From: Thermoplasmata archaeon
GTDB taxonomy: Archaea; Thermoplasmatota; E2; DHVEG-1
Reading direction: 5' to 3'
NCBI GenBank assembly: GCA_020054475.1
Contig: JAHWGJ010000004.1
Coordinates: forward strand, 5,384-69,383
Length of the DNA stretch: 64,000 nt
Part shown: one piece after another, positions 1-64,000 of the stretch
Position numbering within the stretch: the stretch's first letter is position 1
Layout of the letters: each line of letters opens with the position of its first letter
Translations under genes and position numbers: made by a program
Notes under the pieces: model-generated
What the model was told of the DNA's origin: nothing
The model's database searches: none
Seen by the model: the letters and a program-made list of their open reading frames with translations, nothing else

Positions 1-936
1 GATTCTTGTGAATTCTATAATAATGCAGGGGGTATTAATTTGTTTAATACCTCAAATTCAATTTTAAATAATTGTAGAATTAAAAATCACTATAGACTGT
101 GGGGCATATCATTTCAAAGAGCAGACAACAATGTATTATCAAATTGCAATGTTTCAGATAATATTGGTTTTGGTTTAGCTATGACTCAATCTGATAATAA
201 TATAATTTTTGATAATATCTTTTTTAATAATGATAATGGTATACTAATCGCTATTACTTCAAAGGAACCTTGTAAATATAATGTATTTTATTCAAATGAT
301 TTAATAAATAACATTGTTCTTAATGCAAGAGACTATTGTGAAAATGAATCTTGGGATAACGGAATTAAAGGTAATTACTGGTCGGACTATGACGATTCAA
401 GCGAAGGTGCTTGGGATAATGATAGTGATGGAATTATTGACCGCCCTTTATACATTATTCCAACATCAGTTGGTAACAAAGATAGTTTTCCCTTAATATC
501 GCCAGCTAATATTGGTGAAGAGAAACCCATAATTAATAATCCTCCAATAATATTAAATGAGGATCCAAACCATAATTTAATTTCATTATCAATTTCTTAT
601 TCTTCTTTAAGTATCTATATTAATGATTTAGAATTGGATACTTTTAATTGGACAATTGAAACTTCCCCTTATATAGGAGAAAATAGCGGGTTTAATGAAT
701 ATAATGGTATTAAAACTTGTAATATTACTGATTTAGCTTTCAATACTACTTATACTTGGTTTATTAATGTAACTGATTCACGGGTTAGTGGTGTTTATAC
801 TAGAGAATTTTTTATTTTTACTACTGAACTATTAGAAAATGATGGCGGCGGGGTTCCTAGTTTTCAAATTTCATATTTTTTATTATCAATATTTTTACTA
901 TATTTTATTATACGTTACAGGAAAAATAACAATTAA
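1..936 (+). CDS. Secreted parallel beta-helix repeat protein, 5' partial (frame is open to the window start). Hydrophobic, PGF-CTERM-like C-terminal tail.
   Basis: Repeated N-x-D/N-rich beta-helix turns (NNCRIKNHY, SNCNVSDNIGFG, DNNIIFDNIFFNNDNGI). GNYWSDYD motif shared with ORF 27290..28261. C-terminus PSFQISYFLLSIFLLYFIIRYRKNNN is TM helix plus basic tail. No stop upstream of 40 in frame. Confidence 0.5.
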   Translation, partial: DSCEFYNNAGGINLFNTSNSILNNCRIKNHYRLWGISFQRADNNVLSNCNVSDNIGFGLAMTQSDNNIIFDNIFFNNDNGILIAITSKEPCKYNVFYSNDLINNIVLNARDYCENESWDNGIKGNYWSDYDDSSEGAWDNDSDGIIDRPLYIIPTSVGNKDSFPLISPANIGEEKPIINNPPIILNEDPNHNLISLSISYSSLSIYINDLELDTFNWTIETSPYIGENSGFNEYNGIKTCNITDLAFNTTYTWFINVTDSRVSGVYTREFFIFTTELLENDGGGVPSFQISYFLLSIFLLYFIIRYRKNNN

Positions 937-1061
937 TAATCTATGATTTGGTTTGAAGATTTTTTAAATTGGAGATAACTATTCTTATATTAAGGAATCT
1001 TTTTTATTAAAAAGACAATAGGGTGCAAAATATTGATCCTTATATTTGTTCCAAAATTTTT

Positions 1062-2525
1062 TTAGTTGAAATTGCCCTGAATCCAACCGTTAAGTCTAGA
1101 ATTTCTTGTTTTCCATAAGCCCGTGAATTTTTCGCTATATAAGTCGATTCTAACTTTACCTATAATATTAATATATCTGTCATTAATTGGAATTTGTAAA
1201 ACAAAAAAATTATCTCTGAAAAAACCTTGAAATCTATTTTCTCTCCCCTCCTTGTTTACCATTCCATTTACAACAATGAATCTCCCTCTAATTCTTTGAG
1301 TCCCAACTAAGTTTGCTAAAGATTCTCGTTCATTATTCAAACCTATTTCTGCATGAAAATCTCCAAGATTTAAAAAGGATTGTTGTTTTAATCTAGGCAT
1401 ATTAATTTCTAAAGTTGCCCATCCGCTTTCAATATCATGTATGTCTTTTGCTTTCACACGAATATGGTAAGTTCCTGATTCTTCCCAGATATGTGAGATA
1501 TTAAGGTTTTCACCAGATTCAAAAGGACCTAACCACTGCATTTCTGAATCATCACCCCAGTCAACACAGTATGAAACCTGATCTGATTCGGGATCAGTTG
1601 TAAAAAACTTGTAAGTATATTCAGTACCTTTATTACCGGAGGTGGGGCCATTAATAGTAGGAGTTCGAGGTGTATTATCAATAAATTCATATCTATATAA
1701 GCCAAAATTTTCGGTTAGAGGATATCCTTCTAACTTTACAGAAAAACTATCATTGCTTGTAGATAAAATTTTGTAGATATGTTCATTAACATTAGGAGCA
1801 GGGCCACCGCATTCAATTGTTCGAATCAATGTCTTTTCTTCATCAACAAATTCTTTGAATAAGATTACATGGTAATAGGGGATATTCAAAATATCGCCAC
1901 TTTGTAACTCATAATATCTAATAGGAGTAACAACATCAGAAAACGTATATGTTGCATGTTTATATGGTAGATTCCAACAACGAGAAACAAAACCTGAGCA
2001 GTCCAATCCACAGGCTTGTGAGGTATAATCCTCAAAATTAATATCGCCAGCGAAATGAATTCTACCCTCAAAAAATCCTGTTCCGGTATACTGTTCATCA
2101 AAATCCTTTGGGGCACTAAGATTATAACCCGTTATACTGCTAAAACCACCCCATTGATAGGGGATACCTTGAGCAGGTTGATTTGCTTTCCAACCATGGT
2201 GATCTGGCCAATCATTGTAAGTATCTCTATCAGGTGTATCAACTTCACGGCCAATATATGTCCCATGAAAAATATTATCCTCTGTTGGATACCATTCATG
2301 ATTCAGAAAACCCTCTGCAATTTCTATTATTCTATCTCTAGTAAGATAATTATAGTTAATATTGATTTGATTATAAGGTTTAAAATTGAATAATTCTTCA
2401 CCCAAAATCATATCTTCTAAAATATCCGATTCTAACTGTTTTGATTCTTTACTATTCACTGTTGGTATAAGGATTATTCCAAAAAACAAAATACATGATA
2501 GGATACTTAATATTTTTTTATTCAT
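1062..2525 (-). CDS. Secreted NlpC/P60-like cysteine peptidase domain plus PKD domain protein
   Basis: N-terminal signal peptide (MNKKILSILSCILFFGIILIPTVNS). CGLDCSGFVSRCW matches the NlpC/P60 catalytic Cys motif, with a downstream YYHVILF His. VDWGDDSE...GTYHIRVKAKD is PKD-like (WxxGDG-type). Confidence 0.5.
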   Translation of the reverse strand: MNKKILSILSCILFFGIILIPTVNSKESKQLESDILEDMILGEELFNFKPYNQININYNYLTRDRIIEIAEGFLNHEWYPTEDNIFHGTYIGREVDTPDRDTYNDWPDHHGWKANQPAQGIPYQWGGFSSITGYNLSAPKDFDEQYTGTGFFEGRIHFAGDINFEDYTSQACGLDCSGFVSRCWNLPYKHATYTFSDVVTPIRYYELQSGDILNIPYYHVILFKEFVDEEKTLIRTIECGGPAPNVNEHIYKILSTSNDSFSVKLEGYPLTENFGLYRYEFIDNTPRTPTINGPTSGNKGTEYTYKFFTTDPESDQVSYCVDWGDDSEMQWLGPFESGENLNISHIWEESGTYHIRVKAKDIHDIESGWATLEINMPRLKQQSFLNLGDFHAEIGLNNERESLANLVGTQRIRGRFIVVNGMVNKEGRENRFQGFFRDNFFVLQIPINDRYINIIGKVRIDLYSEKFTGLWKTRNSRLNGWIQGNFN

Positions 2526-2936
2526 ATAATCCCTCCATATGAGTAATATAATGTATTTTGCATTTAAAAGAGTATCTTAACATTAATTACTTGCGGATTA
2601 TAATGTTGATAAAAAATTATAATTTAAATGATTCTTAGAGACAAAATATTGTTATGAATAAAGGTGAAAATTGAGAATTGATTACAATTGAAAAAAGAGA
2701 TTATTCAATAAAAAAAATTTTAAGTATATATATTTTCAATAAATATTTAATTTTTGTTCAGATATTTATTTTTTGTTTCTCTATCCTCAATATTCTAAAT
2801 ATAAATGGTTATATTTATATTATACATTAAAATTATTTTACAATAATTCTAATCTATTTGAAAAATAAAAGTTTTATTATATAATTTAATAAAAATATAA
2901 AAAGAAAAAAGAGGGGGGGAAGTGGAAAAAGATTGT

Positions 2937-4054
2937 TTATGGTGCAATAGTATCCATGGTGTATTCAATTCGACAGCCGTAGAAACTTAAGTAATATCCA
3001 GCTGAAGTTACTTCCCAAACAATATTAATATAATAATGACTGTGTTCATTGTCTATTGTTGCATTATCAATATCAATTATGTTATCATAGAGACTTTTAA
3101 CAGTATATGAATCTCCGCTACTTGTAAAGGAACCAATTTTTGCAATTCCATCAGTCCCAGCATGCCAATTGGGATTAGTACGGTTAAAAAGCCATGCAGT
3201 TACGGTCAGGTCATATGAAGCCTCTGCATCCATATAATCAAGTGAAAAGTTTGTAATAGTTGCACCTTGAGGAAGATGCACCGATCCTATAAGTTGAATT
3301 TCTTTATCTTCGATATCCATTGGATCAATAAGACCACTACCCGTTGAACTATACACCCAACTATCAGATTCGTAATCAGCAAAAGACTTTGGAATGAAGT
3401 CACTGGCAGGCATAGAATAGTAATACGTTTTTGGGGTTGCATACTTATAGTCGCCGCTCACCTGCACATCTCCTGCAACATCAAGTTTCTCAGAAGGACT
3501 AGATGTACCAATACCAACATTACCATCGTTATAATAAGTATCAAGACTATTTAAACTCCAATGTGAATCGCCAGGTAGACCCTGAGGACCTTGAGGTCCT
3601 GTATCGCCGAAGGGGCCCTGCGGTCCAGTTGGCCCTTGAAGACCAGATTCACCCTGAGGCCCTGTGGACCCTCTGGCCCTGGAGGACCCTGAGGTCCAAC
3701 AGCACTTATCTCCCATGTACCAACACCATTTTCATCACATGTAAGCACATATCCATTATTAGCACCAAATGGCATCTTAAAACCAGTCATCTGCACTGTA
3801 CCAACAACATCTAATTTCTCACCGGGATGATCTGTTCCGATACCAACATTACCGTCAGGTATTGTAAACAGATTTGGTGGCCCTGTCCAGTAATCCCAAT
3901 CACCGTTAAAAAGAGATTTAAAAAACGGTAAAATCATAGGTTTATTTGTTTTTGATGGTTCATTGCTTTCATTATCTATAGAGCTAACTGCTGGTAGAAC
4001 AGCTGCTGAAATTAATAGCGTTAAAACTAAAAATCCGATTAATTTATTTTTCAT
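2937..4054 (-). pseudogene. Collagen-like (Gly-X-Y) repeat secreted protein, disrupted by a frameshift inside the triplet-repeat block (ORFs 3551..4054 and 2937..3716 overlap)
   Basis: Upstream ORF: signal peptide, then NVGIGTDHPGEKLDVVGTVQMTG, then GPQGPPGPEGPQG. Downstream ORF in another frame: GPQGESGLQGPTGPQGPFGDTGPQGPQGLPG, then NVGIGTSSPSEKLDVAGDVQVSG. Locally GC-rich 3590-3700. Confidence 0.45.
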
Positions 4055-4178
4055 GTTTATGCTCCCCGTTTGATTATTTACAATAATTATAATAGATTCT
4101 TATAATATAAGATTTATTATATATATACAATTATCAATAAAAATATGATACAAATCAACCCTAAAAAAGTTCTTTATT

Positions 4179-5060
4179 CTAGTTATATACATTTTCAATA
4201 AATATCTTCCCATAAGGAAACTTTTTTTGATAAACCGTAATTTTATTATCATATGCTAAAAAAAGTACAGATATCAGAGTTTTTATAAATTCCTCTCGAT
4301 TTTTTGAATCGCAAAGATCAATTAATGATATAGTTTTATTATTAAATGTATTTATTTTTTTCCAAATTGCTTCTACGTCTTCTTCTAGATTATCTTCATG
4401 AGCTGATCCGATCATTCTTTTTCTTGATTTAATTTTAAGTCTTTCTCTTTCTTCTTGTCTTTGTTGTTCAATAAGTTGATATTCTTCAGATTCTTTTCTT
4501 GCTTGATTAAATGCACCTAATAATTCAATTAATGTTACCTTCCTTTTAGAATCTCTTCTAACAGGTTTGTATAATGGGGATTCAGGCATTTTCATAATTA
4601 GGTTAGTATATGAGTAATCTTGATCATTTTCAAGCCACATTTCAGATGGCAAATCATTCCAATCGAAAATTTCTTCACTTTCTTGGTTTTCTTCAACACT
4701 AACTACTAGATTATCACTTTGTAATTTCAATATTTTCCATGCCATTAGTATTATTCGACCGGCTGTTATTAAATCAATTTTTTCCTCCTTCGCTCTTGCA
4801 ATATACATCGTAGAGAAATTTACTAAATCAATATCCCATGGATCTAAATGTTGCCTCATAACAAGCTCAAAGGCTATAGCTATAGACCTCTCAAATGGAT
4901 TTTCAATTGAGATATGTTCTCCTTCATTTGTTTTTTGTAACATTTCAACATAATAATTAATCATTGCAGCATCATCATTTTCATCAATAAGCGATTTATG
5001 AAATAATAAATGATTAATTACATCATTATCTATTTTTAGCTGTTCCATTCTTCTAAACAC
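4179..5060 (-). CDS. scpA: Segregation and condensation protein A (kleisin) ScpA
   Basis: Immediately downstream of and overlapping smc on the same strand. Size and the LDPWDIDLV...LITAGRIILMAWKILKL pattern are typical of ScpA. Confidence 0.65.
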   Translation of the reverse strand: MFRRMEQLKIDNDVINHLLFHKSLIDENDDAAMINYYVEMLQKTNEGEHISIENPFERSIAIAFELVMRQHLDPWDIDLVNFSTMYIARAKEEKIDLITAGRIILMAWKILKLQSDNLVVSVEENQESEEIFDWNDLPSEMWLENDQDYSYTNLIMKMPESPLYKPVRRDSKRKVTLIELLGAFNQARKESEEYQLIEQQRQEERERLKIKSRKRMIGSAHEDNLEEDVEAIWKKINTFNNKTISLIDLCDSKNREEFIKTLISVLFLAYDNKITVYQKKFPYGKIFIENVYN

Positions 5061-8000
5061 CTGAATTTAATTCACCTTTTGGACCTACAGAGGAGGGGTC
5101 GATATTTCCAATCATATCAGAAATACCTGTATCTCTCATTGTAACACCATATACATGGTTTGCTTCTTTTAATGCAATTTTACGCAATGAAACCATAATA
5201 AATTGGGAATCTTGTGAATTTATTTTGATTGTTTTTGATACTGTTTCTGCGTTTACTCCATCAAGAAACATATCTACTTCATCAAGAACATAAAATGGGC
5301 TTGGGTCATAATTTTGAATTGCAAAAATAAAAGCTAAAGAGGCTATACTTTTTTCACCACCAGAAAGAGCTGATAATAATAAAACTTTTTTTCCTCTTGG
5401 TTTTGCTTTTATTGTGAGACCATTTTCAAATATTTTTTCCTGATCCTCAAGTTGTAATTCTCCTTCTCCACCTTCAGAAAGTTGTGAATAAATTTTTTTA
5501 AAGTTATTATTGATCTCAATAAACACTTCAAAAAATCTATCTGTTTTTTTATTTGTAATTTCTTTACAGAGTTTCACAAGGTTTTTCTTCTGATCTTTTA
5601 AATGTTTTACATCTTCATCTAACTTATTTTTCCTATCCGTTTGATGTTCATATTCTTCAAGAGCACGCATATTTACTGGTTCCAATTCTCTCATTGTTTC
5701 TTCGATTATTTTTATTGAATCTTTTAATGATTCAACATTTGGAAGGTTTTTGTCTTTAATTTCAATATTATAAAGTTTCATTTCCTCTTCAATTTCGTTA
5801 ATTGCGATTTCCAATGTTGGTAATCGATATTTCGCTCTTGAAATTAGATCATAATATGATTCGACACGCGTATTTGCTTTATCAAGTTCATTTTCAATTG
5901 AGATTGTCTCCTTATAAAACTCATCTCTTTTTGAAGTATATTTTTTAATTTTATCTGTTATTTGATTTTCAACATTCATTAGAGCTTTTATTTCATCTCT
6001 ATATTTTGCTCTTGATTGTTTATATTCTTCAATTGATTTGTTATGTTCCCCCATCTGTTTTTCTTTTAATTTTATATTTGAATTAATCTCATTTTTTCTA
6101 TCATTTAAAATTTCAATTTTCTTTGAAATAGTGTCTAAATTTGAGGAGATATTTAGTATTAATTCATTTAATTGAGATACGTCTTTCTCTAGATTTCTAG
6201 CCTTTACAGCTTGTTCTTTTTTTGTACCAGTTAGTAATATCTTACCTTTTTCTTCTTTTAATGAATCAATTTCCTCTAATTTTTTATTGATTTCCCGTAT
6301 CTTGTTAATTAACTCTTGTCTTCTTGATTCATTTTTTTCTTTTTCAATATTTTTTAATTCTAATTCCTTTTTTATTAAATCTAATTTATTTTGAAAATCT
6401 TTTCTACGAATATCAATATCTTTTATTTGTATTTCTTTATCAGCGGTTGTTCTAATTTCTCCTAATTGATTTTCAAGATCGATAATTTCTTTTTTAATGA
6501 TAATAATTTTATCAGATAATACTTCATGATTTGTTAGGGATTTTTGAAGTTCGTTAGTTATTTTTTCCAACTTAGTGCGATCTAAATCTGTAAAACTTAG
6601 TGAACTTTTTTGTATACTTCCACCAATCATTGCTCCACTGGATTCAATTAAAGATCCTTTCAAATCAACTAATCTAACTCCACCCATTAGACGTCTAGCA
6701 TCATCCAACGAATTTATAACAACTGTATCACCAAAAACAAACCAAAATGCGTCATAATATTTTTTGTCAAATTTTATTAGATCAAGTGCAAAACCATGTG
6801 AGCTTTTATCCTTTATGGTCATCAGAGCTTTTCCCCGTGGTTTACTTGTTATCATTTTATTTAATGGAATAAAAGTTGCTCTTCCTAATTTTTCTTTTTG
6901 CAAATATTTTATTGCTTTAGCAGCTTTTTCGTCTGTATCAACAACAATTGATTGCATTCTTGCACCTGCTGCAGTTGCAACAGCAATTCTATATTTATCA
7001 TCGACATTTGCAAGTTCAGCTATGGTTCCATGAATTCCTTCTAAAGTACCTTGATTACGTGCCTTTAATATTTCACTTACGGCTCTATTGTATTTATTCT
7101 GAACATTTTGTAACGCATCAAATTCTGCTTGTAATTTAGATTGTTCTCTCTGTAATTTTCTTATTAAATTATCAAATTCATTTAACTGTTGTGTATATTC
7201 AGATTCAGTTTTTTTCTTTTCAAAAAGTTTTTTCTCGATATCTCTTTGTTTTGAATTTTTTTTCTGATAATCATTCTTAAATTCATTAGCTTGCCAATCA
7301 ATATCTTTTAACTCAAATTCATATGTTGATTTTGTTTCCTGAATTTCAGCTATTTGTAATTCAAGAGCTTCAATTTTATCTGTTAATCTATTTCTTTTAA
7401 GTTTAATTTCATGAAGTTCACTCGTTTTTTCATTATAATCCTCCCTCATTTTAGTTAATTCATGAGATAATTCCATGGATTTGTCATCATGACTGGCTAT
7501 GGTTTCCTTTAAATCATTCAGTTCTTTTTCTTTTTTTTCTAATTCATTTTTATTTTCAATTAATTTATTGTTTAATTCCTCATTTTCAATATTATATTTA
7601 TTAATCTCATTTTGAATATCTTCTAAAATTGTTTTTTGCTCTTTTTCATTATTTTGAATATCAATAATTTCATCGCTAGAATAATTTAATCTCTCTTCAA
7701 TTTTAATTTCTTCACTTCTTAATGAATCAATTTGATCTTTTATTTCTCTTACCTCATCCCCACCTACTTCTCCGATCTTATTTTCTATCTCTGTGAGATC
7801 ATTTTGCGATTTATTATATTTAATTTTTAGATCTTTGACTTTTTTATCAAGCTCACCTTGCTCCTTTTCATATGATCCAATTTGTTTGTAAATTTCACTT
7901 ATTTGTGATTCAATTTCAATTTTTTTCTTTAATGCAATCTTTGCTTTTGTTTCGTAAAGATTATCTTTTAATTCTTTGTATCGATAGGCTTCATCTCTAT

Positions 8001-8682
8001 CATTTTTTAATTGTTTAATTTGATTGTTTATTTCCTTAAGTATTATCGAAATTCTATCTAAATTTGAATCAACATCAGTTTCTTCTCTTTCAGCTTTTTT
8101 TATATCATTATCAAAATTACTTATTCCCGCAATATCATCAATTATTCTTCTTCTATCAACTCCACCCATTTCTGTTAAATTAGTGACATCTCCCTGTTTG
8201 ACGATATTGTAACCCTCACCAGAGATTCTGGCATGTACCAACACATTTTGAAAATCAGAAAAAGAACAGGAACGACCATTAATGTAAAAATAACTGTAAT
8301 AATTTTCAGTATTATTTTTAAGAGGAGCACGCTTAATCATTCTAGTTAGAATTACCTCATTTGTGTCAACATTCATTTTTCTATTTTTATTATCAAAAAC
8401 AAGAGAAACTTTACAATATTTAGATGGATTTTTATGTTTTTTCCCACCATTAAATATAAGATCTGTTAATTTACCTGCACGCATAACTTTTGAACTTTTT
8501 GGACCTAAAACAAATAGAATTGCATCTGCAATATTACTCTTACCCGATCCATTTGGACCTGTAATTGCGGTATATCCTGGAAAAAACGGTACTGAAAGTT
8601 TTTTCCCAAAAGATTTAAAATTTTCCATTTGAACTTCTTTTAGGTACAGTTTTATCCCATCCCAAATTATTTTTTTAGGCAA
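5053..8682 (-). CDS. smc: Chromosome segregation ATPase SMC
   Basis: 1209 aa. N-terminal Walker A FTAITGPNGSGKSN. Long coiled-coil arms and hinge. C-terminal LSGGEKS signature and Walker B VLDEVD. Confidence 0.9.
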   Translation of the reverse strand: MPKKIIWDGIKLYLKEVQMENFKSFGKKLSVPFFPGYTAITGPNGSGKSNIADAILFVLGPKSSKVMRAGKLTDLIFNGGKKHKNPSKYCKVSLVFDNKNRKMNVDTNEVILTRMIKRAPLKNNTENYYSYFYINGRSCSFSDFQNVLVHARISGEGYNIVKQGDVTNLTEMGGVDRRRIIDDIAGISNFDNDIKKAEREETDVDSNLDRISIILKEINNQIKQLKNDRDEAYRYKELKDNLYETKAKIALKKKIEIESQISEIYKQIGSYEKEQGELDKKVKDLKIKYNKSQNDLTEIENKIGEVGGDEVREIKDQIDSLRSEEIKIEERLNYSSDEIIDIQNNEKEQKTILEDIQNEINKYNIENEELNNKLIENKNELEKKEKELNDLKETIASHDDKSMELSHELTKMREDYNEKTSELHEIKLKRNRLTDKIEALELQIAEIQETKSTYEFELKDIDWQANEFKNDYQKKNSKQRDIEKKLFEKKKTESEYTQQLNEFDNLIRKLQREQSKLQAEFDALQNVQNKYNRAVSEILKARNQGTLEGIHGTIAELANVDDKYRIAVATAAGARMQSIVVDTDEKAAKAIKYLQKEKLGRATFIPLNKMITSKPRGKALMTIKDKSSHGFALDLIKFDKKYYDAFWFVFGDTVVINSLDDARRLMGGVRLVDLKGSLIESSGAMIGGSIQKSSLSFTDLDRTKLEKITNELQKSLTNHEVLSDKIIIIKKEIIDLENQLGEIRTTADKEIQIKDIDIRRKDFQNKLDLIKKELELKNIEKEKNESRRQELINKIREINKKLEEIDSLKEEKGKILLTGTKKEQAVKARNLEKDVSQLNELILNISSNLDTISKKIEILNDRKNEINSNIKLKEKQMGEHNKSIEEYKQSRAKYRDEIKALMNVENQITDKIKKYTSKRDEFYKETISIENELDKANTRVESYYDLISRAKYRLPTLEIAINEIEEEMKLYNIEIKDKNLPNVESLKDSIKIIEETMRELEPVNMRALEEYEHQTDRKNKLDEDVKHLKDQKKNLVKLCKEITNKKTDRFFEVFIEINNNFKKIYSQLSEGGEGELQLEDQEKIFENGLTIKAKPRGKKVLLLSALSGGEKSIASLAFIFAIQNYDPSPFYVLDEVDMFLDGVNAETVSKTIKINSQDSQFIMVSLRKIALKEANHVYGVTMRDTGISDMIGNIDPSSVGPKGELNSGV

Positions 8683-8960
8683 TAGAACTATCTAATATTA
8701 CTATTGTTGCATCCCTATTTTCCTAAAACAAAACGGAGTATATAAATTTTTTAGTTTTTTTTAATAAATATTTATTAAATATAATATTTTCAATATTAAA
8801 TACTTTGATCCTTAAAGATCTTAAAATTAAAATAAATATTATATTTAAAATTATTATAATAATTATTTTAAAAATTTTGTTAAAATTATATAAAAAATAA
8901 TAAAAAATTTTATTTATAACTTAATCAATTATAAATAAAAGATAAAAATGGAGGTATTAA

Positions 8961-11303
8961 ATGAAAAAAATTTTAATTTTAGTAATAGTAGGAATACTAT
9001 TTATAAGTGGATTTGGAACAGCTAGTTTACAAAATAAAGTTCAATTTACAGATAAGATCATTAATAATTATCAATTTTCTTATGAACCAATTATATCAAA
9101 TTTTGAAGAGTATATAAGCATAGAATTTGAAGGTTCAAATTCTTATATAAATGATCCAGGAAACCCTGTATTACCTAAATATAGACAAATTTATGAATTT
9201 TCAAAAGAAGTAAAAATAAATGGTTTAGATTTTGAATATAATGATATCTATGAAAAGAGTATTAAAGGTAAAATTATTCCCGCAGCTCAATCCTTTCCAT
9301 TAGATGAACACTATAATAATGATCAAGATTTTGTAGAAAACGAGATAGTTTACAAAAGTGATTCATTTTATCCTACTAATTGGTATGATTATAAAATTAA
9401 ATGTGGTTTAAATGATAATAAAGTAAAAACAACTTTTTTAATTTTAGATATTTACCCTATTAGATATAATCCAATTAATGAAAAATTATTATTTATAACG
9501 GATTCTAAGATAATTATTGATTATGTAGATCCAGGATATAATAGCTTCAAGACAACATATGATTCATACGATATGGTTATAATTACTCCGGAAAAATTTA
9601 AACAAGGTTTAGAACAACTTGTGGATCATAAAAATAATCATGGTGTAAGAACTAGAATCAAAACTGTAGAGGAGATATTTAGTGAATATAGTGGTAGAGA
9701 TGAACCTGAACAGATAAAACTTTTTTTAAAGGATGAAAGTGAAATTGAGAATATAAAATATGTTTTATTAATTGGTGGTTTAAAATCATATTTATTTGCA
9801 AATGATAAAGAAGATTCAAATCATGGTAGTTCAGATGGTTGGTATGTGCCCGTGAGATATACTAATATTAAGCATAGTGAAGAAGTTGGTGTTATTTCAG
9901 ATTTATATTTTTCTGATCTTTTTAAATATAATGAATCTTCAATGGATTGGGAATTTGAAGATTGGGATTCCAGTGGAGATGATATTTTTGCTAATGGGGG
10001 GCCATTTGGTAAGGATGATCTAGATCTTATCCCCGATATTTATGTAGGCCGGTTAGCATGTAGAAATACTTTTGATCTTAAAACAATTGTAAATAAAATT
10101 ATTACTTACGAATCAACATCAGCGGATAGTAAACCATGGCTAAATAAGATGATTGGAGTTGGTGGAAGAACTTTTGATTTATATAGCGGTGAAGATCAAA
10201 GACAAAATTATGCTGAGTATTCTATAAATATATCAAATTATGAATGGCAGGAATTTGTTACTAGAAATATGAAAATAGTTAGAGTTGAAGTAAAAATCAA
10301 GAAATGGTCTGAAGATCCATCATCTTTGAAACTCTCAATTGAGAAACCTTTAGGTACTGAATTAGCAAGCTATGAGGTATCGTCCAACTCAATCTCATCG
10401 GAATCTTTAGATTGGATTTCCTTTGATATACCTGATATTGATCTTGAAATTGGCGAAAATTATTTCATCAATATGTCGTATGGTTTAGAAAATACCTTAA
10501 GCTGGGGCTATGGAGAAATAAATCCTATTGGAATTGAGCGTTATCCATTAGGTGATTCTAGTTTAGGTGAAGGCTTTGACTGGTGTTTTAAAACATTTGA
10601 TTTAAATGAAGATGAAGAACAAGCAGATGGAGAATATTCTGTTGATGCTGCGTTTGATTATATGAGCAATATAGTTGATGAAGAAGTTAGAATTTACTGG
10701 TCAAATGAAGGATCTAATGATCCTATACCTGAAACAGAAGACATTCTTGTTGAATTAAATGAAGGTGCAGGATATGTGATAATGGAAGGTCATGGGAATC
10801 CTTTATCATGGGCAACACACCCAATTCCACCAGGTTCACCTTTCAGAGGAGGTCTTTCTATAACTGATTTTCCTGATATTAAAAATGGTGAAAAATTACC
10901 TATTGTTGTAATAGGTGGTTGTCATAATGCATTATTTAATGTATCCCTTATAAAAACAATTATTGGTAGACCTTATTCAAATTGGTATTGGACAAGTGGT
11001 TTAATTACACCTATCTGTTTTTCTTGGGCGTTATGTGTATCTCCATTAGGTGGAGCTATTGCCAGTACTGGATGTACAGGCTTAGGATTAGGCGGTAATC
11101 CACCTCATCTTATCAATAGTGGAGGTCTTGACTGTAATTTATTTTATCAAATAGGGGCAGGGTCAGAAAATTTAGGAGATGCTCATAGTGGAGCTATAAG
11201 AAAATATGTTCTTGAAAATACTCTTAATACCGATGAAGAATTTTGTATAGTTGAATTTCATTTATTTGGAGACCCAAGTCTAAAAATTGGAGGATATGAT
11301 TAA
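8961..11303 (+). CDS. Secreted clan CD (gingipain/C25-like) cysteine peptidase
   Basis: Signal peptide. His-Gly ... Cys dyad context: MEGHGNPLSW followed by the hydrophobic stretch PIVVIGGCHNA. Size and layout fit C25. Confidence 0.45.
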   Translation: MKKILILVIVGILFISGFGTASLQNKVQFTDKIINNYQFSYEPIISNFEEYISIEFEGSNSYINDPGNPVLPKYRQIYEFSKEVKINGLDFEYNDIYEKSIKGKIIPAAQSFPLDEHYNNDQDFVENEIVYKSDSFYPTNWYDYKIKCGLNDNKVKTTFLILDIYPIRYNPINEKLLFITDSKIIIDYVDPGYNSFKTTYDSYDMVIITPEKFKQGLEQLVDHKNNHGVRTRIKTVEEIFSEYSGRDEPEQIKLFLKDESEIENIKYVLLIGGLKSYLFANDKEDSNHGSSDGWYVPVRYTNIKHSEEVGVISDLYFSDLFKYNESSMDWEFEDWDSSGDDIFANGGPFGKDDLDLIPDIYVGRLACRNTFDLKTIVNKIITYESTSADSKPWLNKMIGVGGRTFDLYSGEDQRQNYAEYSINISNYEWQEFVTRNMKIVRVEVKIKKWSEDPSSLKLSIEKPLGTELASYEVSSNSISSESLDWISFDIPDIDLEIGENYFINMSYGLENTLSWGYGEINPIGIERYPLGDSSLGEGFDWCFKTFDLNEDEEQADGEYSVDAAFDYMSNIVDEEVRIYWSNEGSNDPIPETEDILVELNEGAGYVIMEGHGNPLSWATHPIPPGSPFRGGLSITDFPDIKNGEKLPIVVIGGCHNALFNVSLIKTIIGRPYSNWYWTSGLITPICFSWALCVSPLGGAIASTGCTGLGLGGNPPHLINSGGLDCNLFYQIGAGSENLGDAHSGAIRKYVLENTLNTDEEFCIVEFHLFGDPSLKIGGYD

Positions 11304-11334
11304 TACCTTTATCGAATTATTAAAATAAAAAGGA

Positions 11335-13401
11335 TCATTCTCTCCTAATAATTTTTCTTAAAGGAATATAAGCTAATAATAGAGCAATAAATAACCAAAT
11401 AATTAAACCTGGCCAAACAGGTGCATTATAAAATATTGAAAAATTTAATCCCATAACTATGAGAACTGCAATAATTATGCCCATTAATGCCTCACCTGCA
11501 ACAAGTCCTGCTGTAAAAAGTAAACCTGTACGAATTGTTTTTTCTTTTGGCTTAATGCCCTTAATTTTTATTGCCAAATCCCAGTCACTAGATACTTCAT
11601 CTTTTACTGTTCCAAATTTTTTGAAAAGTATTTTATCTGTAATTAAACGAATTAAACCTCCAGAGAAAATAGGAATTGATAACGTAAATGGAAGATATAT
11701 TCCAATTGCTACAGGTAAAACCGGTAAATCAATTAAAATTAATACTAAAGCAAGAACCATGCCAACTAAAACATATGGCCATAACATTTCACCACCCAAT
11801 ACTCCTTGAACTATTCCTTTCATTAGAAATGCTTGAGGTGCAGGTAACTGCCTACTCCCTATTGTAAAAGCGTTATGAAGAACAGCAATTATCAATCCGA
11901 TTACAGAAGATATTGCTATTACACCAAAAGTCATTGAAATTTGTAATTTTTTTGGTGTAGCACCAAGCATTTGCCCACAAGCCATAGATTGTAATAAATC
12001 TCCAGATATTGAGCCACCAATGCAAATTACAGCTGATATAAATATAACAATAGCCATACCTTCTGGCCCAGTTACGCCTAATGCTAACATAATTAAACTT
12101 ACAATTAAAAGAACTGTAACAGTTACTCCAGAAATAGGACAATTTGATGATCCTACAAGACCAGTTAGGTAACCTGCTAAAGCACTTGCTAAAAAAGCAA
12201 AAGCAATTGTAATTATTGCCATTAATATTGATATTGTATAAATGTTTGATAGCCAAATATATAATAATGATATTGGAATCACCATTAAAAATATAGAAAT
12301 AAATACTAATTTATAGCCAATATCTTGATTAGTTCTTTTTTTTGTTTTAATTTCACCTTCTTTTATCCCCATAATTGCTTCTCTAATACTATCAACAAGA
12401 TTCATTCTAATTGTCCAAATTGCCCATAAACCTCCCACCAACATTGCTCCAACACCTATATATCTAATTTGATTTCCCCAAATTTGAAAAAACCCCCATA
12501 TATGGAAACCAAGATCCTGATTTCCATAGCCCATAGCAATTGCATTAGAAATATCAATAGTTGTTATTGGAGATGGCAATCCTGATGAAAGAGCTATTAG
12601 AGGCGTAATAATAACCCATCCAATTAAACCTCCAACAAGGACATATGATGAAATTTTAAAGCCAATTATCCATCCCACACCTAACAAGGCTGGAGAAGTT
12701 GTTAACCCGCCATATAACCATCCATTCTGAACCCTCCCCCCAATAGAAAATTTTCCAATACTTATGATATTTTCTATCGTACCTCTAAAAATATTTAAAG
12801 ATAATTCTCCAAATTTATATAAACCTGCAATAATAGCACCAAAAAAAAGCCAGATTTCACCGACGTCACCTTCTCTTTTTTTATTAGATGACGATGCATT
12901 CTCCCCTCCAACAGTTGTTGTTAAAACAGCAGCAACTGCAACTCCTTCCGGAAAAGGCAAATCTGTTTTAATGACTAATGCCCTTCTAAGAGGAACCATC
13001 CATAAAACACCTAAAATACCACCAATTAATGATATTATACTTGTTTCAAAATAATGTATCTCTGACCAAGCCCCCAATAAAACAAGAGCAGGAATTGTAA
13101 AAATTACGCCTGCGGCAATTGCCTCTCCTGCTGCTGCCCCCATAGTAGAAAAATTAACTTCTAATATTGTACCCTTAAATGGTTTCAAAATTGCTAAAGC
13201 TATAACAGCACCTGGAATAATAGCAGATACGGTCATTCCTGCATATAATCCAAGATATGCATTTGCAGCACCTAACAATATTGCGAGAAAAACACCAACC
13301 AATATAGATTTAAAAGTAAGCTCGGGAATTGATTTATTACCTGGTATAAATGATTTAAATTCCTCTCTAGAGGCCATGTAAATTAAATATATAAATTGCA
13401 T
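11335..13401 (-). CDS. OPT-family oligopeptide transporter
   Basis: 688 aa, about 16 predicted TM helices. The N-terminus and Gly/Ala-rich helices fit the OPT superfamily. Confidence 0.65.
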   Translation of the reverse strand: MQFIYLIYMASREEFKSFIPGNKSIPELTFKSILVGVFLAILLGAANAYLGLYAGMTVSAIIPGAVIALAILKPFKGTILEVNFSTMGAAAGEAIAAGVIFTIPALVLLGAWSEIHYFETSIISLIGGILGVLWMVPLRRALVIKTDLPFPEGVAVAAVLTTTVGGENASSSNKKREGDVGEIWLFFGAIIAGLYKFGELSLNIFRGTIENIISIGKFSIGGRVQNGWLYGGLTTSPALLGVGWIIGFKISSYVLVGGLIGWVIITPLIALSSGLPSPITTIDISNAIAMGYGNQDLGFHIWGFFQIWGNQIRYIGVGAMLVGGLWAIWTIRMNLVDSIREAIMGIKEGEIKTKKRTNQDIGYKLVFISIFLMVIPISLLYIWLSNIYTISILMAIITIAFAFLASALAGYLTGLVGSSNCPISGVTVTVLLIVSLIMLALGVTGPEGMAIVIFISAVICIGGSISGDLLQSMACGQMLGATPKKLQISMTFGVIAISSVIGLIIAVLHNAFTIGSRQLPAPQAFLMKGIVQGVLGGEMLWPYVLVGMVLALVLILIDLPVLPVAIGIYLPFTLSIPIFSGGLIRLITDKILFKKFGTVKDEVSSDWDLAIKIKGIKPKEKTIRTGLLFTAGLVAGEALMGIIIAVLIVMGLNFSIFYNAPVWPGLIIWLFIALLLAYIPLRKIIRRE

Positions 13402-13620
13402 TATATTAATATTTAATGTTTTTATAAAAATAATTTGAAAAATAAATATTAAAAAATTATGAAAAGGAAAAATATTATATAGTTGATTTTTAATCCGCCA
13501 TTTGGGGAGAGACCTTTAGATGTTAGACGATAAACATAGATACGTTAATAGTCATGATTTTGGCAAATTAGAATTAGTAGATAAGGAAATATTTTTTATT
13601 TCATTTAATAGAAGAGATAA

Positions 13621-13818
13621 TTAGAGAAAATTAGTAAGAATATTTTGAATAAAATCAAAAACATTTAAAAAATCTAAACCTAATAATATTAAAAATGCTA
13701 TTATCAGTATCAAAAATATTTTTATTGCAAATTTAATTAGTTTCCATGCAATAAAAATAATGATTATTCCAATTAATAATATTATCCATAAAGGTAAACT
13801 TCCAAATATTTCAATCAT
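13621..13818 (-). CDS. Small two-TM membrane protein
   Basis: 65 aa, entirely hydrophobic. ORF only. Confidence 0.25.
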   Translation of the reverse strand: MIEIFGSLPLWIILLIGIIIIFIAWKLIKFAIKIFLILIIAFLILLGLDFLNVFDFIQNILTNFL

Positions 13819-14428
13819 TATTATTCACAAAATTAAATCAGTACTATACAATATATACTTATCTAAAAATAAATAATATATTTTAATTATTGTTAATTTA
13901 GATTAAAAACTAAAACGTTTTATTTAATTCAAATTATCATCTTTTTTTATTGTTATAATTCTTTAATAATTAATAATTATTGTAACATTTATATCATATA
14001 ACAATTGAATAAGGAAAATTATATATACAATATAACAAATATATTATTTCAAATCAAGCGGGAGAGAAGAAAAGAATTGTTATTTCTACGCTTCCTTGAT
14101 ATGTCCCCCTTTTTTCTTCTCTTCGCCTCCGTTTTTTATTTATAAAAATTATGGTAATATTTATATTTTAATAGTTAATATCTTAATTATTAGGGGAGTA
14201 ATACGTTTGTTTAATAAGAATTTTGTTGAGGGTTTAGAAGATATTTTCTTTAAAATTGAAAATAATTATGGATAATAATTTAATAGATTTGATTTGTATG
14301 AATTGCAATAAAACTTTCGGGTTTTATATTATCAAACGTTCATAATGTAAATCAGTTAAAATTAATTTTTGATCAAGATAATAATTTGGTAAATTATTTG
14401 TTAATATTCGGAAGTTTTTTAATTTTTT

Positions 14429-14488
14429 AGCTTGGGACTGATCCAAAAAAGAATTACCAAAATTGGTAATTCAATTTAATCCCAAGCT
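14429..14488. promoter_or_regulatory. Nested inverted repeat. Outer arms AGCTTGGGA / TCCCAAGCT enclose a 22-nt near-perfect palindrome GAATTACCAAAATTGGTAATTC.
   Basis: Read directly from the sequence in the 730-bp non-coding gap 13819-14547. Confidence 0.4.
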
Positions 14489-14547
14489 ATATTTTTAATA
14501 AAATTTGTAGTATTTAAATTATCATCTCTTTTTTCCCTTTTTTTTAA

Positions 14548-14736
14548 TCACTTCTTATATGCTCTATGGTTAAATTCAGCAGCTAAAACCAGCAATCCAA
14601 TAATAAAAATTATTCCAGCTATATAGGTATTTGCAAAATAATCAATGTTAACTAAACCAGTGATACCAATAATCAACAGTATAATACTTTTAATTATAAC
14701 TACAATAAAACATGTATCCATTTTATAATACCTCAT
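14548..14736 (-). CDS. Small membrane protein
   Basis: 62 aa, two hydrophobic helices. Confidence 0.25.
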   Translation of the reverse strand: MRYYKMDTCFIVVIIKSIILLIIGITGLVNIDYFANTYIAGIIFIIGLLVLAAEFNHRAYKK

Positions 14737-14949
14737 AAATTATACATTATTACCCTATTAAAAATGTTTAAATTTTTGAGAATTTTATAAAATTATTTTT
14801 CAATATTATTTTCCATCAAATGTAATAATAAAACGATGATTCAAAATAAGAGTATTTATACAATATACTCCTTATCATTTAAACAATCATATTATAAATA
14901 TTATAAAAAAATTAATTAAAACTTGAATTGTTTAATTTATGCTTCAATA

Positions 14950-15225
14950 TTATAAATCTTTATCTTTTTCAAAAATATTCATCCCCTCGATAATGTTATT
15001 TGAACAATCTAAACAAATATCCTCATTTGCCATTTCAAACTTTGTTTTATATTTTCCACATATTGAACAAATATTTTTTTTGATATTAGATTTTTTCTCT
15101 TCAATTTTTATTTTTTGTTTTTTTATATTTACCGAGGTTTTGCATCTTGAGCATGGTGCATACCATTCAGATTTCCCATGATAATTCCATTTATATCCGC
15201 ATCTTTGACATTTAAGAATAACCAT
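14950..15225 (-). CDS. Multi-CxxC zinc-ribbon protein
   Basis: CQRCG...CSRC plus CSICG...CLDC, i.e. two Cys4 knuckle pairs. Preferred over the overlapping + strand ORF. Confidence 0.45.
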   Translation of the reverse strand: MVILKCQRCGYKWNYHGKSEWYAPCSRCKTSVNIKKQKIKIEEKKSNIKKNICSICGKYKTKFEMANEDICLDCSNNIIEGMNIFEKDKDL

Positions 15226-15373
15226 GTGTAGTAGTAGGTAGTGGGTAGTATTTAAATTTATTTATATAATTTAATAAACAAAATATATGAAAATGATTTT
15301 CAAAAAAAAAATTAATAAAAAGGAAATTTTTTTTATGCAAATTACTAAAAATATAAACCATATTCTAATTTAA

Positions 15374-17656
15374 GTGCAAACAAAATATATAAATTATAAA
15401 AAAATAAAACTCAAAAAAATTGAATTTAGAGAATATCAAGTAAATATTGCTGAAACCTCTTTTAAAAAAAATACTTTAATAGTTTTACCTACGGGTCTAG
15501 GAAAAACTGTTATTGCTCTAATATTGATATCAAAAATCATTCAAATATGTAAAAAAGAAGAAAAAATTTTATTCTTAGCACCTACAAAACCACTAGTATT
15601 GCAACACGCAAAATTTCTTAAAGAATCTCTCAAAATTGACTGTGAATCGATTTCAATATTTACCGGTGAAATATCACCTGAAGAACGGAATAAATTATGG
15701 ACTCGAAGTAAAATAATAATATCTACACCTCAAGTTGTAGAAAATGATCTTTTATCAAAAAAAATTGATATAAAAGACGTTTCTTTTATTATATTCGATG
15801 AAGCACATCATGCTGTTGGAAAATATTCATACGTCTTTATTTCTGAAATGTATAAAAAACATAGGGCGGATGGATATATTTTAGGTATGACTGCTTCACC
15901 AGGGAACGAAATTCCAAAAATTAAGGAAATATGTAAAAATCTTAATATAAAAAATATAGAGTTACGTACGAAATATGATTCTGATGTTAAGCCATATATC
16001 CATAATTTAGAAGTAATATGGAAAGAAGTTTTTCTTCCAAAGGAATTTTCGTATACAATTCAATTACTTAGAAAATCATTATCTGATCGTTTAAAATTTT
16101 TAAAAGAATTTAAATTTATTGATTCTGCATCAGTTGCAAGAATAAATCGGACAAAACTTCTTGATGCCCAAATTAAAATTCAAAAGGAAATAAAATCAAG
16201 AGTAAAAATTCCAAAAATATTGTTTCAAGCGGCATCAATCCAAAGCGAAGCATTGAAATTATATTTTGCTATTGAATTATTGCAAACTCAAGGAGTAAAT
16301 GCTTTAAATAATTATTTTCAGAGAATGAATAAGGAAGTTCTCACTAAAAATAGCACCAAATCTTCTAAATCAATTATGTCTGATCAAAATATAAGTGAAG
16401 CTGTTGCATATGTTAAATCATTAGATATTGAACACCCTAAATTACAAGAGATAATAAATATAGTTGAAAAACAGTTATCCAAAGCACCTAATTCAAAAAT
16501 TATAATTTTTACTCATTATAGAGATACATCGTTAAAGGTATATGATATTTTAAAAAATATTGATAATTATAAACCAGTTCGATTTATTGGGCAAGCTGGA
16601 AAAGATAAAGATAAAGGCTTAACTCAGAAGCAACAAGCTGATATTATTTCAAAATTTAAAAATGGAGAATTCAATATTTTAATAGCAACGTCAGTAGCAG
16701 AAGAAGGACTTGATATCCCATCAACAGAATTAGTCGTATTTTTTGAACCAATACCCTCGGAGATTCGTAATATTCAGAGAAGAGGTAGAACCGCAAGGAA
16801 AATGTCAGGAAAAGTTATTATTCTAATAACAAAAGGAACACCTGATGAAGGATATTATTGGGCGTCAAAAAGAAGAGAAAAACTTATGAGAACAGAGCTT
16901 GAACTTTTAAGATCAAAAATTGATAATAAAACACACACTGATTTTTTTAATTATGATAATATAGATAATATCAATAATCAATCAACTTTGAAAGATTATG
17001 AAAAAAATAATCAAGAAATTAAAATAATAATAGATCATAGAGAATATCGATCAAGAGTAGTTAGAAACCTTATGGAATTAGGTATATCTATTGAATCTCA
17101 ACAGTTAGCTGTAGGTGATTATATATTATCATCTAGAATCGGAGTAGAAAGAAAAAATGTAGATGATTTTTTAAATTCACTTATTAATGGTAAATTATTT
17201 TTACAAATATCAAAATTAAGAGATGCATATTCAAGACCAATGTTAATTATAGAGGGGGAAGGTCTTCTTACAAAAAGAAATATTAAACATAATGCAATTT
17301 TTGGTAGTTTAGTTTCAATAATGATTGATTATGGAATTCCAATTTTTACAACTAAGGATGATATAGAGACAGCGAATATTTTATCATTAGCAGCAAAAAG
17401 AGAACAGAAAAAAGATAAAAAATCTGTATCAATAAGAGGCGAAAAAACCTCGATGTCAATTCAAGAACAACAGCAATTTATTGTTGAAGGATTACCAAAT
17501 GTATCTTCAATTCTTGCAAAACGATTACTATCAAAATTTGGATCAATTAAGTCGATAATTAATGCAACAGAAAATGAACTTCAAGACGTAAATGGTGTAG
17601 GAAAAAATATTGCATTAAAAATTATTGAAATACTTAATTCTGAATTTGATGAATGA
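15374..17656 (+). CDS. hef: Hef-type helicase/nuclease (SF2 helicase + XPF-family nuclease + HhH2)
   Basis: GTG start. Helicase motif I PTGLGKT, motif II FDEAHH, motif VI QRRGRTAR. C-terminal ERKNVDDF nuclease block and a C-terminal HhH region. Confidence 0.85.
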   Translation: MQTKYINYKKIKLKKIEFREYQVNIAETSFKKNTLIVLPTGLGKTVIALILISKIIQICKKEEKILFLAPTKPLVLQHAKFLKESLKIDCESISIFTGEISPEERNKLWTRSKIIISTPQVVENDLLSKKIDIKDVSFIIFDEAHHAVGKYSYVFISEMYKKHRADGYILGMTASPGNEIPKIKEICKNLNIKNIELRTKYDSDVKPYIHNLEVIWKEVFLPKEFSYTIQLLRKSLSDRLKFLKEFKFIDSASVARINRTKLLDAQIKIQKEIKSRVKIPKILFQAASIQSEALKLYFAIELLQTQGVNALNNYFQRMNKEVLTKNSTKSSKSIMSDQNISEAVAYVKSLDIEHPKLQEIINIVEKQLSKAPNSKIIIFTHYRDTSLKVYDILKNIDNYKPVRFIGQAGKDKDKGLTQKQQADIISKFKNGEFNILIATSVAEEGLDIPSTELVVFFEPIPSEIRNIQRRGRTARKMSGKVIILITKGTPDEGYYWASKRREKLMRTELELLRSKIDNKTHTDFFNYDNIDNINNQSTLKDYEKNNQEIKIIIDHREYRSRVVRNLMELGISIESQQLAVGDYILSSRIGVERKNVDDFLNSLINGKLFLQISKLRDAYSRPMLIIEGEGLLTKRNIKHNAIFGSLVSIMIDYGIPIFTTKDDIETANILSLAAKREQKKDKKSVSIRGEKTSMSIQEQQQFIVEGLPNVSSILAKRLLSKFGSIKSIINATENELQDVNGVGKNIALKIIEILNSEFDE

Positions 17657-17724
17657 AAATATATACCAAATATTTTTATCCTATTCTTATATACACAGGT
17701 AAAACACTCGAAGGGTGAATTAAT

Positions 17725-17976
17725 ATGTCAGATGACGTTATTATTCAAGTTTGTGATGGATTAGATATGTTAAATGAGGATAATTCAATTCCCAGAAATA
17801 TTAGAAGAGGCGCAGAAGAAATTAAAACTGTTTTACTAAAAGAATCTGACCCTTTAGATGTAAGAGTATCTACCGCTACTTCTAGACTAGATGAATTAGC
17901 AAATGACCCGAATATCCCTTTACATGGTAGAACTCTAATTTGGAATATAATGAGCCGTTTAGAGGAATTAGCATAA
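17725..17976 (+). CDS. UPF0147-like small conserved archaeal protein
   Basis: 83 aa helical protein. Composition and length match the archaeal UPF0147 family. Confidence 0.5.
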   Translation: MSDDVIIQVCDGLDMLNEDNSIPRNIRRGAEEIKTVLLKESDPLDVRVSTATSRLDELANDPNIPLHGRTLIWNIMSRLEELA

Positions 17977-18034
17977 ATTTAATTGAATGTAAAATTATTT
18001 ATTTGGAATAAATAATTAAAAAAAGCTAATTTAA

Positions 18035-18931
18035 TTGGAGAAATTATTAATGATAAGGATTGGACAAGCTGGAATACCTCTTTCTTGTAAAGGTAGAACA
18101 AATAAAGATGGTTTAAGATATACAAAAGAAATTCTTGATCTTAATGCAATGGAAGTTCAATTTGTTCGAGGCTTATATGTAATGAAGGATGAAGAAGCAG
18201 ATTTTATGAAAGAATATTCTATTGAAAATGATGTTGAATTACATGTACATGCACCTTATTACATAAATTTAGCTGATGACGATGAAGTAGAATTAAGTTT
18301 TGATAAAACGATTTTTTCAGCAAAATTAGCTGAAAAAATGGGAGCAAAAACCGTAATTATTCATCCAGGTTATTACGGTGATAAAAATGAGAAAAAAACC
18401 TTAAAAAATATAATTAAAAATACCAAAAAACTTAATAAGATTTTTAAAAAGGAGAAAATTAATACAAAACTAGGTATAGAAACTATGGGGAAGCAAAGAG
18501 TATTTGGTAGTATTGATGAGATTATTGAGGTTTGTAGTAATGTAAAAGATGTGCAGCCAATCATTGATATTGCTCATATTCATGCAAGAGGTAATGGTTG
18601 TTTAAAAAATTATGAAGATTTTGAAGGTATATTCAATAAATTGAAAAAACTCAAGTTAAAACATTATGTCTTGCATATTACTGGTGTTTTATATGATGAT
18701 TATAATGAACAATATCATTTACCAATAAAAAAAGGCGATATGCCACTAGCTCCTTTATTAGATGTCATACTAGATAATGATTACAATGTAACCTTAATTT
18801 CAGAATCACCACTATTAGAACATGATGCAGTATATATTAGGTTACAAGTAGAAAAAGCCATAATGAAAAGAACAGCTAGGGAAGAAGCAGATTATAGAGA
18901 TATTGAGAAAAAAAATTGGAAAAAAAATTGA
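18035..18931 (+). CDS. nfo: AP endonuclease family 2 (endonuclease IV-like) TIM-barrel protein
   Basis: HVHAPYYINLA and IIHPG motifs, plus a later DIAHIHA metal-binding block. Confidence 0.55.
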   Translation: MEKLLMIRIGQAGIPLSCKGRTNKDGLRYTKEILDLNAMEVQFVRGLYVMKDEEADFMKEYSIENDVELHVHAPYYINLADDDEVELSFDKTIFSAKLAEKMGAKTVIIHPGYYGDKNEKKTLKNIIKNTKKLNKIFKKEKINTKLGIETMGKQRVFGSIDEIIEVCSNVKDVQPIIDIAHIHARGNGCLKNYEDFEGIFNKLKKLKLKHYVLHITGVLYDDYNEQYHLPIKKGDMPLAPLLDVILDNDYNVTLISESPLLEHDAVYIRLQVEKAIMKRTAREEADYRDIEKKNWKKN

Positions 18932-18955
18932 TCATCAAAATTATTTGAAATTGAA

Positions 18956-19519
18956 ATGACAAAAAAAATGATTTTTAATAATTCATTAAATTACATACAA
19001 TCAAAAGTTAGTGAAATAGTAGAAAAAGTTTCACAAAATGATATTAAAAAAATTAAGGAATTGTTTTTTAATTCCAATCATATATTTGTATATGGGGCAG
19101 GAAGATCGGGACTTGTTGCAAAAGCATTTGCAATTAGGCTTGTTCATTTAGGATTTCAAACATTTGTTATAGGTGAAACAATCACTCAACCAGTTCAAAA
19201 AGGTGATCTAGTTGTAATTGTATCTGGTTCAGGCGAAACAATTCCAGCTGTTATGACGGCAGAAATTTCCCATAATCTTGGAGCAAATGTTGTATCAATT
19301 ACAGCGAAGAAAAAATCAGAAATAGCAAAATTTGCAGATGTAACATTATTTATTTCAATTGATTATAATGATATTGGAAGAAAACAATATGCCCCACTTG
19401 GAACTCTTTTTGAAGCAAGCGTATGGATATTGCTTGATGCTATGATTGCTGATTTGTTAGATAGTAAAAATGAAACAGAAGATATAATGCGTAAACGTCA
19501 TGCGACGCTAGAACAATAA
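18956..19519 (+). CDS. SIS-domain sugar-phosphate isomerase (6-phospho-3-hexuloisomerase-like)
   Basis: VYGAGRSGLVAKAFAIRL...VVIVSGSGET is SIS-domain topology. Size 187 aa. Confidence 0.55.
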   Translation: MTKKMIFNNSLNYIQSKVSEIVEKVSQNDIKKIKELFFNSNHIFVYGAGRSGLVAKAFAIRLVHLGFQTFVIGETITQPVQKGDLVVIVSGSGETIPAVMTAEISHNLGANVVSITAKKKSEIAKFADVTLFISIDYNDIGRKQYAPLGTLFEASVWILLDAMIADLLDSKNETEDIMRKRHATLEQ

Positions 19520-19598
19520 TTTTTTTTTAAATAGTTTAAATTAGGTCTACCACAGTTTTATAAACATATAGTTAATTACGTGTAAAAAGGTAATTTTT

Positions 19599-20549
19599 AT
19601 GGGGAAAGACGATAATGATAAGATTGATAAATTACCGGGCGTTGGACCTGCAACTGCAGAAAAATTAAGGGACGCCGGTTATACTGACATACTGAGCATA
19701 GCAGTGGCATCTCCAAAAGAGTTATCAGATGCAGCAGAATTAGGCGAATCTTCAGGTGCAAAAATAATTCAAGGAGCAAGAAAACAAGCTGATGTTGGTA
19801 AATTCGAAACAGGTACAACTCTACTAGAGAAGAGAGCAAAAATAGGAAGAATCACATCAGGATCTAAATCATTTGATGAATTATTAGGTGGTGGTTTTGA
19901 AACTCAATCTATTATTGAACTTTTTGGAGAATTTGGATCAGCGAAAACGCAAATTGCGCATCAATTGTGTGTTGCAGTTCAACTTCCAACAGATCTAGGG
20001 GGTTTAAATAAACAAGCATTTTTTATTGATACTGAAAATACTTTTAGACCTGAACGTATTCAACAAATGGCTGAGGCATTGGATTTAGATCCAGATAATG
20101 TTCTACAAAATATTCATGTTGCACGTGCTTATAATTCAAGTCATCAGATGCTTTTGGTAGAAAAGGTAAAAGAATTATCAAAGGAAATACCCGGAGGATT
20201 ACTTGTTGTTGATTCATTAACTGCTCATTTTCGTGCAGAATATATAGGTAGAGGTGCTTTAGCTGACAGACAACAGAAACTCAATAAACATATGCATGAT
20301 CTTCTAAGATGGAGTGATTTAAATAATGGCGTTGTTTGTGTGACTAATCAAGTTTCATCAAAACCAGATGCATTTTTTGGAGATCCAACTAGACCCATAG
20401 GCGGTCATATAGTAGGTCATACTGCAACTTTTAGGATATATCTTAGAAAAAGTAAAGGACCAAAAAGAATAGCAAGACTAATTGATTCTCCTCATCTGCC
20501 AGAGGGGGAAGCAGTTTTTAATGTAAGTGAAAAAGGGATTACAGATTAA
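19599..20549 (+). CDS. radA: DNA repair and recombination protein RadA
   Basis: N-terminal HhH ([12 protein letters not shown]). Walker [10 protein letters not shown], Walker B LLVVDS. Archaeal RadA length. Confidence 0.9.
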
Positions 20550-20615
20550 AATTTAATAAATAAGGAAAAACTTAAATGGAAGTTTAAACATTTCATAATA
20601 CGAGGTGAAGATAGT

Positions 20616-20801
20616 ATGGTATTTGAATATGAAGGATGGACATTATATACGAGAGATGTAAATCTTAAGGGAGGGCGAATTCAAACAATTTATTTTTTCA
20701 GTAAAAGAACACCAAAAAGTGGGACACAATGCGATAAACCAGAAAATATGGAAGTTGGTGTAAATAAAAGAACAGGTTTACCATATTTAAAAAAGAAATG
20801 A
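20616..20801 (+). CDS. Small hypothetical protein
   Basis: 61-aa ORF directly downstream of radA. No recognisable motif. Confidence 0.2.
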   Translation: MVFEYEGWTLYTRDVNLKGGRIQTIYFFSKRTPKSGTQCDKPENMEVGVNKRTGLPYLKKK

Positions 20802-20817
20802 TAATTTCATTTTTTAT

Positions 20818-20850
20818 GCTGACATTAAATTGTCAGCAAATTTTATTTTA
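20818..20850 (+). terminator. Perfect hairpin GCTGACA-TTAAAT-TGTCAGC followed by a T-rich run
   Basis: Seen in sequence downstream of radA and the small ORF. Confidence 0.4.
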
Positions 20851-20919
20851 ATTATTAATTAGATTTAAAAATATATATTATTTAAATAAGAAAATTTTGT
20901 TTTAGGTATAGAATTTTTT

Positions 20920-22050
20920 ATGAAAACAAAAATTGGCTTTATTATTAATCCTATTTCAGGAATGGGTGGTAGGGTAGGTTTAAAAGGTACAGATGGAGTT
21001 TTTGAAGAAGCATTAAAATTAGGCGCAAAAAGAATATCTCCATTAAAAGCGAAATCTATGCTAGACTATTACTTTTCTCATTATTCAAAAAATGATAAAA
21101 TAAAATGGTTAACATGTTCAAAAGAAATGGGGGAAGAAGAATTAAAAAAAGCAGGTCTAAACGATATTGAAATTGTATATAAATTAAAAAAGGAAAAGAC
21201 AAATTCGTTAGATACTAAAAAAGTATGTAAAAAAATGTTAGAAAATAATGTTGATTTAATCCTTTTTTGTGGCGGAGATGGAACCGCAAGAGATATATTT
21301 CATATAATAAGGGATAAAATACCAATGCTTGGAATACCTTCCGGTGTAAAAATGCATTCAGGAGTATTTGGTATAAATACAGAAGCTACAGCGAAAATGT
21401 TACATGAATTTGTAAATCATAGACTTGTCATTGGGGAGGTTGAAATACTTGATGTTGATGAAAAGTTATATAGGAAAGGAGAATGGAAAATTCGATTTTT
21501 TGGAACCGCGAAAGGCATTGTTGAACCAACATTTGTGCAGGTAGGAAAAACTGTTTATGAATCTATTGATGATAGTGATATAAAAAATGAACTGACTGAA
21601 CATATTGAAGATGAAATGGAAAAATTCAATGATTTTCTATTCTTATTTGGTCCGGGGGGAACAATTAATCATATATTAAATAAATCGGGTTATAAAAATT
21701 CAATACTCGGTATAGATGCAATTTATAATAAAAAATTAGTAGGAAAAGATCTTAATGAAGAAAAAATTCTTGATCTTTTAAAAAATTATAAAAAAATTAA
21801 ACTAGTTCTTAGTCCAATTGGAGCCCAAGGTTTTATTTTAGGTAGAGGTAATCTGCAATTAAGCCCTAAAATTATTAGAAAAATTGGGATTAACAATATA
21901 ATTGTTATTTCAACGCCATCTAAAATAATTTCAACTCCATTTATTAGAGTTGATACAGGTGATAAAAATTTAGATAATATTTTTAAAAAAGAGGAATTTA
22001 TAATGGTGGTTATAGGTTATAGACTTAGTAGAGTAGTCAAGTTTGGGTAA
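20920..22050 (+). CDS. ATP-NAD kinase / diacylglycerol-kinase-like family protein
   Basis: GGDGT motif (LILFCGGDGTARD) and NAD-kinase-like fold signature. Confidence 0.5.
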   Translation: MKTKIGFIINPISGMGGRVGLKGTDGVFEEALKLGAKRISPLKAKSMLDYYFSHYSKNDKIKWLTCSKEMGEEELKKAGLNDIEIVYKLKKEKTNSLDTKKVCKKMLENNVDLILFCGGDGTARDIFHIIRDKIPMLGIPSGVKMHSGVFGINTEATAKMLHEFVNHRLVIGEVEILDVDEKLYRKGEWKIRFFGTAKGIVEPTFVQVGKTVYESIDDSDIKNELTEHIEDEMEKFNDFLFLFGPGGTINHILNKSGYKNSILGIDAIYNKKLVGKDLNEEKILDLLKNYKKIKLVLSPIGAQGFILGRGNLQLSPKIIRKIGINNIIVISTPSKIISTPFIRVDTGDKNLDNIFKKEEFIMVVIGYRLSRVVKFG

Positions 22051-22700
22051 AAAAATAATGTATTTTAAAAGATATTTTATTATATAATTTTAAATCTATT
22101 TTTTTATAATCATTTATTAATCTAAAAATTGTGGTTAAATACCATTTCAATTAAACACCAATTAAACTCAATATCATTTAGGAGGCGAGATCCTTTTTTT
22201 TAAATTGTCTTTCTCTCCTTCTCTCTCTTCTTAATCATTTTCTTAATAAATTGATATATCTTTAGTTAAATAAAAGGAGAAAAAATATTAATTAAAATTA
22301 TTACTAATAGTTTTTAATAATTTATTTATATTTTAATCATATTCTGAATTGTTTTATTATTTAATTTATTAAATATTATAGTATAACCAATTAAATTTAT
22401 ATATTTCAATTTTTATAATTTTTTAACATTTGTTACAAGGTTATTGATTAAATTTGAGCAAAAGTTACATCATAAATTGGAATCAGTGAGCATTAGTTAC
22501 TTTTTATTTTGGATGAAATGGACATATGTTTTAATTGGCTTTATTTTTTTCAAAGATTTAAAATTAAATATTCATTGTTTTTTTTTTATTTTGAAATTTG
22601 TTAAATATATATTGTAAACCAACAACTTTTAATATACCCATATGTTTCCAAAAAAATCAATATAAATCATAAGAGTACATTACTGGAGGCAAAACGATAT

Positions 22701-23885
22701 ATGAAAAGAAATTCTAATGCATTTTTAAAGAATGAATATGAAGAACTTGTAAAGAACGATTTTGATTGGAAGCTAAGGATACTTCAATCCGGATCAGCTC
22801 CACATTCAATTGTTGATGGAAAAGAGGTAATAATGCTATGTTCAAACAATTACTTGAATCTAAGTAATCATCCAAAATTGATTAAAGCGGCGATTGATGC
22901 AGCAAATAAATATGGGGCGGGATCTGGGTCTGTTAGAGCTATTGCAGGTACAATGAAAATTCATATGGATGTTGAAAAAAAACTCGCTAAATTTAAAGGT
23001 ACAGAATCCTCTTTAATATATCAAACAGGTTTTGCTGCAAATGCTGGTTTAATTCCTCAGCTTGTGGGTAAGGGTGATGTTATAATCAGCGATGAACTAA
23101 ATCATGGTAGTATTATAGATGGAGTAAGATTAACTAAAGCAGATAGAGCGGTTTATAAACATAAAGATATGGGCGAATTAGAAAAAGTATTAAGTGACGC
23201 TGATAAAAAATATAATAGAATCTTAGTAATAACCGATGGTGTTTTTAGTATGGATGGAGACATTGCACCTATGGATAAAATTGTTGAGATATCAAAAGAA
23301 TTTGGGGCAATGACTTATGTTGATGATGCACATGGGGAAGGTGTAATAGGGCCCGATGGTAGAGGTATTGGTGCACATTATGGCTTAGAGGGTGAAATTG
23401 ATGTAGAAATGGGAACATTTAGCAAAGCATTTGGAGTTGTAGGTGGTCTTATTGCAGGTAGTCAAGATCTTGTAAACTTTGCATACAATAAATCCAGAAC
23501 TTGGTTACTTAGCGGATCACATCCTCCTGCAGTAGCTGGAGCCCAATTTGCTGCGATAGATGTCCTTGAAAAAGAACCTGAACATGTTAATAATTTATGG
23601 AAAAATACAAAATATTTTAAAAATGAATTAAAAAACATGGGTTTTGATACTGGAGAAAGTGAAACACCGATCACGCCCGTGATGGTTGGCGAATCAAGCA
23701 TTGCAAAGGAACTTTCTGATACTTTATTTAAGCAGGGAGTTTTTGCATTGCCAATAGTTTTTCCGATGGTTGCTCGCGATAAAGCTAGGATTAGAACAAT
23801 GATGAACGCAGGCTTAAATAAAGATGATTTAAATAAGGCATTAAGAATTTTTGAAAATCTTGGTAAAAAATTAAAGATTATATAA
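22701..23885 (+). CDS. PLP-dependent 2-amino-3-ketobutyrate CoA ligase / 8-amino-7-oxononanoate synthase family enzyme
   Basis: Class-II aminotransferase blocks (SNNYLNLSNHP, DELNHGSIIDG, GTFSKAFG with lysine). 394 aa. Confidence 0.75.
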   Translation: MKRNSNAFLKNEYEELVKNDFDWKLRILQSGSAPHSIVDGKEVIMLCSNNYLNLSNHPKLIKAAIDAANKYGAGSGSVRAIAGTMKIHMDVEKKLAKFKGTESSLIYQTGFAANAGLIPQLVGKGDVIISDELNHGSIIDGVRLTKADRAVYKHKDMGELEKVLSDADKKYNRILVITDGVFSMDGDIAPMDKIVEISKEFGAMTYVDDAHGEGVIGPDGRGIGAHYGLEGEIDVEMGTFSKAFGVVGGLIAGSQDLVNFAYNKSRTWLLSGSHPPAVAGAQFAAIDVLEKEPEHVNNLWKNTKYFKNELKNMGFDTGESETPITPVMVGESSIAKELSDTLFKQGVFALPIVFPMVARDKARIRTMMNAGLNKDDLNKALRIFENLGKKLKII

Positions 23886-23903
23886 TTTCATTACATAGAT
23901 ATT

Positions 23904-24284
23904 ATGATTCAAAATTTAATATTAAATCATATTGCTTTAAGTTGTAATTCTTAAAATGATGCAGATTTATTTTTTAATAAAATACTTGGCATTCCGTTAG
24001 TAAAAAAATTCAATCTTTCAAAAAATTTGGCAAATAAAATTTTTAAAATTCCTAAGGATGTTGAGATTTTAGTATATGAAAATAATAAGATAAGGTTTGA
24101 AATTTTTATTACTGATAACAAAAATTACACAATTTTTAATCATATTTGTTTGGAAATTAATAATAAAGATGAGTTAATAAAAAAATGTAAAGAAAGTAAT
24201 ATTAATTTTTTTTATGTAAACAAGGATGATAAAAAATTATTATTCATAAAAGATAATTTTGGAAATTTATTTGAAATTAAATAA
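23904..24284 (+). pseudogene. VOC (glyoxalase/bleomycin-resistance) family gene with an in-frame TAA at 23952-23954
   Basis: ATG 23904 gives MIQNLILNHIALSCNS, then TAA. The same frame continues NDADLFFNKILGIPLV...NHICLEIN...DNFGNLFEIK, a typical VOC layout. Confidence 0.4.
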
Positions 24285-24793
24285 AATATCACTCTATAAT
24301 TTTTTTTTTTATTTTCTCTTAAAATTTTTTCAATTTTTCTTTCTCTTTCATCTTCAGATAGTTTACTTTCATTTATTTGATTTTTTATTATTGTTTCATT
24401 AATGATGTTTTCTTGATTCGTTTCAGTTATCTCTTTATTTTTATCATCATTTAATTTTGAATTTTTATTAAAAAGGATAATTTTTTCTTCATTTTTTTCT
24501 TTAGATTCAGAATTGAATTTATCGTTCTGTTCAGAATCTTTATCAATATCTGATATTTTATCAGAAAATTTAAAAATATTTTTTACTTCTTTTTTTTCTA
24601 GATTTGAATTAATTATAAGTCGAAAAGCGTCTATTATAAATTCTTTTTCTTTAAGAGTAGGTTTCCATAAATAATAATCCCCCTCTTTAAAAAAATTTGA
24701 TGAATTTGTGTTGAAATAAGTAATGATTGAAAGATTTTGATTTTTATCTTTGTTTAACTCTAGTTTAATGTTTATTTCATTATCATCTTCCAT
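24212..24793 (-). CDS. Low-complexity K/E/N-rich hypothetical protein (C-terminal 73 nt overlap the VOC gene)
   Basis: ORF only. Compositionally biased. Confidence 0.25.
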   Translation of the reverse strand: MEDDNEINIKLELNKDKNQNLSIITYFNTNSSNFFKEGDYYLWKPTLKEKEFIIDAFRLIINSNLEKKEVKNIFKFSDKISDIDKDSEQNDKFNSESKEKNEEKIILFNKNSKLNDDKNKEITETNQENIINETIIKNQINESKLSEDERERKIEKILRENKKKNYRVIFYLISNKFPKLSFMNNNFLSSLFT

Positions 24794-25171
24794 CTATTAT
24801 CCCAAACCTAGCTATTTAATTGAATGTTTTATTATATTTTAAATTTTTTCATTTTCATTATTTATGTATATTATTCATTATTATATACTAAATTATTAAA
24901 ACATTTAATTTATATTATTTAAAATATATATCTAATAATTTCGTAAATATACGGTAAATGTTAATATAGTATTTTTTAATTGTATTATTTGGAAAAAATG
25001 GTTAAAAAAATATTATATTCTTTAATTGGCTCATTATGTTCTATTGGTGGAATTATTGGGATAATTCTTTCTAATGCTTTTTCAGAAATATTAATATTTG
25101 TTATTGCAGCAATATCCGGTTTATTTACTTTAGCAATATCAGGGCAAGAAAAATAGAATATTATTAACTCT

Positions 25172-26215
25172 CTATCTTGTTAAAATTGTTTTTAATATTG
25201 GCATTATATTTAGTATCATTTCAATTAAATTATTAAAATTTTTACTATTATTTTCTTCATTATTTTTATTAATTTCATTTATTTTATTTCGTTGATTATA
25301 TTCAATATTTTTGTCTAGATTTATTTTTTCATTTTTTAACAATATTTCTTTTTGTTCTAAATCAATTAATAAATTTTCAGTTGAATCATCAGTTATTATT
25401 ATATTGCCATCATTGTTACCCCAAAAACTACAACTTATAATTTCATTATATGAAGATGATGAAATATATATGCCATTTACTTTATTATTATAAATATCAC
25501 AATTTTTTAATATATTTCCATTATTTGATGAAACTATAGCATCAATACCCGTGTGTGAATTATTAAAAATTGAACAATTTTCTATTAAATTATTTGATGA
25601 AAATTGAAGTTCAATACCATCACAATTATTATAAAAAGTACAATTTGAAATAATATTGAAATCACATTTAGAAATTTTGGTTCCAATCATTGCAATCCCC
25701 TCATCCTTACAATTCCAAAAGATACAATTATCAATAATATTTTCATTTGAAAAAATTGCAACTCCTATTGGATTATCATATAGATTACAATTATATATTT
25801 TTGAATTATCTGCACTAATTCTTACACCCGTTGTATATAATCCTGAAGCCCCATTTTTTATACTTAAATTTTTCAAAACAATATCAGAAACTCCTAATCT
25901 TATAGCATATTTATTTTCTTCAGAAATAGGATTAATAATAGTAGAAAACTTATTTTCCCCAATAATATTTACTTTTTTATTGATATCAAGTATTTCAGTA
26001 TATATGCCTGTTTTGATAATAATTGTTGATCCATCACTTGCATGATTGATCGCATCTTGTATATTTGAATAATCTCCACCAAATCTACTTACAATAACAA
26101 TATTTTCTGGTAAATTATCTATAGATATATCCGCTGAAATATTTGTAATAAAAATTAAATCTACAATTAAAAGAAACAAAAGAAAAAACATTATTGTTGC
26201 CCTCATTCCTCTCAT
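25172..26215 (-). CDS. Secreted right-handed parallel beta-helix repeat protein (NosD/pectin-lyase-fold like)
   Basis: Signal peptide. Many NxxxNN/IxNC turn repeats (NCNLYDN, NCIFWNC, NCTFYNNCDG, NCSIFNN, NCDIYNN, SCSFWGNNDG). Confidence 0.5.
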   Translation of the reverse strand: MRGMRATIMFFLLFLLIVDLIFITNISADISIDNLPENIVIVSRFGGDYSNIQDAINHASDGSTIIIKTGIYTEILDINKKVNIIGENKFSTIINPISEENKYAIRLGVSDIVLKNLSIKNGASGLYTTGVRISADNSKIYNCNLYDNPIGVAIFSNENIIDNCIFWNCKDEGIAMIGTKISKCDFNIISNCTFYNNCDGIELQFSSNNLIENCSIFNNSHTGIDAIVSSNNGNILKNCDIYNNKVNGIYISSSSYNEIISCSFWGNNDGNIIITDDSTENLLIDLEQKEILLKNEKINLDKNIEYNQRNKINEINKNNEENNSKNFNNLIEMILNIMPILKTILTR

Positions 26216-26437
26216 CCTATCAAACCTTTAAATTCAATCGTGTTACTATCCAACGTGATAAAGTTTCACAATAATTGTATTTAAAGATAATTGTAAAAAA
26301 TAACAAGATGGTAAAATGTCAAAACTCAAATTGAACAAAACTGAAAATACTAATATATTAAATAAAATGAAATTTATTCTTCAAAATATTTAATAATTAA
26401 GAAGTATTATATTTTAATAATAAGAAAATAAATATAA

Positions 26438-27178
26438 ATGGATAATATGAAGAAAAAAATAATAATTATTTTTGTTGTAGGGTTATTCGCAATATCTTTA
26501 TTAAATATAATTCTTGTAGTAACAGCTATTCCAATTAAAAGAAATGATAACTATAACCTACTTGAATCAAATAATCAATATGAATTACATAAAAATATCA
26601 TAATTTCTGAATTAGAACCAGGGGATATAGCATTTAAACATCCAGATATATTTCCAGATTATTTTCCTACAATAATTGACCATTGTCTGATATATATAGA
26701 ATATAATAAATCAACTGAAAAATATGTTTTTATTGAGGCAGGTATTCACAATAGTTGCGTTCAATATAGATATGAAACAAAAGAAAATATAACAGGAAAA
26801 ATGTGGGGGACATTTGCCAGAGTTAGGAATGCAAATTCAACTCAGAAACTCAATGCAATTAATTTTACAAAAAGACAGCTTGGTAATAAATTTCAAGGAG
26901 AATTTTTTGGAATAAAAGCTAACAAAAATTACAATCCAAATGATGTTGATAATGATCTTCTTGCAAATGAATGGTATTGTAGTGAACTTATTTGGGCTGC
27001 ATATTATAATTGTAACAATCCTTTCCCCGAAGATGAACCTGAATATGGTTATATATATGGTGATGGAATTGATATTGATCGAAATGAATGGAAAGAAAAT
27101 ATTTTAGGTCATACTGTAGTATGGCCTAAGGAAATATATAATAATGTAAGAGATATTAAAAAAATATTTTTAAATTAA
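26438..27178 (+). CDS. Membrane-anchored permuted papain-like amidase (YiiX/C92-like)
   Basis: LEPGDIAF, HCLIYIEY and WYCSELIWAAY blocks in the order typical of the permuted papain fold. Confidence 0.4.
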   Translation: MDNMKKKIIIIFVVGLFAISLLNIILVVTAIPIKRNDNYNLLESNNQYELHKNIIISELEPGDIAFKHPDIFPDYFPTIIDHCLIYIEYNKSTEKYVFIEAGIHNSCVQYRYETKENITGKMWGTFARVRNANSTQKLNAINFTKRQLGNKFQGEFFGIKANKNYNPNDVDNDLLANEWYCSELIWAAYYNCNNPFPEDEPEYGYIYGDGIDIDRNEWKENILGHTVVWPKEIYNNVRDIKKIFLN

Positions 27179-27289
27179 TATTTCAATTTTGAATCACTTT
27201 TTTTTTTAATATCTAATTTTTAGCATTATTATTATAAATATGTTTTATTATCTAGAATAATAAAAAACGGAACAGGTGAAAAAATAAAT

Positions 27290-28261
27290 ATGAATCTTAA
27301 AAAATTTATAATTAATTTTTTAATAATCTTAAGTATTTTATTATTAAACGGTTGTATAGACGAAGAAACAACAAATGGGAAATATGATATATATGTAGGA
27401 GCAAATGTTACTAATGGTTATTCAACAATTCAAAAAGCAATAGAAAATTCTTCAAATGGAGATTCAATATTTATTTACGATGGAGTATACAATGAAAATT
27501 TAATAATAAATAAATCAATAAACATTACTGGAGAAAGCAATGATAAAACCATAATAAATTACATAAAAGATCAAGAACAAGAAATCATTATTATTACAAT
27601 ATTGGCAGATAGCTGCATATTAAATAATATAAATATAAATAATTCCAATGGAACTGATAATGTTTTAGGGATAGTTATTAAATCATCAAATAACACTATA
27701 ATAAATACTTCAATCACAAACACAGAAAAAGGAATTTATATTGATAGTGATTATAATGTTAACTCCAGAAATAATTCAATAATTATGAATAATATTTCAA
27801 ATAATAATTATGGTTTATATGTAACTTATTCAAATAATAATAATATTTCAAAAAATAAAATTTTTGATAACAAAGAATATGGCATATATCTGTTAAATTC
27901 AAATGATAATATATTATCATATAATTTCTATTATAATAACACTGATTATGCCCTTAGAATAAAAGGATCAAGGTATAATAAATTATACAACAATAATATA
28001 TTTTTAAATCAGAAAGGGCTGTATTTTTGTTGTGGTGCAAGAGATAATATAGTATATAATAATAATTTTCAGGATAACATAATTTGGCATGCAAATGATG
28101 CTTTGGGCAATCAATGGGATAATGGAATAATTGGAAATTATTGGGGCGACTATGAAGAAAAATATCCTAATTCAGAAATAATTAATGGAAAATGGCAAAC
28201 CCCCTATAATATATCGGGCGGTAGTTATAAGGATAATTATCCATTAGTAAATCCAATTTAA
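27290..28261 (+). CDS. Secreted parallel beta-helix repeat protein
   Basis: Lipoprotein-like signal (LLLNGC). Beta-helix turn repeats. GNYWGDYEEKYPNS motif shared with ORF 1..936. Confidence 0.5.
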   Translation: MNLKKFIINFLIILSILLLNGCIDEETTNGKYDIYVGANVTNGYSTIQKAIENSSNGDSIFIYDGVYNENLIINKSINITGESNDKTIINYIKDQEQEIIIITILADSCILNNININNSNGTDNVLGIVIKSSNNTIINTSITNTEKGIYIDSDYNVNSRNNSIIMNNISNNNYGLYVTYSNNNNISKNKIFDNKEYGIYLLNSNDNILSYNFYYNNTDYALRIKGSRYNKLYNNNIFLNQKGLYFCCGARDNIVYNNNFQDNIIWHANDALGNQWDNGIIGNYWGDYEEKYPNSEIINGKWQTPYNISGGSYKDNYPLVNPI

Positions 28262-28316
28262 TTTAGATATATTTAAAAAAAATGAATAATACATATTTTA
28301 TATAAAATGAAAAAAT

Positions 28317-29081
28317 ATGAATGAAGGAATTATTTTTGATGTCAAGAGATATGCAATAAATGATGGACCAGGTATTAGAACTACAGTTTTTTTTAAAGGA
28401 TGTCCTCTAAATTGTTGGTGGTGCCACAATCCAGAAGGGATTAATTCAAAAATTGAAAAATTTAATAAAAAAGATACAGTAGGGTATAATCTAAACGTAA
28501 AAGATATAATCAATGAAATATTAAAAGACCATATATTCTATAATGAATCTGGAGGAGGAGTAACCTTTTCAGGAGGAGAACCACTTTTACAAATTAATTT
28601 TTTACATTCAATCCTAATAGAATGTAAAAAAAATAATTTAAATACTGCTATAGATACTTGCGGATATTCAACAATTGATAATATTGATAAAATATATGAT
28701 AAAGTAGATTTATTTTTATTTGATTTGAAATTTATTAATGAAAAGGAACATTTAAAATATACGGGAAAATCAAATAAAATAATTATAAAGAATTTAATAT
28801 ATTTATCAAACAAAGGAAAAAAGGTTCAAATAAGAATCCCGCTAATTCCAAACATTACAGATACATCAGAAAATCTATTATCAATTAAACAATTCATTGA
28901 CAAACTGAGATATATTGATGAGATATGTCTCTTACCATATAATAAATATGCAGAAGTTAAAATTGCAAAATTCAAATTAAATTCAAAAATTAAAAAACTA
29001 TCAACACAAACAGATAAAAAACTTAATCAAATAAAAAAAATTTTCGATTCTAAAAAATATAAAGTGAAAGTCGGCGGATAG
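28317..29081 (+). CDS. Glycyl-radical enzyme activating protein (radical SAM)
   Basis: CPLNCWWCHNPE is the Cx3Cx2C cluster. GGEPLL SAM motif. 254 aa. Directly upstream of the glycyl-radical enzyme. Confidence 0.85.
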   Translation: MNEGIIFDVKRYAINDGPGIRTTVFFKGCPLNCWWCHNPEGINSKIEKFNKKDTVGYNLNVKDIINEILKDHIFYNESGGGVTFSGGEPLLQINFLHSILIECKKNNLNTAIDTCGYSTIDNIDKIYDKVDLFLFDLKFINEKEHLKYTGKSNKIIIKNLIYLSNKGKKVQIRIPLIPNITDTSENLLSIKQFIDKLRYIDEICLLPYNKYAEVKIAKFKLNSKIKKLSTQTDKKLNQIKKIFDSKKYKVKVGG

Positions 29082-29087
29082 ATAATT

Positions 29088-31451
29088 ATGAACGAAAGAA
29101 TTAAAAAACTTAAAGAGCAAAGTTCAAATTCGCAAGCCGTTCTATCAATTGAAAGAGCAAAATTAATCACAGAATTTTATAAAAAAACAAAAGAAATTAA
29201 ATTATCAAAACCAGTTGAAAGAGCGCTAGCTTTCAAATATATACTTGAAAATAAAAAAATTTGTATTAATGAATTTGAATTAATCGTTGGAGAACGAGGC
29301 TCTTTTCCGAAAGATACACCTACTTACCCTGAAATTTGTATACATTCCATTCAAGATTTAAAAAAAATTAATGATAGAGAAAAAATTAATTTTAAAGTTA
29401 ATAAAGAGGCAATGAAACTTCAAAATGAATTAATTATACCTTTCTGGAAGGAAAATTCTATAAGAGAAATAATATTTGAAAAGATGGATGCTAATTGGAA
29501 AAATGCCTATGATGCAGGTGTTTTTACTGAATTTATGGAACAAAGAGCACCAGGTCATACGGTATTGGATAATAAAATCTACAAAAAAGGATTATTAGAT
29601 TTTAGAAAAGAAATATTGAAAAATATTGAAAAAATAAATAATATAAATGATAGTGAAGCTCAATATAAAAAAGAAGAATTAAATGCAATGATAATTGCAA
29701 TAGATGCAATTATTAATTTTGCAAAAAAACATTCTAAAAAAGCAACACAACTCGCACAACAGGAGAAAAATTTGATAAGAAAAAACGAACTTGAACAAAT
29801 ATCTCGTATATGTGATAAAGTTCCAGCTAAACCACCAGAAACCTTTTGGGAAGCACTTCAATATTATTGGTTTATCCATCTTGGGGTAATAATAGAATTA
29901 AATACTTGGGATTCGTTTAATCCTGGTAGATTGGATCAGCATCTTTATCCCTTTTATATTAAAGATATAAAAAAAGGAATATTAACTAAGGATAAAGCAA
30001 AAGAACTTTTACAAACATTCTGGATAAAATTCAATAACCAGCCTGCTCCTCCTAAAGTAGGGGTAACTGCGAAGGAAAGTAATACATATACAGATTTTTG
30101 TTTAGTCAATTTAGGAGGTCTAAATAAATTAGGAGAAAATACGGTTAATGAATTGACTTATCTAATACTAGATGTTATAGAAGAAATGCGCTTATTACAA
30201 CCAAGCTCAATGATTCAAGTAAGTGAAAAAACCCCTGATCTATTATTAAGAAGAGCTTTAAAAATAATAAAAACGGGGTTTGGTCAACCTTCAATATTTA
30301 ATTCAGAATCAATTATAAAAGAATTAGTTAGGCAAGGAAAATCAATAAAAGATGCAAGAAATGGAGGAGCTAGCGGATGTGTGGAATCAGGAGCCTTTGG
30401 AAAAGAAAGTTATATATTAACTGGTTATTTTAATTTAGTAAAAATTCTTGAATTAACCTTAAATAATGGTATAGATCCATTCATAGGTAAAAGAATTGGA
30501 TTAGCAACAGGAAAACCAGATGATTTTTTATCATATAATGATCTTTTTAATGCATATAAAAAACAATTAAAATATTTCATTGATATTAAAATCAAAGGAA
30601 ATAGAATAATTGAACAATTATGGTCAAAAAATCTTCCTGCACCATTTATGTCGATATTCATAGATGATTGCATCAAAAATGCTAAAGATTATAATAGCGG
30701 TGGAGCTAGATATAATACAACTTATATCCAAGGCGTTGGATTAGGAACAATAACAGATTCATTAACCTCAATTAAATACAATATTTTTGATAAAAAAATA
30801 ATTACAATGAATGAATTAATTAAAGCAATAAAAAATAATTATAAGGGATATGAAAAAATCGAAAATGATCTAATATACAATACGCCAAAATATGGTAATG
30901 ATGAAGATTATCCTGATGAAATATTAAAGCAAATATTTCAGATTTTTTTTAAATTAATTGATGGAAGAGATAATACTAAAGGAGGTAAATATCGAATTAA
31001 TTTATTACCGACAACTTCACATATATATTTTGGAAGTAAAGTGGGTGCAACGCCAGATGGAAGAAAATCCAAGAATCCTTTATCAGAAGGTATATCACCT
31101 GTTCAGGGAGCTGATATAAAAGGGCCAACGGCAGTTATAAAATCTGCTTCAAAAATAGACCAAATAAAAACTGGTGGTACTCTTCTTAATCAAAAATTTA
31201 CACCACAAATATTTGATAAAGAAGAAAATATTGATAAAATTATAGCATTAATCAGATCTTATTTTAGATTGAATGGTCACCATATTCAATTTAATGTAGT
31301 TACAGCAAATACTTTGAAAAAAGCACAAAAAGATCCTGTAAAATATAAGGATTTAATTGTAAGAGTTGCAGGATATAGTGATTATTTTATAAATCTAACT
31401 TTAGAATTACAAAATGAAATAATTAAAAGAACAGAACAAATTATATCTTAA
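29088..31451 (+). CDS. Glycyl radical enzyme (PFL-like family, single-Cys GCVE type)
   Basis: 787 aa. Active-site SGCVESG. C-terminal glycyl radical motif RVAGYSDYF. Confidence 0.85.
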   Translation: MNERIKKLKEQSSNSQAVLSIERAKLITEFYKKTKEIKLSKPVERALAFKYILENKKICINEFELIVGERGSFPKDTPTYPEICIHSIQDLKKINDREKINFKVNKEAMKLQNELIIPFWKENSIREIIFEKMDANWKNAYDAGVFTEFMEQRAPGHTVLDNKIYKKGLLDFRKEILKNIEKINNINDSEAQYKKEELNAMIIAIDAIINFAKKHSKKATQLAQQEKNLIRKNELEQISRICDKVPAKPPETFWEALQYYWFIHLGVIIELNTWDSFNPGRLDQHLYPFYIKDIKKGILTKDKAKELLQTFWIKFNNQPAPPKVGVTAKESNTYTDFCLVNLGGLNKLGENTVNELTYLILDVIEEMRLLQPSSMIQVSEKTPDLLLRRALKIIKTGFGQPSIFNSESIIKELVRQGKSIKDARNGGASGCVESGAFGKESYILTGYFNLVKILELTLNNGIDPFIGKRIGLATGKPDDFLSYNDLFNAYKKQLKYFIDIKIKGNRIIEQLWSKNLPAPFMSIFIDDCIKNAKDYNSGGARYNTTYIQGVGLGTITDSLTSIKYNIFDKKIITMNELIKAIKNNYKGYEKIENDLIYNTPKYGNDEDYPDEILKQIFQIFFKLIDGRDNTKGGKYRINLLPTTSHIYFGSKVGATPDGRKSKNPLSEGISPVQGADIKGPTAVIKSASKIDQIKTGGTLLNQKFTPQIFDKEENIDKIIALIRSYFRLNGHHIQFNVVTANTLKKAQKDPVKYKDLIVRVAGYSDYFINLTLELQNEIIKRTEQIIS

Positions 31452-31871
31452 ATACATCTAAATTAATAGAATTTATCTAAATGTATTTTTTATTTATTGT
31501 TTTTCTTTTTTATTTAATTAAAGAATGTAATAAATTCGCAGATCGTATAAAACAAAAATAAATAAATTAACTTTAAATATATAATGGGGGAGGGGGAGAG
31601 AAAAAACAATTTCAAGTTTTTTTTAGGAGCATAAAACTTTAAAAAAACATTTTTCTCTTATACATAGCTTAGATTTCCCTCCACATTATACAATAATATT
31701 AATAAAACATCAAATATATAAAATTTTAGTTTAAAAATTTAATTAAAATAAATAAAATGTAAGATTTGTTAAATTATTATAACTTTTTTTAAAATAATAA
31801 AAACTTTGTTATAGGGAAATCAAAAGAGAACATTTACCATCAGTTCAAATTTAACAAAACATCAAACCATA

Positions 31872-32159
31872 TTAACCAATTTTTAATATGTAATGATTAT
31901 AGCCACATCCTGATGCAAATCCATATATTATCATATAGCTATACATATTAACCAAATAATTAGTAGTATCACCTGTATAAATAATGTAAAAATGCGTACT
32001 TGTCATTAATGCAGCAGCAAAAAATAAACCAACAAAAAACATATATTCAAACCAATTTTTATCAATCTTTGAATAAATTTTCTTTATAATATAACCAATA
32101 ACTACAGCAATTATCCCGCCTATTACTGCAATAAATAACGGTAATACCAAATATATCAT
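31872..32159 (-). CDS. Small membrane protein
   Basis: 95 aa, three hydrophobic helices. Confidence 0.25.
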   Translation of the reverse strand: MIYLVLPLFIAVIGGIIAVVIGYIIKKIYSKIDKNWFEYMFFVGLFFAAALMTSTHFYIIYTGDTTNYLVNMYSYMIIYGFASGCGYNHYILKIG

Positions 32160-32338
32160 TTTTCTCCCAAAAAATTAAATAACAATTCTCTAAATAAATT
32201 TTATTATATTTTCAAATGCCTAACTTTAATTAGGCATTTTGAAAGATAAAATAATTAATGAAATATTTTTTCCTTTTGTAAAATTATTATACTAATCCTA
32301 AAAATAACAAAAACCTTATTATACTCAATATTGATTAA

Positions 32339-32371
32339 TTACATTGTTTTTGGTGAGAAGGAGAGAAAAAA
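32339..32371 (+). promoter_or_regulatory. Purine-rich leader/RBS TTTTGGTGAGAAGGAGAGAAAAAAATG. Near-identical to the leader at 38041..38067.
   Basis: Seen in sequence. Paralogous operons share leader and signal peptide. Confidence 0.4.
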
Positions 32372-34018
32372 ATGGTAAATAAATATTATATTTTAACAAT
32401 AGGCATATGTTTAACATTAATAGCGGCATCTTTTAGTGGATGTGTTGAAGAAGAAGCTGAAGAAATGGTATTAATATTTGCAATGGCTGGAGATGCTGAT
32501 AAATTAGATCCTGCTGATGTAACAGATGGGGAATCAATTTCAAGAACAGATAATATTTTTGAAAGTTTAGTTGAATATACCGAAGGTGGAACTGATATTC
32601 AACCTGCTTTAGCAACCTCTTGGGAAGTCTCTAATGATGGTTTAGATATTACTTTTAACTTAAGAAAAAATGTTAAATTTCATGATGGGACAGATTTTAA
32701 TGCTGATGCCGTAGTATTTTCATTTGAGAGACAATATAACACGAGTAATCCATATCATGATTATGGGGAATGGGCTTACTGGAGTTATATGTATTATGAC
32801 ATTGACTATGTAGAAAAAATTAATGATTATAAAATAATAATTCATCTAAAAAATTCAAATGCAGCAATAATGACTAGTCTAGCTATGTTTACTGTAGCTA
32901 TTGTAAGTCCAACAAATGCAGAAAAATGGGGTGAAGATGCCTTTAAACATCCAGTTGGAACAGGACCATTTAAATTTGTTGAGTGGATAAAAGACGATCA
33001 TATAACAGTTGAAGCAAATGAAAATTATTGGCGTGCAAGACCAACATTAGATAAAATAATTTTTAGAGTTATTGAGGATCCATCAGCAAGATTATTAGCC
33101 ATCCAAGCTGGAGAAATTCATGGTATGGAATATCCAGATCCATCTAGTTTTGATTTGATAAAATCAGATTCTGATTTACAACTTCTAACTCAAGCTGGTA
33201 TGAATGTTGGATATTTAGCTATGAATACTGGCTATGGATATTATGATGAAAATGAAAATGGAGTGCAAGATTCGGATGAGAATTGGGTAGAAACTCCGGG
33301 ATATTTTGAACCACTAACTAATAAACTAGTTAGAAAAGCTATTAATTATGCAATTGATAAAAATTCAATAATTGATAATCTATATAAAGGTACAGCAATA
33401 GTAGCAAAGAATGGAATGCCACCGTTTATGCTCGGCTATAATGATGATATTGTTGATTATTCATATGATCCAGATATGGCAAAAGATTTACTTGAGGAAG
33501 CTGGATATCCAAATGGATTTAACACAACTTTATGGGTTATGCCTGTAAGTAGACCTTATATGTTTGATCCACCTAAAATCGCAGAAGCTATTCAGAGTTA
33601 TTTAGCAGATGTTAATATAAATGTTGAACTTTATCAAATAGATTGGTCGACATACCTTGAAGAAACTGAAAATGGTAATCATCCAATGTGTCTTTTAGGT
33701 TGGACCGGTGATAATGGTGATCCAGATAATTTTATGAGAGTATTATATGGGTCAGATTCAGCTTCAATTGGTACTGCTGGAAACGTAGCTTTTTACAATA
33801 ATTCATTAGTTCAAGAAAAATTCACTGCAGCATTACAATCATACGATGTAACAGAAAGAGCAAAACTCTATGAGGAAGCACAAGTTTTAATTCATGAAGA
33901 TGCACCCTTCGTATATTTAGCTCATGCTACACAGAATATGGTTTTCTTATCAAATGTAAAGGGTTATGTTTTAAATCCAACTGAAAGAAAATTCTTCTAT
34001 CCCGTGGAAATTGAATAA
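32372..34018 (+). CDS. ABC transporter substrate-binding protein, family 5 (oligopeptide/dipeptide/nickel type), lipobox-like SGC
   Basis: Signal peptide plus SGCVEE. Family-5 SBP blocks (ATSWEVS, HDGT, NENYW). 548 aa. Confidence 0.8.
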   Translation: MVNKYYILTIGICLTLIAASFSGCVEEEAEEMVLIFAMAGDADKLDPADVTDGESISRTDNIFESLVEYTEGGTDIQPALATSWEVSNDGLDITFNLRKNVKFHDGTDFNADAVVFSFERQYNTSNPYHDYGEWAYWSYMYYDIDYVEKINDYKIIIHLKNSNAAIMTSLAMFTVAIVSPTNAEKWGEDAFKHPVGTGPFKFVEWIKDDHITVEANENYWRARPTLDKIIFRVIEDPSARLLAIQAGEIHGMEYPDPSSFDLIKSDSDLQLLTQAGMNVGYLAMNTGYGYYDENENGVQDSDENWVETPGYFEPLTNKLVRKAINYAIDKNSIIDNLYKGTAIVAKNGMPPFMLGYNDDIVDYSYDPDMAKDLLEEAGYPNGFNTTLWVMPVSRPYMFDPPKIAEAIQSYLADVNINVELYQIDWSTYLEETENGNHPMCLLGWTGDNGDPDNFMRVLYGSDSASIGTAGNVAFYNNSLVQEKFTAALQSYDVTERAKLYEEAQVLIHEDAPFVYLAHATQNMVFLSNVKGYVLNPTERKFFYPVEIE

Positions 34019-34091
34019 AAGTTCAATATATACTGACCAACTCATATGCATTAAATAAAGACATTATGTTAATTTTAAGTGTAGATTATAG

Positions 34092-35096
34092 ATGAAATGG
34101 TATATAATAAAGAGGTTAATTCAACTTATTCCAGTAATAATTGGAGTTACGATAATAGCATTTTCATTAATTCAGCTTGCACCAGGAGATCCTGCCAGGA
34201 CAATGCTCGGTCAACATGCTACACAACAAGAGATTAATGAAATTAGAGAAAAATATGGTTTAGATGAACCCATATATGTTCAATATGCTATCTGGCTAAA
34301 TGGAGTATTACACGGTGATTTAGGGCGATCAATTTTAACAAGAGAATTAGTTGTAATTGAAATCTCTGAGAGATTTCCAAATACGATAGAACTTGCAATT
34401 GCAGCAATGATTTTTGCAATAATTATTGGTGGTTTAGCCGGTATAATATCAGCGTCAAAACAGTATTCAATTACTGATTACACTGTAATGGGTATCGCAC
34501 TTTTTGGTATATCAATGCCTGTTTTTTGGCTTGGAATTATGTTAATGTTGATATTTGGTGTAATTCTAGGTTGGCTCCCAATTGGTGGGAGAATTGATCT
34601 AATAATACCATTCCAACGAGTAACCGGATTTATGGTTTTAGATAGTATAATTACTGGAAATTTTAATGCATTAATTAGTATATTAAAACATTTAATTCTT
34701 CCTGCAATAGCTTTAGGTACTATACCTATGGCTATAATAGCTAGGGTTACACGTTCAAGTATGCTTGAAGTACTAAGGCAAGATTTTATTCGAACTGAAC
34801 GTGCAAAAGGATTATCTGAAAGAGTGGTTATATATAAGCATGCTTTAAGAAATGCAATGGTGCCAGTTGTAACTGTTATTGGATTAAATTTTGGTTTACT
34901 ACTTTCAGGGGCAATTTTAACAGAAACTGTTTTTTCTTGGCCTGGTTTAGGTAGACTTGTTGTAAACGCAGTATATCAGCGTGATTATCCACTTGTTGTG
35001 GGTTGTATTTTAATTTTTGCAATAGTATTTGTTATTGTCAATTTAATTACAGATATTTTATATACATTTATAGATCCAAGAATAAAATATGAATAG
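34092..35096 (+). CDS. ABC transporter permease (DppB/OppB-like)
   Basis: N-terminal YIIKRL...IPVIIGVT. EAA-like loop RTERAKGLSERVVIYKHALRNA. Confidence 0.85.
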   Translation: MKWYIIKRLIQLIPVIIGVTIIAFSLIQLAPGDPARTMLGQHATQQEINEIREKYGLDEPIYVQYAIWLNGVLHGDLGRSILTRELVVIEISERFPNTIELAIAAMIFAIIIGGLAGIISASKQYSITDYTVMGIALFGISMPVFWLGIMLMLIFGVILGWLPIGGRIDLIIPFQRVTGFMVLDSIITGNFNALISILKHLILPAIALGTIPMAIIARVTRSSMLEVLRQDFIRTERAKGLSERVVIYKHALRNAMVPVVTVIGLNFGLLLSGAILTETVFSWPGLGRLVVNAVYQRDYPLVVGCILIFAIVFVIVNLITDILYTFIDPRIKYE

Positions 35097-35103
35097 GTAG
35101 AAA

Positions 35104-35985
35104 ATGATAAGAGAACGAGAAACAAAAACTCAAGAATTAATTAGAAGATTCAAATATAACAAATCTGCTGTTTTTGGATTAATATTAATTTTATTTCTTG
35201 TTTTTATAGCAATTTTTGCTGATTTTATTGCTCCAAATGATCCAACACCTTCGCCTCCAGAATTGGAAAATAGTTTAAAACCTGGTTTTTGGAGTAATGA
35301 AGGTTTAGAAGGGTATCCCCTTGGAACGGATATGCTTGGAAGATGTATCTTAAGTAGAATTATTTTTGGGGCAAGAATCAGTCTAACTGTAGGTTTTATT
35401 GCAGTTGGAATCGCATCAATACTTGGAATAATTATTGGAGTTACGGCAGGTTATTTTGGTAAATGGATTGATAGTTTATTAATGAGAATCGTTGATATAA
35501 TTTTTTCATTTCCAGCTCTACTGCTTGCAATAGTTATTGTGGCTACTATAGGACAAGGACTTGATAAAGCTATGATAGCTATTGGAATAGTTTATTCTCC
35601 ACAGATGGCAAGAATAATGAGAGGTTCAGTATTGTATATCAAAGAAATGGAGTATATTGAGGCTCAAAAAGCAATTGGATCAAAAAATTTAAGAATTATT
35701 TTTCGTCATGTTATACCTAATAGCTTGGCACCTGTAATAGTATATGGTACGCTTATGATGGCAAGTGCAATTTTAGATGCTGCAGCTTTAGGTTTTTTGG
35801 GATTAGGCGCTCAACCACCAACTCCAGAATGGGGTGCAATGCTGTCTGAAAGCAGACTTTACATTGTTAGTGGGGCTTGGTGGGCAGCAACGTTTCCTGG
35901 AATAGCAATAATATTAGCAGTATTAGGTTTAAATCTATTAGGGGATGGTTTACGAGATATCTTAGATCCAAGACTTAAAACATAG
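35104..35985 (+). CDS. ABC transporter permease (DppC/OppC-like)
   Basis: Six TM helices. EAA loop EAQKAIGSKNLRIIFRHVIPN. Confidence 0.85.
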   Translation: MIRERETKTQELIRRFKYNKSAVFGLILILFLVFIAIFADFIAPNDPTPSPPELENSLKPGFWSNEGLEGYPLGTDMLGRCILSRIIFGARISLTVGFIAVGIASILGIIIGVTAGYFGKWIDSLLMRIVDIIFSFPALLLAIVIVATIGQGLDKAMIAIGIVYSPQMARIMRGSVLYIKEMEYIEAQKAIGSKNLRIIFRHVIPNSLAPVIVYGTLMMASAILDAAALGFLGLGAQPPTPEWGAMLSESRLYIVSGAWWAATFPGIAIILAVLGLNLLGDGLRDILDPRLKT

Positions 35986-35986
35986 G

Positions 35987-36970
35987 ATGAAAAATATGAT
36001 AGAATTACTTAAAATCGAAGATCTTAAAACATACTTCTATACATATGAAGGAATAGTAAAAGCTGTAAATGGAATTAGTTTAAAAATAAATAAAGGTGAA
36101 ACTCTTGGACTTGTTGGAGAATCAGGTTGTGGAAAAAGTATAACAGCTTTATCTATATTGAGATTGATTCCAAGCCCTCCAGGTAAGATTGTAAATGGAA
36201 ATATTATTTTTGAAGGTAAAAACCTATTAGAATTAAATGATGAAGAAATGAGGAAAATAAGAGGAAAAAAAATATCCATGATATTTCAAGAACCAATGAC
36301 TTCATTAGATCCAATGTTTACAATTGGTCAGGAAATAATTGAAGTAATAAAACTTCATCAAGGATTAAAAAATGAGGAAGCAAGGAAAAAAGCAATAGAA
36401 TCTCTTAAAGCCGTTGGTTTTCCAGATCCTGAAGAACGAATAGATAATTATCCACATGAATTATCGGGGGGAATGAGACAAAGAGCTATGATTGCAATGG
36501 CATTATCATGTAATCCAGCTTTACTTATTGCAGATGAACCTACAACAGCTTTAGATGTAACTATTCAAGCTCAGATATTAAAATTGATTGATAAATTAAA
36601 AGAAAATTTTGATACTTCAATATTATTAATAACCCATGATCTTGGTGTTATTGCTGAAACTTGTGATAATGTAGCATTAATGTATGCAGGATATATTGTA
36701 GAATCTACTGATGTTCATAGTTTTTTTAAAAATCCCTTACATCCATATGCACAAGGATTATTAAAATCAATACCACGTCTTGATCTAAAAGTTAAAAAAT
36801 TAGATATTATAAAAGGAATTGTACCAAATTTATTAGATACTCCAAAAGGATGTCCATTTAACCCTAGATGCGAATATTGTTTTGAAAAATGTACAAAAAA
36901 ACTTCCAGAATTGATTGAAATCGAAAAAAATCATTTAGTTAGATGTTGGTTATTTGGAGATAAAAAATAA
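35987..36970 (+). CDS. ABC transporter ATP-binding protein (DppD/OppD-like)
   Basis: Walker A GESGCGKS. Signature LSGGMRQR. Walker B LLIADEPTTALD. C-terminal CxxC pair. Confidence 0.85.
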   Translation: MKNMIELLKIEDLKTYFYTYEGIVKAVNGISLKINKGETLGLVGESGCGKSITALSILRLIPSPPGKIVNGNIIFEGKNLLELNDEEMRKIRGKKISMIFQEPMTSLDPMFTIGQEIIEVIKLHQGLKNEEARKKAIESLKAVGFPDPEERIDNYPHELSGGMRQRAMIAMALSCNPALLIADEPTTALDVTIQAQILKLIDKLKENFDTSILLITHDLGVIAETCDNVALMYAGYIVESTDVHSFFKNPLHPYAQGLLKSIPRLDLKVKKLDIIKGIVPNLLDTPKGCPFNPRCEYCFEKCTKKLPELIEIEKNHLVRCWLFGDKK

Positions 36971-37936
36971 ATGGATAAACTAGTCGAAATTAAAAATTTA
37001 AAGAAATACTTCTGGATTGAACAAGGACCTTTTAAGAAAAAACTTCCTGTAAAAGCAATTGATAATATTAATTTATATATAAAAAATAGAGAAATACTTG
37101 GGCTTGTTGGAGAATCAGGATGTGGAAAAACAACAGTCGGTAAAGTAATATTAAGAATTCTTGATCCAACTGATGGTAAAATTATATTTGAAAATAAAGA
37201 CATAACTAAATTAAAACAAAACGAAATGTTCGAGTATAGAAAAAAAATGATGATTATATATCAAGATCCTTTTGGTTCTCTTGATCCAAGAATGAAAATA
37301 GGTTCTACAATTGCTGAACCAATGGAGGTACATAAATTATTTTCAAAAAATGAAAAAGAGGAAAAAGAAAATAGAATAGTTGAACTTATGGAGAAGGTAG
37401 GATTAACAGATGATCAAATTAATAGATATCCGCATGAATTTAGCGGGGGACAAAGACAGAGAATTGGTATTGCAAGAGCCTTAGCAACAAATCCAATATT
37501 TATTGTGGCTGATGAACCAGTATCTGCATTAGACGTTTCAATTCAAGCTCAAATAATCAATTTATTAAAAGATTTGCAGAAGGAATTTGGATTAACACTT
37601 CTTTTTATAACTCATGATTTAAGTGTTATTAAACATATAAGTGATAGAGTTGCTGTAATGTATGCTGGAAAAATTGTTGAATTAGCTCCAACAAAAAAAT
37701 TATTTAAAAAACAATATCATCCATATACCGAGGCATTACTATCAGCAATTCCAATACCAAATCCAGATAAAGAAATTAAACCAAAACTTTTAGAAGGGGA
37801 GGTACCAAGTTTAATTAATCCACCAGAGGGTTGTAGATTTCATCCAAGATGTAATAAATGTAAAAAAATTTGCACAAAAATTGAACCAGAATTGAAAGAA
37901 ATATCCAAGGAACATTTTGTTGCATGTAATTTATAA
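36971..37936 (+). CDS. ABC transporter ATP-binding protein (DppF/OppF-like)
   Basis: Walker A GESGCGKT. FSGGQRQR. IFIVADEPVSALD. Confidence 0.85.
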   Translation: MDKLVEIKNLKKYFWIEQGPFKKKLPVKAIDNINLYIKNREILGLVGESGCGKTTVGKVILRILDPTDGKIIFENKDITKLKQNEMFEYRKKMMIIYQDPFGSLDPRMKIGSTIAEPMEVHKLFSKNEKEEKENRIVELMEKVGLTDDQINRYPHEFSGGQRQRIGIARALATNPIFIVADEPVSALDVSIQAQIINLLKDLQKEFGLTLLFITHDLSVIKHISDRVAVMYAGKIVELAPTKKLFKKQYHPYTEALLSAIPIPNPDKEIKPKLLEGEVPSLINPPEGCRFHPRCNKCKKICTKIEPELKEISKEHFVACNL

Positions 37937-38067
37937 TCGATTTAACAATGTTTGATAGTAATAAATTTTTTATAATAATTATTTTTTAAAATATCTACTA
38001 AATCAAAAAGTTTATTATATTCTATTATATTTTAAATTTCAATTTTGGTGGAAAGAGGAGAAAAAAA

Positions 38068-39705
38068 ATGAATAAAAAGTTTTGTATATTAGCTATAGGC
38101 ATTTGTTTATCAATGACACTAACGGCTTTTAGTGGATGTGTTGAAGAATCTACAAAAATTGAACTCAAAAATCCTGATACTTTAGTATACTACACTTTTG
38201 GTGATGCAAAAACACTTGATCCGGCTGATGCGTATGATTCAGCTTCTGCAGAAGGAATATTTTCAATTTATGAGGGATTAATAACATATAAGGGTGATGA
38301 TTTAGATACTTTTTATCCATCATTAGCAACAAGCTGGGATGTGTCTGAAGATTCAAAAACATGGACTTTCAATTTGCGAGAAGGAGTTAAATTTTCCAAT
38401 GGTAATGATTTTACTGCAGAGGATGTAAAATATTCATTTGATAGAGTTCTAACTATGAACTCCCCAGAATCCGGTGTTGCTTGGATTTTACAACAAAGTA
38501 TGGATTTAGACAGCACTAAGATAATCGATGATTATACTATTGAAATTAATTTAATTGAACCATATGGTGGATTTTTATCTACTATAGCATATACAGTCGG
38601 TTTTATTGTGGACAAAGATTATGTTGAAGAACATGGCGGCATTGTTGCAGATACTGAAAATGAATATCTTAAATTAAACCCTATTGGAACCGGCCCATAT
38701 ATGGTAGATCATTGGACAAGAAATACCGAGTTAGTTTTAGTTCAAAATCCTGATTATTGGGGTGGCTGGGATGGAAAACATGTTAAAAAAGTTGTAATTA
38801 AATATGCTAACGAAGCAGCAACAAGAATCTTAGCCTTAAAAAATGGTGATGCTGATATAGCAGTAATACCAAATGAGAATCTAGAGGATGTTGAAGATGA
38901 TGAAGGCATTATAGTTATCGCCTATGATAGTTTTGACTTGGTAATGGCAGAAATGAATACTTTATCAGATAATTCAATGTATTTAGCGAATCCTGAGGTG
39001 AGAAGAGCACTTTGTTATGCTTTTAATTATCAATCTGCAATTGATGATGCATATGTTGGATATATGAGTAGGGTAGCTGGAGCAATTCCAAATGGTATGC
39101 CATATTATGATTCACAGAATAATGGAGTTCCAGTATATGATTATGATCTTGAAGAAGCTGAACAGATATTAGATGAAGCAGGATTCACATTAAACGAAGA
39201 TGATCAAAGATTTGATGGGGCAACAATAAGGATATTTTATAACGCTGGAAATACTGAAAGATATAAGATGGCTTTATCATTCCAAGAAGAATTAAATAAG
39301 ATAGGTATTCTTTCTTCAGTAATTGCTGAAAATTGGCCTCAACTATTACATCGAATGTATACAACAGCAGATTGGGATTTAATATTTATTGGATGGGGTC
39401 CAGATTATAATGATCCTGATGACTATGTATTCCCATTTGTTGCATCATCAGATGTTAATGGCGATACTTTTAATACGGGATATAAAAATGAATCAGTTGA
39501 TGAATATCTACTAGAAGGAAAATATTCAGCAGATCCAAATGTTCGTGAGAATGCATACAAAAATGCTTTTGATATTTATATTCAAGATCCATCTATGATT
39601 TACATTGGACAAAGACAGTTCATAAGACCAAAAAGAGATTGGGTTCAAGGATACTATTATAACCCTGTAAGAGATTGGTATTGGTACGACTATTACAAAG
39701 AATAA
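38068..39705 (+). CDS. ABC transporter substrate-binding protein, family 5 (paralog of 32372..34018)
   Basis: Same leader and signal (ILAIGICLSMTLTAFSGCVEE). SBP_bac_5-like blocks. Confidence 0.8.
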   Translation: MNKKFCILAIGICLSMTLTAFSGCVEESTKIELKNPDTLVYYTFGDAKTLDPADAYDSASAEGIFSIYEGLITYKGDDLDTFYPSLATSWDVSEDSKTWTFNLREGVKFSNGNDFTAEDVKYSFDRVLTMNSPESGVAWILQQSMDLDSTKIIDDYTIEINLIEPYGGFLSTIAYTVGFIVDKDYVEEHGGIVADTENEYLKLNPIGTGPYMVDHWTRNTELVLVQNPDYWGGWDGKHVKKVVIKYANEAATRILALKNGDADIAVIPNENLEDVEDDEGIIVIAYDSFDLVMAEMNTLSDNSMYLANPEVRRALCYAFNYQSAIDDAYVGYMSRVAGAIPNGMPYYDSQNNGVPVYDYDLEEAEQILDEAGFTLNEDDQRFDGATIRIFYNAGNTERYKMALSFQEELNKIGILSSVIAENWPQLLHRMYTTADWDLIFIGWGPDYNDPDDYVFPFVASSDVNGDTFNTGYKNESVDEYLLEGKYSADPNVRENAYKNAFDIYIQDPSMIYIGQRQFIRPKRDWVQGYYYNPVRDWYWYDYYKE

Positions 39706-39869
39706 GGATGATAACGTCATCCTTTTCTCTTTCTTATTTATTAAAATTAAATTAATAAATATTGTTTAAAATATTGTATAAATAAAAGGATAAAATATTA
39801 AAATAATATCTACAACGAAATTTAAATTGGAATTAATTCAACATTACTTATAATTTAAATGGAGATAAT

Positions 39870-40892
39870 ATGAAAACATGGGAATACATAGTAAGAAGAT
39901 TGCTATTACTTATCCCTGTTTTGATAGGAGTAACAATTATTACATTTGTAATATCTCATGTTATACCTGCCGATCCAGCTATAGCTTTTGCTGGAGGGCC
40001 AAAAGCTCAACCTGAAACCATAGAAAGAATAAGAGAAGAACTACATTTAAATGAACCGTTATTGGTTCAATATTTCTACTATTTAAATGATTTACTTCAT
40101 TTAAACTTTGGAAAATCATATTTAGAAAGTAGACCAGTCCTTGAAAGTATAACACAATACTTTCCAGCAACTTTTGAATTAACAATTTTTGCTATGCTTA
40201 TTTCTGTACCTTTAGGAATTCTGGGTGGAATTATTTCTGCAATAAGAAGAAATAAACTTTCAGATCATATAACTAGAATAATTGCAATATTAGGTTATTC
40301 AATGCCAATTTTTTGGCTAGCACTTATGCTTCAATACCTATTAGCATATCAATTTCCAATTTTACCTTTAGAGGGAAGACTATCAATAGGTCTTATTGCA
40401 CCACAATCCATTACAGGTTTATATGTGATAGATAGCATTTTAACAGGCAATATAAATACTTTATCTGCATCTTTATATCATCTTATTTTACCTTCTTTCA
40501 CACTTGGTTTTGCTACAATGGCTTTACTTCTAAGGATGACAAGATCAAGTATGCTTGAAGTAATGGGTATGGATTATGTTAGAACTGCTAGAGCAAAAGG
40601 TCTATCAGAAAGAGTAGTAATAATGAAACATGCACTCAGAAATGCTTTAATTCCAACAATAACAGTTTCAGGTCTTCAATTCGGAGCATTACTTGGAGGT
40701 GCGGTTCTTACCGAATCAATTTTTAATTGGCCAGGTATGGGCAGATTTGCCGCAAATGCTGTAATGGGACTTGATTTCAATTCTGTAATGGGCTTTACAA
40801 TTATTGTTGCAATAATTTATGTTATAGCAAATCTAATTGTTGATTTATTATATGCAGTTATCGACCCAAGAGTCAAATTAGGAGGAGAATGA
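39870..40892 (+). CDS. ABC transporter permease (DppB-like paralog)
   Basis: RTARAKGLSERVVIMKHALRNA loop. Confidence 0.85.
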   Translation: MKTWEYIVRRLLLLIPVLIGVTIITFVISHVIPADPAIAFAGGPKAQPETIERIREELHLNEPLLVQYFYYLNDLLHLNFGKSYLESRPVLESITQYFPATFELTIFAMLISVPLGILGGIISAIRRNKLSDHITRIIAILGYSMPIFWLALMLQYLLAYQFPILPLEGRLSIGLIAPQSITGLYVIDSILTGNINTLSASLYHLILPSFTLGFATMALLLRMTRSSMLEVMGMDYVRTARAKGLSERVVIMKHALRNALIPTITVSGLQFGALLGGAVLTESIFNWPGMGRFAANAVMGLDFNSVMGFTIIVAIIYVIANLIVDLLYAVIDPRVKLGGE

Positions 40893-40962
40893 TATATTTA
40901 AGATAAAAAAAATAGATGAATTTCTTAAAAAAAATGAATCAAGAATTAAAGATCTAAAATAT

Positions 40963-41835
40963 ATGCTTCATCTTTTTAGACGAAGTTTATTATCAATGAT
41001 AGGTCTTATTCTTATTCTATTCATCATATTTATTGCAATTTTTGCTCCGTATTTAGCTATACAACATCCAACTTATGTTGAAGTTTCAACCGAACAAGGT
41101 ACAAGACGAATTGAAGAAAGATGGGATATCAATTTTCAAGATAAATTTATTCCACCAAATTCAGAGCACTATTTTGGCACTGATGATTTTGGAAGGGATA
41201 TATATAGCATGGTAATTTATGGAACTCAGATATCATTGAAAATATGTTTAATGGTAGTATTTTCTGCAACAATAATCGGAATTATCTTAGGAGGAATTGC
41301 TGGATATTTCGGCGGTAAAATTGATGAAATACTAATGAGAGTAACAGATGTTTTTTTGTCTATACCTTATCTAATTTTAGCAATAGCTGTAGCAGCTGCA
41401 TTAGGTAGAAGTATAGAAAATATAATGATGGCATTAGTATTAGTTTGGTGGCCTCAATATGCTCGTTTATTAAGAGGACAAGTACTTTCAATCAGAGAAA
41501 ATCAATATGTAGAAGCAGCTCGTAGTATAGGGGCAAATAATTGGAGAATTTTATTCAGACATGTAATTCCAAACTCATTTGCACCATTATTAGTTCAAAT
41601 AACATTAGATTTAGGAGCCGTTTTACTTGTAGCAGCAGGATTAAGTTTCATAGGTCTAGGTGCCCCACCGGGAACTGCTGAATGGGGATTAATGATATCC
41701 TCCGGGAGAATGCATATGTTCCATTCATGGTGGTATGCAACTTTTCCAGGATTGGCAATTGTAATAACTGTTTTAGGTTTTAACTTATTAGGAGATGGAA
41801 TAAGAGACATAACAGATCCAAAATTAAGAAGGTGA
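40963..41835 (+). CDS. ABC transporter permease (DppC-like paralog)
   Basis: EAARSIGANNWRILFRHVIPN loop. Confidence 0.85.
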   Translation: MLHLFRRSLLSMIGLILILFIIFIAIFAPYLAIQHPTYVEVSTEQGTRRIEERWDINFQDKFIPPNSEHYFGTDDFGRDIYSMVIYGTQISLKICLMVVFSATIIGIILGGIAGYFGGKIDEILMRVTDVFLSIPYLILAIAVAAALGRSIENIMMALVLVWWPQYARLLRGQVLSIRENQYVEAARSIGANNWRILFRHVIPNSFAPLLVQITLDLGAVLLVAAGLSFIGLGAPPGTAEWGLMISSGRMHMFHSWWYATFPGLAIVITVLGFNLLGDGIRDITDPKLRR

Positions 41836-41839
41836 TTAA

Positions 41840-42910
41840 ACGAAGGAAAAACCATTAATATCAATAAAAAATCTTAAAACATATTTTTACACCTATGAAG
41901 GAGTAGTTAAAGCATTAGAGGATACAAATTTTGAAATATATAATGGAGAAACCTTTGGATTAATTGGGGAAACAGGATGCGGAAAAAGTGTAACAGCTTT
42001 GTCTGTTATGAGATTAATTCCCGACCCACCTGGAAAAATTATTGATGGTGAAATAAAATTCAAAGATGAAGACTTAATAAAAAAAACTGATTTAGAGTTG
42101 CAAAATATTAGAGGAAATGAAATATCAATGATATTTCAGGAACCCATGACAGCATTAAATCCTGTATTTAAAATCGGAGACCAAATTGCAGAAGTAATCA
42201 TTCTTCATGAATCAAACCCTAAATTAAATAATAAAAATTACAGGTTTTATAATAAAAGAAAAATTAGAAAGAAAATGGAAAAACAAGCATTTGAAAAAGC
42301 AATTGAAGCATTGAAAATGGTAAATATTCCGGATGCAGAAAAAGTTGCAAATCAATATCCACATGAATGTAGTGGAGGAATGCGACAAAGAGCTATGATT
42401 GCAATGATGCTTGCTTGTGATCCAGATCTATTGATTGCTGATGAACCAACAACTGCTCTTGATGTAACAGTTCAGGCACAAATATTAGCTTTAATGAAGG
42501 ACCTTCAAAAACGAAAAGGAACAGCGATCTGGTTAATAACACATAATTTGGGAATAATTGCTGAAATGTGTGATCGAGTAGGAGTAATGTATGCTGGATA
42601 CATTGTTGAAATGGGTTCAACCGAATTAATATTTGATAACCCTGATCATCCATATACAAGAGGATTAATAGGTTCTATACCAAAAATTACAGAAGATATT
42701 GATGAATTAGAGATTATTCCAGGTAATGTCCCTAATTTAATTGAACCACCATCAGGATGTAGATTTCATCCAAGATGTAAATTTTGCAAACAAATTTGTA
42801 AAGAAAAACCACCCGAATTAATTGAAGTTGAAAAAAACCATTATGTTGCTTGCCATAGATATAAAGAAGTAAAATATTCTGAGCTAGTAGATTTTCTAAA
42901 AAAAAAATAG
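41840..42910 (+). CDS. ABC transporter ATP-binding protein (DppD-like paralog). No canonical start codon upstream of the Walker A motif.
   Basis: Open frame from 41840, after TAA at 41837-39. It encodes KPLISIKNLKTYFYTYEGVV...GETGCGKS. The first ATG (41999) lies after the P-loop. Confidence 0.6.
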   Translation, partial: TKEKPLISIKNLKTYFYTYEGVVKALEDTNFEIYNGETFGLIGETGCGKSVTALSVMRLIPDPPGKIIDGEIKFKDEDLIKKTDLELQNIRGNEISMIFQEPMTALNPVFKIGDQIAEVIILHESNPKLNNKNYRFYNKRKIRKKMEKQAFEKAIEALKMVNIPDAEKVANQYPHECSGGMRQRAMIAMMLACDPDLLIADEPTTALDVTVQAQILALMKDLQKRKGTAIWLITHNLGIIAEMCDRVGVMYAGYIVEMGSTELIFDNPDHPYTRGLIGSIPKITEDIDELEIIPGNVPNLIEPPSGCRFHPRCKFCKQICKEKPPELIEVEKNHYVACHRYKEVKYSELVDFLKKK

Positions 42911-42920
42911 TGGTAAAAAG

Positions 42921-43901
42921 ATGGAAAAAGATCAAATAATTAAAGCAAAAAACATCAAAGAATACTTTCCAATAAGAAAAGGTATATTTTCAACTGTAAA
43001 AGAGTATGTTAAAGCAGTTGATAATGTAAATTTTTATATAAAAAAAGGAGAAACTTTTGGTCTTGTAGGAGAGTCAGGATGCGGGAAAACAACATTGGGT
43101 AGGACTTTAATACAATTAATTCCACCGACTTCTGGAACTGTTTGTTTTATGGGTAAAAATCTTTCAGAAATATCAAAATCAGAATTAAGAAAACTAAGAT
43201 TACACATGCAAATTGTTTTCCAAGACCCGTCATCCTCGTTAAACCCAAGAATGACAGTTAAACAAATTATAGGTGAACCACTAAAAATAAATAAAAAAAT
43301 CAAAAATGAAGAAATAAATAAAAAAGTATTATTATTATTAAAAACAGTTGGATTAGATGAACAACACATGTATCGTTTTCCGCATGAATTTAGTGGAGGA
43401 CAAAAACAAAGAATAGGTGTTGCAAGAGCTCTTGCTTTAAATCCAGATTTTATAGTATTAGATGAACCAACATCAGCTTTAGATGTATCTGTTCAAGCAA
43501 AAATACTAAATCTGTTTAAAGATTTACAAAAAAAATTCAATTTAACATATTTATTTATAACTCATGATTTAAGTGTTATAAAATACATAAGCGATAGAGT
43601 AGCAGTAATGTATGCTGGTAAAATAGTCGAATTATCAACCACAAAAGAATTATTTAAAAAACAACTTCATCCATATTCAATTGCTCTACTATGTTGTATA
43701 CCTATTCCAGATCCGAAAATAAAAAAAGAATTTATTGTAATAAAAGGTGAAGTACCTAGCCTAATTAATCCTCCGCCAGGTTGTAAATTTCATCCAAGAT
43801 GTCCCAAAAGAATTTCAATATGTAAAAAAATTGAACCTGAATTAATTGAAATAAAAAAAGAACATTTTGTAGCATGTCACTTATATCAAAAAAAAGTATG
43901 A
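42921..43901 (+). CDS. ABC transporter ATP-binding protein (DppF-like paralog)
   Basis: GESGCGKT, FSGGQKQR, FIVLDEPTSALD. Confidence 0.85.
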   Translation: MEKDQIIKAKNIKEYFPIRKGIFSTVKEYVKAVDNVNFYIKKGETFGLVGESGCGKTTLGRTLIQLIPPTSGTVCFMGKNLSEISKSELRKLRLHMQIVFQDPSSSLNPRMTVKQIIGEPLKINKKIKNEEINKKVLLLLKTVGLDEQHMYRFPHEFSGGQKQRIGVARALALNPDFIVLDEPTSALDVSVQAKILNLFKDLQKKFNLTYLFITHDLSVIKYISDRVAVMYAGKIVELSTTKELFKKQLHPYSIALLCCIPIPDPKIKKEFIVIKGEVPSLINPPPGCKFHPRCPKRISICKKIEPELIEIKKEHFVACHLYQKKV

Positions 43902-43931
43902 TATTTTTTATTTAAAATTAATGGTAATTTT

Positions 43932-44258
43932 ATGAATTCAAGATGGGATAAGAAATTAGAAATTGTAGAAAATACCTTTAAAAGATATTCTGAAAGAAGA
44001 AGAAAAAATATTTATCAAAGTCTATTAAGACCTTTATATCAAGAAATTCTAAAATGTATTTTTTTTATAATAACTATGATTTTTAATACTTTTTTATTAT
44101 TAGAAATCATTATAATTTTTAATTACCCATTAAATGTAATTATTTTTTTAATATCAATTTTACCCCTTTTTTATATTGAAATAAAAATTTACAATATTTA
44201 TTGGGGGACTAAAGGAAAATGGTCAATTAATAAATATAAAAAGATAAAAAAGAAATAG
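43932..44258 (+). CDS. Small membrane protein
   Basis: ORF only. Two hydrophobic helices. Confidence 0.25.
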   Translation: MNSRWDKKLEIVENTFKRYSERRRKNIYQSLLRPLYQEILKCIFFIITMIFNTFLLLEIIIIFNYPLNVIIFLISILPLFYIEIKIYNIYWGTKGKWSINKYKKIKKK

Positions 44259-44271
44259 AAAAAGATTATTA

Positions 44272-45297
44272 CTAAATTGTTTTAATGTAATATGCAATAC
44301 ACGAGGCTATTATGTATAAAAGACCATCGCCATCTCCTTGATCAAAGTAACCAGAAAAATATAAAAATGCAGCGACTAAAGCAATAGGTATTGCTAGTAT
44401 TATAAGTACTCCAATAATAGATAATCCCACTGCAAATATACTTCCTAATAAGGATCCTATTGCGATTGATAAAAAAGCTGAAATAGCGGCAAAAATCGGC
44501 GCTCCAATACTAGCTAAAGTCTTGATAATATTCTTACTTAATACTCCAAGAGAAATTATATATAATCCTGCCAATAGTAAAATTGTTTGAATATCCGCTA
44601 ATATCAATACAATAATGCCAATGATTGCTCCAATAGTTTTTATTAGACCTCCAAATAAAGTAAAAAATCCTTGCAATAATGCTTTTAAAATTGTAATAAT
44701 AAATTGTAATACAGTTAATATTAATGATATTATATTTTGAAATGCACCGTTATCTAATAATAAATAACTATCTTTATTTATATCTTCATTGTTATAAAAT
44801 TTGTTGGTAAAAACATTGTCAATTTTTAATAAATAACTTTTTATGATATTTAATGAGTCATATTCTTTATTATTTAACTCATTATCATTTTGAATAATAT
44901 TAATATTATTTGAAAGTGAAGAAATACACTCTTTAGTTTCTATTATAACAACTTTTTCATCAATAATATTATTTTGATCTATTTCAGAAACGGTATTTAT
45001 AAAATCTGTATTATGATTTGAACTACCAATCATATCAATTTCTAATCCAATTATTTGAGTAAATATATAAAGTTCATTTATTGTTGTTGATTCATATTCT
45101 TTTTTATTCAAATCAAAATTTTTTGATATCAAATCAATTATAATTTCATTTTGTTTTAATTCATCTATTTTTTCAATTGCTATTGAGCCATTAACTTGAG
45201 GCACTGCAGTAGCAGAGGAAATAAATAATAAAGAAATCATGATTGAAAATAGGATAATGCTCTTTCTCTCAAATCCAAAATACTTAGATTTATTCAT
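44272..45297 (-). CDS. Secreted/membrane protein with an N-rich low-complexity ectodomain and a C-terminal multi-TM region
   Basis: Signal peptide. About 5 C-terminal TM helices. Confidence 0.35.
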   Translation of the reverse strand: MNKSKYFGFERKSIILFSIMISLLFISSATAVPQVNGSIAIEKIDELKQNEIIIDLISKNFDLNKKEYESTTINELYIFTQIIGLEIDMIGSSNHNTDFINTVSEIDQNNIIDEKVVIIETKECISSLSNNINIIQNDNELNNKEYDSLNIIKSYLLKIDNVFTNKFYNNEDINKDSYLLLDNGAFQNIISLILTVLQFIITILKALLQGFFTLFGGLIKTIGAIIGIIVLILADIQTILLLAGLYIISLGVLSKNIIKTLASIGAPIFAAISAFLSIAIGSLLGSIFAVGLSIIGVLIILAIPIALVAAFLYFSGYFDQGDGDGLLYIIASCIAYYIKTI

Positions 45298-45411
45298 GCT
45301 TTTTTTACCTCCTATATTTAAATAATATTATTTGTTTATAAAATAATAGTTAACAAAGTATATAAATTATTCTATATAACTCTGTCCGATATTAAAAAAG
45401 ATTTATTTAAT

Positions 45412-46680
45412 TCAAATATTATCCATTTTTTTTAATTTTGAAAATATGATGTCTCTAATAAGTTCATTACATTCTATATTAATATTTATATCATCACCAT
45501 AAGAAATTTCAAATACATTTGCTTTATCATAAATCCAGTTTATTAACGTTTGAGTTTTTTTATTATTTGCTAATTTAATATTAAATTTTACTATATTAGG
45601 TAAAGAACTATAAATTCCATCCAATAATTTAGTAATATTTATTTTTTTATTAACTGATATAGGAATAATTTTCCTATCTTTTGATAACTCATTATTATTC
45701 AAAAAATCGATTTTATTTTTAAGATTTTTACTAGATATTAAATCAATTTTATTTAATATAATTAAAATTGATGATTTAACGCCAATTTCAATTAATTCAT
45801 TGTAAGATGTTTTTAATTTTTTTTTAAAAATTTCAAAATCATCACTAACATCAACAACTAATAAAACAATATCTGATACTTCAATTTCTTCTAAAGTTGA
45901 GTGAAAAGCATTAATCATCCATGCAGGAAGCTTTTCAATAAAACCGACAGTGTCCGTAATTAAAATTGGAATATTATTATTTTCAATTTTTCGGATTGTG
46001 GTTGATAAAGTTGAAAATAATTTTTCTTCAACTTTAATTTTTTCGTTTGATAAAAGATTCAGAATGCTACTTTTTCCTGCATTTGTATATCCTGCTAAAG
46101 ATAATAAATAATAACCACTAAAATGTCTATTTTTTCTAAGTATTTTTCTTTTAATTTCAATTTTATTTAAATTTTTTTTAATTTTTTTAATTTGTTTTTT
46201 TATCATTTCAAAATAATCATCAACTTGATATTCACCACCCGCCATAAAACCCGGATGCTCTCCACTTCTTGCTCGATGGATGAGTTCCTTAACAAATGGT
46301 TTTTCATACTGAAGCTCAGCTAATCTTACTTGTAATTTAGCTTCTTTTTTATCTGCTCGTTCTTTAAAAATTTCTAATATTAATCTAATACGGTCATAAA
46401 CATTAACATTTAATTTTTTTTCAAGATTAAACCACTGAGATGGTTTTAATTTTCCATCGATAACAATTAAATCAATAATTTCATTACTATTATTAATAAA
46501 ATTTTTAATTTCTTCAAGTTTACCTTGACCTATATAACTATTTACATCAGGTTTTTTTCTATTTTGAATAAAAGTTTTATACACCTCATATCCAAGTGTA
46601 TTTGTTAATTGCTCAATTTCAAGCATATCATCAATTATAGAAATAATAATTGCTTTTCTTTTTTCATTATATATAACCAT
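45412..46680 (-). CDS. hflX: GTPase HflX
   Basis: HflX N-terminal domain, then G1 GYTNAGKSS, G3 DTVGF, G4 NKID. Confidence 0.8.
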   Translation of the reverse strand: MVIYNEKRKAIIISIIDDMLEIEQLTNTLGYEVYKTFIQNRKKPDVNSYIGQGKLEEIKNFINNSNEIIDLIVIDGKLKPSQWFNLEKKLNVNVYDRIRLILEIFKERADKKEAKLQVRLAELQYEKPFVKELIHRARSGEHPGFMAGGEYQVDDYFEMIKKQIKKIKKNLNKIEIKRKILRKNRHFSGYYLLSLAGYTNAGKSSILNLLSNEKIKVEEKLFSTLSTTIRKIENNNIPILITDTVGFIEKLPAWMINAFHSTLEEIEVSDIVLLVVDVSDDFEIFKKKLKTSYNELIEIGVKSSILIILNKIDLISSKNLKNKIDFLNNNELSKDRKIIPISVNKKINITKLLDGIYSSLPNIVKFNIKLANNKKTQTLINWIYDKANVFEISYGDDININIECNELIRDIIFSKLKKMDNI

Positions 46681-46789
46681 TGAATTTCAATCTATTAAAG
46701 AAATCCAAATACATTAAATCTACTATTGATGTTAAAAATTCGAATATCAAAAAGTTTTAATCATTTTAAATAATAACCTAAGTGAAACA

Positions 46790-48124
46790 ATGGAAGATGA
46801 TCTAAATATATTGGGGGTTATACCTTCAGATAGAAAAAAATTAGAAAACATGGGAATTACAAAAATTCCACAAATAGCAATGATGTCTGTTAATTCTCTT
46901 GGGATGGGAAATAGTAAAGGGAACATGCTCATACAAAGAGCTAGAAATATAATTGCAAATGATAATATCGCGGATATTGATATTATAGATGATGATCATA
47001 TTACTGTTAAAGTAAAAAGAATAGATAGAGCAATTATAAAATCAGTATTAAACGCATTAGATATTTATTCCGCTAAATGGGGAAATGCTGCATTAAAAAC
47101 TGAAGGGAATATCTTAAAAATTTCAAGAAATTCTCAAGCCTTTGATAAAATTATATCAAAAGCAAAAACATTATCAGAAATTATTGAAATTAAAAAAATT
47201 GAAGAAAGAGAAAAAATTGGAATATATTTACCAGATGAAGAACTAATTGAATTTGCAAAAAAAAGAGGTTTTAAAGGTTTTTGGAAAAACGTTTTTCAAG
47301 AAATTCATGGTAATGACATAATGAAAAAGGTAATTTCATCAAGCATGTTCTCGACTTTTAGGGATCCAATTCACTCATTAATAATAGGCGAGCCAGGTAG
47401 CAGCAAAACAATGGCAAAGGAAATAATAAGTGAACAATTTGATGATATAACTAATATTGGTGCAAACACTACTAGATCTGGTTTAGTCTGTAACTTAGGA
47501 ACTGGCGATTTAGGGGCCTTATCACACTCAAATAATAAATTAGTATTAGTTGATGAATTTGATAAAATTCCAGAAGAAGATATTGAATATTGCTATGAAT
47601 TATTATCTAATGGGAAGTGTAGTGTTCATTCTGCTAAAATTCATCAAAATATTGAAAGTGAATTTATTATGATAGCTTTTGCAAATCCAAAATCAAAAGT
47701 ATTCCGTAAAAACGCAATTTTAGATATAGGGTTATCGCCTTTATTAGTTAGTAGATGCGCATTAATTGTTAGAGTAAAAAATATATCAAAAAGCGACAGA
47801 CTAAACTTATTTGAAAAAAAATTTTATGGTGCTGGAGAAATTGAAGAAAAACATGAATATTATAATCAATGGATGCGATTATCTAGAACGTATAATCCAG
47901 AAATAATAGCATCTGAAAAAATAGTAAAAAAATATATAAATAATATGAGTGAAATTGTTGAAAAATATTATTCAACAAACCTCCGAAGAGATCTAAGAAT
48001 GGCGGACTATATAAGAAGAATACCATTATCAATTGCTCGTTCATCTTTTTCATCTGTAAATAATGATATAATTGAAGAAGCAGGAAATATTATTGAAGAT
48101 TCAATTAATACATGGAACGAATAA
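46790..48124 (+). CDS. Mini-MCM: MCM-type AAA+ ATPase core with an N-terminal helix-hairpin-helix region. Lacks the MCM N-terminal zinc/OB domains.
   Basis: Walker A IIGEPGSSKT, Walker B LVDEFDKI, sensor-1 IAFANPKSK, Arg-finger-like LLVSRCALIV, and a lid R-rich helix RRDLRMADYIRRIPLSIARS. N-terminus LGVIPSDRKKLENMGITKIPQIAMMS is HhH-like. Confidence 0.6.
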   Translation: MEDDLNILGVIPSDRKKLENMGITKIPQIAMMSVNSLGMGNSKGNMLIQRARNIIANDNIADIDIIDDDHITVKVKRIDRAIIKSVLNALDIYSAKWGNAALKTEGNILKISRNSQAFDKIISKAKTLSEIIEIKKIEEREKIGIYLPDEELIEFAKKRGFKGFWKNVFQEIHGNDIMKKVISSSMFSTFRDPIHSLIIGEPGSSKTMAKEIISEQFDDITNIGANTTRSGLVCNLGTGDLGALSHSNNKLVLVDEFDKIPEEDIEYCYELLSNGKCSVHSAKIHQNIESEFIMIAFANPKSKVFRKNAILDIGLSPLLVSRCALIVRVKNISKSDRLNLFEKKFYGAGEIEEKHEYYNQWMRLSRTYNPEIIASEKIVKKYINNMSEIVEKYYSTNLRRDLRMADYIRRIPLSIARSSFSSVNNDIIEEAGNIIEDSINTWNE

Positions 48125-48324
48125 AAATAATACTAATTTATCTTGTTAAATAAGTTAATTAATGGTGTGATAAATTATAAATATAACCTATTGAATATTA
48201 TATATTGTAACAGCGGGGGGTAATAAATAGAAGCAATTATTGTGAAATAAAATGAATTTTTTATTATTTATGCTCCTATTTTATTATTTGTATTATTTCC
48301 ATATTACATACCTCCGTTTAAGAC

Positions 48325-48356
48325 GGAAGTGGGGAAAATTAATTTTTCCCACTCCT
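48325..48356. other. Imperfect ~15-bp hairpin GGAAGTGGGGAAAATT / AATTTTTCCCACTCC
   Basis: Seen in sequence about 200 nt downstream of the mini-MCM stop. Confidence 0.3.
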
Positions 48357-48649
48357 TTCTAAATATTCGCATATAAAAAAAAAATGAATAAATCTAATAT
48401 CAAAGATAATAAACCAACAATCAAATAAGTAATATCTATAAACTATCCTTCTAACTACAAAAATATAAAAATCAATTTCTTGAAAACATAACTTAAAAAA
48501 TATAATTGGGGAGATAAAAAATAATTTCAATATTTTGGGAGGTAAACATGAAAAAATTTTTCCTCTTATACTTTGCTTAGAATTCTGATTACATAATAAC
48601 TCAATAAAATTACTTCTCACAATTTAATTTGAATAAAAAATCTGAGAAT

Positions 48650-49700
48650 TATAAATAAATGATGAATCAAAAAATTAAACTATCTTCCTATAACCATTTT
48701 TCCTAAGATTCCTCTGTCTTTCATGTAATTCTTGATATCTTCTATCTTTATGTCTTAAAAAATTATTCAACAAATTAAAACCCCCTAATATAATAATACA
48801 ACCTTAAACCTAAAAACTACCTAATAGATTCTCATAATAACTCTTTATAACATTGTAACGAGCTAATTCCAACTGTTTTTTCAATAAACCGTTTTTCAAC
48901 ATTATAATATATAAGAGCCTCATACTATAACTAATTTACGTAAATTGTCGTAATATATATACGTTTATTAACGTAATTTTACAATAATGAAAAAAAAATA
49001 GAATCAGGAGAGAGAAAAACCTTCCCTCCAAAAACTACCTTTTTTACCTCCGAAAAAACTAAATAAAACAAAAAACTAACAGAAAAATCTACTAAATAAT
49101 TCTCATACTATAGTAATATCACTGTAGCCGTTAGCCGTCTTAATTTCAACTGTTTTTTTGATAATCTTCCATGTCTACGCATAAAATAACATATGCTGCA
49201 CCTAGTATAACTAATTGCCGATATAAAATTCGATATATGACGAATTTTAATAAATATTCTTTTTAATACTAATTATTTGACAATAAAATACAACAATAAA
49301 AATTTATCAAAATCAGAAATATATTTCTTAAAATTCTCATAAACATAACGCAACAACAACTAATTAGCTAAATTAACCGTTTCATACTACTCTTAAATAT
49401 CAATATTTTAAATAAATCTATCATAATAATCATTCATTACAACATTTATATAATAATCTAAAGCTACCTTATTACGCCTTTTAAAATTGCCTTCTATCTT
49501 ATCATAATAAAAAATTCTAAAATTTTTTCGAATTAAACAAGGAATGGATTCAAGTGAACTATTATCTAAAAACCTTCAAAAACCTCAACCTAATTCATTA
49601 TTTCAACCATTTCTATTATTTTGAAATAAATAACAAAATATTTATTCCAATCAAATATTAAAGATAAGAATATATAAAACTTACAAACTCAATAAAATAT
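48650..49700. repeat. G-depleted (+ strand) non-coding block with at least two degenerate ~170-bp direct repeat units (about 48800-48965 and 49085-49260) and a possible third partial unit near 49330
   Basis: Shared strings include ttctcata-taa, ttccaactgtttttt / tttcaactgttttttt, and actataactaatttacg / agtataactaattgccg. No ORF larger than the 48339..48620 artefact. Confidence 0.45.
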
Positions 49701-49732
49701 TGTGAGTCTAAAACTATAATGTTGGTGAAATA

Positions 49733-49924
49733 GTGAGAGATGGTGCAAATTACATTAAACAATTTGAATCTGAGGAAATTAAAAAAATTATTAATCTTAT
49801 ATATGATAGTAAACCAGAAAAAATTGAATTCAGTGATTCAATAAAACAAAAACACTTGGAAGTAATTAATTATGTAGATTCACTTGAAAAACCAAAGATT
49901 AGTTTTTGGAAGAAAAAAAGATAA
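49733..49924 (+). CDS. Small hypothetical protein
   Basis: ORF only. Confidence 0.2.
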   Translation: MRDGANYIKQFESEEIKKIINLIYDSKPEKIEFSDSIKQKHLEVINYVDSLEKPKISFWKKKR

Positions 49925-50109
49925 TTTCACATTAATTTTAATAATTTATTTTCATTTATAATTATTACAAAGATTTAAATACTCAATTATCAAATACATG
50001 ATTAGAAATCTAAAATTAATTTTGTAAATTAAATACATAATAATTATTTTATTATATACAATAAATCTTCTAAAATATTAGATTATTTATTAAGATTTAG
50101 GAATAAATT

Positions 50110-50457
50110 ATGAAATATGATGAATTATTAAATAAAAAAAAGGAATTAAAAAAAATTATTATTAATTCAAATTTTAACAATAAAAATGAAAAATATTATG
50201 AAGGATTCAAAAAAGGAGTATTAGAATCCGTTAATTTATTTAATTCTACAATTGCTTTTTATAAACAATATAAAGATGACGTTAAATTATTGATGAAGGA
50301 GCAAAATAAACTTTGGCTTAAATGGGTTGACTATTATAATGGTCAAACAAGTATAGATAATTCAAATTATAAAAATCGATACAATAAATGGCTTTTTGAT
50401 AATATTTTTTCAAATATAAAAACAGAAGAAAATGAGGAATTATTAGAATTATTTTAA
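50110..50457 (+). CDS. Small hypothetical protein
   Basis: ORF only. K/N-rich helical. Confidence 0.25.
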   Translation: MKYDELLNKKKELKKIIINSNFNNKNEKYYEGFKKGVLESVNLFNSTIAFYKQYKDDVKLLMKEQNKLWLKWVDYYNGQTSIDNSNYKNRYNKWLFDNIFSNIKTEENEELLELF

Positions 50458-50462
50458 AATAT

Positions 50463-50732
50463 TTATTTTGTTATTTGATTTGAATTATTGTGGTTTCTTA
50501 TTTCATCAAAATATCTGCGGCAACTTCTTTTAATTTGAGCAAGTTGTTGTTGGGGAATTTTATAGGATTGTTGAGTTAATTCAAGGGCAAATATTAAACC
50601 ATGTACGAATGCTCCAGGATTATAATTTTTCTCATTACTAAGCTTAAATATTTCATCAGTTATTTTCATTGCATCTTCAATAGTATATGAAGTTTCAATT
50701 TTCTTGTCATCCTCTTTAGATATTTCAGTCAT
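50463..50732 (-). CDS. Small hypothetical protein
   Basis: ORF only. Confidence 0.25.
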   Translation of the reverse strand: MTEISKEDDKKIETSYTIEDAMKITDEIFKLSNEKNYNPGAFVHGLIFALELTQQSYKIPQQQLAQIKRSCRRYFDEIRNHNNSNQITK

Positions 50733-50855
50733 AAAATTACATTCAAACTTAGCTATAAATAAATTTGTTTTATAGGATATTATTTAAATTTATACTGTTT
50801 TTTCTTAATGTTTATAAACTATAAATGTATTCTTTTATGTAGTGCGTGATAATAT

Positions 50856-51059
50856 ATGAATGAAGAAGATAAAAAAGAATTTTTAGAAGATTTTCGAAAA
50901 GCAAATGGAGATGCAAAACTTGATATGTGGTATTACGCACTTGAACAAGAAGTTTTATGGGAATCAATATTAGCAGATATGTCAGAAATTGCAAAAGAAC
51001 AAAAAATGGATAAAAAATTAGACGACATGATGAAAGAAGATATTAAAAAAATTTCATAA
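50856..51059 (+). CDS. Small acidic hypothetical protein
   Basis: ORF only. Confidence 0.2.
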   Translation: MNEEDKKEFLEDFRKANGDAKLDMWYYALEQEVLWESILADMSEIAKEQKMDKKLDDMMKEDIKKIS

Positions 51060-51451
51060 TACTTTAAAATATTTTTCTTCTAGATTATAATAATAAATTT
51101 TTGTTTTATAGCATAAATATTAGTATATTTAATTGTTAGATATTAACAATAATTCTTTATTAAATGGAGGTAATAATTTGGATAAAATTGAAATAATAAG
51201 AAGAGCAGAGAATGCTATTTTATGGTTAGAAAATGCTGAGCGAGCTGTAGTTGATGCTAAGGAAGATATAATCAAATTAATTGAAGAGGCGAAAAAATAA
51301 TATTTTTTTTTCAATTAAGATTTGACATGACATTTAATACAAACATTATGTTTTATATCAAAACAATTTCTACAAACTAACGTCCCGCATAATATACAAG
51401 TAAACAATACACTAGGTTTTCCACAAATATTACATAAACCAGAAATTTCCA

Positions 51452-52195
51452 TTATTTTTCACCAATTATAATTAATTTTTTAGTTAAATCATCTAAAGGA
51501 AGATCAGTAGTAACAAGAGGGATATCTTCCCTTTCAGCTAATTTAACAGCAAGTTGGTCAACAGCTCCGGGTTTATGATATACTACTATTGTAGGTTTAA
51601 CTGGATGCACCCGAACAGCAATCATGGGACTTCGTCCATATCGTATGCCCGTAAATATTAGCGCTCTTTCAGGGGACCAACCATAGAGATTTGCATAATC
51701 AATTGGGGTAATATTTTCAATTATTTTAATACTATCAACAAGAGTAAAACCCTTTACTTTTTTCTTGAAGCCAATTTTTCCAGAAGTTAAAATATTCCCA
51801 TTTATATTATTAATAAAATTTTCTACTGTAACTGCATATGGATATTCCATAATTTCAATAATTCCATCATGTGTCGTAACCATTGAATCATATTGATGTA
51901 TTATTTTTCCTCCAAGGTTTTCATCGATTTTAATAAACCCTTCGATTATTTTTTTAACAGTTTGAATTCCCGGAGATTTTCTTCTACCTGATTCATAGTC
52001 ACTTATTACGCTAGGTGATAAATTTAAATAAGAAGCAAGCTCGGTTTGACTTATTCCAAAAATATTCCTCCATTTTCTAATAGTTTTTCCGGGTTTAGGG
52101 CTAAGAGTTATTTCGCCAGCAATTTTTTCTGATAAAATATCTTTTACATCCATCTTATTTCTCCATAGGTTTAAATTTATATCCATAATGTTCAA
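51452..52195 (-). CDS. XRE-family HTH transcriptional regulator with a C-terminal uncharacterised domain
   Basis: ISQTELASYLNLSPSVISDYESGRR is an HTH_3-type helix-turn-helix. Divergent from the integrase gene. Confidence 0.5.
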   Translation of the reverse strand: MNIMDINLNLWRNKMDVKDILSEKIAGEITLSPKPGKTIRKWRNIFGISQTELASYLNLSPSVISDYESGRRKSPGIQTVKKIIEGFIKIDENLGGKIIHQYDSMVTTHDGIIEIMEYPYAVTVENFINNINGNILTSGKIGFKKKVKGFTLVDSIKIIENITPIDYANLYGWSPERALIFTGIRYGRSPMIAVRVHPVKPTIVVYHKPGAVDQLAVKLAEREDIPLVTTDLPLDDLTKKLIIIGEK

Positions 52196-52238
52196 AGTGG
52201 GAATATATTAATATAATACTTTTTCTATAACATATATT

Positions 52239-53633
52239 GTGGTTCATATGGTTACTACTCCTTATGATGTCGATAGATATATCGTCAATATGTTAAATAA
52301 TTTTCGTAATAAATCGCATAAAAAAGATGCTGAAGAATACCTATTTATTAGAGAAAGAATAGACAAAGTAAACAACTATACTAGACGAAATGATGTACAA
52401 GCTCTTTTATCCCTTGATTTTTTCCTAAAAGGTAAATCCTACGAAAAAGCAACACAAGATGATATACTTGCCTTTGAACAATATCTGGAAAAAGAATATG
52501 TAAGTCCTGGTAAAAAAGAAAGATACGAAAAAACAATAAAAGCAGGGAATGAAGCAATAAGACCAAAGGTTGGCCTTGACTCTGGATCAGTAGAACAATA
52601 TGAAGCACATATCAAAAGATTCTATAAATATCTATCAAATAAAAATGAATATAAGAAAGGGAAAAGATTTCAGAAAAATATTCCTTATCCGAATAGTGTT
52701 TCATGGATTTCTGCAAGTTCTCAAAATAGTAAAGAATTTCCAATTGACAAACTATTGAAAGAAGAAGAACTTCTTAAACTCCTAAATATGTGTGATAATA
52801 CAAGGGATAAAGCCATGATCTCTGCTGGATTTTATGATGCAGGATTGAGGATAGGGGAATTAATTTCATTAAATATACGAAGCGTAGGTTTTGATAAATT
52901 AGGTGGATATTTTATTTTGCCAAAAAAGGGAGAAAATCTTAAAACAGGCGTGAGGCGAATTAGATTATTTATTATGCCAAGTTCAACTAAATATCTCAAG
53001 GATTTTATTAATAATCATCCATTCAAAAAATATGAGGATGCACCATTATTTTTCACCCAGAATTATTCAACATTTAATAAGATAATCAATAAAATTAATA
53101 ATAATACTTTTAAAAAGGATGATTTTGAGGAAGTAAGACTATCAAGACCAGGCATTGAAAACAAGATTAAAAAATATTGTAATCTTGCAGGAATCTCAGT
53201 TCTTACCCCGCATCAATTAAGACATAATTCTGCAACTCTTTCTTGTAAAGCAGGATTTAATGAAGCACAAATGAGGTTGCGATATGGATGGAGTAAAACA
53301 TCAAAGATGCCGAGTAGATATACTCATCTTGTATCTGCTGATCTTGATGAAAAAATAAAACAGATTACTGGTTTTAAAGAACCTGATAAACCATTGAAGA
53401 GTAAACTTGAGAGTATAATCTGTTGGAATTGTAATGATGAGAATGTACCGACTAATAAGTTCTGTTCAATGTGTGGGAGCAATCTTAATCCCAAAAAAGA
53501 AGAAATTACTCCAACTGCTGCAGAAACTGGAATTGCATTACAAAAAAGCATGAATCAAGATGAAATGTATCAACTAATGTTTAAGAAATTACAGGATATG
53601 GAAAAAGAACTTAAAAAGCTAAAAAATAAATAA
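52239..53633 (+). CDS. Tyrosine recombinase / phage-type integrase with a C-terminal zinc-ribbon tail
   Basis: Catalytic-box residues: LRIGELISL (Arg), HQLRHNSATL (HxxR), SKMPSRYTHL (Tyr). C-terminal CWNC...CSMCG. Confidence 0.7.
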   Translation: MVHMVTTPYDVDRYIVNMLNNFRNKSHKKDAEEYLFIRERIDKVNNYTRRNDVQALLSLDFFLKGKSYEKATQDDILAFEQYLEKEYVSPGKKERYEKTIKAGNEAIRPKVGLDSGSVEQYEAHIKRFYKYLSNKNEYKKGKRFQKNIPYPNSVSWISASSQNSKEFPIDKLLKEEELLKLLNMCDNTRDKAMISAGFYDAGLRIGELISLNIRSVGFDKLGGYFILPKKGENLKTGVRRIRLFIMPSSTKYLKDFINNHPFKKYEDAPLFFTQNYSTFNKIINKINNNTFKKDDFEEVRLSRPGIENKIKKYCNLAGISVLTPHQLRHNSATLSCKAGFNEAQMRLRYGWSKTSKMPSRYTHLVSADLDEKIKQITGFKEPDKPLKSKLESIICWNCNDENVPTNKFCSMCGSNLNPKKEEITPTAAETGIALQKSMNQDEMYQLMFKKLQDMEKELKKLKNK

Positions 53634-53801
53634 TCCCCATTCCTTTTTATTATACAACCAAAACAATTTTAGATTTAACTTTTCAATTAAATTTTCTAAT
53701 CATAATCATTCAAAATAGAGAAAGTTATATATCCATGTATTATTATATTATTTATTCCTATTATCATATGGGGGGGAATAATAAACGGAGGGTAAATTAT
53801 T

Positions 53802-54917
53802 ATGAATACCAAGATTGATTGGAAGAAAAATATTGTAATTTTAGTTATATGTTTATTTATAGGGGCAAGTATAATACCACATGTTATTGGTAACGAAGAA
53901 AATCCACGTAAAAATATTCAAAAAGAATCTAATTTTTACACGTTTTTTGACGGAGAGAATCAAATCTATATTATTGATAAGGAACAATGTAATACTGAAA
54001 AAAATATATTCTCGCAACATAAAGGAGATAATCTAGTTTCTAATCCGTCGTTTGAAGAAGGGGCTGGGGATTTACCAGATGGATGGAATCATTATCAAAT
54101 TAAACATGAAGAATTGTATAGATGGGATGATTCAGATGTTTATACTGGTGAAAAAGCAGTTGGGTCATCTTATTTAACAGAATTAAACTCTTATGCAATA
54201 TGGTACAGTACCGAATTAATACCTGTTGATCTCGAAAATAATCTATATGTCTTATCTGCATATACAAAATTCTCCGATGAACCATCAGAGGATCAAGTAA
54301 TATACCTTGGTACGCACCACTATGATGAAAATATGGATTCTATGAACATAATATACTTAAAATATTTTTATTTTTGTAATAATTGGACATTAAAAGAGTT
54401 TGACACAGGTTGGAACAATCCAGAAATTAAACAACAGACCAAATATATTCGCATTCTTTTATCTCATGGAATGAAATATAATTCAAATAATCTCCCCAAT
54501 CCAAATGTTGAAGTTCGTTTTGATGATGTATTCTTTGGCATTATAGGAAATAATCCACCTAGGAAACCTGAAATCCCTGATGGCCCAGTAATTGGTAAGC
54601 CATTAGAGTCTTATACTTATACTACTAAGAGTATTGATCCTGATGGTGATACAATTTATTACGCTTGGTCATGGGGGGATGGAAATTATACTTATACTGA
54701 GTCATATTTATCTGGGGAGGAATGCCAAGCAACTTATACATATGCAGAAAAAGGAACATATTTAATTTCAGTATGTGCAATTGATAAATATAATCAAGCA
54801 AGTGCTTGTGCAACACTTGAGGTTAAAATGCCTGTACAAAAAATTTTTAATCAGGTACCAAGAATCCTTGTATGTTTGTTTGAACGATTTCCATTCCTAC
54901 AACTATACTTTCTTTAA
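53802..54917 (+). CDS. Secreted PKD-domain protein
   Basis: N-terminal TM/signal. YYAWSWGDGNYTYTE...GTYLISVCAIDKYNQAS is PKD-like. The same C-terminal layout as ORF 1062..2525 (LEVKMP vs LEINMP). Confidence 0.45.
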   Translation: MNTKIDWKKNIVILVICLFIGASIIPHVIGNEENPRKNIQKESNFYTFFDGENQIYIIDKEQCNTEKNIFSQHKGDNLVSNPSFEEGAGDLPDGWNHYQIKHEELYRWDDSDVYTGEKAVGSSYLTELNSYAIWYSTELIPVDLENNLYVLSAYTKFSDEPSEDQVIYLGTHHYDENMDSMNIIYLKYFYFCNNWTLKEFDTGWNNPEIKQQTKYIRILLSHGMKYNSNNLPNPNVEVRFDDVFFGIIGNNPPRKPEIPDGPVIGKPLESYTYTTKSIDPDGDTIYYAWSWGDGNYTYTESYLSGEECQATYTYAEKGTYLISVCAIDKYNQASACATLEVKMPVQKIFNQVPRILVCLFERFPFLQLYFL

Positions 54918-55463
54918 TTTAATAAATTTGGAATATAAAATAATAAGGAGAGAGGGGAGAAGATAGAAAAACCCTATTCGTCTCAAGATTAGGATGGGCT
55001 AGGCTAAAAGAAATATCCGTTTTATAACTCCCCACTCACTTAATATATTTGTAACTAATGTTATTTATAGTTTAACATTTTTTAGATGTAACATCTATAA
55101 ATAAAGAAGGAAAGAGAGGGATTCGTATATTCAAAAACGGAGGTAAAAAGAGTTTTAGGTAATATACATAAAAAGGAATCCATCTCTCATTAATATATTG
55201 TTTATCATTGTTATTATATAAAATAAACGATTATATATTCGTCAATAAGCGATATTTATTCATTTTTAGATGTTTAGATTAAGGATATTAGAATGTGTTA
55301 AAGGAAAGATGGAAGAGAATAGAGGTATAAATGAGAGATGGGATGGAAGGGAAGAGGTGGAATAAAAAATATTAATCCTAAATCCTCTATTCTCTGATAT
55401 TATACTCTGTAATTTGGCTATATAAAGATTATTTGACAAGTATTATCAAAAGATTTATAACAT

Positions 55464-55694
55464 ATGTATTACAAATATTATAATAAGGTGACCTCTATGC
55501 CAATGAAATGTCAAATATGTAGAAAATTTTTTGGTATTGTATATAAAAAACATAAATTGAAAGATGGTAGAATTGTTTGTATTGATTGTTTAGAGAGATT
55601 ACACGAAAAAAAACACCAATCTCAAGAAATGGCAAAAAAAAATATATGTGAATATTGTAATAAGAAAATTCATAGAATAAGTGAAGGGTGGTAA
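55464..55694 (+). CDS. Zinc-ribbon protein (three CxxC pairs)
   Basis: CQICRK...CIDC...CEYCNKK. Confidence 0.35.
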   Translation: MYYKYYNKVTSMPMKCQICRKFFGIVYKKHKLKDGRIVCIDCLERLHEKKHQSQEMAKKNICEYCNKKIHRISEGW

Positions 55695-55862
55695 TAGTTA
55701 ATATCAGAAGATTTATTAGATGTTGAGTATACCATTACAATATGGACAATAGCATTCATTAAATTGTTCGACATATACCCTATTGATTCTATTTTCCCAA
55801 TCCTTATCCATCATCTTAACGAAATCTAAACCTACCATTACTATCAAAATGGAAATATCATC

Positions 55863-55948
55863 TGAAGTATATTAATAGTCAGAAAATGTTTGGGATATAC
55901 CAAATGATTTATTAGATATGTTTTTGTTACAAAATCTGGGAGTATATC
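55863..55948 (+). repeat. Promoter/leader module type B, copy 1 (TGAAGTATAT ... TTTATTAGATATG ... AAATCTGGGAGT)
   Basis: Seen in sequence. Shared with 56362..56440, 57611..57656 and 57798..57889. Confidence 0.45.
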
Positions 55949-55959
55949 TATGAAACATT

Positions 55960-56328
55960 ATGGAAGAATATAATATGAAAACACATATTGTTATTGGATT
56001 GACATTTGTATTAATTTTGGTTGGTTTTAGTGGATGTGTAGAGCAAAATGGAAATGAAGACTATAGTTCTTTATTTATTGGTAGTTGGGAACGACCTGAC
56101 GGAAAACCTTTGATTATGTATGAAAATGGTTCATATTTTACAGATGCATCTCAATTAAATTCACCTTTGAGTTTTTGGGGAACTTGGAATGTCATAGATG
56201 ATACTAGATTTTTATTACATTATCAAGGGGAGACATTGTCTTATACATTTGAATTTGTGAATGATAATAAGTTTATTGTCACGGATATTGAATCAGGAAT
56301 TATAAAAACTTATAGTAGAATAAGTTAG
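55960..56328 (+). CDS. Small secreted lipoprotein-like protein
   Basis: Signal plus VGFSGCVEQ lipobox-like, as in the SBP genes. Confidence 0.4.
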   Translation: MEEYNMKTHIVIGLTFVLILVGFSGCVEQNGNEDYSSLFIGSWERPDGKPLIMYENGSYFTDASQLNSPLSFWGTWNVIDDTRFLLHYQGETLSYTFEFVNDNKFIVTDIESGIIKTYSRIS

Positions 56329-56361
56329 TGAAATTAAAATTAGTATGTGAAAAAGTACATT

Positions 56362-56440
56362 TGAAGTATATCTTATTAAAATCTGTTAAGCATAGTTTTA
56401 TTAGATATGGTTTAGTTACAAAATCTGGGAGTTTGCGTGT
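56362..56440 (+). repeat. Promoter/leader module type B, copy 2
   Basis: gaagtatatcttattaaaatctgttaagcatagttttattagatatggtttagttacaaaatctgggagt. Confidence 0.45.
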
Positions 56441-56773
56441 ATGGAAAATAATTATAAAATAGGTTTAATTTTGATTGTTGTTGGCTATATATCTATTATA
56501 TCTGCATTAATTATTTCGTATGCTAGTTTTTTATCTATCCGTGATTATTCAAATTATGATTTATTTAATAATTTACATACTATATTCTTATTTGTTTTTA
56601 TAGCTGGATTAATATTAATTCCAATAGGACTTATTTTACAATCTTTAAAAATTAAAATTAAGAAATTCTCTAAAAAACCAGTTGAAATGGCAAGAAAAAT
56701 ACTATATGAAAGATATGCTAAAGGAGAGATTTCTAAGAAAGAATTTCAAGATATGAAAAAAGATTTAGAATGA
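56441..56773 (+). CDS. Two-TM membrane protein with C-terminal SHOCT domain
   Basis: C-terminus ILYERYAKGEISKKEFQDMKKDLE matches the SHOCT consensus (L..RYA.GEI..EE....K). Confidence 0.5.
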   Translation: MENNYKIGLILIVVGYISIISALIISYASFLSIRDYSNYDLFNNLHTIFLFVFIAGLILIPIGLILQSLKIKIKKFSKKPVEMARKILYERYAKGEISKKEFQDMKKDLE

Positions 56774-56796
56774 TATGTTGAAAAGAAGTAGAACTA

Positions 56797-57090
56797 ATGA
56801 AAAATAATTACATTACTGTTGGAGTGACTATTATTCAAGTATGTGGTGTATTAGCAGTTGTATTCTATGCTTTGTTGTTTGAATCAATATTAACTTATGC
56901 TATGATTCTAGGTGTGATTATAGGTATTATTATATTGATTATTGGAAAAACAGAAAGTGAGAAAGAAGTTATTAAGAGTAATCCATCAAAACAAGATAAT
57001 AAAGCATTACAAATCTTAAAAGAGAGATATGCAAAAGGTGAGATAACAAAGAGAGAATTTAAGGATATGAAGAAGGATGTAGAGGGATAG
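56797..57090 (+). CDS. Two-TM membrane protein with C-terminal SHOCT domain (paralog)
   Basis: ILKERYAKGEITKREFKDMKKDVEG. Confidence 0.5.
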   Translation: MKNNYITVGVTIIQVCGVLAVVFYALLFESILTYAMILGVIIGIIILIIGKTESEKEVIKSNPSKQDNKALQILKERYAKGEITKREFKDMKKDVEG

Positions 57091-57093
57091 AAT

Positions 57094-57513
57094 ATGGGTT
57101 TAATGAAATATTTAGGTGGTATTGGACTTTACTTGTTAGGTGGATTTTTAATATTTATTGGTATAGTATCTTCAATTGTTGCTATTGAAATGTGTGCAAT
57201 TTTAGTTGTTGTTGGTATTATTATTTTATTATCAGGTGTTTTTTATACAAGAACTTCAACTTATGACGTTCCAAGACATATAAAAATTGTAAATAAGAAA
57301 AAGAAAAGAGATGATGATATAAGATGCACAAATTGTGGAAGAGTAATACCTATAGATGCTAAAATTTGTCCATATTGTAGTAAGAAATTAATTGAGGATG
57401 TTAAAGAAATAAATGATAGCAACTCTCCAATTGAAATTTTAAAGAATAGATTTGCAAAGGGTGAACTTACTGAAGAAGAGTATGAAAGAATGAAGAAGAA
57501 ATTAGAAGGATAG
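57094..57513 (+). CDS. Two-TM membrane protein with internal zinc ribbon and C-terminal SHOCT domain (paralog)
   Basis: CTNCGRV...CPYCSKK, then ILKNRFAKGELTEEEYERMKKKLEG. Confidence 0.5.
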   Translation: MGLMKYLGGIGLYLLGGFLIFIGIVSSIVAIEMCAILVVVGIIILLSGVFYTRTSTYDVPRHIKIVNKKKKRDDDIRCTNCGRVIPIDAKICPYCSKKLIEDVKEINDSNSPIEILKNRFAKGELTEEEYERMKKKLEG

Positions 57514-57516
57514 AAT

Positions 57517-57609
57517 ATGAATAAACGAAGATGGAAGAAATGTGGTAAATTGTTTATGCCTACAGACATTTATGACTATACTTGTGAAATCTGCTCTATG
57601 GAAAGTTAA
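57517..57609 (+). CDS. Micro zinc-ribbon ORF (30 aa)
   Basis: MNKRRWKKCGKLF...YTCEICSMES. Start overlaps the stop of the upstream gene. Confidence 0.2.
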   Translation: MNKRRWKKCGKLFMPTDIYDYTCEICSMES

Positions 57610-57610
57610 G

Positions 57611-57656
57611 CATAAATTTATTAGATATGTTAAGTTATTTCAATTGGAGTTACAGA
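57611..57656 (+). repeat. Promoter/leader module type B, copy 3 (partial)
   Basis: cataaatttattagatatgttaagttatttcaattggagttacagaATG. Confidence 0.35.
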
Positions 57657-57794
57657 ATGACAGTATATAGATGCAATATCTGTGGTATTGAATATCCAAA
57701 AGATGAATTAGAGAGTGGTGTTTGTTTGGATTGTCTTGCATCTATAGTTCAAAAAGATGAAATAAATTTAGGATGTGGGGAGGATAGTTTATAG
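57657..57794 (+). CDS. Small zinc-ribbon protein (45 aa)
   Basis: CNICG...CLDC...GCGED. Confidence 0.3.
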   Translation: MTVYRCNICGIEYPKDELESGVCLDCLASIVQKDEINLGCGEDSL

Positions 57795-57797
57795 ATT

Positions 57798-57889
57798 TGA
57801 AAGAGATATCTTATTAACATCTGTTAAGAAAACTTTTATTAGATATGTTTTAGCTACAATTACTAGATAATATTAGGGAGGTTATTAAA
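57798..57889 (+). repeat. Promoter/leader module type B, copy 4
   Basis: tgaaagagatatcttattaacatctgttaagaaaacttttattagatatgttttagctacaa...tagggaggttattaaaATG. Confidence 0.45.
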
Positions 57890-58159
57890 ATGATAAGAAA
57901 AAATGTTGGTTTTTTAATTATGTTCATTGGTGGTCTTGGCTTAGGATTACTATTAGGAAATGAGTTTTCAAGTTCTTATATAACAATAGTTGGAGCTATA
58001 TTATTATTAATTACTATAGGTTCAATAATAATATTGTCTTATAACAAAAAGGATAAGGATTTAAAACCTGGTTCAAAAGCATACGATGAAATTGGAGATC
58101 TTACTGAACTATCTTATGAACTCAGAGATAGAAGTAAAGGTAAGGATAAGGTGAAATGA
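57890..58159 (+). CDS. Small two-TM membrane protein with K/D-rich tail ending GKDKVK
   Basis: ORF. The tail motif recurs in micro-ORFs 58330..58380 and 60809..60856. Confidence 0.4.
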   Translation: MIRKNVGFLIMFIGGLGLGLLLGNEFSSSYITIVGAILLLITIGSIIILSYNKKDKDLKPGSKAYDEIGDLTELSYELRDRSKGKDKVK

Positions 58160-58287
58160 AAGGAATTAAAGAAAAGAATTTTTGTGATAAATGTAAAACA
58201 ATGACTTGGCATGAATATAGAGGAACAACAAAAAAAAGAAAAGGACAAACAGAGTGTCTTGAGTGTCATAATATAAGAATTTTATAA
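58156..58287 (+). CDS. Small zinc-ribbon protein (43 aa). ATG overlaps the upstream TGA (GTGAAATGAAAGG).
   Basis: NFCDKCKTMTWHEY...CLECHN. Paralog of 60589..60786 (NYCDNCKTNTWHRY...CQVCKH). Confidence 0.4.
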   Translation: MKGIKEKNFCDKCKTMTWHEYRGTTKKRKGQTECLECHNIRIL

Positions 58288-58370
58288 AAAAAAGATAAAG
58301 ATATTGGTTTGATTAATGAGGAAATTGAGATGAGTTATTATAAACCTGATAAAAAGAAAGGTGTGGGTAA

Positions 58371-58598
58371 GGTGAAATAATCGTTTTAAAATTTAAGAAG
58401 AGAAAAAAGATTAAGTTAAAATCAAAATATAAAACAAAAATCGCTTATTGGATTTGTAGTGATTGCCATTGTGAATTTACAGACTCAGAGGATTATAAAA
58501 AATTGACAAAAAAGATAACATGTCCTTATTGTGGTAGAAAAAATATGACACATTTTAAAGAAGGAAAATATTCTGCCGATGTTATAAATAACATCTAA
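58371..58598 (+). CDS. Zinc-ribbon ORF (CSDCHC...CPYCGRKN) with no canonical start codon. Open stop-to-stop.
   Basis: Frame opens after TAA 58368-70. It overlaps the tail of micro-ORF MSYYKPDKKKGVGKVK (58330..58380). Confidence 0.25.
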   Translation, partial: GEIIVLKFKKRKKIKLKSKYKTKIAYWICSDCHCEFTDSEDYKKLTKKITCPYCGRKNMTHFKEGKYSADVINNI

Positions 58599-58620
58599 AA
58601 AATTACATTTAAATTTTTTT

Positions 58621-58712
58621 AAATCCCCCCTGTTGAAAAATAGTGTTATAATGCCTTAAAACCTGTTTTTCTCATGTTACACCCATGTTTTATAGGAGAA
58701 ACAACCTTATAA
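58621..58712 (+). repeat. Conserved intergenic element type A, copy 1 (AAATCCCCCCTGTTGAAAAATAGTGTTATAATGCC ... hairpin ... AGGAGAAACAACCTTA)
   Basis: Seen in sequence. Four copies share a TGTTATAATGC box, a T-run, and a CTCCTGTTAC...AGGAGAAA hairpin. Confidence 0.55.
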
Positions 58713-59036
58713 ACATTATAATAATAAAATTTATATCTTTTAATTTTATATAATTGTTGGGAGATAATATAGAGGGATTTATATTGAAGTTTATTAAATT
58801 GTCATTTATTATTAGTATACTCTTTTTTAGTTTGTTTATATCATTTTCAATAATATATCCAAAATCCAATATTGCATCTGCTGTAGATCCATATACAATT
58901 TGATTCAATTGTAATATTAGAAATTGAAGATTCAAGTGTTTTAGATATACCCATTCATCCTTTAAAAGGTGTTAAAAACATAGATATTAAGATTAAATAT
59001 TTTAATACAATTCCAAAAGAAATTAAGGACAGTTTT

Positions 59037-59798
59037 ATGATTAAAGGATTACTTTTTGGATTTAATAAATTTTCATTTATAACACCAGTTAATTTAACCA
59101 TAGAACGTACTAGCATACCAAATTGGTGTAATGTATCAATAATACCGCCAATTATAATTTTTGATGCATTTGATGATGGAGAAAATCTTGAACGTAGAGC
59201 TACTCTGCAGGTAGCTGTTAATAAAAAATCAACAGCTTTATTCCCATTTACATTGAGCATAATTGCTAAAGCAGATACACCAGACCCAAACATTAAACCT
59301 CCTCCTATTGCTACATTACCAATTACAATAACCCCGGGGTATGTTCCATTAATCTCCACTGATCCAGGTGCAGCAATTAAAAAAACTATACCGGGTAAAC
59401 CTGTTAATTGGAATATAAGAATATCTAACAATGGAAATGGTGAAGCTTTAGTTAAAGCTCGAATAATTAACTATCTTGAAGGATGGATTGTATCAGTAAA
59501 CCCTCAGATATTAATTCCATCACTAGCAGATGGAAAAAATAATGAAAATAACTTGTCATTAACAGCATTACCTCCTTTAAATATGGGTTATTATAATGAA
59601 AATGTAAAGATTGAAATTGAATTAACACCAGAATTTTCATCTCCAGGGGCTGGATCTTTGATTAATTCAATGAAAGGTGAACCAATGTATCTTACACTAT
59701 TAGTACAACTGAGAGGTTTCTCATTACCAGGATTTGAATTTATATTCATTATAATTGGAATATTGATTATTATAATTGTTAGAAAAAATAAGATATGA
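59037..59798 (+). CDS. Surface protein with canonical PGF-CTERM archaeosortase sorting signal
   Basis: C-terminus RGFSLPGFEFIFIIIGILIIIIVRKNKI is PGF, then a TM helix, then a basic tail. Pro/Thr/Ile-rich body. N-terminal signal not evident. Overlaps the minus-strand ORF 58955..59431. Confidence 0.45.
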   Translation: MIKGLLFGFNKFSFITPVNLTIERTSIPNWCNVSIIPPIIIFDAFDDGENLERRATLQVAVNKKSTALFPFTLSIIAKADTPDPNIKPPPIATLPITITPGYVPLISTDPGAAIKKTIPGKPVNWNIRISNNGNGEALVKARIINYLEGWIVSVNPQILIPSLADGKNNENNLSLTALPPLNMGYYNENVKIEIELTPEFSSPGAGSLINSMKGEPMYLTLLVQLRGFSLPGFEFIFIIIGILIIIIVRKNKI

Positions 59799-59853
59799 AA
59801 AAATTTATAATTGCAAATAAAAAAGAAAAATAAGTATTTTTGGAGATAATCAA

Positions 59854-59982
59854 ATGGATGAAACAAGAAAATGTCCGTTATGCAATCAGAACTTATTTGA
59901 AAATATTGTATGGAGTAATCAATTAGTCAGATACTGCCACGATTGTCAGAAAATCTTTATTAATAATAACGAGTATTTTTAA
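59854..59982 (+). CDS. Small zinc-ribbon protein (42 aa)
   Basis: CPLCNQ...CHDCQK. Confidence 0.3.
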   Translation: MDETRKCPLCNQNLFENIVWSNQLVRYCHDCQKIFINNNEYF

Positions 59983-60029
59983 GGTGATAATATAGAAATT
60001 TGTTGAACTGGAATTAAATAAATAATTGT

Positions 60030-60128
60030 TTTTCCCTCCTTTTGGAATTAGTGTTATAATACCTTAAAACCTGTTTTATCTCCTGTTACACCCCCATCTA
60101 CCAAGGAGAAACAACCTTTTAAAGCAAA
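60030..60128 (+). repeat. Conserved intergenic element type A, copy 2
   Basis: tttttccctccttttggaattagtgttataataccttaaaacctgttttatctcctgttacacccccatctaccaaggagaaacaaccttttaaagcaa. Confidence 0.55.
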
Positions 60129-60153
60129 TTCATATTATTAAGTATTGGTAAAG

Positions 60154-60273
60154 ATGGAAGATAAGAAACCTATGATCTGTAATTATTGTAAAAAAATAAT
60201 ATATGCAGATCATGAATGTTTTGAAGAACATGAAGGTAAATACTATCATGCAGACTGCAAGGACAAAATTTAA
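60154..60273 (+). CDS. Small zinc-finger protein (39 aa)
   Basis: CNYCKK...HECFEEHEGKYYHADC. Confidence 0.3.
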   Translation: MEDKKPMICNYCKKIIYADHECFEEHEGKYYHADCKDKI

Positions 60274-60319
60274 CAATTGAAATTGAATAATTTAATAATT
60301 GCAATAGAGGATTAAATAG

Positions 60320-60580
60320 ATGATTTGGCAGGATTATGCAATAACAATAATCGTTTACATGTTCGTTGCAGTAACTATACCACAATTAATAGATGTAATT
60401 AAAGGAAGAACGTCGTTGAATCTTTTCACTGCTGGAGCAACATCTCTTGGTAACTATGGTCTTGCATATATATTCTTCACTTTAGATTTATGGTTATCAG
60501 TAACATCAGCAATTCTTATTGCAACTCTTTGGATGTTATTGTTTTTATTTTCAATGAGAAACAAAAAAAAGGGAAAATAG
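60320..60580 (+). CDS. Small two-TM membrane protein
   Basis: ORF, hydrophobic. Confidence 0.4.
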   Translation: MIWQDYAITIIVYMFVAVTIPQLIDVIKGRTSLNLFTAGATSLGNYGLAYIFFTLDLWLSVTSAILIATLWMLLFLFSMRNKKKGK

Positions 60581-60588
60581 GATTATAA

Positions 60589-60786
60589 ATGATTAATAAA
60601 ATGTTGGAAGAAAATATTGAAGGAATAAAGGAACGCAACTATTGTGATAACTGCAAAACAAATACTTGGCACAGATATTTTGAATCAAATGTAATTGGAG
60701 ATTCATATAATCAATGTCAAGTATGTAAACACAAACGATTCCAAAAAGATTTTATTGGAATTCGTGATAGAAAATTTAAACAATGA
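60589..60786 (+). CDS. Small zinc-ribbon protein (paralog of 58156..58287)
   Basis: NYCDNCKTNTWHRY...CQVCKHKRF. Confidence 0.4.
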   Translation: MINKMLEENIEGIKERNYCDNCKTNTWHRYFESNVIGDSYNQCQVCKHKRFQKDFIGIRDRKFKQ

Positions 60787-60855
60787 TGTGATTGGTGAGA
60801 AAACCGAGATGAGTTATTACGCACCAGATAAGAAAGATAAGGATAAGGTGAAATA

Positions 60856-61155
60856 ATGAAGGTTAGATATTATCTTATTGGATTGATACTAATAATATTA
60901 GGTTTCCTATCTTTTGTATCGATAGCTGTATTAAATGAATATTCCTGGATGAATATTACATATCATATTATTCTAACAATATCTGGTTTTCTATTGATAG
61001 CTCTTGGTATAATCAGTATGATTATATTTCTTAGACCGAAGAATAAAGCAAAACCATCTCAAGAAGAACAGGACGTTGATCTTGCTGATAAGCTTGAGGA
61101 TTCAGCAGTTTATCATGCTCAACATAAAAAGAAAGTTAAGGATAAGAGGGAATAA
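60856..61155 (+). CDS. Small two-TM membrane protein with K-rich tail. ATG overlaps the TAA of micro-ORF 60809..60856.
   Basis: ORF, hydrophobic N-terminal half. Confidence 0.4.
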   Translation: MKVRYYLIGLILIILGFLSFVSIAVLNEYSWMNITYHIILTISGFLLIALGIISMIIFLRPKNKAKPSQEEQDVDLADKLEDSAVYHAQHKKKVKDKRE

Positions 61156-61157
61156 AA

Positions 61158-61448
61158 TTGTTATTTGAAAAGAAGGAAAACAAAGACAAGGAAGAAAAAA
61201 TTAATCCTGTTTATCATCCTTATGTTAACAAACCTTATTATCATGATAGTATATTTTTCAATGGTAAATATTATCATGGTACTATTAAGGAGGGGATTGC
61301 TGAATTATGTGATGATCCTATCAATCCATGTAGACTTTCTATGCTTGTAAAAGTTAAAACACAGAGGATAAAAACTATTTATGACGGCGGGGATACTGAG
61401 ATAATTGTTATTGAAGGGGAAATATTAAAAGATTATACAAAAATGTAA
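61158..61448 (+). CDS. Small hypothetical protein (His/Tyr-rich N-terminus)
   Basis: ORF only. Confidence 0.3.
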   Translation: MLFEKKENKDKEEKINPVYHPYVNKPYYHDSIFFNGKYYHGTIKEGIAELCDDPINPCRLSMLVKVKTQRIKTIYDGGDTEIIVIEGEILKDYTKM

Positions 61449-61545
61449 TTTCCCTTATGTTGGAAATTGTGTTATAATGCTTTAAAAGGTACTTTTTACT
61501 CCTGTTAACCCCTAGGTCTATAGGAGAAATAATACTTTTAATTAC
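61447..61545 (+). repeat. Conserved intergenic element type A, copy 3
   Basis: aatttcccttatgttggaaattgtgttataatgctttaaaaggtactttttactcctgttaacccctaggtctataggagaaataatacttttaattac. Confidence 0.55.
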
Positions 61546-61589
61546 CCTTTGTCTTTATTAAAATATTATTTATTTCATCAACATTAATT

Positions 61590-61778
61590 ATGAAATCTAG
61601 AGAAACCTGTATTAAATGTGGTCGTAACAAATCATCTGATAATGTGTCTTTGTTTTGTGTATCATGTAAAAACAAGATCATCAACTATTGTTGGAATTAT
61701 CAAAATAAACTACAAGATAGTTATTTAAATCGTAAGAGTCCCACAACAGGTCCAATTTTTTTTAAATTATCATCCTGA
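61590..61778 (+). CDS. Small zinc-ribbon protein
   Basis: CIKCGRNK...CVSCKNK. The 3' end overlaps the convergent eRF1-like gene. Confidence 0.3.
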   Translation: MKSRETCIKCGRNKSSDNVSLFCVSCKNKIINYCWNYQNKLQDSYLNRKSPTTGPIFFKLSS

Positions 61779-62788
61779 CTAAATTCAACAATCGCATCAG
61801 TTCGTTCCGCGATTTTAACGATCTCTTCGACAATATCAACTTCGGATGTTTTCTTTCCACAGGCCGGACAGATAGATAAGATACCTTCTTCAATGAGTTG
61901 ACAGCGTTCGCAAATCCAACCTTTTTGTTTAACATCTTTTTCTACAAGCAATGCCTCCACTTGTCCATTTTTCACTGCTGTTAATGTATTTTTAAGACCA
62001 TATACTGCCAATCCGTTTTTCAAAATCTCAATTCGAATCAGTTCAAGTAACCGTTGATGTTCCTGTTTACCTTTTTCTTTCATTATTTCATGTGTTTCAT
62101 TGAACAATCCATATTCATCATCCATATCAACATTCACTTCTGCAATTACGCCTTTTTGAAGCATTATTGGTAACATGTCACGAAAGTGTTTCTTCGTTTC
62201 CCCTGGGCCTGCAAGAAGAATGTTATCTCGTGCAATTTTTTGAAGAGCCTCAACAATTTCTGTTAAAAAGGTATGTATATTTCCTTTTCTTAATCGTTGG
62301 AATCGTGCTTGGGACATACCACCTTTTTTATGCTTATTCATAATATCTGCAGAGAGATCTTTTTCGGTATTTAGTTCTCCGCAGGAAAAAGAAAATATTT
62401 TTGCATGATTAGAATTCAGCAACACAAGAGTATAAACCTGCCATTCATCAGCTAACTCAGCTATCTGATGAATATAAGGAGATACGTCAACAACAAGAGA
62501 ATTTTTTACGTTCACGGGAAATGTGATAGCCTTGAAAAAATTATTTTTATCAGATGCAAAAATTGCGTGATTTGATCCCTTGTTTTTCTTCAAATATGTC
62601 TTTATCTCATTGATTGTTTTTAAGAAATTTTTTAATTCATCATATTTTAAAATGTGTTGAATCACTTTTTCTCTGTGTTGAATAAAATGTTCATCTTTTC
62701 CATCAAAATATAGACTAACAAATGTTTTCAAATTATCTTTATCATAAATTTCAATAAGTCCAGGTAATGATTTATCACATGTCTTCAT
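61721..62788 (-). CDS. eRF1/aRF1-like release-factor paralog: divergent N-domain, GGQ loop replaced by [16 protein letters not shown], C-domain with a CxxC-x12-CxxC zinc ribbon
   Basis: Central and C-terminal blocks align by eye to eRF1. [29 protein letters not shown] matches [43 protein letters not shown] matches [32 protein letters not shown] matches [29 protein letters not shown] matches GIGGILRYRVDF. No NIKS or YxCxxxF motif in the N-domain. Confidence 0.55.
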   Translation of the reverse strand: [355 protein letters not shown]

Positions 62789-63209
62789 AAGAAAAAAATA
62801 TAAACATATTCTATTTAAAACATTTCTAATTATCTAATGGGAACTGATGAAAAATATAGGTTGTGTTTATAGTAGGGAGGAAAAGAGGGGGCAAAAACCC
62901 AAAAAGCACCTCAAAACTTATCTTCAAGACAGGTTTTAAATATGAAAACTTGTGAAACATTTTAATTCCGAGATAAATCAATATTTTACCAGTAAACTGG
63001 TGTTCAAATCCCTTCCCCTGCATAATTTTTTAAAAAATAATTGGATATATATACTGATTTACTCAAAACTAGATTACTATTAAAATTGAGAGAAATATCC
63101 CCCTAGATTAAATTATATAAAACTCGGCAAAAACGTTATTATAATAAATAAAATTTATAATCTCTTGTAATATACAAATATTGGGGGATGTATTAGGAGG
63201 GAATAAAGA

Positions 63210-63404
63210 ATGGATAAAAAAAATATTGATTATAAGGCTATTTATTCGTTAGGTATAATTTTTACGTTTAGTGGTATTCCAATAACAATTGCAACAAGAA
63301 ATCCAGCTTTTTTGGGATTAATGGCTTTTGGTATAATATTAATGCTAACTGGTTATGTAAATAGAGATAAATGGGAAGGTGCGATTAAAAAAAAAGGAAT
63401 TTGA
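63210..63404 (+). CDS. Small two-TM membrane protein
   Basis: ORF, hydrophobic. Confidence 0.3.
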   Translation: MDKKNIDYKAIYSLGIIFTFSGIPITIATRNPAFLGLMAFGIILMLTGYVNRDKWEGAIKKKGI

Positions 63405-63503
63405 GGAGATGAAAGAGGATTTTAAAAAGCAATATGAAAAAGAATTTGAGGAGATTAAAAAGGGTTTTAAAAAACAAAATAGAAAAAAAATTGAAAATAA
63501 CTG

Positions 63504-63600
63504 AAATCCCCCCTGTTGAAAATACTGTTATAATGCTTTAAAACCCTTTTTTTCTCCTGTTACCCTCTATTTACTAAGGAGAAATACTACTTTAAAGCAA
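63504..63600 (+). repeat. Conserved intergenic element type A, copy 4 (perfect 8-bp stem TTTCTCCT / AGGAGAAA)
   Basis: gaaatcccccctgttgaaaatactgttataatgctttaaaaccctttttttctcctgttaccctctatttactaaggagaaatactactttaaagcaa. Confidence 0.55.
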
Positions 63601-63663
63601 TAAAATTTATATCCCTTTATAATATACAATTATTTGGGAGTTACGTCAGGGAGGTAATATAAA

Positions 63664-63996
63664 ATGAAAATTAAGATATATCTAATTATTTTTATTATTC
63701 TAACACCTTTTTTCTATTCAGTATTAGGATATGAAAACATTTTAGAAGAAAATCATCAAAATTCTTCTCAAATACTTGAAACAAACATTTGTAATTCAAT
63801 ACCGACTTGGGAAATAGGAGATATGTGGACATATAAGATAAATGAAATTGTATATATTAATGAAGATTTGACAAATCTCATAAATATTCAATTTAGTGAA
63901 AGTACGCTATTTCTTAATGTTGTAAGTATCTCAGATGATAATTATAATCTAGATTTTATTACCAGTCAGTATGGAAATTTTGAATTAATTATTTAG
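63664..63996 (+). CDS. Small secreted/membrane-anchored hypothetical protein
   Basis: N-terminal hydrophobic signal-like segment. ORF only. Confidence 0.3.
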   Translation: MKIKIYLIIFIILTPFFYSVLGYENILEENHQNSSQILETNICNSIPTWEIGDMWTYKINEIVYINEDLTNLINIQFSESTLFLNVVSISDDNYNLDFITSQYGNFELII

Positions 63997-64000
63997 AATT

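Follow-up and report, generated by a model that had tools for sequence, protein, structure and literature searches.

The 17-kb stretch analysed here, the last part of a window of 64,000 nucleotides (the whole piece of DNA under analysis), is most probably (about 80%) a composite of three parts: host genes, an intergenic spacer and an integrase-led island. The host chromosome would reach from 46790 to 52153, and from about 52191 on there would follow an island that varies between strains and was inserted into a DUF35 (zf-ChsH2) gene at its 3' end (Table 1). The host is an uncultured low-GC Thermoplasmatota archaeon. The first-pass annotation had taken the whole stretch for a single plasmid or provirus that carried an MCM replicase, an iteron origin and an XRE repressor of its own. 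This reading was wrong and finds no support in our comparison, but the annotation as a whole was correct in part: a genuine intact tyrosine integrase does stand at the head of a strain-variable island, the far end of which lies, as stated, outside the window.

Table 1. Features of the stretch and its left neighbour (window coordinates)
Feature	Position	Strand	Description
hflX	45412-46680	-	Pfam GTP-bdg_N/M, MMR_HSR1
mini-MCM	46790-48124	+	444 aa; MCM-core AAA+ (PF00493, E 1.9e-14, above cut-off), N-terminal helix-hairpin-helix-like region; conserved host gene outside island
non-coding spacer	48125-49732		strain-specific; part without counterpart in relatives ~48149-49617
degenerate two-copy repeat	~48790-48990, 49010-49260		in spacer
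o63	49733-49924	+	conserved host ORF
o115	50110-50457	+	conserved host ORF
o89	50463-50732	-	conserved host ORF
o67	50856-51059	+	conserved host ORF
o45	51315-51452	-	conserved host ORF, partner of XRE
XRE-family HTH regulator	51452-52153	-	233 aa from ATG at 52153; PF01381 (HTH_3), E 1.9e-11
displaced DUF35 (zf-ChsH2) 3' end	52154-52190	-	encodes ..YGYKFKPMEK*; from occupied versus empty loci; read as attL
putative attL core	52168-52190		CATTATGGATATAAATTTAAACC
island	~52191 to beyond 64000		between DUF35 and XRE; right end outside window
tyrosine integrase	52248-53633	+	461 aa, intact; PF00589 (E 6e-18, above cut-off), PF13240; first island gene
palindrome-containing segment	52269-52306	+	GTCGATAGATATATCGTCAATATGTTAAATAATTTTCG; inside integrase codons ~8-20
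secreted PKD-domain protein	53802-54917	+	371 aa; PF18911/PF00801; cargo
small co-oriented ORFs	55464-61448	+	includes zinc-ribbon o76 (Zn_Ribbon_1)
promoter-like module family A	55908-55943, 56368-56432, 57605-57629, 57806-57870		repeats D1, D7, D12, D14; repeat starts 55908, 56368/56397, 57605, 57806/57835
SHOCT membrane proteins	56441-56773, 56797-57090, 57094-57513	+	Pfam SHOCT, E 1e-6 to 1e-11
small membrane proteins	57890-58159, 60320-60580, 60856-61155	+
~95-nt intergenic module	58625-58713, 60033-60127, 61451-61541, 63507-63600	+	four copies
o62	61590-61778		natural stop removed at ~61719/61720
baeRF/eRF1-like gene	61721-62788	-	PF18854, PF03464; unit with promoter 61703-62996, embedded in island
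island continuation	62997-64000	+	up to window edge
o64	63210-63404	+	island ORF
45-nt tandem repeat	63392-63492		island
ORF running off window	from 63664	+	island

The part from 46790 to 52153 is vertically inherited chromosome. An abrupt change had been claimed directly after hflX, but there is no compositional break, the GC content being 0.22-0.32 across the whole window. The supposed left boundary fails as well, since the order hflX, mini-MCM, o63, o115, o89, o67, o45 and XRE is kept in the related loci L145 and L005, both of which lack an integrase. Colinearity with L145 extends over window positions 36823-48125 (81% nucleotide identity) and 49618-52166 (74%), and the equivalents of these segments are colinear with L005 too. 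Homologues of the five small ORFs noted at first pass (63, 115, 89, 67 and 45 aa) follow one another in unchanged order in L005 (49-86% amino acid identity), L053 and L145. Another related contig, P0005, has no integrase gene according to its gene table, the sole source for this contig. Gene order kept in relatives, which had been named beforehand as evidence against a mobile element, was thus what we found for 46790-52153.

A replication-type AAA+ gene with an MCM core is indeed present, and its translation contains the MCM-type motifs GEPGSSKT, VDEFDK, FANP and SRCAL. It is, however, a lineage-specific MCM-like host gene and not island cargo. Its homologues fall into more than 120 clusters, 70-91% identical and in most cases 443-444 aa long. 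In a collection of 1.84 billion representatives, only 28 clusters (50% identity) attain E≤1e-30; after them come canonical MCMs of ~650-700 aa with 25-30% identity. In two complete genomes (CP070798.1 and CP070724.1) the gene is located between eIF1A-RIO1-KH and NAD synthase. Such a housekeeping context, together with the conservation across the lineage, argues against a replicase belonging to the element. Close relatives were lacking in IMG/VR, the PLSDB plasmid set and the GenBank phage set, the last of which gave no match at all, and full-length MCMs of plasmids share only 23-29% identity with the mini-MCM.

The ORF-poor block downstream of the mini-MCM is intergenic spacer that varies between strains; it represents no iteron origin and no known RNA. 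It measures ~1.6 kb rather than the 1.1 kb first given, and the repeats described as iteron-like amount to a single degenerate repeat of ~200 nt in two copies, which match best over 24 nt (88%), without any array. The spacer is C-rich on the forward strand (239 C, 125 G), its longest stop-free frame spans 94 aa, and an Rfam search of it returned nothing better than E 0.9; the window as a whole contains neither tRNA genes nor Rfam matches. We found no homology to any fetched locus, and the equivalent spacers in relatives are 107 nt (L005), 318 nt (L145) and 363 nt (P0005 contig) long.

The XRE gene, too, is a host gene, normally located directly after DUF35 in a DUF7121-HMGCS-thiolase-DUF35 cluster, the operon of the mevalonate pathway to which DUF35 belongs. 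Homologues with 72-91% identity occur in 385 metagenomic stretches. Among 80 metagenomic loci, 65 have XRE next to DUF35, with the DUF35 stop at most 30 nt from the XRE start; the others have an integrase in between (3), other inserts (7) or are uninformative (5). XRE is the last-but-one gene of the conserved cluster in those 65 loci, with no MCM nearby, and o45 comes after it in most of the 80, which speaks against a repressor belonging to the element. A single integrated plasmid or provirus, running from the mini-MCM past the window with the block as origin, could still appeal to the MCM-type AAA+ core, to the many integrated elements of archaea that contain MCM genes (PMC4158269 Table 1), and to the divergent XRE-integrase pair, which resembles a lysogeny module. 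Given the synteny without integrase, the housekeeping neighbours of a highly conserved mini-MCM, the XRE cluster, the lack of iterons in a block that is missing in relatives, and the database results, we consider it very improbable.

The junction of the island could be defined by comparing occupied with empty loci. A search of relatives for an empty site had been proposed, and the 65 loci in which XRE abuts DUF35 provide such sites; there, DUF35 ends in ..YYGYKFKPLK*. In the window, a displaced DUF35 3' end, present in a single copy, lies beside XRE and also lengthens the XRE ORF artificially at its N-terminus; we read it as attL. All integrase-bearing loci (the window, L052, L066, L089 and L100) carry TATTATGGNTATAARTTTAAACC..stop directly upstream of XRE, followed by an integrase promoter-like ATATAAATTTAAT and then the integrase gene. 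In L145, L005 and L054, which bear an island without an integrase, DUF35 reads ..YGYKFKP and continues into a related foreign tail (CETLVTEN, CDTFITKD and CDSLLSEN, respectively). The direct repeat is inferred across genomes and not seen within one because attR would lie, together with DUF35, outside the window; none of the fetched loci holds a complete element with both ends. DUF35, thiolase and HMGCS were absent from ORFs of at least 60 aa in 43900-64000, and their Pfam domains from the ORFs scanned before 64000.

The integrase, divergent from XRE as first described, is a member of a family that is specific to the lineage and bears a zinc ribbon at the C-terminus. All catalytic residues are present, and R201, K232, H322, R325, W348 and Y358 do not vary among 31 homologues; the C-terminal CxxC..CxxC ribbon is likewise invariant, and the N-terminus is of uniform length across the 31. 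In total, 85 homologous clusters are known, all from Thermoplasmatota-type MAGs or metagenomes. The protein matches PHROG integrase families, with no close relatives in IMG/VR or the PLSDB plasmid set. At the DUF35/XRE site the integrase occurs in only 3 of the 80 loci, plus L052.

We propose that a circular element with a tyrosine integrase, presumably the present one, recombined with the ~23-bp core at the DUF35 3' end. The original 3' end would thereby have moved next to XRE as attL, and the incoming element would have given DUF35 a new C-terminal tail at the other junction, attR. Alternatively, the region to the right of XRE might be fast-evolving, rearranged chromosome, the integrase being an unrelated passenger or pseudogene-to-be. 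Gene order is poorly kept in the lineage: a baeRF homologue is found in 44 genome loci, and none of the other 43 shares the neighbouring genes of L008. The missing compositional contrast and the lack of backbone genes would fit as well. Yet five divergent genomes (integrases 59-64% identical) have the integrase at the identical junction, beside this displaced DUF35 3' end, and the signature of site-specific integration is a gene end displaced to one side and a replacement tail on the opposite side, which leaves the passenger role scarcely credible.

A segment within the 5' coding region of the integrase gene raises the question of whether recombination occurred there instead, as with the attP-in-int arrangement of SSV-type elements. 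The segment has 7-bp inverted arms (GTCGATA/TATCGAC), and eight relatives keep it upstream of XRE, with 1-7 mismatches, without the rest of the integrase gene, homology being lost ~6-35 nt past TTTTCG. These relatives would then represent attB or post-excision sites and not deletion remnants, and suicidal integrases whose genes contain the att site are a speciality of archaea (PMC8371274). However, the integrase ORF beside XRE is intact, its N-terminus does not vary in length among homologues, and Box II reads HxxR, not the KxxR of SSV-type integrases (as defined in PMC8371274). The segment is not repeated within 11.7 kb of the window or within 10 kb of L052, it is missing altogether from the 65 true empty sites, and the eight breakpoints are close together but not identical. 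The segment is also absent from IMG/VR. Recombination within the segment is accordingly unlikely, albeit the least unlikely of the alternatives; under insertion at the DUF35 3' end, sister lineages would have deleted the integrase down to a ~40-nt stub.

The visible 11.8 kb of the island contain no recognisable replication, virion/packaging/capsid or conjugation genes (Pfam, PHROG). The PKD protein has no PHROG match, and its PKD domain is the only part that matches other loci. The forward run of tiny ORFs after the integrase is real, with three SHOCT proteins that are paralogues of one another and several zinc ribbons, but it numbers ~16-18 ORFs, not over 20; about 145 related loci contained no homologues of the small-ORF cargo at 55464-61448. 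The duplicated modules are confirmed as two families of repeated, promoter-like intergenic sequences. In every ~95-nt module, each of which lies upstream of a forward-strand ORF, a TTATAA box precedes an invariant hairpin, TTTCTCCTGTTA...TAGGAGAAA; five matches were found against 0.3 expected by chance, four in the island region and one in the island of L053, the closest relative. Although conserved, the hairpin is free of covariation. Positions 55734-55947 match the L145 island at 81%, and this anchor and another at 61558-61719 occur in the same order in the shorter L145 island. There, o62 ends in ..KLQDK* and abuts DUF35; in the window an insertion or rearrangement breakpoint removed its natural stop. 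The adjoining baeRF unit is 97.5% identical in nucleotides to L147, with unrelated flanks.

Cargo differs wholly among the window, L053, L145, L005 and L052 at an identical site, which could also suggest a recombinase that the host has retained at a hot spot of its chromosome, where small-gene cassettes come and go in an integron-like manner without a plasmid or virus, the hairpin modules serving as recombination sites. The co-oriented ORFs with their repeated modules and the sharply bounded baeRF unit are consistent with this, as is the name of the best NCBIfam model, 'XerA / integron integrase'. That model, however, scores 78.6, its cut-off being 220; the integrase points in the same direction as the ORFs and is not divergent, and most island variants lack it. 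The modules lie 160-510 nt from the boundaries of the baeRF unit, stand 5' of ORFs with a TATA-like box as promoters would, and number only five in all, without covariation. We consider cassette exchange improbable, slightly more so than recombination within the integrase gene. After integration at DUF35, remodelling would have involved deletions, insertion of the baeRF unit, and local duplications in which genes for small membrane proteins and zinc ribbons were copied along with their promoter modules. Since a baeRF gene widespread in the lineage lies inside the island, a later rearrangement is indicated, and the DUF35 operon may now be far off. The insertion may be old and fixed in this clade and not currently mobile, because the closest relatives (XRE at least 85% identical) all have the island or a remnant.

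MCM-carrying integrated plasmids and proviruses were reportedly described in Thermococcales and Methanococcales by Krupovic et al. in 2010. Like these, the window has an MCM-family AAA+ gene within a few kb of an integrase, but the mini-MCM lies outside the island, is conserved in the lineage and lacks the N-terminal OB/zinc domain of those MCMs. PMC4158269 lists arCOG00439 as virus-associated.

Archaeal elements whose tyrosine integrase inserts them at the 3' end of a gene usually target tRNA genes and sometimes protein-coding genes, such as the HMG-CoA reductase gene (virus BJ1) or an AsnC gene (NitGar-E6) (PMC8371274). The island shares with them an integrase gene beside one junction, a displaced target 3' end, a replacement tail at the opposite junction, empty sites in relatives and a cargo of small lineage-specific genes. 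It differs in its target, the DUF35/zf-ChsH2 gene of an HMGCS-thiolase-DUF35 cluster, in the C-terminal zinc ribbon of the integrase (the word 'zinc' appears nowhere in the 2021 review, PMC8371274), and in showing no virus or plasmid backbone genes, with one junction only in the window. As with SSV-type 'suicidal' integrases, a short int coding segment is kept as DNA in genomes without the integrase, although the gene here is unsplit and differs in Box II (PMC8371274). Small, fast-evolving, mostly membrane or secreted proteins accompanied by an integrase also characterise the 'dark matter islands' of archaeal genomes (Makarova et al. 2014, PMC4158269). Unlike those islands, the insertion site and junction could be defined here by means of 80 related loci.

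The variable part of this region is an island that differs between strains and is led by an integrase. Its left junction can be defined, and it starts at about position 52191; the mini-MCM gene, the spacer behind it, the small ORFs and the XRE regulator gene belong to the host chromosome. The first-pass annotation had drawn a single plasmid or provirus that begins after hflX at 46790. Its observations largely stand, and its list of genes after hflX (an MCM-core AAA+ gene, an ORF-poor stretch, small ORFs, an XRE gene and a divergent, intact tyrosine recombinase) was essentially right. Its interpretation holds for the integrase-led variable island and fails for the starting point. The G+C content is ~27% across the whole window and does not shift at 46.8 kb or 52.2 kb. 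Scans of the window for tRNA and tmRNA genes were negative, as was the Rfam scan at the gathering threshold.

Features around the left junction, in window coordinates
Feature	Position	Strand	Remark
hflX	45412-46680	-	
mini-MCM gene (444 aa)	46790-48124	+	PF00493
ORF-poor stretch	48125-49732		then five small ORFs
XRE regulator gene (HTH_3)	51452-52153	-	
DUF35 3'-end copy (attL)	52154-52190	-	
Tyrosine recombinase with C-terminal zinc ribbon	52248-53633	+	divergent from XRE

The closest view of the region without an integrase comes from L145, a 45-kb JGI contig whose mini-MCM shares a 90%-identity cluster with that of the window. It aligns to window positions 36823-48125 at 81% and to 49618-52166 at 74%, and its genes follow the same order: opp genes, o108, o341, hflX, mini-MCM, o63, o115, o89, o67, o45 and XRE, where the o-numbers are ORFs named by their length in residues and o45 is the partner of XRE. 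The related locus L005 and the P0005 contig keep this order, and no integrase gene is listed in any of the three (for P0005, in the gene table alone). A gene order conserved in relatives had been named beforehand as the finding that speaks against an element, and it is what we found for the part from mini-MCM to XRE. The proposal that the element carries its own MCM replicase has to be given up because this segment is colinear in the integrase-less L145 and L005. We likewise rejected a position of the mini-MCM gene inside an att-bounded element, since the gene ends 4 kb short of attL. Upstream of hflX, two oligopeptide-type ABC transporter gene sets stand in tandem at 32372-43901 and are conserved in L145 (1-7074).

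A metagenome scan with the XRE protein found 385 relatives, and the reference proteins were mapped onto the 80 loci retained from these. In 65 of the 80, DUF7121, HMG-CoA synthase, thiolase, the zf-ChsH2 gene of this mevalonate cluster (DUF35), XRE and o45 lie on one strand, with the DUF35 stop at most 30 nt from the XRE start. DUF35 thus abuts XRE at these empty sites, the kind of site that the first-pass annotation had suggested looking for in relatives. An integrase, 59-64% identical to that of the window, sits between the DUF35 side and XRE in three of the 80 loci and additionally in L052, a more distant genome; seven loci carry other inserts and five are uninformative. A mini-MCM gene was found near XRE in none of the 80. 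These counts show that the integrase is sporadic at a fixed site and that true empty sites are the rule.

The left junction can be read directly next to XRE. In all integrase-bearing loci, the XRE ATG is preceded by ~35-40 nt that repeat the DUF35 3' end (TATTATGGNTATAARTTTAAACC to the stop, encoding ..YYGYKFKP..*), which is why the XRE ORF of the window seems 14 codons too long. Ahead of this copy come a sequence resembling an integrase promoter, ATATAAATTTAAT, and then the integrase start. At empty sites, DUF35 ends in ..KFKPLK*. In island-bearing relatives, DUF35 ends in ..YGYKFKP followed by related foreign tails, CETLVTEN.. in L145, CDTFITKD in L005 and CDSLLSEN.. in L054. Judged from these sequences, the displaced 3' end on one side and the tail brought by the element on the other are what site-specific integration into a gene's 3' end classically leaves behind, with a crossover that would lie at or just before ..AAATTTAARCC. 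The other junction, attR, would lie beyond the window; predicted solely from the DUF35 replacement tails of L145, L005 and L054, it would consist of DUF35 ending in ..GGATATAAATTTAARCC and then a foreign CxTxxT-like tail, as a direct repeat of 52168-52190. The DUF35 core is present as a single copy in the window and in each fetched locus, no fetched locus holds both ends, and a search of the window and L052 found no second copy of either candidate att sequence. Protein-coding targets, a mevalonate-pathway gene included, are known for archaeal integrases (PMC8371274).

The integrase itself adjoins attL as an intact ORF of 461 aa and scores 65.6 bits against PF00589 (cut-off 27.1). R201, K232, H322-x-x-R325, W348, Y358 and the CxxC..CxxC ribbon are invariant in 31 homologues of 36-68% identity. 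Its box II reads HQLR and is of the HxxR form, where KxxR defines the SSV type and YxxR the pNOB8 type (PMC8371274). We rejected the suicidal SSV type because of this box II and because the ORF next to attL is intact, and the pNOB8 type because of box II. A XerA chromosome-dimer resolvase was also rejected, as the NCBIfam score is 78.6 bits against a cut-off of 220 and the site is occupied in three of 80 relatives. Homologues form 85 clusters and come from MAGs and metagenomes like those of the mini-MCM. The suggested comparison with virus and plasmid databases found close relatives for neither of the two proteins: the integrase had no close relative in IMG/VR and PLSDB, and IMG/VR scans with the integrase, the integrase alignment and a palindrome pattern gave generic tyrosine recombinases of 23-29% identity or nothing; the mini-MCM had no match in the GenBank phage set, and in PLSDB it met only full-length plasmid MCMs at 23-29% identity.

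Part of the integrase gene outlasts the integrase. The palindrome-containing segment GTCGATAnnTATATCGnCAATATGTTAAATAnTTTTCG, corresponding to integrase codons ~8-20 (window 52269-52306, ~40 nt), is kept with 1-7 mismatches upstream of XRE in eight integrase-less relatives (L005, L053, L054, L056, L083, L090, L098 and L145), and the homology ends ~6-35 nt past it. The internal ATG of this stub is mutated in L145 and L054, and the inverted arms are retained. This pattern suggests that the stub may now serve XRE expression as a promoter or operator, which would constrain deletions, or else may be a recombination site. We rank the recombination site low, as the integrase is unsplit, no second copy was found and the segment is absent at true empty sites.

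The mini-MCM has an MCM-type AAA+ core. Its sole Pfam match is the MCM P-loop domain PF00493 (E 1.9e-14, 53.7 bits, cut-off 23.3), PDB MCM chains align to residues ~160-335, the AAA+ core, and the translation contains Walker A, a DEFDK Walker B, the sensor 1 ANP and an SRF-type arginine finger. The NCBIfam MCM model reaches 33 bits against a cut-off of 940, over the core only. With 444 aa against ~650-700 aa and no N-terminal OB-fold/zinc domain, it was rejected as a full-length equivalent of cellular MCM. The N-terminus has a helix-hairpin-helix-like region, and AlphaFold models the first 140 residues as helices and a small alpha/beta domain, in a model with a mean pLDDT of 59.6 and below 50 in the AAA+ core.

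Homologues of the mini-MCM, 70-91% identical and mostly of 443-444 aa, fall into more than 120 clusters; the named sources are Thermoplasmatales/Thermoplasmatota MAGs, and the majority are unnamed metagenome proteins. Among 1.84 billion cluster representatives (50% identity clustering), only 28 clusters reached E<=1e-30, their complete members being mostly ~435-456 aa, and the next matches are canonical MCMs of 650-700 aa at 25-30% identity. In two complete chromosomes (CP070798.1 and CP070724.1), the neighbours of the gene are eIF-1A, RIO1 kinase and a KH protein to one side and NAD synthase to the other. From the homologue counts, the housekeeping neighbours and the distant next matches, the family is narrow, conserved and chromosomal. 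A patchy or fast-evolving distribution, as for a mobile-element gene, was rejected on the same cluster counts and neighbours. The family, seen in the window and in L002, L004, L005 and L145, is encoded among housekeeping genes.

The non-coding block behind the mini-MCM gene spans 1608 nt in the window, compared with 107-363 nt in relatives, and its extra DNA matched none of the fetched loci. It is C-skewed, and its longest stop-free frame is 94 aa. The block had been called iteron-like; an iteron origin is recognised by an array of at least three short direct repeats with regular spacing, and we found one degenerate two-copy repeat, no array and nothing significant with TRF. An oriC or other replication origin was rejected because the block is missing from close relatives. 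It is best described as a variable spacer, possibly a decayed insertion. About 120 nt of it (48489-48612) resemble the intergenic stretch 31568-31701 at 71%, including the motif GGGGAGA...TTTTTCTCTTATAC. Contig breaks in an independent Logan assembly of the source sample (SRR26538807) fall at 48166, 50194, 54850, 58176 and 63046. They border the spacer, the stretch rich in paralogues and, on its far side, the baeRF unit described below, and suggest repeats or strain heterogeneity in the spacer and the island.

The cargo starts with a PKD-domain protein 3' of the integrase and continues with co-oriented small ORFs, among them three SHOCT membrane proteins and several zinc ribbons. No replication, packaging, virion/capsid or conjugation gene was matched in 53.8-64 kb (ORFs against Pfam, a subset against PHROGs), and ~145 related loci, the integrase-linked region of L052 included, held no cargo homologues besides the PKD domain, o62 and baeRF. 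The island of L145 measures 3.25 kb, and two anchors in the window keep its order: 55734-55947 (81%) and 61558-61719 (72%), the latter being the o62 gene, which adjoins DUF35 in L145. The intergenic stretch 31977-32081, within 31.5-32.4 kb, is also 86% identical over 105 nt to 16144-16248 of the L145 island, and is probably a member of a small membrane-protein gene family scattered over variable regions.

At 61719/61720 the window leaves the order of L145, and a 1.3-kb unit (61703-62996) of a baeRF/eRF1-like gene with its promoter stands where DUF35 would be expected. This unit is 97.5% identical to positions 9638-10938 of L147, with wholly different flanks. A baeRF homologue occurs in 44 genome loci (L008-L051), fetched in a genome-contig scan in which the source genome is absent and the best match is 85%; the neighbouring genes of L008 recur in none of the others. 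The baeRF gene seems to relocate as a unit.

The repeated intergenic modules noted at first pass are real and fall into two families. A ~95-nt module stands on both sides of the baeRF unit, so that the island continues past 64000 and its end lies beyond the window, as had been proposed. The baeRF unit was rejected as the chromosome-side boundary of the island on account of these copies and of a context that is not conserved among fetched loci. The module combines a TTATAA box with an invariant hairpin that lacks covariation, and it fits a duplicated promoter/leader because its copies always precede a plus-strand ORF. Just upstream of the fourth module, at 63392-63492, lies a 45-nt tandem repeat (2.2 copies, 85% matches).

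Two other islands offer a comparison. That of the closest relative (L053, 1-3650) has no integrase and encodes an MscS-like channel, several membrane proteins, a secreted Ig-like protein and a zinc-ribbon ORF; it holds one further copy of the ~95-nt module, and all its genes point away from XRE, as in the window. In L052 (11539-21389), the integrase is followed by an HTH_24 regulator, a NosD-like beta-helix protein and, further on, ~10 co-oriented ORFs without Pfam match and an HNH_3 gene. The genes linked to this integrase look more virus- or plasmid-like than the cargo of the window.

An MCM-like gene a few kilobases from an integrase is thus not necessarily a mobile-element replicase, and an attractive but wrong annotation is corrected here. 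Our analysis also identifies the 3' end of DUF35 in the archaeal mevalonate cluster as a site of recurrent integration, together with the integrase family that uses it, and provides the att sequences in testable form. The host lineage is an abundant, uncultured sediment lineage from which few mobile elements have been described. We flag for closer study the narrow, conserved mini-MCM family, the palindromic stub of the integrase gene that persists upstream of a host regulator once the integrase is lost, and the release-factor-like gene that changes place between genomes.

With respect to known systems, an integron has an intI in divergent orientation, an attI next to it and cassettes that each end in attC. 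We rejected the island as an integron, since its integrase points the same way as the ORFs, and the modules stand ahead of ORFs and do not fall at the unit boundaries. It seems very improbable to us that the DUF35/XRE junction is an archaeal gene-capture platform, functionally analogous to integrons, in which a lineage-specific zinc-ribbon tyrosine recombinase, controlled by the host XRE via the palindrome in its own 5' coding region, would shuffle small promoter-bearing units in and out, such as the ~95-nt hairpin modules and the baeRF unit with its sharp boundaries. The kind of island is already known: it has a tyrosine integrase, sits in a gene's 3' end and carries 'dark-matter' cargo (PMC4158269). 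The island described here is a new instance of this kind.

Follow-up and report, generated by a model that had tools for sequence, protein, structure and literature searches.

The gene described here lies at positions 46790..48124 on the forward strand of the window, by which we mean the whole 64,000-nucleotide stretch of DNA that was analysed, and which belongs to a Thermoprofundales/MBG-D-type Thermoplasmatota archaeon. In the list of open reading frames of the window it appears intact, running from an ATG start through 444 codons to a TAA stop, exactly as the initial annotation had it, and its completeness is further supported by the full-length homologues, which measure 443-444 aa, and by a match to the Pfam MCM model. 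The annotated ATG is backed by the homologues as well, all of which open with MEDDL or MDDDL. Direct reading of the sequence places a TATA-like box, TTTAAATA, at 46765..46772 on the same strand, with its last base 18 nt before the ATG. The box fits the archaeal TATA consensus and suggests that the gene may be transcribed from a promoter of its own, giving an mRNA with a short leader or none. The locus holds a genuine and undamaged gene, hereafter the mini-MCM, whose product is a short DNA motor of the MCM type carrying a DNA-binding head like that of RadA/Rad51. Its current database labels serve it poorly, the IMG name "DNA replicative helicase MCM subunit Mcm2" being probably wrong and the NCBI label "hypothetical protein" uninformative.

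The protein begins with a RadA/Rad51-type (HhH)2 domain at residues 3-56 (46796..46957; this and all the features of the protein given below are on the forward strand). When the family N-terminus was aligned by hhalign to the N-terminus of the RadA encoded in the same window, the probability was 93.5% with E=2.3e-7, and an hmmsearch of the N-terminal profile against the PDB matched the RAD51 N-terminal domain 1b22 at E=7.9e-6 and RadA at 2-5e-3. The fold comparison agrees with the profiles. Foldseek superimposes the N-terminus on the RAD51/Dmc1 N-domains over 54-59 columns with an rmsd of 1.8-2.1 Å, a probability of 0.99-1.0 and E-values of only 0.08-0.3, a viral RadA in BFVD is matched with a probability of 0.99, and the AF2 pLDDT is ~85-90 over the domain. 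The HhH, RadA-like N-terminus that had been suggested from the sequence is thus found by profile and fold alike. The assignment is visible by family profiles and fold comparison only; the two single-sequence tests, BLASTP against the RadA of the window and Pfam on the N-terminus, were both blank, and the HhH signature decays among the distant members of the family.

The (HhH)2 domain is followed by a small alpha/beta domain at residues 60-115 (46967..47134), modelled by AF2 as a beta-hairpin, a helix and another beta-hairpin with a pLDDT of ~85-90. No convincing match to it was found in the PDB or BFVD and no match in Pfam, and in some family members (e.g. P0130) a B-box zinc finger is inserted at this position. 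A long linker helix, residues 118-142 (47141..47215) according to the AF2 secondary structure, then bridges the two modules, N-terminal and AAA+. The canonical MCM N-domain is missing. Neither MCM_N nor MCM_OB of Pfam matches the window protein, the hhalign comparison of the family N-terminus with canonical MCM N-domains gives a probability of 0.13%, and the AF2 N-terminus consists of the HhH helix bundle and the bb-a-bb unit with no OB barrel, all in line with the earlier statement that the protein has no zinc-finger or OB N-domain.

The MCM-type AAA+ P-loop domain occupies residues 157-335 (47258..47794) and is recognised by Pfam PF00493 (MCM P-loop) at E=1.9e-14 and 53.7 bits, above the gathering threshold of 23.3. 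The family profile aligns to residues 269-592 of the S. solfataricus MCM with E=1.7e-26, and its best 60 PDB matches are MCM proteins without exception (60/60). The chelatase model, by comparison, reaches E=1.3e-3 on the window protein, and across the 18 family members tested the MCM model matches all 18, the chelatase model six and BrxL_ATPase three, which places the core with MCM rather than with Lon or Mg-chelatase, as first proposed.

The AAA+ hallmarks named in the initial annotation can all be located at both the residue and the nucleotide level. Walker A, GEPGSSKT, spans residues 200-207 (47387..47410) with K206 invariant in the family, and Walker B, VLVDEFDK with the MCM-type DEFDK, spans residues 252-259 (47543..47566) with D255, E256, D258 and K259 invariant. 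Between them lies a shortened helix-2 insert, GLVCNLGTGDLGAL (47480..47521). The spacing from Walker A to Walker B is 49 residues in the 131 family members, where 30 canonical MCMs have a median of 57, and the region of the insert shows gaps of 4+4 residues against the S. solfataricus MCM, which makes it about 8 residues shorter than the canonical one. The pre-sensor-1 (PS1) beta-hairpin region, KCSVHSAKIHQNIESEF (47615..47665), aligns to the S. solfataricus PS1 hairpin and contains K283, which is invariant within the Thermoprofundales clade; the Walker B to sensor-1 spacing of 44 residues equals that of canonical MCM, and judged from the sequence alignment the putative PS1 hairpin is full-length. 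Sensor-1, AFANP, is found at residues 296-300 (47675..47689) with N299 and P300 invariant, and the arginine finger, LVSRCAL, at residues 319-325 (47744..47764) with S321 and R322 invariant, where the family consensus is SRF and the window protein has SRC.

Beyond the arginine finger, an alpha-helical lid with an RRDxR motif (47795..48121) can be followed in the alignment with the S. solfataricus MCM as far as residue 592 of the latter, after which the window protein ends. The R-rich segment of the lid, TNLRRDLRMADYIRRIPLSIARSS, covers residues 396-419 (47975..48046); R403 lies opposite the S. solfataricus sensor-2 R560, and R400, D401 and R403 are invariant in the family, while the Pfam MCM_lid model has no match in the window protein. 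The tail after the arginine finger is 122 aa long as against a median of 212 in canonical MCM, that is, 90 aa shorter, and the winged helix is absent, the protein stopping at the lid. The external hairpin of the AAA+ module is likewise ~9 aa shorter than in the S. solfataricus MCM, and the NCBIfam MCM model NF040949 scores 33 bits on the window protein against a cutoff of 940. The catalytic residues are invariant over 18 divergent family members.

A first search for relatives of the mini-MCM returned at least 120 clusters at 70-91% identity, and a profile of divergent members extended the family to 361 clusters at E<=1e-20. It is sharply bounded, with ~22 full-length 50%-identity representatives scoring at least 220 bits and the next-best proteins at most 84 bits; the other short MCM-like proteins in the database are much nearer to canonical MCM (78-105 bits, lid detected). 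In neighbour-joining trees the family is monophyletic in 100/100 bootstraps, the trees themselves being rough (Kimura distances, capped saturation, one NaN warning) and used for monophyly and not for branching order. By sequence comparison the family is a distinct monophyletic MCM branch, set on a long branch in the tree and apparently undescribed so far, with an architecture that is fixed throughout: (HhH)2, small alpha/beta domain, linker helix and MCM AAA+ module.

In this organism the mini-MCM stands alone on the chromosome, is passed on vertically and experiences very strong purifying selection. Two closed chromosomes of 1.9-2.3 Mb, CP070798.1 and CP070724.1, carry it in the gene order HD-eIF1A-RIO1-KH-[mini-MCM]-NadE, and in at least 80 Thermoplasmatota species it is found as a solitary gene in housekeeping synteny. 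The 80 species loci represent two conserved types: in type A the genes for eIF1A, the RIO1 kinase and a KH (PNO1/Dim2-like) protein lie immediately upstream in the same direction, and in type B a divergent HflX gene adjoins the mini-MCM. The tightest coupling is to NadE, with a spacing of 9 nt or an overlap. Median identity is 79% for the mini-MCM, followed by 72% for eIF1A, 67% for the KH protein, 63% for NadE and 60% for RIO1, and in 23 of 28 loci no other gene of the block is as well conserved as the mini-MCM; it retains 68-78% identity where HflX has 53-65%. The ORF-poor stretch of 2 kb at 48124-50110, which is missing from the loci of the relatives, was considered as a replication origin and rejected, its two-copy short repeats being at chance level and no Rfam match being found. 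Hef, according to the list of open reading frames, is a complete gene encoding 760 aa from a GTG start.

In other parts of the family the gene keeps different company. One deep clade carries it in a rare module in which gene X, a BrxD-like (ORC-type) ATPase, gene Y and the mini-MCM are usually followed by a DNA methyltransferase. The four-gene core is kept in five loci, with a small N6/N4 methyltransferase usually next, and the BrxD-like ATPase matches PF10923 with 41.7 bits against a cutoff of 22.2. The mini-MCM is the distal and best-conserved gene of the module, and the module-encoded relatives are 40-46% identical to the window protein. Another deep-branch member adjoins a Bil-like ThiF/E2/JAB cluster. 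Neither PglZ nor BrxC was recognised in the related operons; at the window locus none of the BREX genes BrxC, PglX and PglZ was found, and the window gene lies outside any defence locus. Among the few matches listed in a word-index search of limited sensitivity, there was no BrxD-like partner on the closed Thermoprofundales genomes. The PADLOC model PDC-M37B is matched by 17 of 18 family members with a best E of 1.1e-12, the match in the window protein being partial and covering the half from Walker B to the lid (model positions 240-373 of 390). For BrxL, the window protein has no PADLOC match at E<=0.01 and no Pfam match at E<=1, and BrxL models match only 2-3 of the 18 members, weakly, with the MCM model always stronger. 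At the level of the family, such mobile and defence contexts (the module, a virus-like contig and the Bil-like cluster) hold a grain of truth in the mobile-element origin originally suggested for the gene.

We are somewhat inclined to regard the mini-MCM, a member of this distinct MCM branch with its (HhH)2 head, as a stand-alone DNA translocase for genome maintenance or surveillance, related to a BREX-like defence motor, and not as a replicative helicase. In evolution it would either descend from the MCM-like motor of the rare BREX-related module or have given rise to that motor, the rough NJ tree favouring neither direction. By homology, the subunits would assemble into a probably hexameric ring, each contributing R322 to the ATP site of its neighbour, and DNA would be threaded through a channel lined by the PS1 hairpins with K283. 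In place of the OB/zinc tier, a ring of (HhH)2 domains might serve as a collar gripping duplex DNA independently of sequence. The full-length AF2 model comes from a shallow alignment and its AAA+ part, with a pLDDT of ~30-45, is unreliable and was left unused, so that the geometry of the ring and the hairpins is drawn from homology only. Since the strand-separating inserts are trimmed, the mini-MCM is probably a DNA translocase, remodeller or branch-migration-type motor, and a processive replicative helicase appears unlikely. Its cellular role is a guess and could be in recombination, repair, restart or DNA surveillance; the neighbours of the gene are for translation and the ribosome and not for repair, which counts against a genome-maintenance role.

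The initial annotation had taken the gene to serve an integrated plasmid or provirus as its replication initiator or helicase, a reading that is already largely refuted and by now scarcely credible. A tyrosine integrase (52248-53633) and an XRE-type HTH gene (51452-52186) do lie 3-4 kb downstream of the mini-MCM, a virus-like contig carries one distant relative (P0126), and short MCM-like proteins on mobile elements have precedent, for example BcMCM of a Bacillus cereus prophage (PMC2715239). However, the integrase and the HTH gene have no homologue in the 80 related loci and fall outside the conserved block of HflX, mini-MCM, orf63, orf115 and orf89, which the related loci share without them; the integrase is specific to the window and unlinked to the mini-MCM. 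The housekeeping context across ~80 species and on closed chromosomes counts further against an element origin, as does a conservation above that of core genes, and close mobile relatives were not found: the matches in phage and plasmid collections extend over the AAA+ core only at 23-29% identity, and IMG/VR holds no member of the family. The window contains no tRNA gene, so that the surroundings of the mini-MCM offer no evident tRNA integration site. A provirus spanning the gene was also considered and was ruled out by synteny. That the mini-MCM might instead be the replicative or the only MCM of the organism, with the HhH and alpha/beta N-terminus replacing the OB/zinc N-domain, is very improbable in our judgement. 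The occurrence as a single copy per locus, the extreme conservation with vertical inheritance and the intact state of all ATPase and PS1 elements would suit such a function. Canonical MCM was not found in the 64 kb window or in the 84 related loci (~1 Mb), which cover the mini-MCM neighbourhood only, and the cluster names of 20 canonical MCM representatives include no Thermoplasmatota label. Cellular replicative MCMs, however, possess an OB/zinc N-tier and a winged helix, both of which are missing here, the helix-2 insert and the external hairpin are trimmed, the NF040949 score is far below its cutoff, and in other archaea the family is represented by accessory genes, located in operons or on the virus-like contig. 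All archaea are reported to retain a CMG complex with a canonical MCM (PMC3307487). From the missing domains and general knowledge, the mini-MCM is likely not the replicative helicase.

The ribosome and translation factors that stand beside the gene in both synteny types could point to an RNA- or ribosome-related AAA+ remodeller and not a DNA motor, and the NusA HhH repeats weakly match the N-terminal profile (E ~0.05). Such a role seems quite improbable, however, as the best N-terminal matches are the DNA-binding N-domains of RAD51/RadA, the core is of the MCM type, and the other contexts pair the family with DNA methyltransferases and an ORC-type ATPase; moreover, the synteny may be mere inheritance within one order, and the most tightly coupled gene, NadE, does not encode a ribosome factor. 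Another reading, which we consider rather unlikely, is a stand-alone or dispersed defence factor against viruses or plasmids, a BrxL-like motor that would still block foreign DNA, as its operon-encoded relatives presumably do, acting alone or with unlinked partners. It would account for the module with the BrxD-like ATPase and the methyltransferase, the Bil-like neighbour and the architecture shared family-wide, and it agrees with the PDC-M37B matches in 17 of 18 members, the BrxL matches in two and the fact that BrxL itself is of the MCM family. Defence genes, though, are typically patchy, island-borne and fast-evolving, whereas the synteny of the mini-MCM is fixed among housekeeping genes in ~80 species and its conservation exceeds that of eIF1A; the window protein lacks a BrxL match at the PADLOC threshold, no BrxD-like partner cluster was found, and the PDC-M37B match is only partial. 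A doubtful but possible proposal is that a recent common origin unites the protein of Thermoprofundales with the MCM-like motor of a BREX-related archaeal module so far undescribed, the motor having been captured in Thermoprofundales as a stand-alone, essential core translocase for genome maintenance. The module would in that case be a defence system mimicking the step of replication initiation in which ORC loads MCM, with Y as a possible PD-(D/E)XK nuclease. If true, this would be a clear case of exaptation linking immunity with the biology of the chromosome, in a sediment lineage that is abundant worldwide.

In archaea, nearly all known MCM-family rings are the replicative helicase or its copies on mobile elements. 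The mini-MCM adds a third kind, a short MCM with a recombinase-type DNA-binding head, fixed in the chromosome across an order of very abundant sediment archaea. The constraint on it, tighter than that on eIF1A, points to an important, as yet unnamed cellular job. The module that pairs ORC-type and MCM-type ATPases with a methyltransferase could in turn offer a simpler archaeal system for testing BREX-like motor loading.

With canonical MCM (S. solfataricus, PDB 3F9V/4FDG; Mcm2-7), the mini-MCM shares homology over the complete AAA+ module, N-C linker helix and lid included, and the Walker A, DEFDK, sensor-1 asparagine, SRF finger and PS1 length are all retained in the mini-MCM family, together with a putative sensor-2 arginine. 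The differences lie at the two ends, where the helical/zinc-finger/OB N-domain and the winged helix are missing and the N-terminus consists of a RadA-type (HhH)2 domain and a novel alpha/beta domain. The N-domain of RadA/Rad51/Dmc1 is matched by residues 3-56 in both profile and fold, with both hairpins recognisable, although in the mini-MCM there is a deletion of four residues before the second hairpin, and the (HhH)2 domain is joined to an AAA+ motor, whereas in RadA/Rad51 it is joined to a RecA core. The mobile-element mini-MCMs (BcMCM and the MCMs of haloarchaeal viruses and plasmids) similarly possess the MCM AAA+ core while their N-terminus is missing or departs from the canonical one, but the resemblance is confined to the core at the low identity given above, and the gene of the window belongs to the chromosome and is inherited vertically.

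Among defence systems, BrxL belongs to the MCM family of AAA+ proteins and BrxD is an ORC/Cdc6-type AAA+ (PMC10164562, PMC12839542). BrxL binds DNA, helicase activity not having been demonstrated (PMC10164562), and a loading of the motor on foreign DNA resembling replication initiation has been suggested for BrxL/BrxD (PMC10164562, PMC12839542). [quoted passage not shown] A further likeness to BREX is that relatives of the window protein share their loci with a DNA methyltransferase and an ATPase of the BrxC/BrxD family. In contrast, the window protein has no Lon-like C-domain, and judged from the descriptions in these papers the N-terminal domains of BrxL are unlike its own. PDC-M37B differs in being an uncharacterised candidate system, for which no description was found and which the protein matches only in the half from Walker B to the lid.

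Finally, MCM8/9 of eukaryotes and the bacterial ComM are MCM-related motors that function in recombination and not in replication. MCM8/9 keep the canonical N-domain, and in ComM the N-terminus is of the Lon/ChlI type and the core resembles a chelatase; MCM8/9 are found among the PDB matches of the mini-MCM family profile, but beyond the shared clade neither shows a specific kinship to the family. They provide a precedent for MCM-clade rings in recombination and branch migration, the class of role proposed here for the mini-MCM.

The mini-MCM gene occupies positions 46790-48124 of the forward strand and has an ATG start, 444 codons and a TAA stop, with a TATA-like TTTAAATA read by eye 18 nt upstream of the ATG. 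All of the MCM-type AAA+ motifs that the initial annotation had assigned to the product are present where it had placed them: Walker A GEPGSSKT at residues 200-207, Walker B VLVDEFDK at 252-259, sensor-1 AFANP at 296-300, the arginine finger LVSRCAL at 319-325 and the arginine-rich lid segment TNLRRDLRMADYIRRIPLSIARSS at 396-419. In Pfam, residues 157-335 match the MCM P-loop domain with E=1.9e-14 and a score of 53.7 bits, the cutoff being 23.3; for Mg-chelatase (E=1.3e-3) and all remaining AAA models the scores stay below the cutoffs. The single sequence matches only MCM proteins in the PDB, and a family AAA+ profile built from 18 divergent members aligns with residues 269-592 of the S. solfataricus MCM, its entire AAA+ module (E=1.7e-26), its best 60 PDB matches all being MCM2-9 or archaeal MCMs. 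Since Pfam, PDB and profile matches all point to MCM, the proposed MCM membership of the core holds and placement in another AAA+ clade does not.

The N-terminal region is of a different kind. No MCM_N, MCM_OB or zinc-finger model of Pfam matches the mini-MCM, and a profile of the first 150 residues of the family has no similarity to that of the canonical MCM N-domain (hhalign probability 0.13%), in agreement with the earlier claim that a zinc-finger or OB N-terminal domain is absent. For residues 1-142 the AlphaFold2 prediction has a good pLDDT of about 85-90 and consists of five helices (residues 4-59), a beta-hairpin, helix, beta-hairpin unit (60-113) and a long helix (118-142). The HhH signal differs between methods. 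Neither BLASTP against the window's own RadA nor Pfam gives an HhH match, and NCBIfam holds only a below-threshold RadA hint; the family profile matches the N-terminus of the window's RadA (hhalign probability 93.5%, E=2.3e-7), and in the PDB the family N-terminal profile matches the human RAD51 N-terminal domain 1b22 (E=7.9e-6), archaeal RadA (2-5e-3) and Dmc1 (0.02). Foldseek places residues 1-59 on the RAD51/Dmc1 N-domains at 1.8-2.1 Å with a probability of 0.99-1.0 and E-values of merely 0.08-0.3, and the sole confident BFVD match of the N-terminal model is a viral RadA. The RadA-like HhH start proposed initially is thus recovered by the family profile and Foldseek, while BLASTP and Pfam are blind to it. 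In some family members (P0124, P0130 and that at L083:2902-4398) the middle alpha/beta domain is interrupted by a zinc finger of the B-box type, matching PF00643 in P0130 (E=6e-5), and P0121 bears an additional 180 aa N-terminal extension without a Pfam match.

Within the core, spacings between the catalytic anchors were compared in 131 family members and 30 canonical MCMs. [quoted passage not shown] Past the arginine finger the family has 122 residues and canonical MCMs 212, so that no winged helix is present. In HMMER alignments to canonical MCM, the helix-2 insert likewise has gaps of 4+4 residues and the external hairpin one of 9 residues. Among members just 29-47% identical to the window protein, K206, D255/E256/D258/K259, N299/P300, S321/R322, R400/D401/R403, W361 and W442 are invariant, and R403 lies opposite the S. 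solfataricus sensor-2 arginine in the profile alignment. Judged from its sequence, the mini-MCM appears to be an active ATPase with trimmed strand-separation elements.

An exhaustive representative search recovered about 22 full-length family representatives at 50% identity (435-456 aa, 34-49% identity, at least 220 bits), below which the score drops to 84 bits or less, covering other short MCM-like proteins and canonical MCMs; canonical MCMs of 600-700 aa are about 28% identical to the mini-MCM. In contrast to the family, the other short MCM-like proteins are far nearer to canonical MCM: their PF00493 scores are 78-105 bits, and the MCM_lid model recognises them. A rough neighbour-joining tree of AAA+ cores has the family monophyletic in 100 of 100 bootstraps, on a long branch, and a profile of the non-Thermoprofundales members retrieves 361 clusters at E<=1e-20 from a 5.8-billion-protein collection. 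In a rough rooted tree, whose near-root branching order is unreliable, members found in operons group together as a single clade; the window protein falls inside a large clade of Thermoplasmatota members, which are solitary in all cases where the gene context was inspected. UBA186, a contig labelled 'Helarchaeota' and one of 443 kb likewise carry solitary copies surrounded by ordinary genes. A 38%-identical member lies on a contig labelled 'Smithellaceae bacterium' (L083, JBEKVB010000026.1); either this contig is archaeal and was mis-binned, or the family occurs rarely in bacteria.

Among the matches listed in the first search, at least 120 clusters are 70-91% identical to the mini-MCM and nearly all 443-444 aa long, two of them lying on closed chromosomes (1.92 and 2.32 Mb) labelled 'Thermoplasmatales archaeon'. 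On both, the gene order is HD hydrolase, eIF-1A, RIO1 kinase, KH (PNO1-like), mini-MCM and NAD synthase. In this arrangement (type A) the NAD synthase gene starts 9 nt downstream of the mini-MCM or overlaps it by 17 nt (L001:10001-12160, L003:10001-12158), so the two are probably co-transcribed; we know of no functional reason for the coupling. A scan of one genome per GTDB species gave 85 matches, of which 80 were kept, nearly all from Thermoplasmatota MAGs including SM1-50, M11B2D, UBA202 and UBA33, which we take to be MBG-D/DHVEG-1 names. MBG-D and DHVEG-1 have been equated with Thermoprofundales (PMC9585477). Most loci fall into two synteny types, type A in about 30 species and type B, the arrangement of the window, in about 13, with a divergent HflX gene upstream and small conserved ORFs downstream (in the window orf63 at 49733, orf115 at 50110 and orf89 at 50463). 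Median identities to the closed-genome copy in 28 type A loci are 79% for the mini-MCM, 72% for eIF1A, 67% for KH, 63% for NadE and 60% for RIO1, the mini-MCM being the most conserved of the block in 23 of them, and in type B pairs it is 68-78% identical compared to 53-65% for HflX.

The gene content of the window, with SMC/ScpA, Hef, RadA, peptide ABC transporters and HflX, fits a chromosome. Its genome-maintenance genes, namely ScpA and SMC (4179-8628, assigned by eye from the N-terminal sequences), a complete 760 aa Hef helicase/ERCC4 nuclease with HhH2 and a GTG start (15374-17656) and RadA (19599-20549), have no evident link to the mini-MCM. Further downstream lie an XRE-type HTH gene (51452-52186, reverse strand) and a tyrosine integrase gene (52248-53633; 461 aa, zinc ribbon at the C-terminus), both without homologues in 80 related loci, followed by a run of small membrane-protein ORFs to about 61200; this region is probably a strain-specific integrated element or island starting past ~50.8 kb. 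The mini-MCM lies outside it, as the island begins beyond that point and the block of HflX, mini-MCM, orf63, orf115 and orf89 is common to related loci without the HTH and integrase genes. The replication role in plasmids or proviruses suggested initially is not supported for this gene: tblastn searches of phages (50,697 records) and plasmids (72,556 records) yield AAA+ core matches only, at 23-29% identity, IMG/VR holds no family member (two matches, 27-28%), and the integrase is specific to the window. Replication of a mobile element can essentially be excluded as the role of the mini-MCM here. Between the mini-MCM stop and orf63, 48124-49733 is an AT-rich, ORF-free stretch of ~1.6 kb; in relatives orf63 starts 75-110 nt past the stop, so the stretch is either an insertion or DNA that has decayed. 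Two direct repeats of 24 nt occur within it at 48864 and 49141, 277 nt apart, and it has neither an Rfam match nor an origin-like repeat array.

Contigs retrieved with the profile of non-Thermoprofundales members place the mini-MCM in other settings. In five loci (L090:713-8380, L093:2238-9865, L094:223-6939, L097:955-7455, L098:169-7030) it stands at the distal end of a compact series of co-directional genes, which opens with a small ORF or HTH gene and continues with X (340-400 aa, ~370), an ATPase of the BrxC/BrxD family (PF10923 at 41.7 bits, cutoff 22.2; PADLOC BrxD at 4e-5), Y (450-500 aa, ~480) and the mini-MCM. These comprise a 'Bathyarchaeota'-type group of three versions, mutually 63-88% identical, and the divergent members P0128 and P0131, 43-46% identical to it. 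X, the BrxD-like ATPase and Y are homologous in all five, and the mini-MCM is the best-conserved subunit, at 43-72% identity versus 19-66% for Y. Four of the five have an N6/N4 DNA methyltransferase next, a serine recombinase lies nearby in L095, a second copy of the methyltransferase-free locus, and one locus has a PD-(D/E)XK gene upstream of the series. In Y a PD...E...K pattern is invariant, and Vsr endonuclease is matched very weakly (E=0.58), no more than a hint of a nuclease. The BrxD-like partner is rare, with about 23-26 clusters in the 5.8-billion-protein collection and none detected on the closed Thermoprofundales genomes. The module looks like an undescribed BREX-related defence system with a pair of ORC-type and MCM-type ATPases. 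The divergent member P0126 (L096:1-17347) lies on a viral- or episomal-looking 32 kb contig with all genes on one strand, numerous small unknown ORFs, a LAGLIDADG endonuclease and a Pyr_excise (T4 endonuclease V-like) gene, and P0326 (L099:3824-7410) adjoins a Bil-like ubiquitin-type cluster (ThiF/E1 with Prok-E2, and Prok-JAB) as well as an HTH gene, a defence-island-like setting.

The mini-MCM gene is chromosomal, intact and under strong constraint, and it encodes an MCM-family ATPase headed by a RadA-type (HhH)2 domain; the family to which it belongs is distinct, and members on the other branches are accessory, defence-like or carried on elements. In Thermoprofundales the protein most likely serves genome maintenance or DNA surveillance, a pure defence role being less likely there because of the fixed synteny and extreme conservation. 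That it would be the only MCM of its genomes appears highly improbable, as the N-tier is missing and CMG is reported to be universal in archaea (PMC3307487). While the ATPase fold and the HhH domain are already known, literature searches found no description of the family, of its HhH and MCM combination and separation from all other MCMs, of its fixed, core-like presence in a major lineage from sediments, or of its kinship to an ORC-like, MCM-like and methyltransferase module.

Published parallels come from BREX. [quoted passage not shown] The mini-MCM would assemble into a ring with R322 working in trans, the PS1 hairpins (K283) would drive DNA through the pore, and the HhH domains might serve as a sequence-independent duplex-binding collar replacing the OB/zinc tier. 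Because the helix-2 and external hairpins are shortened, such an assembly may resemble a translocase, remodeller or branch-migration motor more than a replicative helicase, akin to BrxL, for which unwinding has not been demonstrated and DNA binding is ATP-dependent.

Follow-up and report, generated by a model that had tools for sequence, protein, structure and literature searches.

A Shine-Dalgarno-and-stop junction and a putative ribosome-relay micro-ORF among small genes of a presumed archaeal mobile element

Results

Gene organization of the locus

The string of tiny co-directional genes described here lies in a 64,000-nucleotide stretch of DNA from a Thermoplasmata archaeon (contig JAHWGJ010000004.1; the whole stretch is referred to as the window) and is part of what we take to be an archaeal integrated mobile element with an MCM helicase and an integrase. 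A first-pass annotation of the sequence had listed membrane proteins, zinc ribbons and two micro-ORFs, from the gene at 57890-58159 to that at 60856-61155, and all of these open reading frames were found at the coordinates given in Table 1. The stop/start overlaps that it had described are likewise present, as ATGA (58156-58159), TAATC (58378-58382) and TAATG (60854-60858). Six-frame translation of the window contains the micro-ORF pattern MSYY.PDK twice and no more, and the same holds for the zinc-ribbon pattern C..CK...WH.

Table 1. Features of the micro-ORF locus in the window. SD, Shine-Dalgarno; TM, transmembrane.
Feature	Position	Strand	Remark
2-TM membrane protein, 89 aa, C-terminal tail ...DEIGDLTELSYELRDRSKGKDKVK-stop encoded by the junction module	57890..58159	+	paralog of 60856-61155
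Junction module copy 1, AGTAAAGGTAAGGATAAGGTGAAATGA, tandem AAGG SD-like motifs; stop TGA overlaps ZnA1 ATG (ATGA)	58133..58160	+	
ZnA1, short-form zinc ribbon, 43 aa, NFCDKCKTMTWH...CLEC	58156..58287	+	
GAGGA SD-like motif, 7 nt 5' of micro-ORF 1 ATG	58318..58322	+	sequence
Micro-ORF 1, MSYYKPDKKKGVGKVK-stop; AAGGTGA (58369-58375) in last codons; TAA (58378-58380) overlaps ZnB ATC by 1 nt	58330..58380	+	
ZnB, zinc ribbon, 72 codons from ATC, two CxxC pairs, lysine-rich N-terminus	58380..58598	+	
Membrane protein, 86 aa, 5' of ZnA2	60320..60580	+	matches no family
ZnA2, long-form zinc ribbon, 65 aa	60589..60786	+	
GGTGA, 10 nt 5' of micro-ORF 2 ATG	60794..60798	+	in 4/5 long-form haplotypes, lost in L007 type
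Micro-ORF 2, MSYYAPDKKDKDKVK-stop; GGTGA at 60847-60851; TAA overlaps ATG of 60856-61155 (TAATG)	60809..60856	+	
2-TM membrane protein, 99 aa, tail ...KKKVKDKRE-stop; ends in variant junction GATAAGAGGGAATAAAATTG feeding TTG start at 61158	60856..61155	+	
96-aa ORF, TTG start, 2 nt past preceding stop	61158..61448	+	last member of coupled string

The locus had been read as two diverged copies of a three-gene cassette, composed of a membrane protein, a zinc ribbon and a micro-ORF. The zinc ribbons ZnA1 and ZnA2 are indeed homologous (40% amino acid identity, E=3e-11), and so are the micro-ORF regions, which align with a score of 62, compared with an average of 16.6 for shuffled sequences (z=17; 0 of 2000 shuffles equal it); the two micro-ORFs have 11 of 15 residues in common, compared with only 40% for the ZnA genes. 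The leading membrane proteins (57890-58159 and 60320-60580) revealed no homology (E=0.31). Because the genes heading the copies are unrelated, duplication of a three-gene cassette is not supported. The gene at 57890-58159 has its paralog in 60856-61155 (30% identity over 83 aa, the tail included; E=1e-4), which sits 3' of micro-ORF 2 and not 5' of ZnA2. The position of this paralog indicates that the repeated unit consists of ZnA and the micro-ORF with a junction module of about 30 nt, four copies of which are found in the window (58133-58160, 58354-58381, 60830-60857 and 61129-61156). The gene at 60320-60580 also precedes ZnA in one related locus, L009.

Conservation of the micro-ORF

The micro-ORF follows ZnA in all eight related loci that could be read past a long-form ZnA (L002, L004, L005, L006, L007, L009, L010 and L011), which together with window copy 2 carry five haplotypes (MSYHAPKKKDKVKVK, MSYYVPKKKCKDKVK, MSYYEPYKKDKDKVK, MSYYAPYKKDKDKVK and MSYYAPDKKDKDKVK). 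Micro-ORF 1 differs in length from the long-form micro-ORFs by a single 3-nt indel. None of the six haplotypes departs from the others in the ATG, the frame or the TAA, and a stretch of 12 nt around the start codon (GAGATGAGTTAT) is identical in all of them, compared with variation at 41% of the columns in the flanking spacer. The first-pass annotation had allowed that the region might be non-coding debris, with the micro-ORFs unconserved and the start-less zinc-ribbon frame (ZnB) disrupted in relatives; the micro-ORF is conserved, and L007 keeps the ZnB frame unbroken.

Among the long-form loci, which are very close relatives, nucleotide identity amounts to 96% in the ZnA core, 88% in the micro-ORF and 82% in the spacer, and the variable sites fall on the three codon positions as 7/9/8 in ZnA and 3/3/5 in the micro-ORF. 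Since even ZnA shows no third-position excess, the 3/3/5 distribution cannot prove coding constraint. A Shine-Dalgarno-like motif precedes the micro-ORF by 7-10 nt in five of the six haplotypes. In the L007 type, the upstream GGTGA is lost and the internal motif is weakened to AAAGTGA, so that neither is indispensable.

The full micro-ORF was seen solely behind ZnA, at a distance of 22-42 nt from the ZnA stop, leaving its 5' end uncoupled; only its 3' ~30 nt recur elsewhere. A search of viral and genome collections for the micro-ORF gave no match. It is missing in four ZnA relatives (L003, L012, L013 and L014), three of which (L012, L013 and L014) carry ZnA1 homologs at 79% identity.

The junction module combines Shine-Dalgarno motifs with a stop codon

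The junction follows the consensus AAGGTGAAAT(A/G)A, or in its longer form ...AAAGNTAAGGATAAGGTGAAAT(A/G)A. It comprises one to three Shine-Dalgarno-like AAGG/GGTGA motifs and a 4-nt spacer containing the stop codon, which the start of the next gene directly abuts or overlaps. The motifs are complementary to the anti-Shine-Dalgarno consensus AUCACCUCCU at the 3' end of archaeal 16S rRNA (PMC7531240). AAGGTGA or AAGGA lies within the last five codons of the upstream ORF, apart from the weakened L007 type. Fourteen gene junctions in the window and the related loci contain the 11-mer A(A/G)GTGAAAT(A/G)A, each time 0-7 nt before a start.

Where the reading frame of a gene runs through the module, as it does for the 2-TM proteins, the module encodes the ...KDKVK-stop tail; behind ZnA it stands alone, opened by the conserved ATG, as a micro-ORF of 15-16 codons. 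We considered the KVK ending as a peptide feature and rejected it, because the same DNA is non-coding elsewhere: in L014 the 11-mer follows TAATAA outside any gene, and in L004 and L006 the stop TAG of the upstream gene overlaps it. For the same reason, the KVK ending is best read as the imprint of a ribosome-binding site.

The stop-to-start distances are -4 at 58156, -1 at 58380 and 60856, +2 at 61158, and 0 to +7 in L002-L011. All of them fall inside the termination-reinitiation range of about -8 to +10 nt (PMC10666635).

Homology among the related loci breaks off precisely at the micro-ORF TAA, beyond which five unrelated genes are found, encoding a 2-TM protein, an Lrp/AsnC protein, a TFIIB-like zinc ribbon, a DUF4177 protein and another membrane protein. 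Micro-ORF and downstream gene occur in all three relative frames across the loci. L007 corresponds to L004 less one whole gene, on either side of which L004 has a copy of the 11-mer; the two loci encode DUF4177 proteins that are 81% identical.

A zinc ribbon without a canonical start codon

As the first-pass annotation had pointed out, no ATG, GTG or TTG occurs in the frame 58371-58598 of ZnB ahead of its first CxxC; the earliest canonical start is TTG at 58503. The in-frame ATA (58377) and ATC (58380) occupy the position of the ATG in the paralogous junctions. The same arrangement of ATC preceded by ATA is found in L007 (thus in two DNA examples), where ZnB retains an identical GGTGAAATAATCGTTTTAAAA, the same TAATC and all four cysteines at 74% amino acid identity. 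There it is preceded by a different, 9-codon ORF (MVFNKDKVK-stop), the ATG of which lies 2 nt after the stop of the preceding gene. A ZnB relative of 74 aa, P0026, is 42% identical to the window ZnB in alignment and 52% over the stretch matched by phmmer; it keeps the lysine-rich N-terminus and begins 4-5 codons 5' of the ATC position. Because P0026 covers the same N-terminus, ZnB of the window is essentially complete, a canonical start being all that it lacks. ZnB itself was absent from a database of 5.8 billion proteins. With 23 substitutions, its pN/pS against L007 comes to 0.65 and cannot be told apart from neutrality, and ZnB could be a recently decapitated pseudogene.

For ZnB, the first-pass annotation had offered reinitiation or frameshifting from the micro-ORF. 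Reinitiation is the more plausible route; frameshifting finds the frame closed by a TAA (58368-58370) and no slippery heptamer. With ATC/ATA at the place where paralogous junctions have ATG, expression of ZnB is predicted to depend probably on the micro-ORF as a relay or on weak near-cognate initiation. In E. coli, initiation at AUC reaches ~0.02-3% of that at AUG (bioRxiv 10.1101/063800).

Discussion

A relay of ribosomes across the junction

The first-pass annotation had also proposed translational coupling at the stop/start overlaps. The arrangement fits this proposal at every junction, with a Shine-Dalgarno motif in the last upstream codons and a stop-to-start distance of -4 to +7 nt. For termination-reinitiation in archaea and bacteria, the two ORFs must overlap or be separated by no more than ~10 nt, and of the upstream ORF the final 15 nt suffice (PMC10666635). 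Shine-Dalgarno motifs within the upstream gene usually increase coupling, and in Sulfolobus one pair of genes whose stop and start are adjacent was reported to be uncoupled (PMC6728339). We looked for a conserved RNA structure tying the downstream ribosome-binding site to upstream translation and found none.

We suggest that the micro-ORF may be a relay ORF that passes ribosomes on by termination-reinitiation, its junction doubling as a point of cassette recombination, a reading to which we attach about an even chance. Ribosomes would translate the micro-ORF, terminate at its TAA and re-initiate 0-7 nt away on whichever cistron comes next, aided by the Shine-Dalgarno site just crossed; the downstream genes would to this extent depend on micro-ORF translation. 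As the same junction stands at many gene boundaries, it could also serve as the recombination point at which downstream cassettes are swapped or deleted.

The main rival, which we consider somewhat unlikely, holds that the micro-ORF is a relic of the 3' end of a 2-TM-type gene, either untranslated or translated to no effect, which persists only because the ribosome-binding site for the following gene occupies its last ~20 nt. Downstream genes would then start de novo at AGGTGA, and ZnB would be a decapitated pseudogene or expressed in traces. Such an origin is suggested by the significant alignment (z=4.8-8.9) of the micro-ORF regions with the 3' tails of both 2-TM genes, 57890-58159 and 60856-61155, and by the frame 5' of the micro-ORF ATG, which reads D(V/I)IG...TE, compared with DEIGDLTE in the tail of 57890-58159. 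The junction works without an overlying ORF in L014 and L004/L006, four ZnA relatives lack the micro-ORF, the codon positions give no coding signal, and the pN/pS of ZnB points the same way. Against a relic speak the 12 unchanged nucleotides at the ATG next to a highly variable spacer, the restriction of length variation to 3 nt, and the closer likeness of micro-ORFs 1 and 2 than of their ZnA genes. A further argument against it is the ZnB frame, which is open over 72-76 codons in DNA of 27% GC and is kept, with its four cysteines and the ATC, in two metagenomes, its flanks having diverged or been replaced.

The micro-ORF might also encode a functional basic micropeptide, M-S-Y-(Y/H)-x-P-x-K-K-x-K-x-K-V-K, acting with ZnA, e.g., as a partner or as a nucleic-acid-binding tail in trans. 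It always accompanies long-form ZnA, whatever gene comes next; M, S, Y, P, KK and KVK are kept between the paralogs in spite of the divergence of ZnA, and several of the changes are synonymous (TAT/TAC, CCT/CCA, GCA/GCT, AAG/AAA). We regard this function as quite improbable, because positions 5, 7, 10 and 12 vary freely (e.g., K/A/V/E and D/K/Y), the ribosome-binding site dictates the C-terminal half, and short-form ZnA relatives manage without the micro-ORF; 15 aa are, moreover, too short for any homology test.

Programmed recoding, giving a ZnA-tail fusion (copy 1 by readthrough of the stop codon, copy 2 by a +1 frameshift) or a micro-ORF-ZnB fusion by a -1 frameshift, is very hard to sustain: although ZnA1 and micro-ORF 1 share one frame parted only by a TAA (58285-58287) and the long-form micro-ORF frame stays open upstream past the stop of ZnA, the frame relationship of ZnA and micro-ORF differs by copy (0 versus +1), that of micro-ORF and downstream gene takes every value, the ZnA stop context is unconserved (AAACAATGA, AAAAAATGA, AAGCAATGA) and free of slippery motifs, the spacer changes are mostly non-synonymous in that frame (V/G, G/C, E/K, K/I), and in the window and L007 alike a TAA closes the ZnB frame three codons ahead of the ATC and no X_XXY_YYZ site is present. 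In the window and the related loci, we found nothing in favor of frameshifting or readthrough.

Relation to known systems

Near-cognate AUU, AUC and AUA starts are known, e.g., from infC and pcnB of E. coli. Like such genes, ZnB has its codon at the right Shine-Dalgarno distance and keeps it in a second locus; unlike infC and pcnB, it belongs to an archaeal host and gives no sign of autoregulation. Since its codon overlaps the upstream stop (TAATC), reinitiation rather than de novo selection may operate. Mosaic exchange of gene cassettes at conserved gene boundaries is likewise known in phages and other mobile elements. Here, too, homology breaks at a gene boundary and one cassette has been deleted between short direct repeats, but the boundary repeat is an 11-nt ribosome-binding site with stop and spacer, and the exchanged units are genes of 40-100 codons. 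Initiation has been measured from all 64 codons (bioRxiv 10.1101/063800).

The coupling predicted from this arrangement is translational coupling of an ordinary kind. The locus resembles described termination-reinitiation pairs (Huber et al., 2019, PMC6728339; 2023, PMC10666635) in its co-directional genes, its -4 (ATGA) and -1 (TAATG) overlaps or gaps of up to 7 nt, the Shine-Dalgarno motif carried by the 3'-terminal part of the upstream ORF, and the sufficiency of a short upstream ORF. It differs in that the upstream partner is an ORF of 15-16 codons with no other apparent role, in that one junction sequence is reused at many boundaries, and in that one downstream partner has ATC/ATA in place of NTG.

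The idea of short ORFs delivering ribosomes to a coupled gene has been put forward before (PMC12548453). As in the mycobacterial MIRU repeats, which are mobile units inserting at start codons with a -4 overlap (PMC12548453), a short ORF runs up to the start of the gene that follows, likely bringing the ribosome, and the sequence is repeated in the genome and tolerated between genes. In contrast to MIRUs, the module shows no independent mobility, is uncoupled at its 5' end and is either attached to ZnA or a true gene tail. We therefore rejected a MIRU-like mobile repeat, the micro-ORF being confined to positions behind ZnA and matchless in the collections searched.

Implications

A bolder form of the relay reading, which we offer as doubtful, is that micro-ORF and junction constitute a portable translational adaptor of an archaeal MCM/integrase mobile-element family. 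It would be a dedicated relay making any recombined cassette expressible, including a gene with an AUC/AUA start read solely by termination-reinitiation, and the 11-nt sequence would be both the ribosome-binding site and the recombination joint driving the shuffling.

If the relay reading is true, the micro-ORF would be a natural archaeal short ORF with the sole job of handing ribosomes onward, and ZnB would provide a case of reinitiation at a non-NTG codon. Genes like ZnB escape current gene callers. Conserved C-terminal "motifs" such as KDKVK-stop can be the imprint of the ribosome-binding site of the next gene and not a protein feature. Very small genes of mobile elements can be swapped at a shared junction of ribosome-binding site and stop, which then acts as the breakpoint as well; this helps to explain the mosaic evolution of such elements.

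Gene order around the ZnA genes

At the centre of this arrangement is a reused ribosome-binding-site/stop junction, which behind ZnA, a small zinc-ribbon gene present in a short (ZnA1) and a long form (ZnA2), takes the shape of a conserved micro-ORF. All ORFs, motifs and overlaps listed in the first-pass annotation were found in the sequence. That annotation had described a cassette of membrane protein, zinc ribbon and micro-ORF in two copies, a description that mostly holds but draws the limits of the unit in the wrong place. ZnA1 and ZnA2, both NxCDxCKTxTWH zinc ribbons, are homologous (E=3e-11), as are the two micro-ORF regions (z=17 against shuffles), whereas the leading membrane proteins are unrelated (E=0.31). 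The paralog of the two-TM protein mem1 is mem3 (E=1e-4), located downstream of the second micro-ORF, and the two places therefore differ in gene order: mem1-ZnA1-micro1-ZnB in the first, and unrelated membrane protein-ZnA2-micro2-mem3-ORF61158 in the second. Comparisons of ZnA, ZnB and the membrane proteins with Pfam, PHROGs and NCBIfam gave sub-threshold zinc-ribbon matches only. A PQ-loop identity considered for the membrane protein before ZnA2 was rejected, Pfam giving no match.

Coordinates of features in the window and in related loci (L numbers)
Feature	Position	Remark
MCM helicase, short (444 aa)	46790-48124	element gene
Two genes with homologs in L012/L013	50856-51059; 51133-51300	
Tyrosine integrase fused to C-terminal zinc ribbon	52239-53633	element gene
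Three tandem SHOCT paralogs	56441-57513	
mem1	57890-58159	2-TM protein
ZnA1	58156-58287	short form
micro1	58330-58380	
ZnB	58380-58598	no canonical start
49-aa ORF	58754-58903	signal-peptide-like
253-aa ORF	59037-59798	C-terminal TM segment
Membrane protein before ZnA2	60320-60580	
ZnA2	60589-60786	long form
micro2	60809-60856	
mem3	60856-61155	2-TM protein
eRF1/baeRF-family-10-like protein	61721-62788 (-)	
Purine-rich block, ~30 nt	58133-58160; 58354-58381; 60830-60857; 61129-61156	
~90-nt repeat, window	58622-58712; 60030-60122; 61448-61540; 63504-63596	
~90-nt repeat, other loci	L004:1850-1950; L007:1036-1130; L007:1722-1815; L009:140-236; L011:19-112; L015:~550-640	
MCM gene (443 aa) of related element	L012:4062-5393	
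P0063 gene	L015:356-547; L016:4001-4192	followed by same intergenic repeat as in L007

Genomic setting

The window has a GC content of 27% and carries the archaeal housekeeping genes for SMC_prok_A, the Hef nuclease and a hydroxyproline-dehydratase-type glycyl radical enzyme. The ZnA and micro-ORF genes lie in its final ~18 kb, together with genes for the MCM helicase, the integrase, an HTH protein and a PKD protein, followed by dozens of 30-140-codon genes on the + strand. This layout is that of an integrated archaeal mobile element, defined by MCM and integrase. A related element (L012/L013) combines an MCM gene with ZnA and homologs of two further window genes. The MCM protein had no match in deposited phage genomes by tblastn, and neither Rfam nor tRNA scanning gave a match anywhere in the window.

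Amid the small genes of the element lies an eRF1/baeRF-family-10-like protein, in which GGMSQ replaces the GGQ loop and the C-terminus carries CxxC...CxxC. The 49-aa and 253-aa ORFs look like two parts of a single secreted-protein gene, interrupted by a 1-nt frameshift near 58895-58905; the gene call for the split gene is identical in the independent Logan contig L001. A ~90-nt intergenic repeat is confined to the small-gene part, where each copy heads a gene cluster. Conserved within it are the blocks CCYCCTGTTGRAA, TATAAT, CTTAAAA and CTCCTGTTAC-N13-AGGAGAAA, the last of which makes a hairpin in most copies, pairing even with the shortened loop of L009; RNAalifold found no consensus pairs in the repeat. 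The repeat is probably a promoter with a 5' leader.

Conservation of the micro-ORF

ZnA has few relatives among 5.8 billion proteins. Nine related long-form loci were obtained from independent metagenomes (L002, L004-L007, L009-L011 and L008), and conservation of the micro-ORF was read from the eight extending past ZnA, excluding L008, which ends inside the gene. All eight have ATGAGTTAT...GTGAAATAA 22 nt after ZnA, so that the micro-ORF first noticed in the window recurs in related loci. Together with window copy 2, they comprise five haplotypes (MSYHAPKKKDKVKVK, MSYYVPKKKCKDKVK, MSYYEPYKKDKDKVK, MSYYAPYKKDKDKVK and MSYYAPDKKDKDKVK), which all keep the same ATG, reading frame and TAA. Four other ZnA relatives (L003, L012, L013 and L014) are devoid of the micro-ORF, which is therefore not obligatory for ZnA. 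Scans with micro-ORF DNA patterns gave 0 matches in viral contigs and 0 in genome contigs, and a ZnA-alignment scan of metagenomes retrieved L007 and L008 only.

Identity among the haplotypes is 96% in the ZnA core, 84% in the ZnA C-terminal extension, 82% in the spacer and 88% in the micro-ORF. The distribution of variable sites over the codon positions of the micro-ORF (3/3/5) has no power, because ZnA itself gives 7/9/8; the substitutions are too few for a decision by codon position. The invariance of the 12 nt surrounding the ATG is the best argument for constraint on the micro-ORF. Constraint is also favored by micro1 and micro2, which have 11/15 residues in common at a ZnA identity of only 40%. 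Against it stands the L007 haplotype, in which the GGTGA before the micro-ORF is gone and the internal one is weakened by a synonymous AAG-to-AAA change.

The junction and its proposed role in cassette exchange

Of the four copies of the purine-rich block in the window, two form the 3' ends of 2-TM protein genes and two those of micro-ORFs. The first-pass annotation had listed the K-V-K ending as part of the micro-ORF; it is the trace that the ribosome-binding site of the following gene leaves in the protein, because the block core AAGGTGAAAT(A/G)A has complementarity to AUCACCUCCU, the conserved 3' end of archaeal 16S rRNA (PMC7531240), is followed or overlapped by a start codon within 0-7 nt in 14/14 occurrences (window and related loci), and also lies outside such an ending. 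In L014, the identical GATAAGGATAAGGTGAAATG precedes ZnA yet sits past a TAATAA double stop, being non-coding there, and in L004 and L006 the TAG of the upstream gene overlaps the core. RNA folding of five junction regions gave no shared or conserved structure (z-scores -2.05 to +0.35).

Each of the three tandem SHOCT paralogs encodes a 2-TM protein whose SHOCT domain is C-terminal; in the third there is also a zinc ribbon. The second, the third and the following small gene are joined via near-identical GA(G/A)GGATAGAATATG sequences, a second reused ribosome-binding-site/stop junction of the same element, analogous to that of ZnA and the micro-ORF.

Nucleotide homology is continuous from ZnA into the micro-ORF and stops exactly at its TAA, beyond which five unrelated genes are found across the haplotypes: those for a 2-TM protein (start ATG, TAA-to-start gap -1 nt), Lrp/AsnC (ATG, +1 nt), a TFIIB-like zinc ribbon (TTG, +2 nt), DUF4177 (ATG, 0 nt) and another membrane protein (ATG, +4 nt). 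The order is ZnA-micro-ORF-TFIIB-like gene-AGGTGAAATAA-DUF4177 in L004 and ZnA-micro-ORF(...AAAGTGAAATAA)-DUF4177 in L007, the DUF4177 proteins being 81% identical. The two loci differ by one whole gene, flanked in L004 by two copies of the junction 11-mer, which implicates the junction in cassette exchange. Spacer and micro-ORF together are similar to the final ~70 nt of mem1 (DEIGDLTELSYELRDRSKGKDKVK-stop versus (N)DVIGEKTE-MSYYAPDKKDKDKVK-stop), with significance mostly from the 3' ~30 nt (z=4.8-8.9). A gene tail that became detached but retained the junction is the probable origin of the micro-ORF.

A zinc-ribbon frame without a canonical start codon

The ZnB frame begins at 58371, immediately past a TAA (58368-58370), and reads GGT GAA ATA ATC GTT..., the ATC at 58380 standing exactly where the paralogous TAATG junction at 60856 has its ATG. 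This frame, already noticed in the first pass for its missing start, is intact in L007, where it spans 76 codons at 74% amino acid identity, keeps all four Cys and has an identical GGTGAAATAATCGTTTTAAAA. Of all the details, the conserved TAATC junction holds the greatest interest. The L007 copy is preceded by a different 9-codon ORF, ATGGTTTTTAATAAGGATAAGGTGAAATAA, whose ATG lies 2 nt past the stop of a 75-aa gene, a relay-like layout.

An all-against-all HMMER search with ZnB, covering 1.84 billion representatives, returned mostly long multi-zinc-finger proteins matching CxxC units, judged irrelevant, and two informative matches, P0026 and P0063. A word-indexed protein search gave no match, and back-translated scans of the genome and viral collections no relatives. 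P0026 (74 aa), one further small relative, is encoded on a 1591-bp contig of JGI 3300042731. It retains the lysine-rich N-terminus, and its start lies 21 nt past a 43-aa gene and 4-5 codons before the ATC position; the window ZnB is therefore essentially full length, lacking only an NTG. P0063 is a chimeric 63-aa gene with a new ATG-led 5' half and a ZnB 3' half in which one CxxC remains, further evidence that these genes have recombined. Compared with L007, ZnB has a pN/pS of 0.65, a value from 23 substitutions, too few to be decisive, and it may be a recently disabled gene.

Discussion

Experiments on termination-reinitiation in Haloferax and E. coli showed that it requires overlaps or gaps of ~10 nt or less, that of the upstream ORF no more than the last 15 nt are needed, and that Shine-Dalgarno motifs within genes usually promote coupling (PMC10666635, PMC6728339). 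The window junctions match this geometry. Short ORFs merely delivering ribosomes, and MIRU repeats with a coupled ORF, have also been discussed (PMC12548453). As the most likely function, to which we give about an even chance, the micro-ORF and its junction would act as a translational relay, and the same junction would double as a recombination joint. In E. coli, de novo initiation at AUC reaches ~0.02-3% of the AUG level, and ZnB would therefore benefit most from such a relay.

The main rival, possible but clearly less probable in our judgement, is that the micro-ORF persists as a hitchhiking relic and the downstream genes initiate de novo. Recoding by frameshift or readthrough, including the frameshifting from the micro-ORF into ZnB suggested at first, is unlikely, because ZnA and the micro-ORF stand in different relative frames in the two copies, the context of the ZnA stop is unconserved, a stop closes the ZnB frame three codons ahead of the ATC, and the genes after the micro-ORF occupy all three frames relative to it. 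The relay junction would be a modest new example of an already known principle.

Follow-up and report, generated by a model that had tools for sequence, protein, structure and literature searches.

The question raised by this locus is what a sequence of about 100 nt does when four copies of it separate groups of small genes. The window, the whole 64-kb stretch of DNA that was analysed, comes from an AT-rich Thermoplasmatota archaeon with a genome GC content of 27%. All four copies of the element lie downstream of a tyrosine-integrase gene, amid small orphan genes:

52248 to 53633, forward strand: tyrosine recombinase/integrase with a C-terminal zinc ribbon (Pfam Phage_integrase, 6e-18)

The variable island in which the four copies occur has this gene as its left-side marker, with about 5 kb of other genes before copy 1. 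An HTH_3 regulator gene adjoins the integrase gene, and zinc-ribbon proteins are numerous in the island. No Pfam or PHROG family was recognized among the small genes around the elements and no viral hallmark gene was found in the island. ARAGORN found no tRNA gene in the whole window, and there is no tRNA-type attachment site at the elements. The aRF1-like gene has a 97%-identical counterpart on a 13-kb contig (P0138) from another sample, and in this comparison the ORFs adjoining it have no relatives at ≥90% identity. In the sequences compared, the neighbourhood of the elements is hypervariable, its gene content differing between near-identical strains.

The element is a genuine conserved non-coding family with four copies:

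58618 to 58717, forward strand: copy 1 (nhmmer E 1.1e-25; covariance model 80.5 bits)
60027 to 60131, forward strand: copy 2 (nhmmer E 1.5e-27; covariance model 90 bits)
61444 to 61548, forward strand: copy 3 (nhmmer E 2.1e-26; covariance model 82.7 bits)
63503 to 63602, forward strand: copy 4 (nhmmer E 4.5e-27; covariance model 95.9 bits)

A repeat search (family D7) and nhmmer (E 1e-25 to 1e-27) place the copies essentially where the first-pass annotation had put them, and its consensus proved accurate when the copies were read and aligned. Pairwise identity among the copies is 72-81%, with flanks at background similarity. All of them are co-oriented with the flanking small genes, as direct repeats, and are C-rich on the forward strand (17-26% C, vs 11.7% in the island); runs of C6 and G6-7 are rare in the window. 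They start 0-44 nt past an upstream stop codon. Copies 3 and 4 overlap the stop codons of ORFs 61158-61448 and 63379-63504, respectively, and copy 1 is abutted by an in-frame TAA. The units between copies comprise 2-6 ORFs with their own promoters. The boundary-like placement between gene groups that had been proposed is supported. A weak fifth fragment had also been reported at 63006-63030 on the forward strand. Neither the profile nor the covariance model matched it, and we rejected it as a member of the family: the sequence belongs to a separate long-range inverted repeat (62866-63024), as its pyrimidine-rich 3' arm. The island contains a second repeat family (D14/D18), made of an inverted repeat and a TATA-like box just before start codons.

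No further copy was found in the 64-kb window with the nhmmer profile or the covariance model, the other 58 kb being empty, nor in 11 kb of same-sample core genome (L028) or in the core-gene loci of relatives. The search in related DNA that the first-pass annotation had called for yielded one diverged relative, full-length and 65-67% identical, in another Thermoplasmatota island (L019). This copy overlaps the upstream stop codon, as copies 3 and 4 do, and is found some 50 nt beyond the end of a homologous integrase gene, its orientation relative to the integrase being reversed. It is placed between convergent genes, with nothing downstream for it to promote, and the gene abutting it encodes an Lrp/AsnC-type regulator.

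The distribution bears on whether the copies are functionless leftovers of segmental duplication, in which the 3' end of an ancestral gene and its spacer were copied with paralogous mini-modules. Paralogous modules, formed by a zinc-ribbon gene, an 'EMSYY.PDKK' micro-ORF and a membrane protein gene (D16), do precede copies 1 and 3, and the absence of covariation described below would fit. However, the best coding repeat of these modules reaches 72% over 64 nt, while the element is at least as conserved across 100 nt and its flanks are at background. In addition, the L019 relative is full-length next to an integrase that is only 59% identical to that of the window, amid unrelated flanks, and its hairpin arms have changed in a compensatory fashion. 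We thus consider this origin very unlikely.

A hairpin is predicted in all four copies, with the same 3' arm throughout:

58668 to 58675 and 58694 to 58701, forward strand: hairpin arms of copy 1, TTTCTCAT/AGGAGAAA, one A.G mismatch
60077 to 60084 and 60104 to 60111, forward strand: hairpin arms of copy 2, TATCTCCT/AGGAGAAA
61496 to 61503 and 61522 to 61529, forward strand: hairpin arms of copy 3, TTACTCCT/AGGAGAAA
63551 to 63558 and 63577 to 63584, forward strand: hairpin arms of copy 4, TTTCTCCT/AGGAGAAA, perfect 8 bp
63534 to 63542 and 63590 to 63598, forward strand: outer stem of copy 4, GCTTTAAAA/CTTTAAAGC

The stem of copy 4 is perfect over its 8 bp, as first described, and copy 1 reads CTCAT where the other copies read CTCCT. 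The pattern CTCCT-N8-25-AGGAG occurs three times in the window, always within elements, vs 0.14 expected. Two tiers, an outer AT stem and the inner CTCCT/AGGAG stem, are predicted in copies 1, 3 and 4, with an extra copy-specific outer stem (AAAGGTA/TACTTTT) in copy 3; copy 2 and the L019 copy show this fold only weakly. The palindrome leaves out about 35 nt of 5' sequence, the 5' third of the element. The hairpin claimed at the outset is thus predicted everywhere, but its stability exceeds that of shuffled sequences in three of the four copies, with z-scores of −2.7 to −3.0 for copy 1, −2.5 to −2.9 for copy 3 and −3.8 to −4.7 for copy 4, vs about −1 (−1.1) for copy 2. The L019 copy lacks the T-run and folds no better than its shuffles. 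Its arms read ATCCT/AGGAT in place of CTCCT/AGGAG and keep their palindromic character. Since both arms have changed, this argues that pairing, rather than likeness to a Shine-Dalgarno (SD) sequence, would be the feature that is kept. Compensatory change is accordingly seen by eye once, in L019, whereas formal covariation in a MAFFT alignment of the five sequences (the four copies and L019) is zero. The length co-variation that had been described for copies 3 and 4 is no covariation but a mismatch in the 5' arm, TTACTCCT vs TTTCTCCT, against the same AGGAGAAA.

The stem had also been proposed to sequester an SD sequence. This idea is not supported, as no start codon follows AGGAG and the L019 relative pairs AGGAT with ATCCT. 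The accompanying remark that AGGAG is not a simple ribosome binding site is correct, since about 45-90 nt separate AGGAG from the next plausible start codon. A scan for intrinsic terminators found none at any copy: the T-run comes before the hairpin, which departs from a canonical terminator, and T3-T4 alone stand after the stem.

A stable fold in three of four copies, with conserved blocks around a variable loop, could also betray a family of small non-coding or 3'-UTR-derived RNAs. Because the element begins at a stop codon, it would fall in the 3' UTR of the upstream mRNA. The sense RNA carries three C/U-rich patches (CCCYCCU, the stem CUCCU and the loop CCC(U)C) that resemble anti-SD seeds and might pair with GGAGG/GGGAGG of island mRNAs, whose genes use G-rich SDs; the strong excess of C over G on the forward strand points the same way, as does the rarity of C6 and G6-7 runs across the window. 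Multi-copy sRNAs with a UCCC motif exist in Firmicutes, and such a family would resemble them. However, one C-rich patch is locked in the stem, and covariation lends no support. Neither a consistent promoter before block A nor a consistent oligo-T terminator after the hairpin was detected. Rfam 15 gave no gathering-score match over the whole window and none even at E up to 1 in the 53.6-64 kb region. Even the strand is undecided, as the G.U pairs of the outer stem favour minus and the z-scores favour plus. An RNA family of this kind is possible but unlikely.

What follows the copies is more regular. In all four cases, 3-17 nt separate the end of the element from a BRE/TATA-like box fitting the next gene. 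After copies 1 and 4 this box is canonical and matches the promoter pattern of the genome, AAAA-TTTATATA:

58726 to 58737, forward strand: BRE/TATA AAAATTTATATC after copy 1; the 5'UTR behind it has the SD GAGGGA and leads to the start codon TTG (58784)
63602 to 63613, forward strand: BRE/TATA AAAATTTATATC after copy 4; the 5'UTR behind it has the SD GGGAGG and leads to an ATG (63664)

After copies 2 and 3, the sequence leading to the next gene contains a weaker TATA-like box, with predicted start sites near the next ATG. These boxes, as well as that at L019, may be due to chance, because TATA-like strings are common at 27% GC. Alignment showed that copies 1 and 4 share the element, the promoter and the leader, about 150 nt in total (repeat family D8), and the proteins encoded after them are unrelated. 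Such a shared block before unrelated genes reads as the signature of a putative portable regulatory cassette.

The elements also contain a near-invariant box of about 20 nt, TGTTATAATGCYTTAAAAC, and an oligo-T run:

58644 to 58662, forward strand: box of copy 1, TGTTATAATGCCTTAAAAC
58666 to 58670, forward strand: T-run of copy 1
60052 to 60070, forward strand: box of copy 2
61470 to 61488, forward strand: box of copy 3
63526 to 63544, forward strand: box of copy 4, a copy in which a T7 run is also present

The core of the box, TGTTATAATGCYTTAAAA, has four matches in the window at ≤1 mismatch, and eight at ≤3 mismatches vs 1.7 expected. Within the element, TGTTATAATGC had been read as an archaeal BRE/TATA. 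Its resemblance to the AAAA-TTTATATA promoters is only moderate and partial, and because separate BRE/TATA-like boxes stand between element and gene, it is not needed as the promoter of the next gene; this reading is weakened. The box TGTTATAATGCYTTAAAAC has rather the look of a recognition sequence for a protein or an RNA. Together with three phased YTGTTR motifs (CCTGTTGAAA, nnTGTTATAA and CCTGTTAC) and the short distance to the next BRE/TATA, it would suit a DNA operator or upstream activating region through which a DNA-binding protein of the island co-regulates the following units. The candidate binders are the HTH_3 regulator, a zinc-ribbon protein or an Lrp/AsnC protein as in L019, where the gene for such a regulator abuts the copy and the palindrome is kept despite an unstable RNA fold. 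Against this, YTGTTR, being short, recurs often in AT-rich DNA, and the strand asymmetry is unexpected for a purely double-stranded site. No Lrp/AsnC homologue was found among the ORFs scanned in the island of the window, and any binder is putative. We regard an operator as unlikely.

As far as its sequence context tells, the element most probably marks the point where one transcription unit closes and another opens. We tentatively favour a composite cis-regulatory junction, in which a terminator or insulator would be joined to the sequence upstream of the next promoter. It would act on transcription in cis: the upstream transcript would enter the element and then be ended or insulated by the oligo-T run and the hairpin, while upstream control of the next promoter would lie with the conserved upstream half and the hairpin. 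Since the copies are 100-nt patches of homology, they would permit, as a by-product, the swapping of unrelated gene modules by homologous recombination. The sharp borders, the overlap with stop codons, the abutting promoters, the strand asymmetry, the block shared by copies 1 and 4 and the distribution of the copies speak for such a junction. So do the element-specific hairpin, the hypervariable neighbourhood, the second family combining an inverted repeat with a TATA-like box and the viral precedents compared below (PMC2839356, PMC4122927, PMC3950731). The non-canonical order of T-run and stem, the L019 copy devoid of T-run, the shuffle-like folds of copy 2 and L019 and the zero covariation speak against it, and the near-invariant box TGTTATAATGCYTTAAAAC has no part in the model.

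The elements might instead be site-specific recombination sites bounding mobile modules, in analogy to the attC sites of integrons, and be served by the recombinase encoded at 52248-53633. The core sites of attC are R'' = RYYYAAC and R' = GTTRRRY, and integron integrases carry an IntI-specific additional domain. Like attC, the elements recur as direct repeats behind co-oriented units, starting at the stop of the preceding ORF. An imperfect palindrome like that of attC, in which an unpaired spacer parts two paired tiers and the loop varies, is predicted in copies 1, 3 and 4 and is weak in copy 2. The tyrosine recombinase gene is upstream of the copies and points the same way, and near-identical strains differ in the genes around the elements. 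In archaeal integrons, attI is reported just downstream of intI (Ghaly et al. 2022, PMC9668308), a position comparable to that of the L019 copy past its integrase gene. Unlike in integrons, however, no R''...R' pair was found by regular expression on either strand in any copy with about 30 nt of flank, with 0 candidate pairs in the 53.6-64 kb region. The integrase is not of the IntI type, scoring 26.4 bits with TIGR02249 (integrase_gron; cut-off 265); its top NCBIfam model is archaeal XerA, with 78.6 bits (cut-off 220). Cassette sites of the integron type are thus not supported on either count. Thermoplasmatota homologues of this integrase head ordinary integrated, plasmid-like elements with MCM or prim-pol genes. 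In one related locus (L020), the integrase-linked element is flanked by a direct repeat of 20 nt that lies in the promoter region upstream of an HTH gene; this repeat, a candidate att site, differs in sequence from the island element. The 5 kb of genes before copy 1, the multi-gene units with their own promoters, the 5' third outside the palindrome, the reversed orientation in L019 and the same-sample assembly break points, which fall elsewhere than at the elements, also make recombination sites improbable.

As in bacterial REP/BIME and MITE-type repeats, the elements are short, partly palindromic, non-coding and located at gene ends. They differ from these by their lack of TIRs and TSDs, their four copies in one island and the absence of a RAYT/transposase gene nearby, and from recent MITE-type copies by their age (72-81% identity). 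A MITE- or IS-derived repeat was rejected: the ends, AAATCCC.../...TTTAAAGCAA, are not inverted repeats and there is no consistent TSD.

An archaeal parallel is the haloarchaeal myovirus HGTV-1, in which a stretch resembling a TATA box, together with an inverted repeat, is described before most left-arm ORFs, with regulation and shuffling proposed as roles (Sencilo et al. 2013, cited after PMC3950731). As far as this motif description goes, both systems are archaeal and place a TATA-like box and an inverted repeat between the small ORFs of a mobile region. The many copies of the halovirus each precede an ORF, whereas the four copies of about 100 nt studied here close multi-gene units on a chromosomal island of a Thermoplasmatota host.

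Bacteriophages offer a second precedent, the promoter-early stem-loop (PeSL) cassettes of T4-like phages, which were shown to act as terminators and promoters and to form mini-circles, and for which the swapping of unrelated modules by homologous recombination was proposed (Arbiol et al. 2010, PMC2839356; Comeau et al. 2014, PMC4122927). PeSLs and the island element share no sequence homology. The promoters are archaeal BRE/TATA here and sigma-70 in PeSLs, the stem is CTCCT/AGGAG instead of polyG/polyC, and the conserved 5' half of about 50 nt is an addition. The setting is an integrated archaeal island in which no viral hallmark genes were found, and the activities of the element are predictions from sequence. 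In both cases, nevertheless, a short composite motif uniting a stem-loop with host-type promoter sequences, both predicted here, is repeated between genes, co-oriented with them, in a hyperplastic region of small orphan genes, and links genes that are unrelated, as seen here after copies 1 and 4.

The repeated ~100-nt sequence is a real, sharply bounded and lineage-restricted non-coding family. The first-pass annotation had described four copies, and these were borne out, all in the same orientation, by a reading of 58000-64000 and by a repeat search (family D7), with the following limits:

Copy 1: 58618-58717
Copy 2: 60027-60131
Copy 3: 61444-61548
Copy 4: 63503-63602

The copies are 72-81% identical to one another while their 100-nt flanks are at background, and the borders are thus sharp. 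Neutral remnants of duplication, which have to be weighed against this identity and these borders, appear very improbable. With a profile built on the four copies, each of them scores an E value of 1e-25 to 1e-27 and no further copy is detected on either strand of the 64-kb window, so that the element is absent from the remaining 58 kb. Its core box TGTTATAATGCYTTAAAA occurs 4 times at ≤1 mismatch, and 8 times in the window at ≤3 mismatches for 1.7 expected. The arrangement CTCCT-N8-25-AGGAG is found 3 times in the window (0.14 expected) and is confined to copies 2-4, copy 1 having CTCAT in place of CTCCT. A weak fifth member had been proposed at 63006-63030. This fragment matches neither the profile nor the covariance model and corresponds to the 3' arm, rich in pyrimidines, of a distinct long-range inverted repeat (62866-63024). 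Since stops are present in every frame and indels separate the copies, the element is non-coding; peptides obtained by reading through the upstream stop show, on inspection, no conservation among copies.

From 5' to 3', the element is built as follows:

Part 1: C-rich block, AAATCCCYCCTGTTGRAAA
Part 2: near-invariant box, TGTTATAATRCYTTAAAAC
Part 3: T-run, T5-T7 (TTTTAT in copy 2)
Part 4: segment after the T-run, CTCCTGTTAC
Part 5: variable loop, 13-15 nt
Part 6: AGGAGAAAYAA
Part 7: 3' end, CTTTTAAAGCAA

The TATA-like box that had been suggested within it is TGTTATAAT. Folding predicts an inner stem of up to TTTCTCCT/AGGAGAAA, nested in an AT-rich outer stem TTTAAAA/TTTTAAA, and copy 3 is predicted to have a stem extension of its own (AAAGGTA/TACTTTT). 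On the plus strand, the z-scores of the 83-nt cores are -2.7, -1.1, -2.5 and -4.7 for copies 1 to 4. The minus strand folds with about equal energy and weaker z-scores; G.U pairs of the outer stem favour the minus strand, whereas the z-scores and a loop-closing G.U favour the plus strand. The C content of the plus strand is 17-26% in the element versus 11.7% in the island, where G exceeds C outside the element. A small RNA or a 3'-UTR RNA bearing anti-SD-like C-rich patches could be read into this composition, and we regard it as rather unlikely; Rfam returned no match at the gathering score, nor at E up to 1. By reading only, neither box C/D nor bulge-helix-bulge motifs were seen, and the resemblance to an origin-recognition box was too weak to be retained. 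A terminator scan led us to reject a canonical intrinsic terminator.

Copies 3 and 4 start on the stop codons of ORFs 61158-61448 and 63379-63504, respectively, an in-frame TAA adjoins copy 1, and copy 2 starts 44 nt past a stop. On the other side, AAAATTTATATC, which fits the promoter pattern found upstream of many window genes, lies 17 nt 3' of copy 1 and 6 nt 3' of copy 4, and its predicted start site would give a 24-28-nt leader with a GGGAG-type SD. TATA-like boxes lie 3 nt 3' of copy 2 and 8 nt 3' of copy 3. The start site predicted from the former lies a short way 5' of an internal ATG (60172), and that predicted from the latter is at the ATG, corresponding to a leaderless mRNA. Beyond the element, copies 1 and 4 have promoter and leader in common over ~50 further nt (76% identity, family D8), ahead of proteins that are unrelated to each other. 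An operator or upstream activating region serving a regulator encoded in the island would account for the 20-nt invariant box and for three phased YTGTTR motifs, and remains unlikely in our view. The hairpin had also been thought to sequester an SD-like AGGAG. The element is not an RBS switch: none of the copies has a start codon within 10 nt of AGGAG, and the SD-likeness is gone in the one relative of the element (locus L019).

A second repeat family, ATATCTTATTAAAA...TTTTATTAGATATG...GGGAG, is present at:

55890-55945
56368-56432
57806-57870
57600-57650 (weak copy)

Its 13-bp inverted repeat ATATCTTATTAAAA/TTTTATTAGATAT has a TATA-like box as 3' arm and is followed by a conserved leader with a GGGAG SD, the start codon coming ~10 nt further on. 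Its appearance is that of a shared promoter/leader cassette belonging to this island. Four purine/pyrimidine inverted-repeat units, similar in design to one another, were also found:

54940-55045, ~100 nt (within 54920-55450)
55100-55195, ~100 nt (within 54920-55450)
55305-55405, ~100 nt (within 54920-55450)
62866-63024, ~160 nt, upstream of the aRF1-like gene

In each, a purine-rich 5' arm pairs with a pyrimidine-rich 3' arm across 60-130 nt, with fold z-scores of -1.6, -4.0, -3.3 and -1.2. None matches Rfam; structured RNAs or terminators are possible identities. A portion of the fourth unit, ATGCAGG...GGGATTTGAA on the gene strand, is also found upstream of the aRF1-like orthologue in a related species (L029).

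This aRF1-like gene (61721-62788, minus strand, first noted as eRF1-like) belongs to baeRF family 10 or is aRF1-like, scoring 103 bits with TIGR03676, below the cut-off of 235. With hundreds of Thermoplasmatota homologues at 50-97% identity and a promoter conserved in L029, it is a lineage-wide release-factor paralogue, not an island-specific gene; the genes that surround it in L029 differ wholly from those in the window. The gene that follows copy 1 (58784-59798) belongs to a 343-aa protein family but is frameshifted, with a signal-peptide ORF (58754-58903) followed by 59037-59798 in another frame, and the frameshift is also present in an independent Logan contig. Intact core copies of this family adjoin a ribosomal-protein operon in relatives, and one is found in the same sample (L028, 66% identity). 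Paralogous mini-modules precede two of the copies:

57890-58380, mini-module before copy 1
60589-61155, mini-module before copy 3

Both are made up of a zinc-ribbon protein (NFCDKCKT / NYCDNCKT), a very small ORF whose product ends in EMSYY(K/A)PDKK...KVK, and a membrane protein with two helices; the gene order differs between them. Three successive membrane proteins with a terminal SHOCT domain are encoded at 56441-57513 (family D6), the third with an additional zinc ribbon. Further left, 32372-43901 holds two tandem paralogous ABC-transporter operons ~5.9 kb apart (families D1-D5, D9 and D17), each opening with a lipoprotein-like substrate-binding gene; by eye they look like oligopeptide transporters.

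ORF 52248-53633 encodes a tyrosine recombinase with a C-terminal zinc ribbon, in a window whose GC content is ~27% throughout. Its top NCBIfam match is archaeal XerA (78 bits), it scores 26 bits with the integron-integrase model (cut-off 265), and its homologues are annotated Thermoplasmatales or Thermoplasmatota. In several Thermoplasmatota loci the integrase adjoins the same divergent HTH_3 gene (51452-52195 in the window), and plasmid-like genes (MCM, prim-pol/D5 or a plasmid replication protein) come after the integrase in the related loci. In one of them (L020), the stretch between the HTH and integrase genes contains a perfect direct repeat of 20 nt, TTAAATTTATATCCATAATA, which recurs 5.9 kb away and thus marks both ends of a 5.9-kb MCM-encoding integrated element:

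9923-9942 of L020, first direct repeat
15865-15884 of L020, second direct repeat

Zinc-ribbon integrases of this family thus appear to insert beside the HTH gene. The motif is also found at 52170-52189 of the window; neither a good second copy nor a right-hand att site of the island was found rightward within the window. To the left of the HTH gene, an ORF for an MCM-like helicase (46790-48124, Pfam MCM 1.9e-14) precedes small orphan ORFs, and this region may represent another integrated element, or what remains of one, arranged in tandem with the island.

Downstream of the integrase, a PKD-domain protein is followed by 500 nt of non-coding sequence and then by many small plus-strand ORFs, which comprise zinc ribbons, membrane proteins with SHOCT domains, and orphans that fall in no Pfam or PHROG family. 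All four copies of the element lie within this small-ORF stretch. Its neighbourhood is hypervariable: a 97%-identical aRF1-like gene was found on a 13-kb ENA contig from another sample, and the adjacent 96-, 99-, 253- and 89-aa ORFs of the window have no relatives at ≥90% identity in the whole collection. Other contigs have close variants of further neighbouring genes, namely of 65- and 86-aa ORFs and, on a 4.4-kb JGI contig, of a 42-aa ORF. Independent Logan contigs of run SRR26538807 are 100% identical to the window and break at 50194, 54850, 58176 and 63017-63046; no repeat of ≥20 nt within the window accounts for these breaks. The last of them falls where the inverted repeat ahead of the aRF1-like gene ends, possibly at a strain-variable junction.

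Of the features that define integron attC sites (PMC9668308), RYYYAAC and GTTRRRY occur in no copy on either strand, nor in the island, and the neighbouring recombinase is not IntI-like; attC was thus rejected. A non-canonical site-specific recombination site is improbable. A stronger version, in which the elements would serve a non-canonical archaeal cassette system, analogous to integrons, as its recombination sites, is highly doubtful: modules of several genes, with a structured ~100-nt site as the boundary of each, would be captured, excised and reshuffled by the XerA-like zinc-ribbon recombinase rather than by IntI, and the system would have arisen independently in Thermoplasmatota mobile islands. 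Should the element be a recombination site or a small-RNA family, it would represent a new class, as it matches neither the attC definition nor Rfam. A tRNA-fragment or att origin was rejected, the window containing no tRNA gene according to ARAGORN, as was a MITE, given that terminal inverted repeats and target duplications are lacking and the copies are all old.

Searches beyond the window returned a single relative. The pattern GTTATAAT-N14-30-CTCMTGTTA-N8-24-AGGAGAAA gave one match each in genome and metagenome contigs, both by chance (a Pelosinus MAG and CETL01049932); it is too strict for variants of the L019 type, for which ATAATNNNTTAAAAC...TCCTG...AGGA is a looser form than the one scanned. 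In viral contigs, two pattern scans and the integrase profile gave nothing but chance matches, and blastn found no match in plasmids and phages. No copy is present in the integrase-homologue loci L020-L025, in a core-genome stretch of 11 kb assembled from the same run (L028, with the core paralogue of the 343-aa protein), or in the core-gene loci L027 and L029 of related species (the former also with that core paralogue, the latter with the aRF1-like orthologue). A covariance-model search, of the kind that the first-pass annotation had called for, covered 199 kb (model R1) and yielded no additional copies, and extension past the window gained 304 nt (L026).

The relative lies on an ENA contig (L019) whose integrase is 59% identical to that of the window. 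It is detected with an nhmmer E value of 9.5e-7 using the four-copy profile and with 69 bits using the covariance model, and is 65-67% identical to the window copies over the full length. Its 5' end falls on the stop codon of an Lrp/AsnC-type gene, and it is oriented toward the 3' end of the integrase gene, and consequently sits between convergent genes. It has no T-run and folds no better than shuffled sequence. Its stem ATCCT/AGGAT differs from CTCCT/AGGAG on both sides with the pair kept. A check for compensatory changes had likewise been recommended: in the five-sequence MAFFT alignment 82% of cells are paired, but a double change is seen at none of the pairs and the result does not surpass the shuffle control. 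There is thus no formal covariation in this alignment, and the evidence amounts to one event seen by eye.

Our preferred explanation, held tentatively and at somewhat less than an even chance, is that the element is a regulatory junction cassette analogous to the promoter-early stem-loops (PeSLs) of T4-like phages. From its established positions, conservation and predicted structure, we infer a composite role in which it would end or insulate the upstream transcription unit and provide the upstream region for the promoter of the following one, modular shuffling by recombination being a side effect. This reading is suggested by the orientation of the element with the genes, by its beginning at one unit's end and ending just before the next promoter, by the T-run and hairpin, and by its co-conservation with a promoter ahead of unrelated genes. 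Its confinement to an orphan-rich variable island, where a second inverted-repeat/TATA-like family is found, points the same way. With four copies and one relative, it is for now a clearly delimited candidate and not yet a discovery. If the junction cassette is real, it would serve annotators of poorly known archaea as a border marker for transcription units.

PeSLs are conserved stem-loop and early-promoter modules located between ORFans in the hyperplastic regions of T4-like phages; their terminator and promoter activities have been demonstrated, and they act as patches of homology at which modules are exchanged (PMC2839356, PMC4122927). In the haloarchaeal virus HGTV-1, a TATA-like and inverted-repeat motif ahead of ORFs has been interpreted likewise (PMC3950731). 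The element shares the architecture of PeSLs, whereas its activity is predicted and theirs demonstrated. Portable terminator/promoter cassettes have so far been shown in T4-like phages and suggested for one halovirus (PMC2839356, PMC4122927, PMC3950731); if our reading is right, Thermoplasmatota mobile islands would arrange their orphan genes by such cassettes too, a convergent, cross-domain solution for the expression and exchange of accessory genes.
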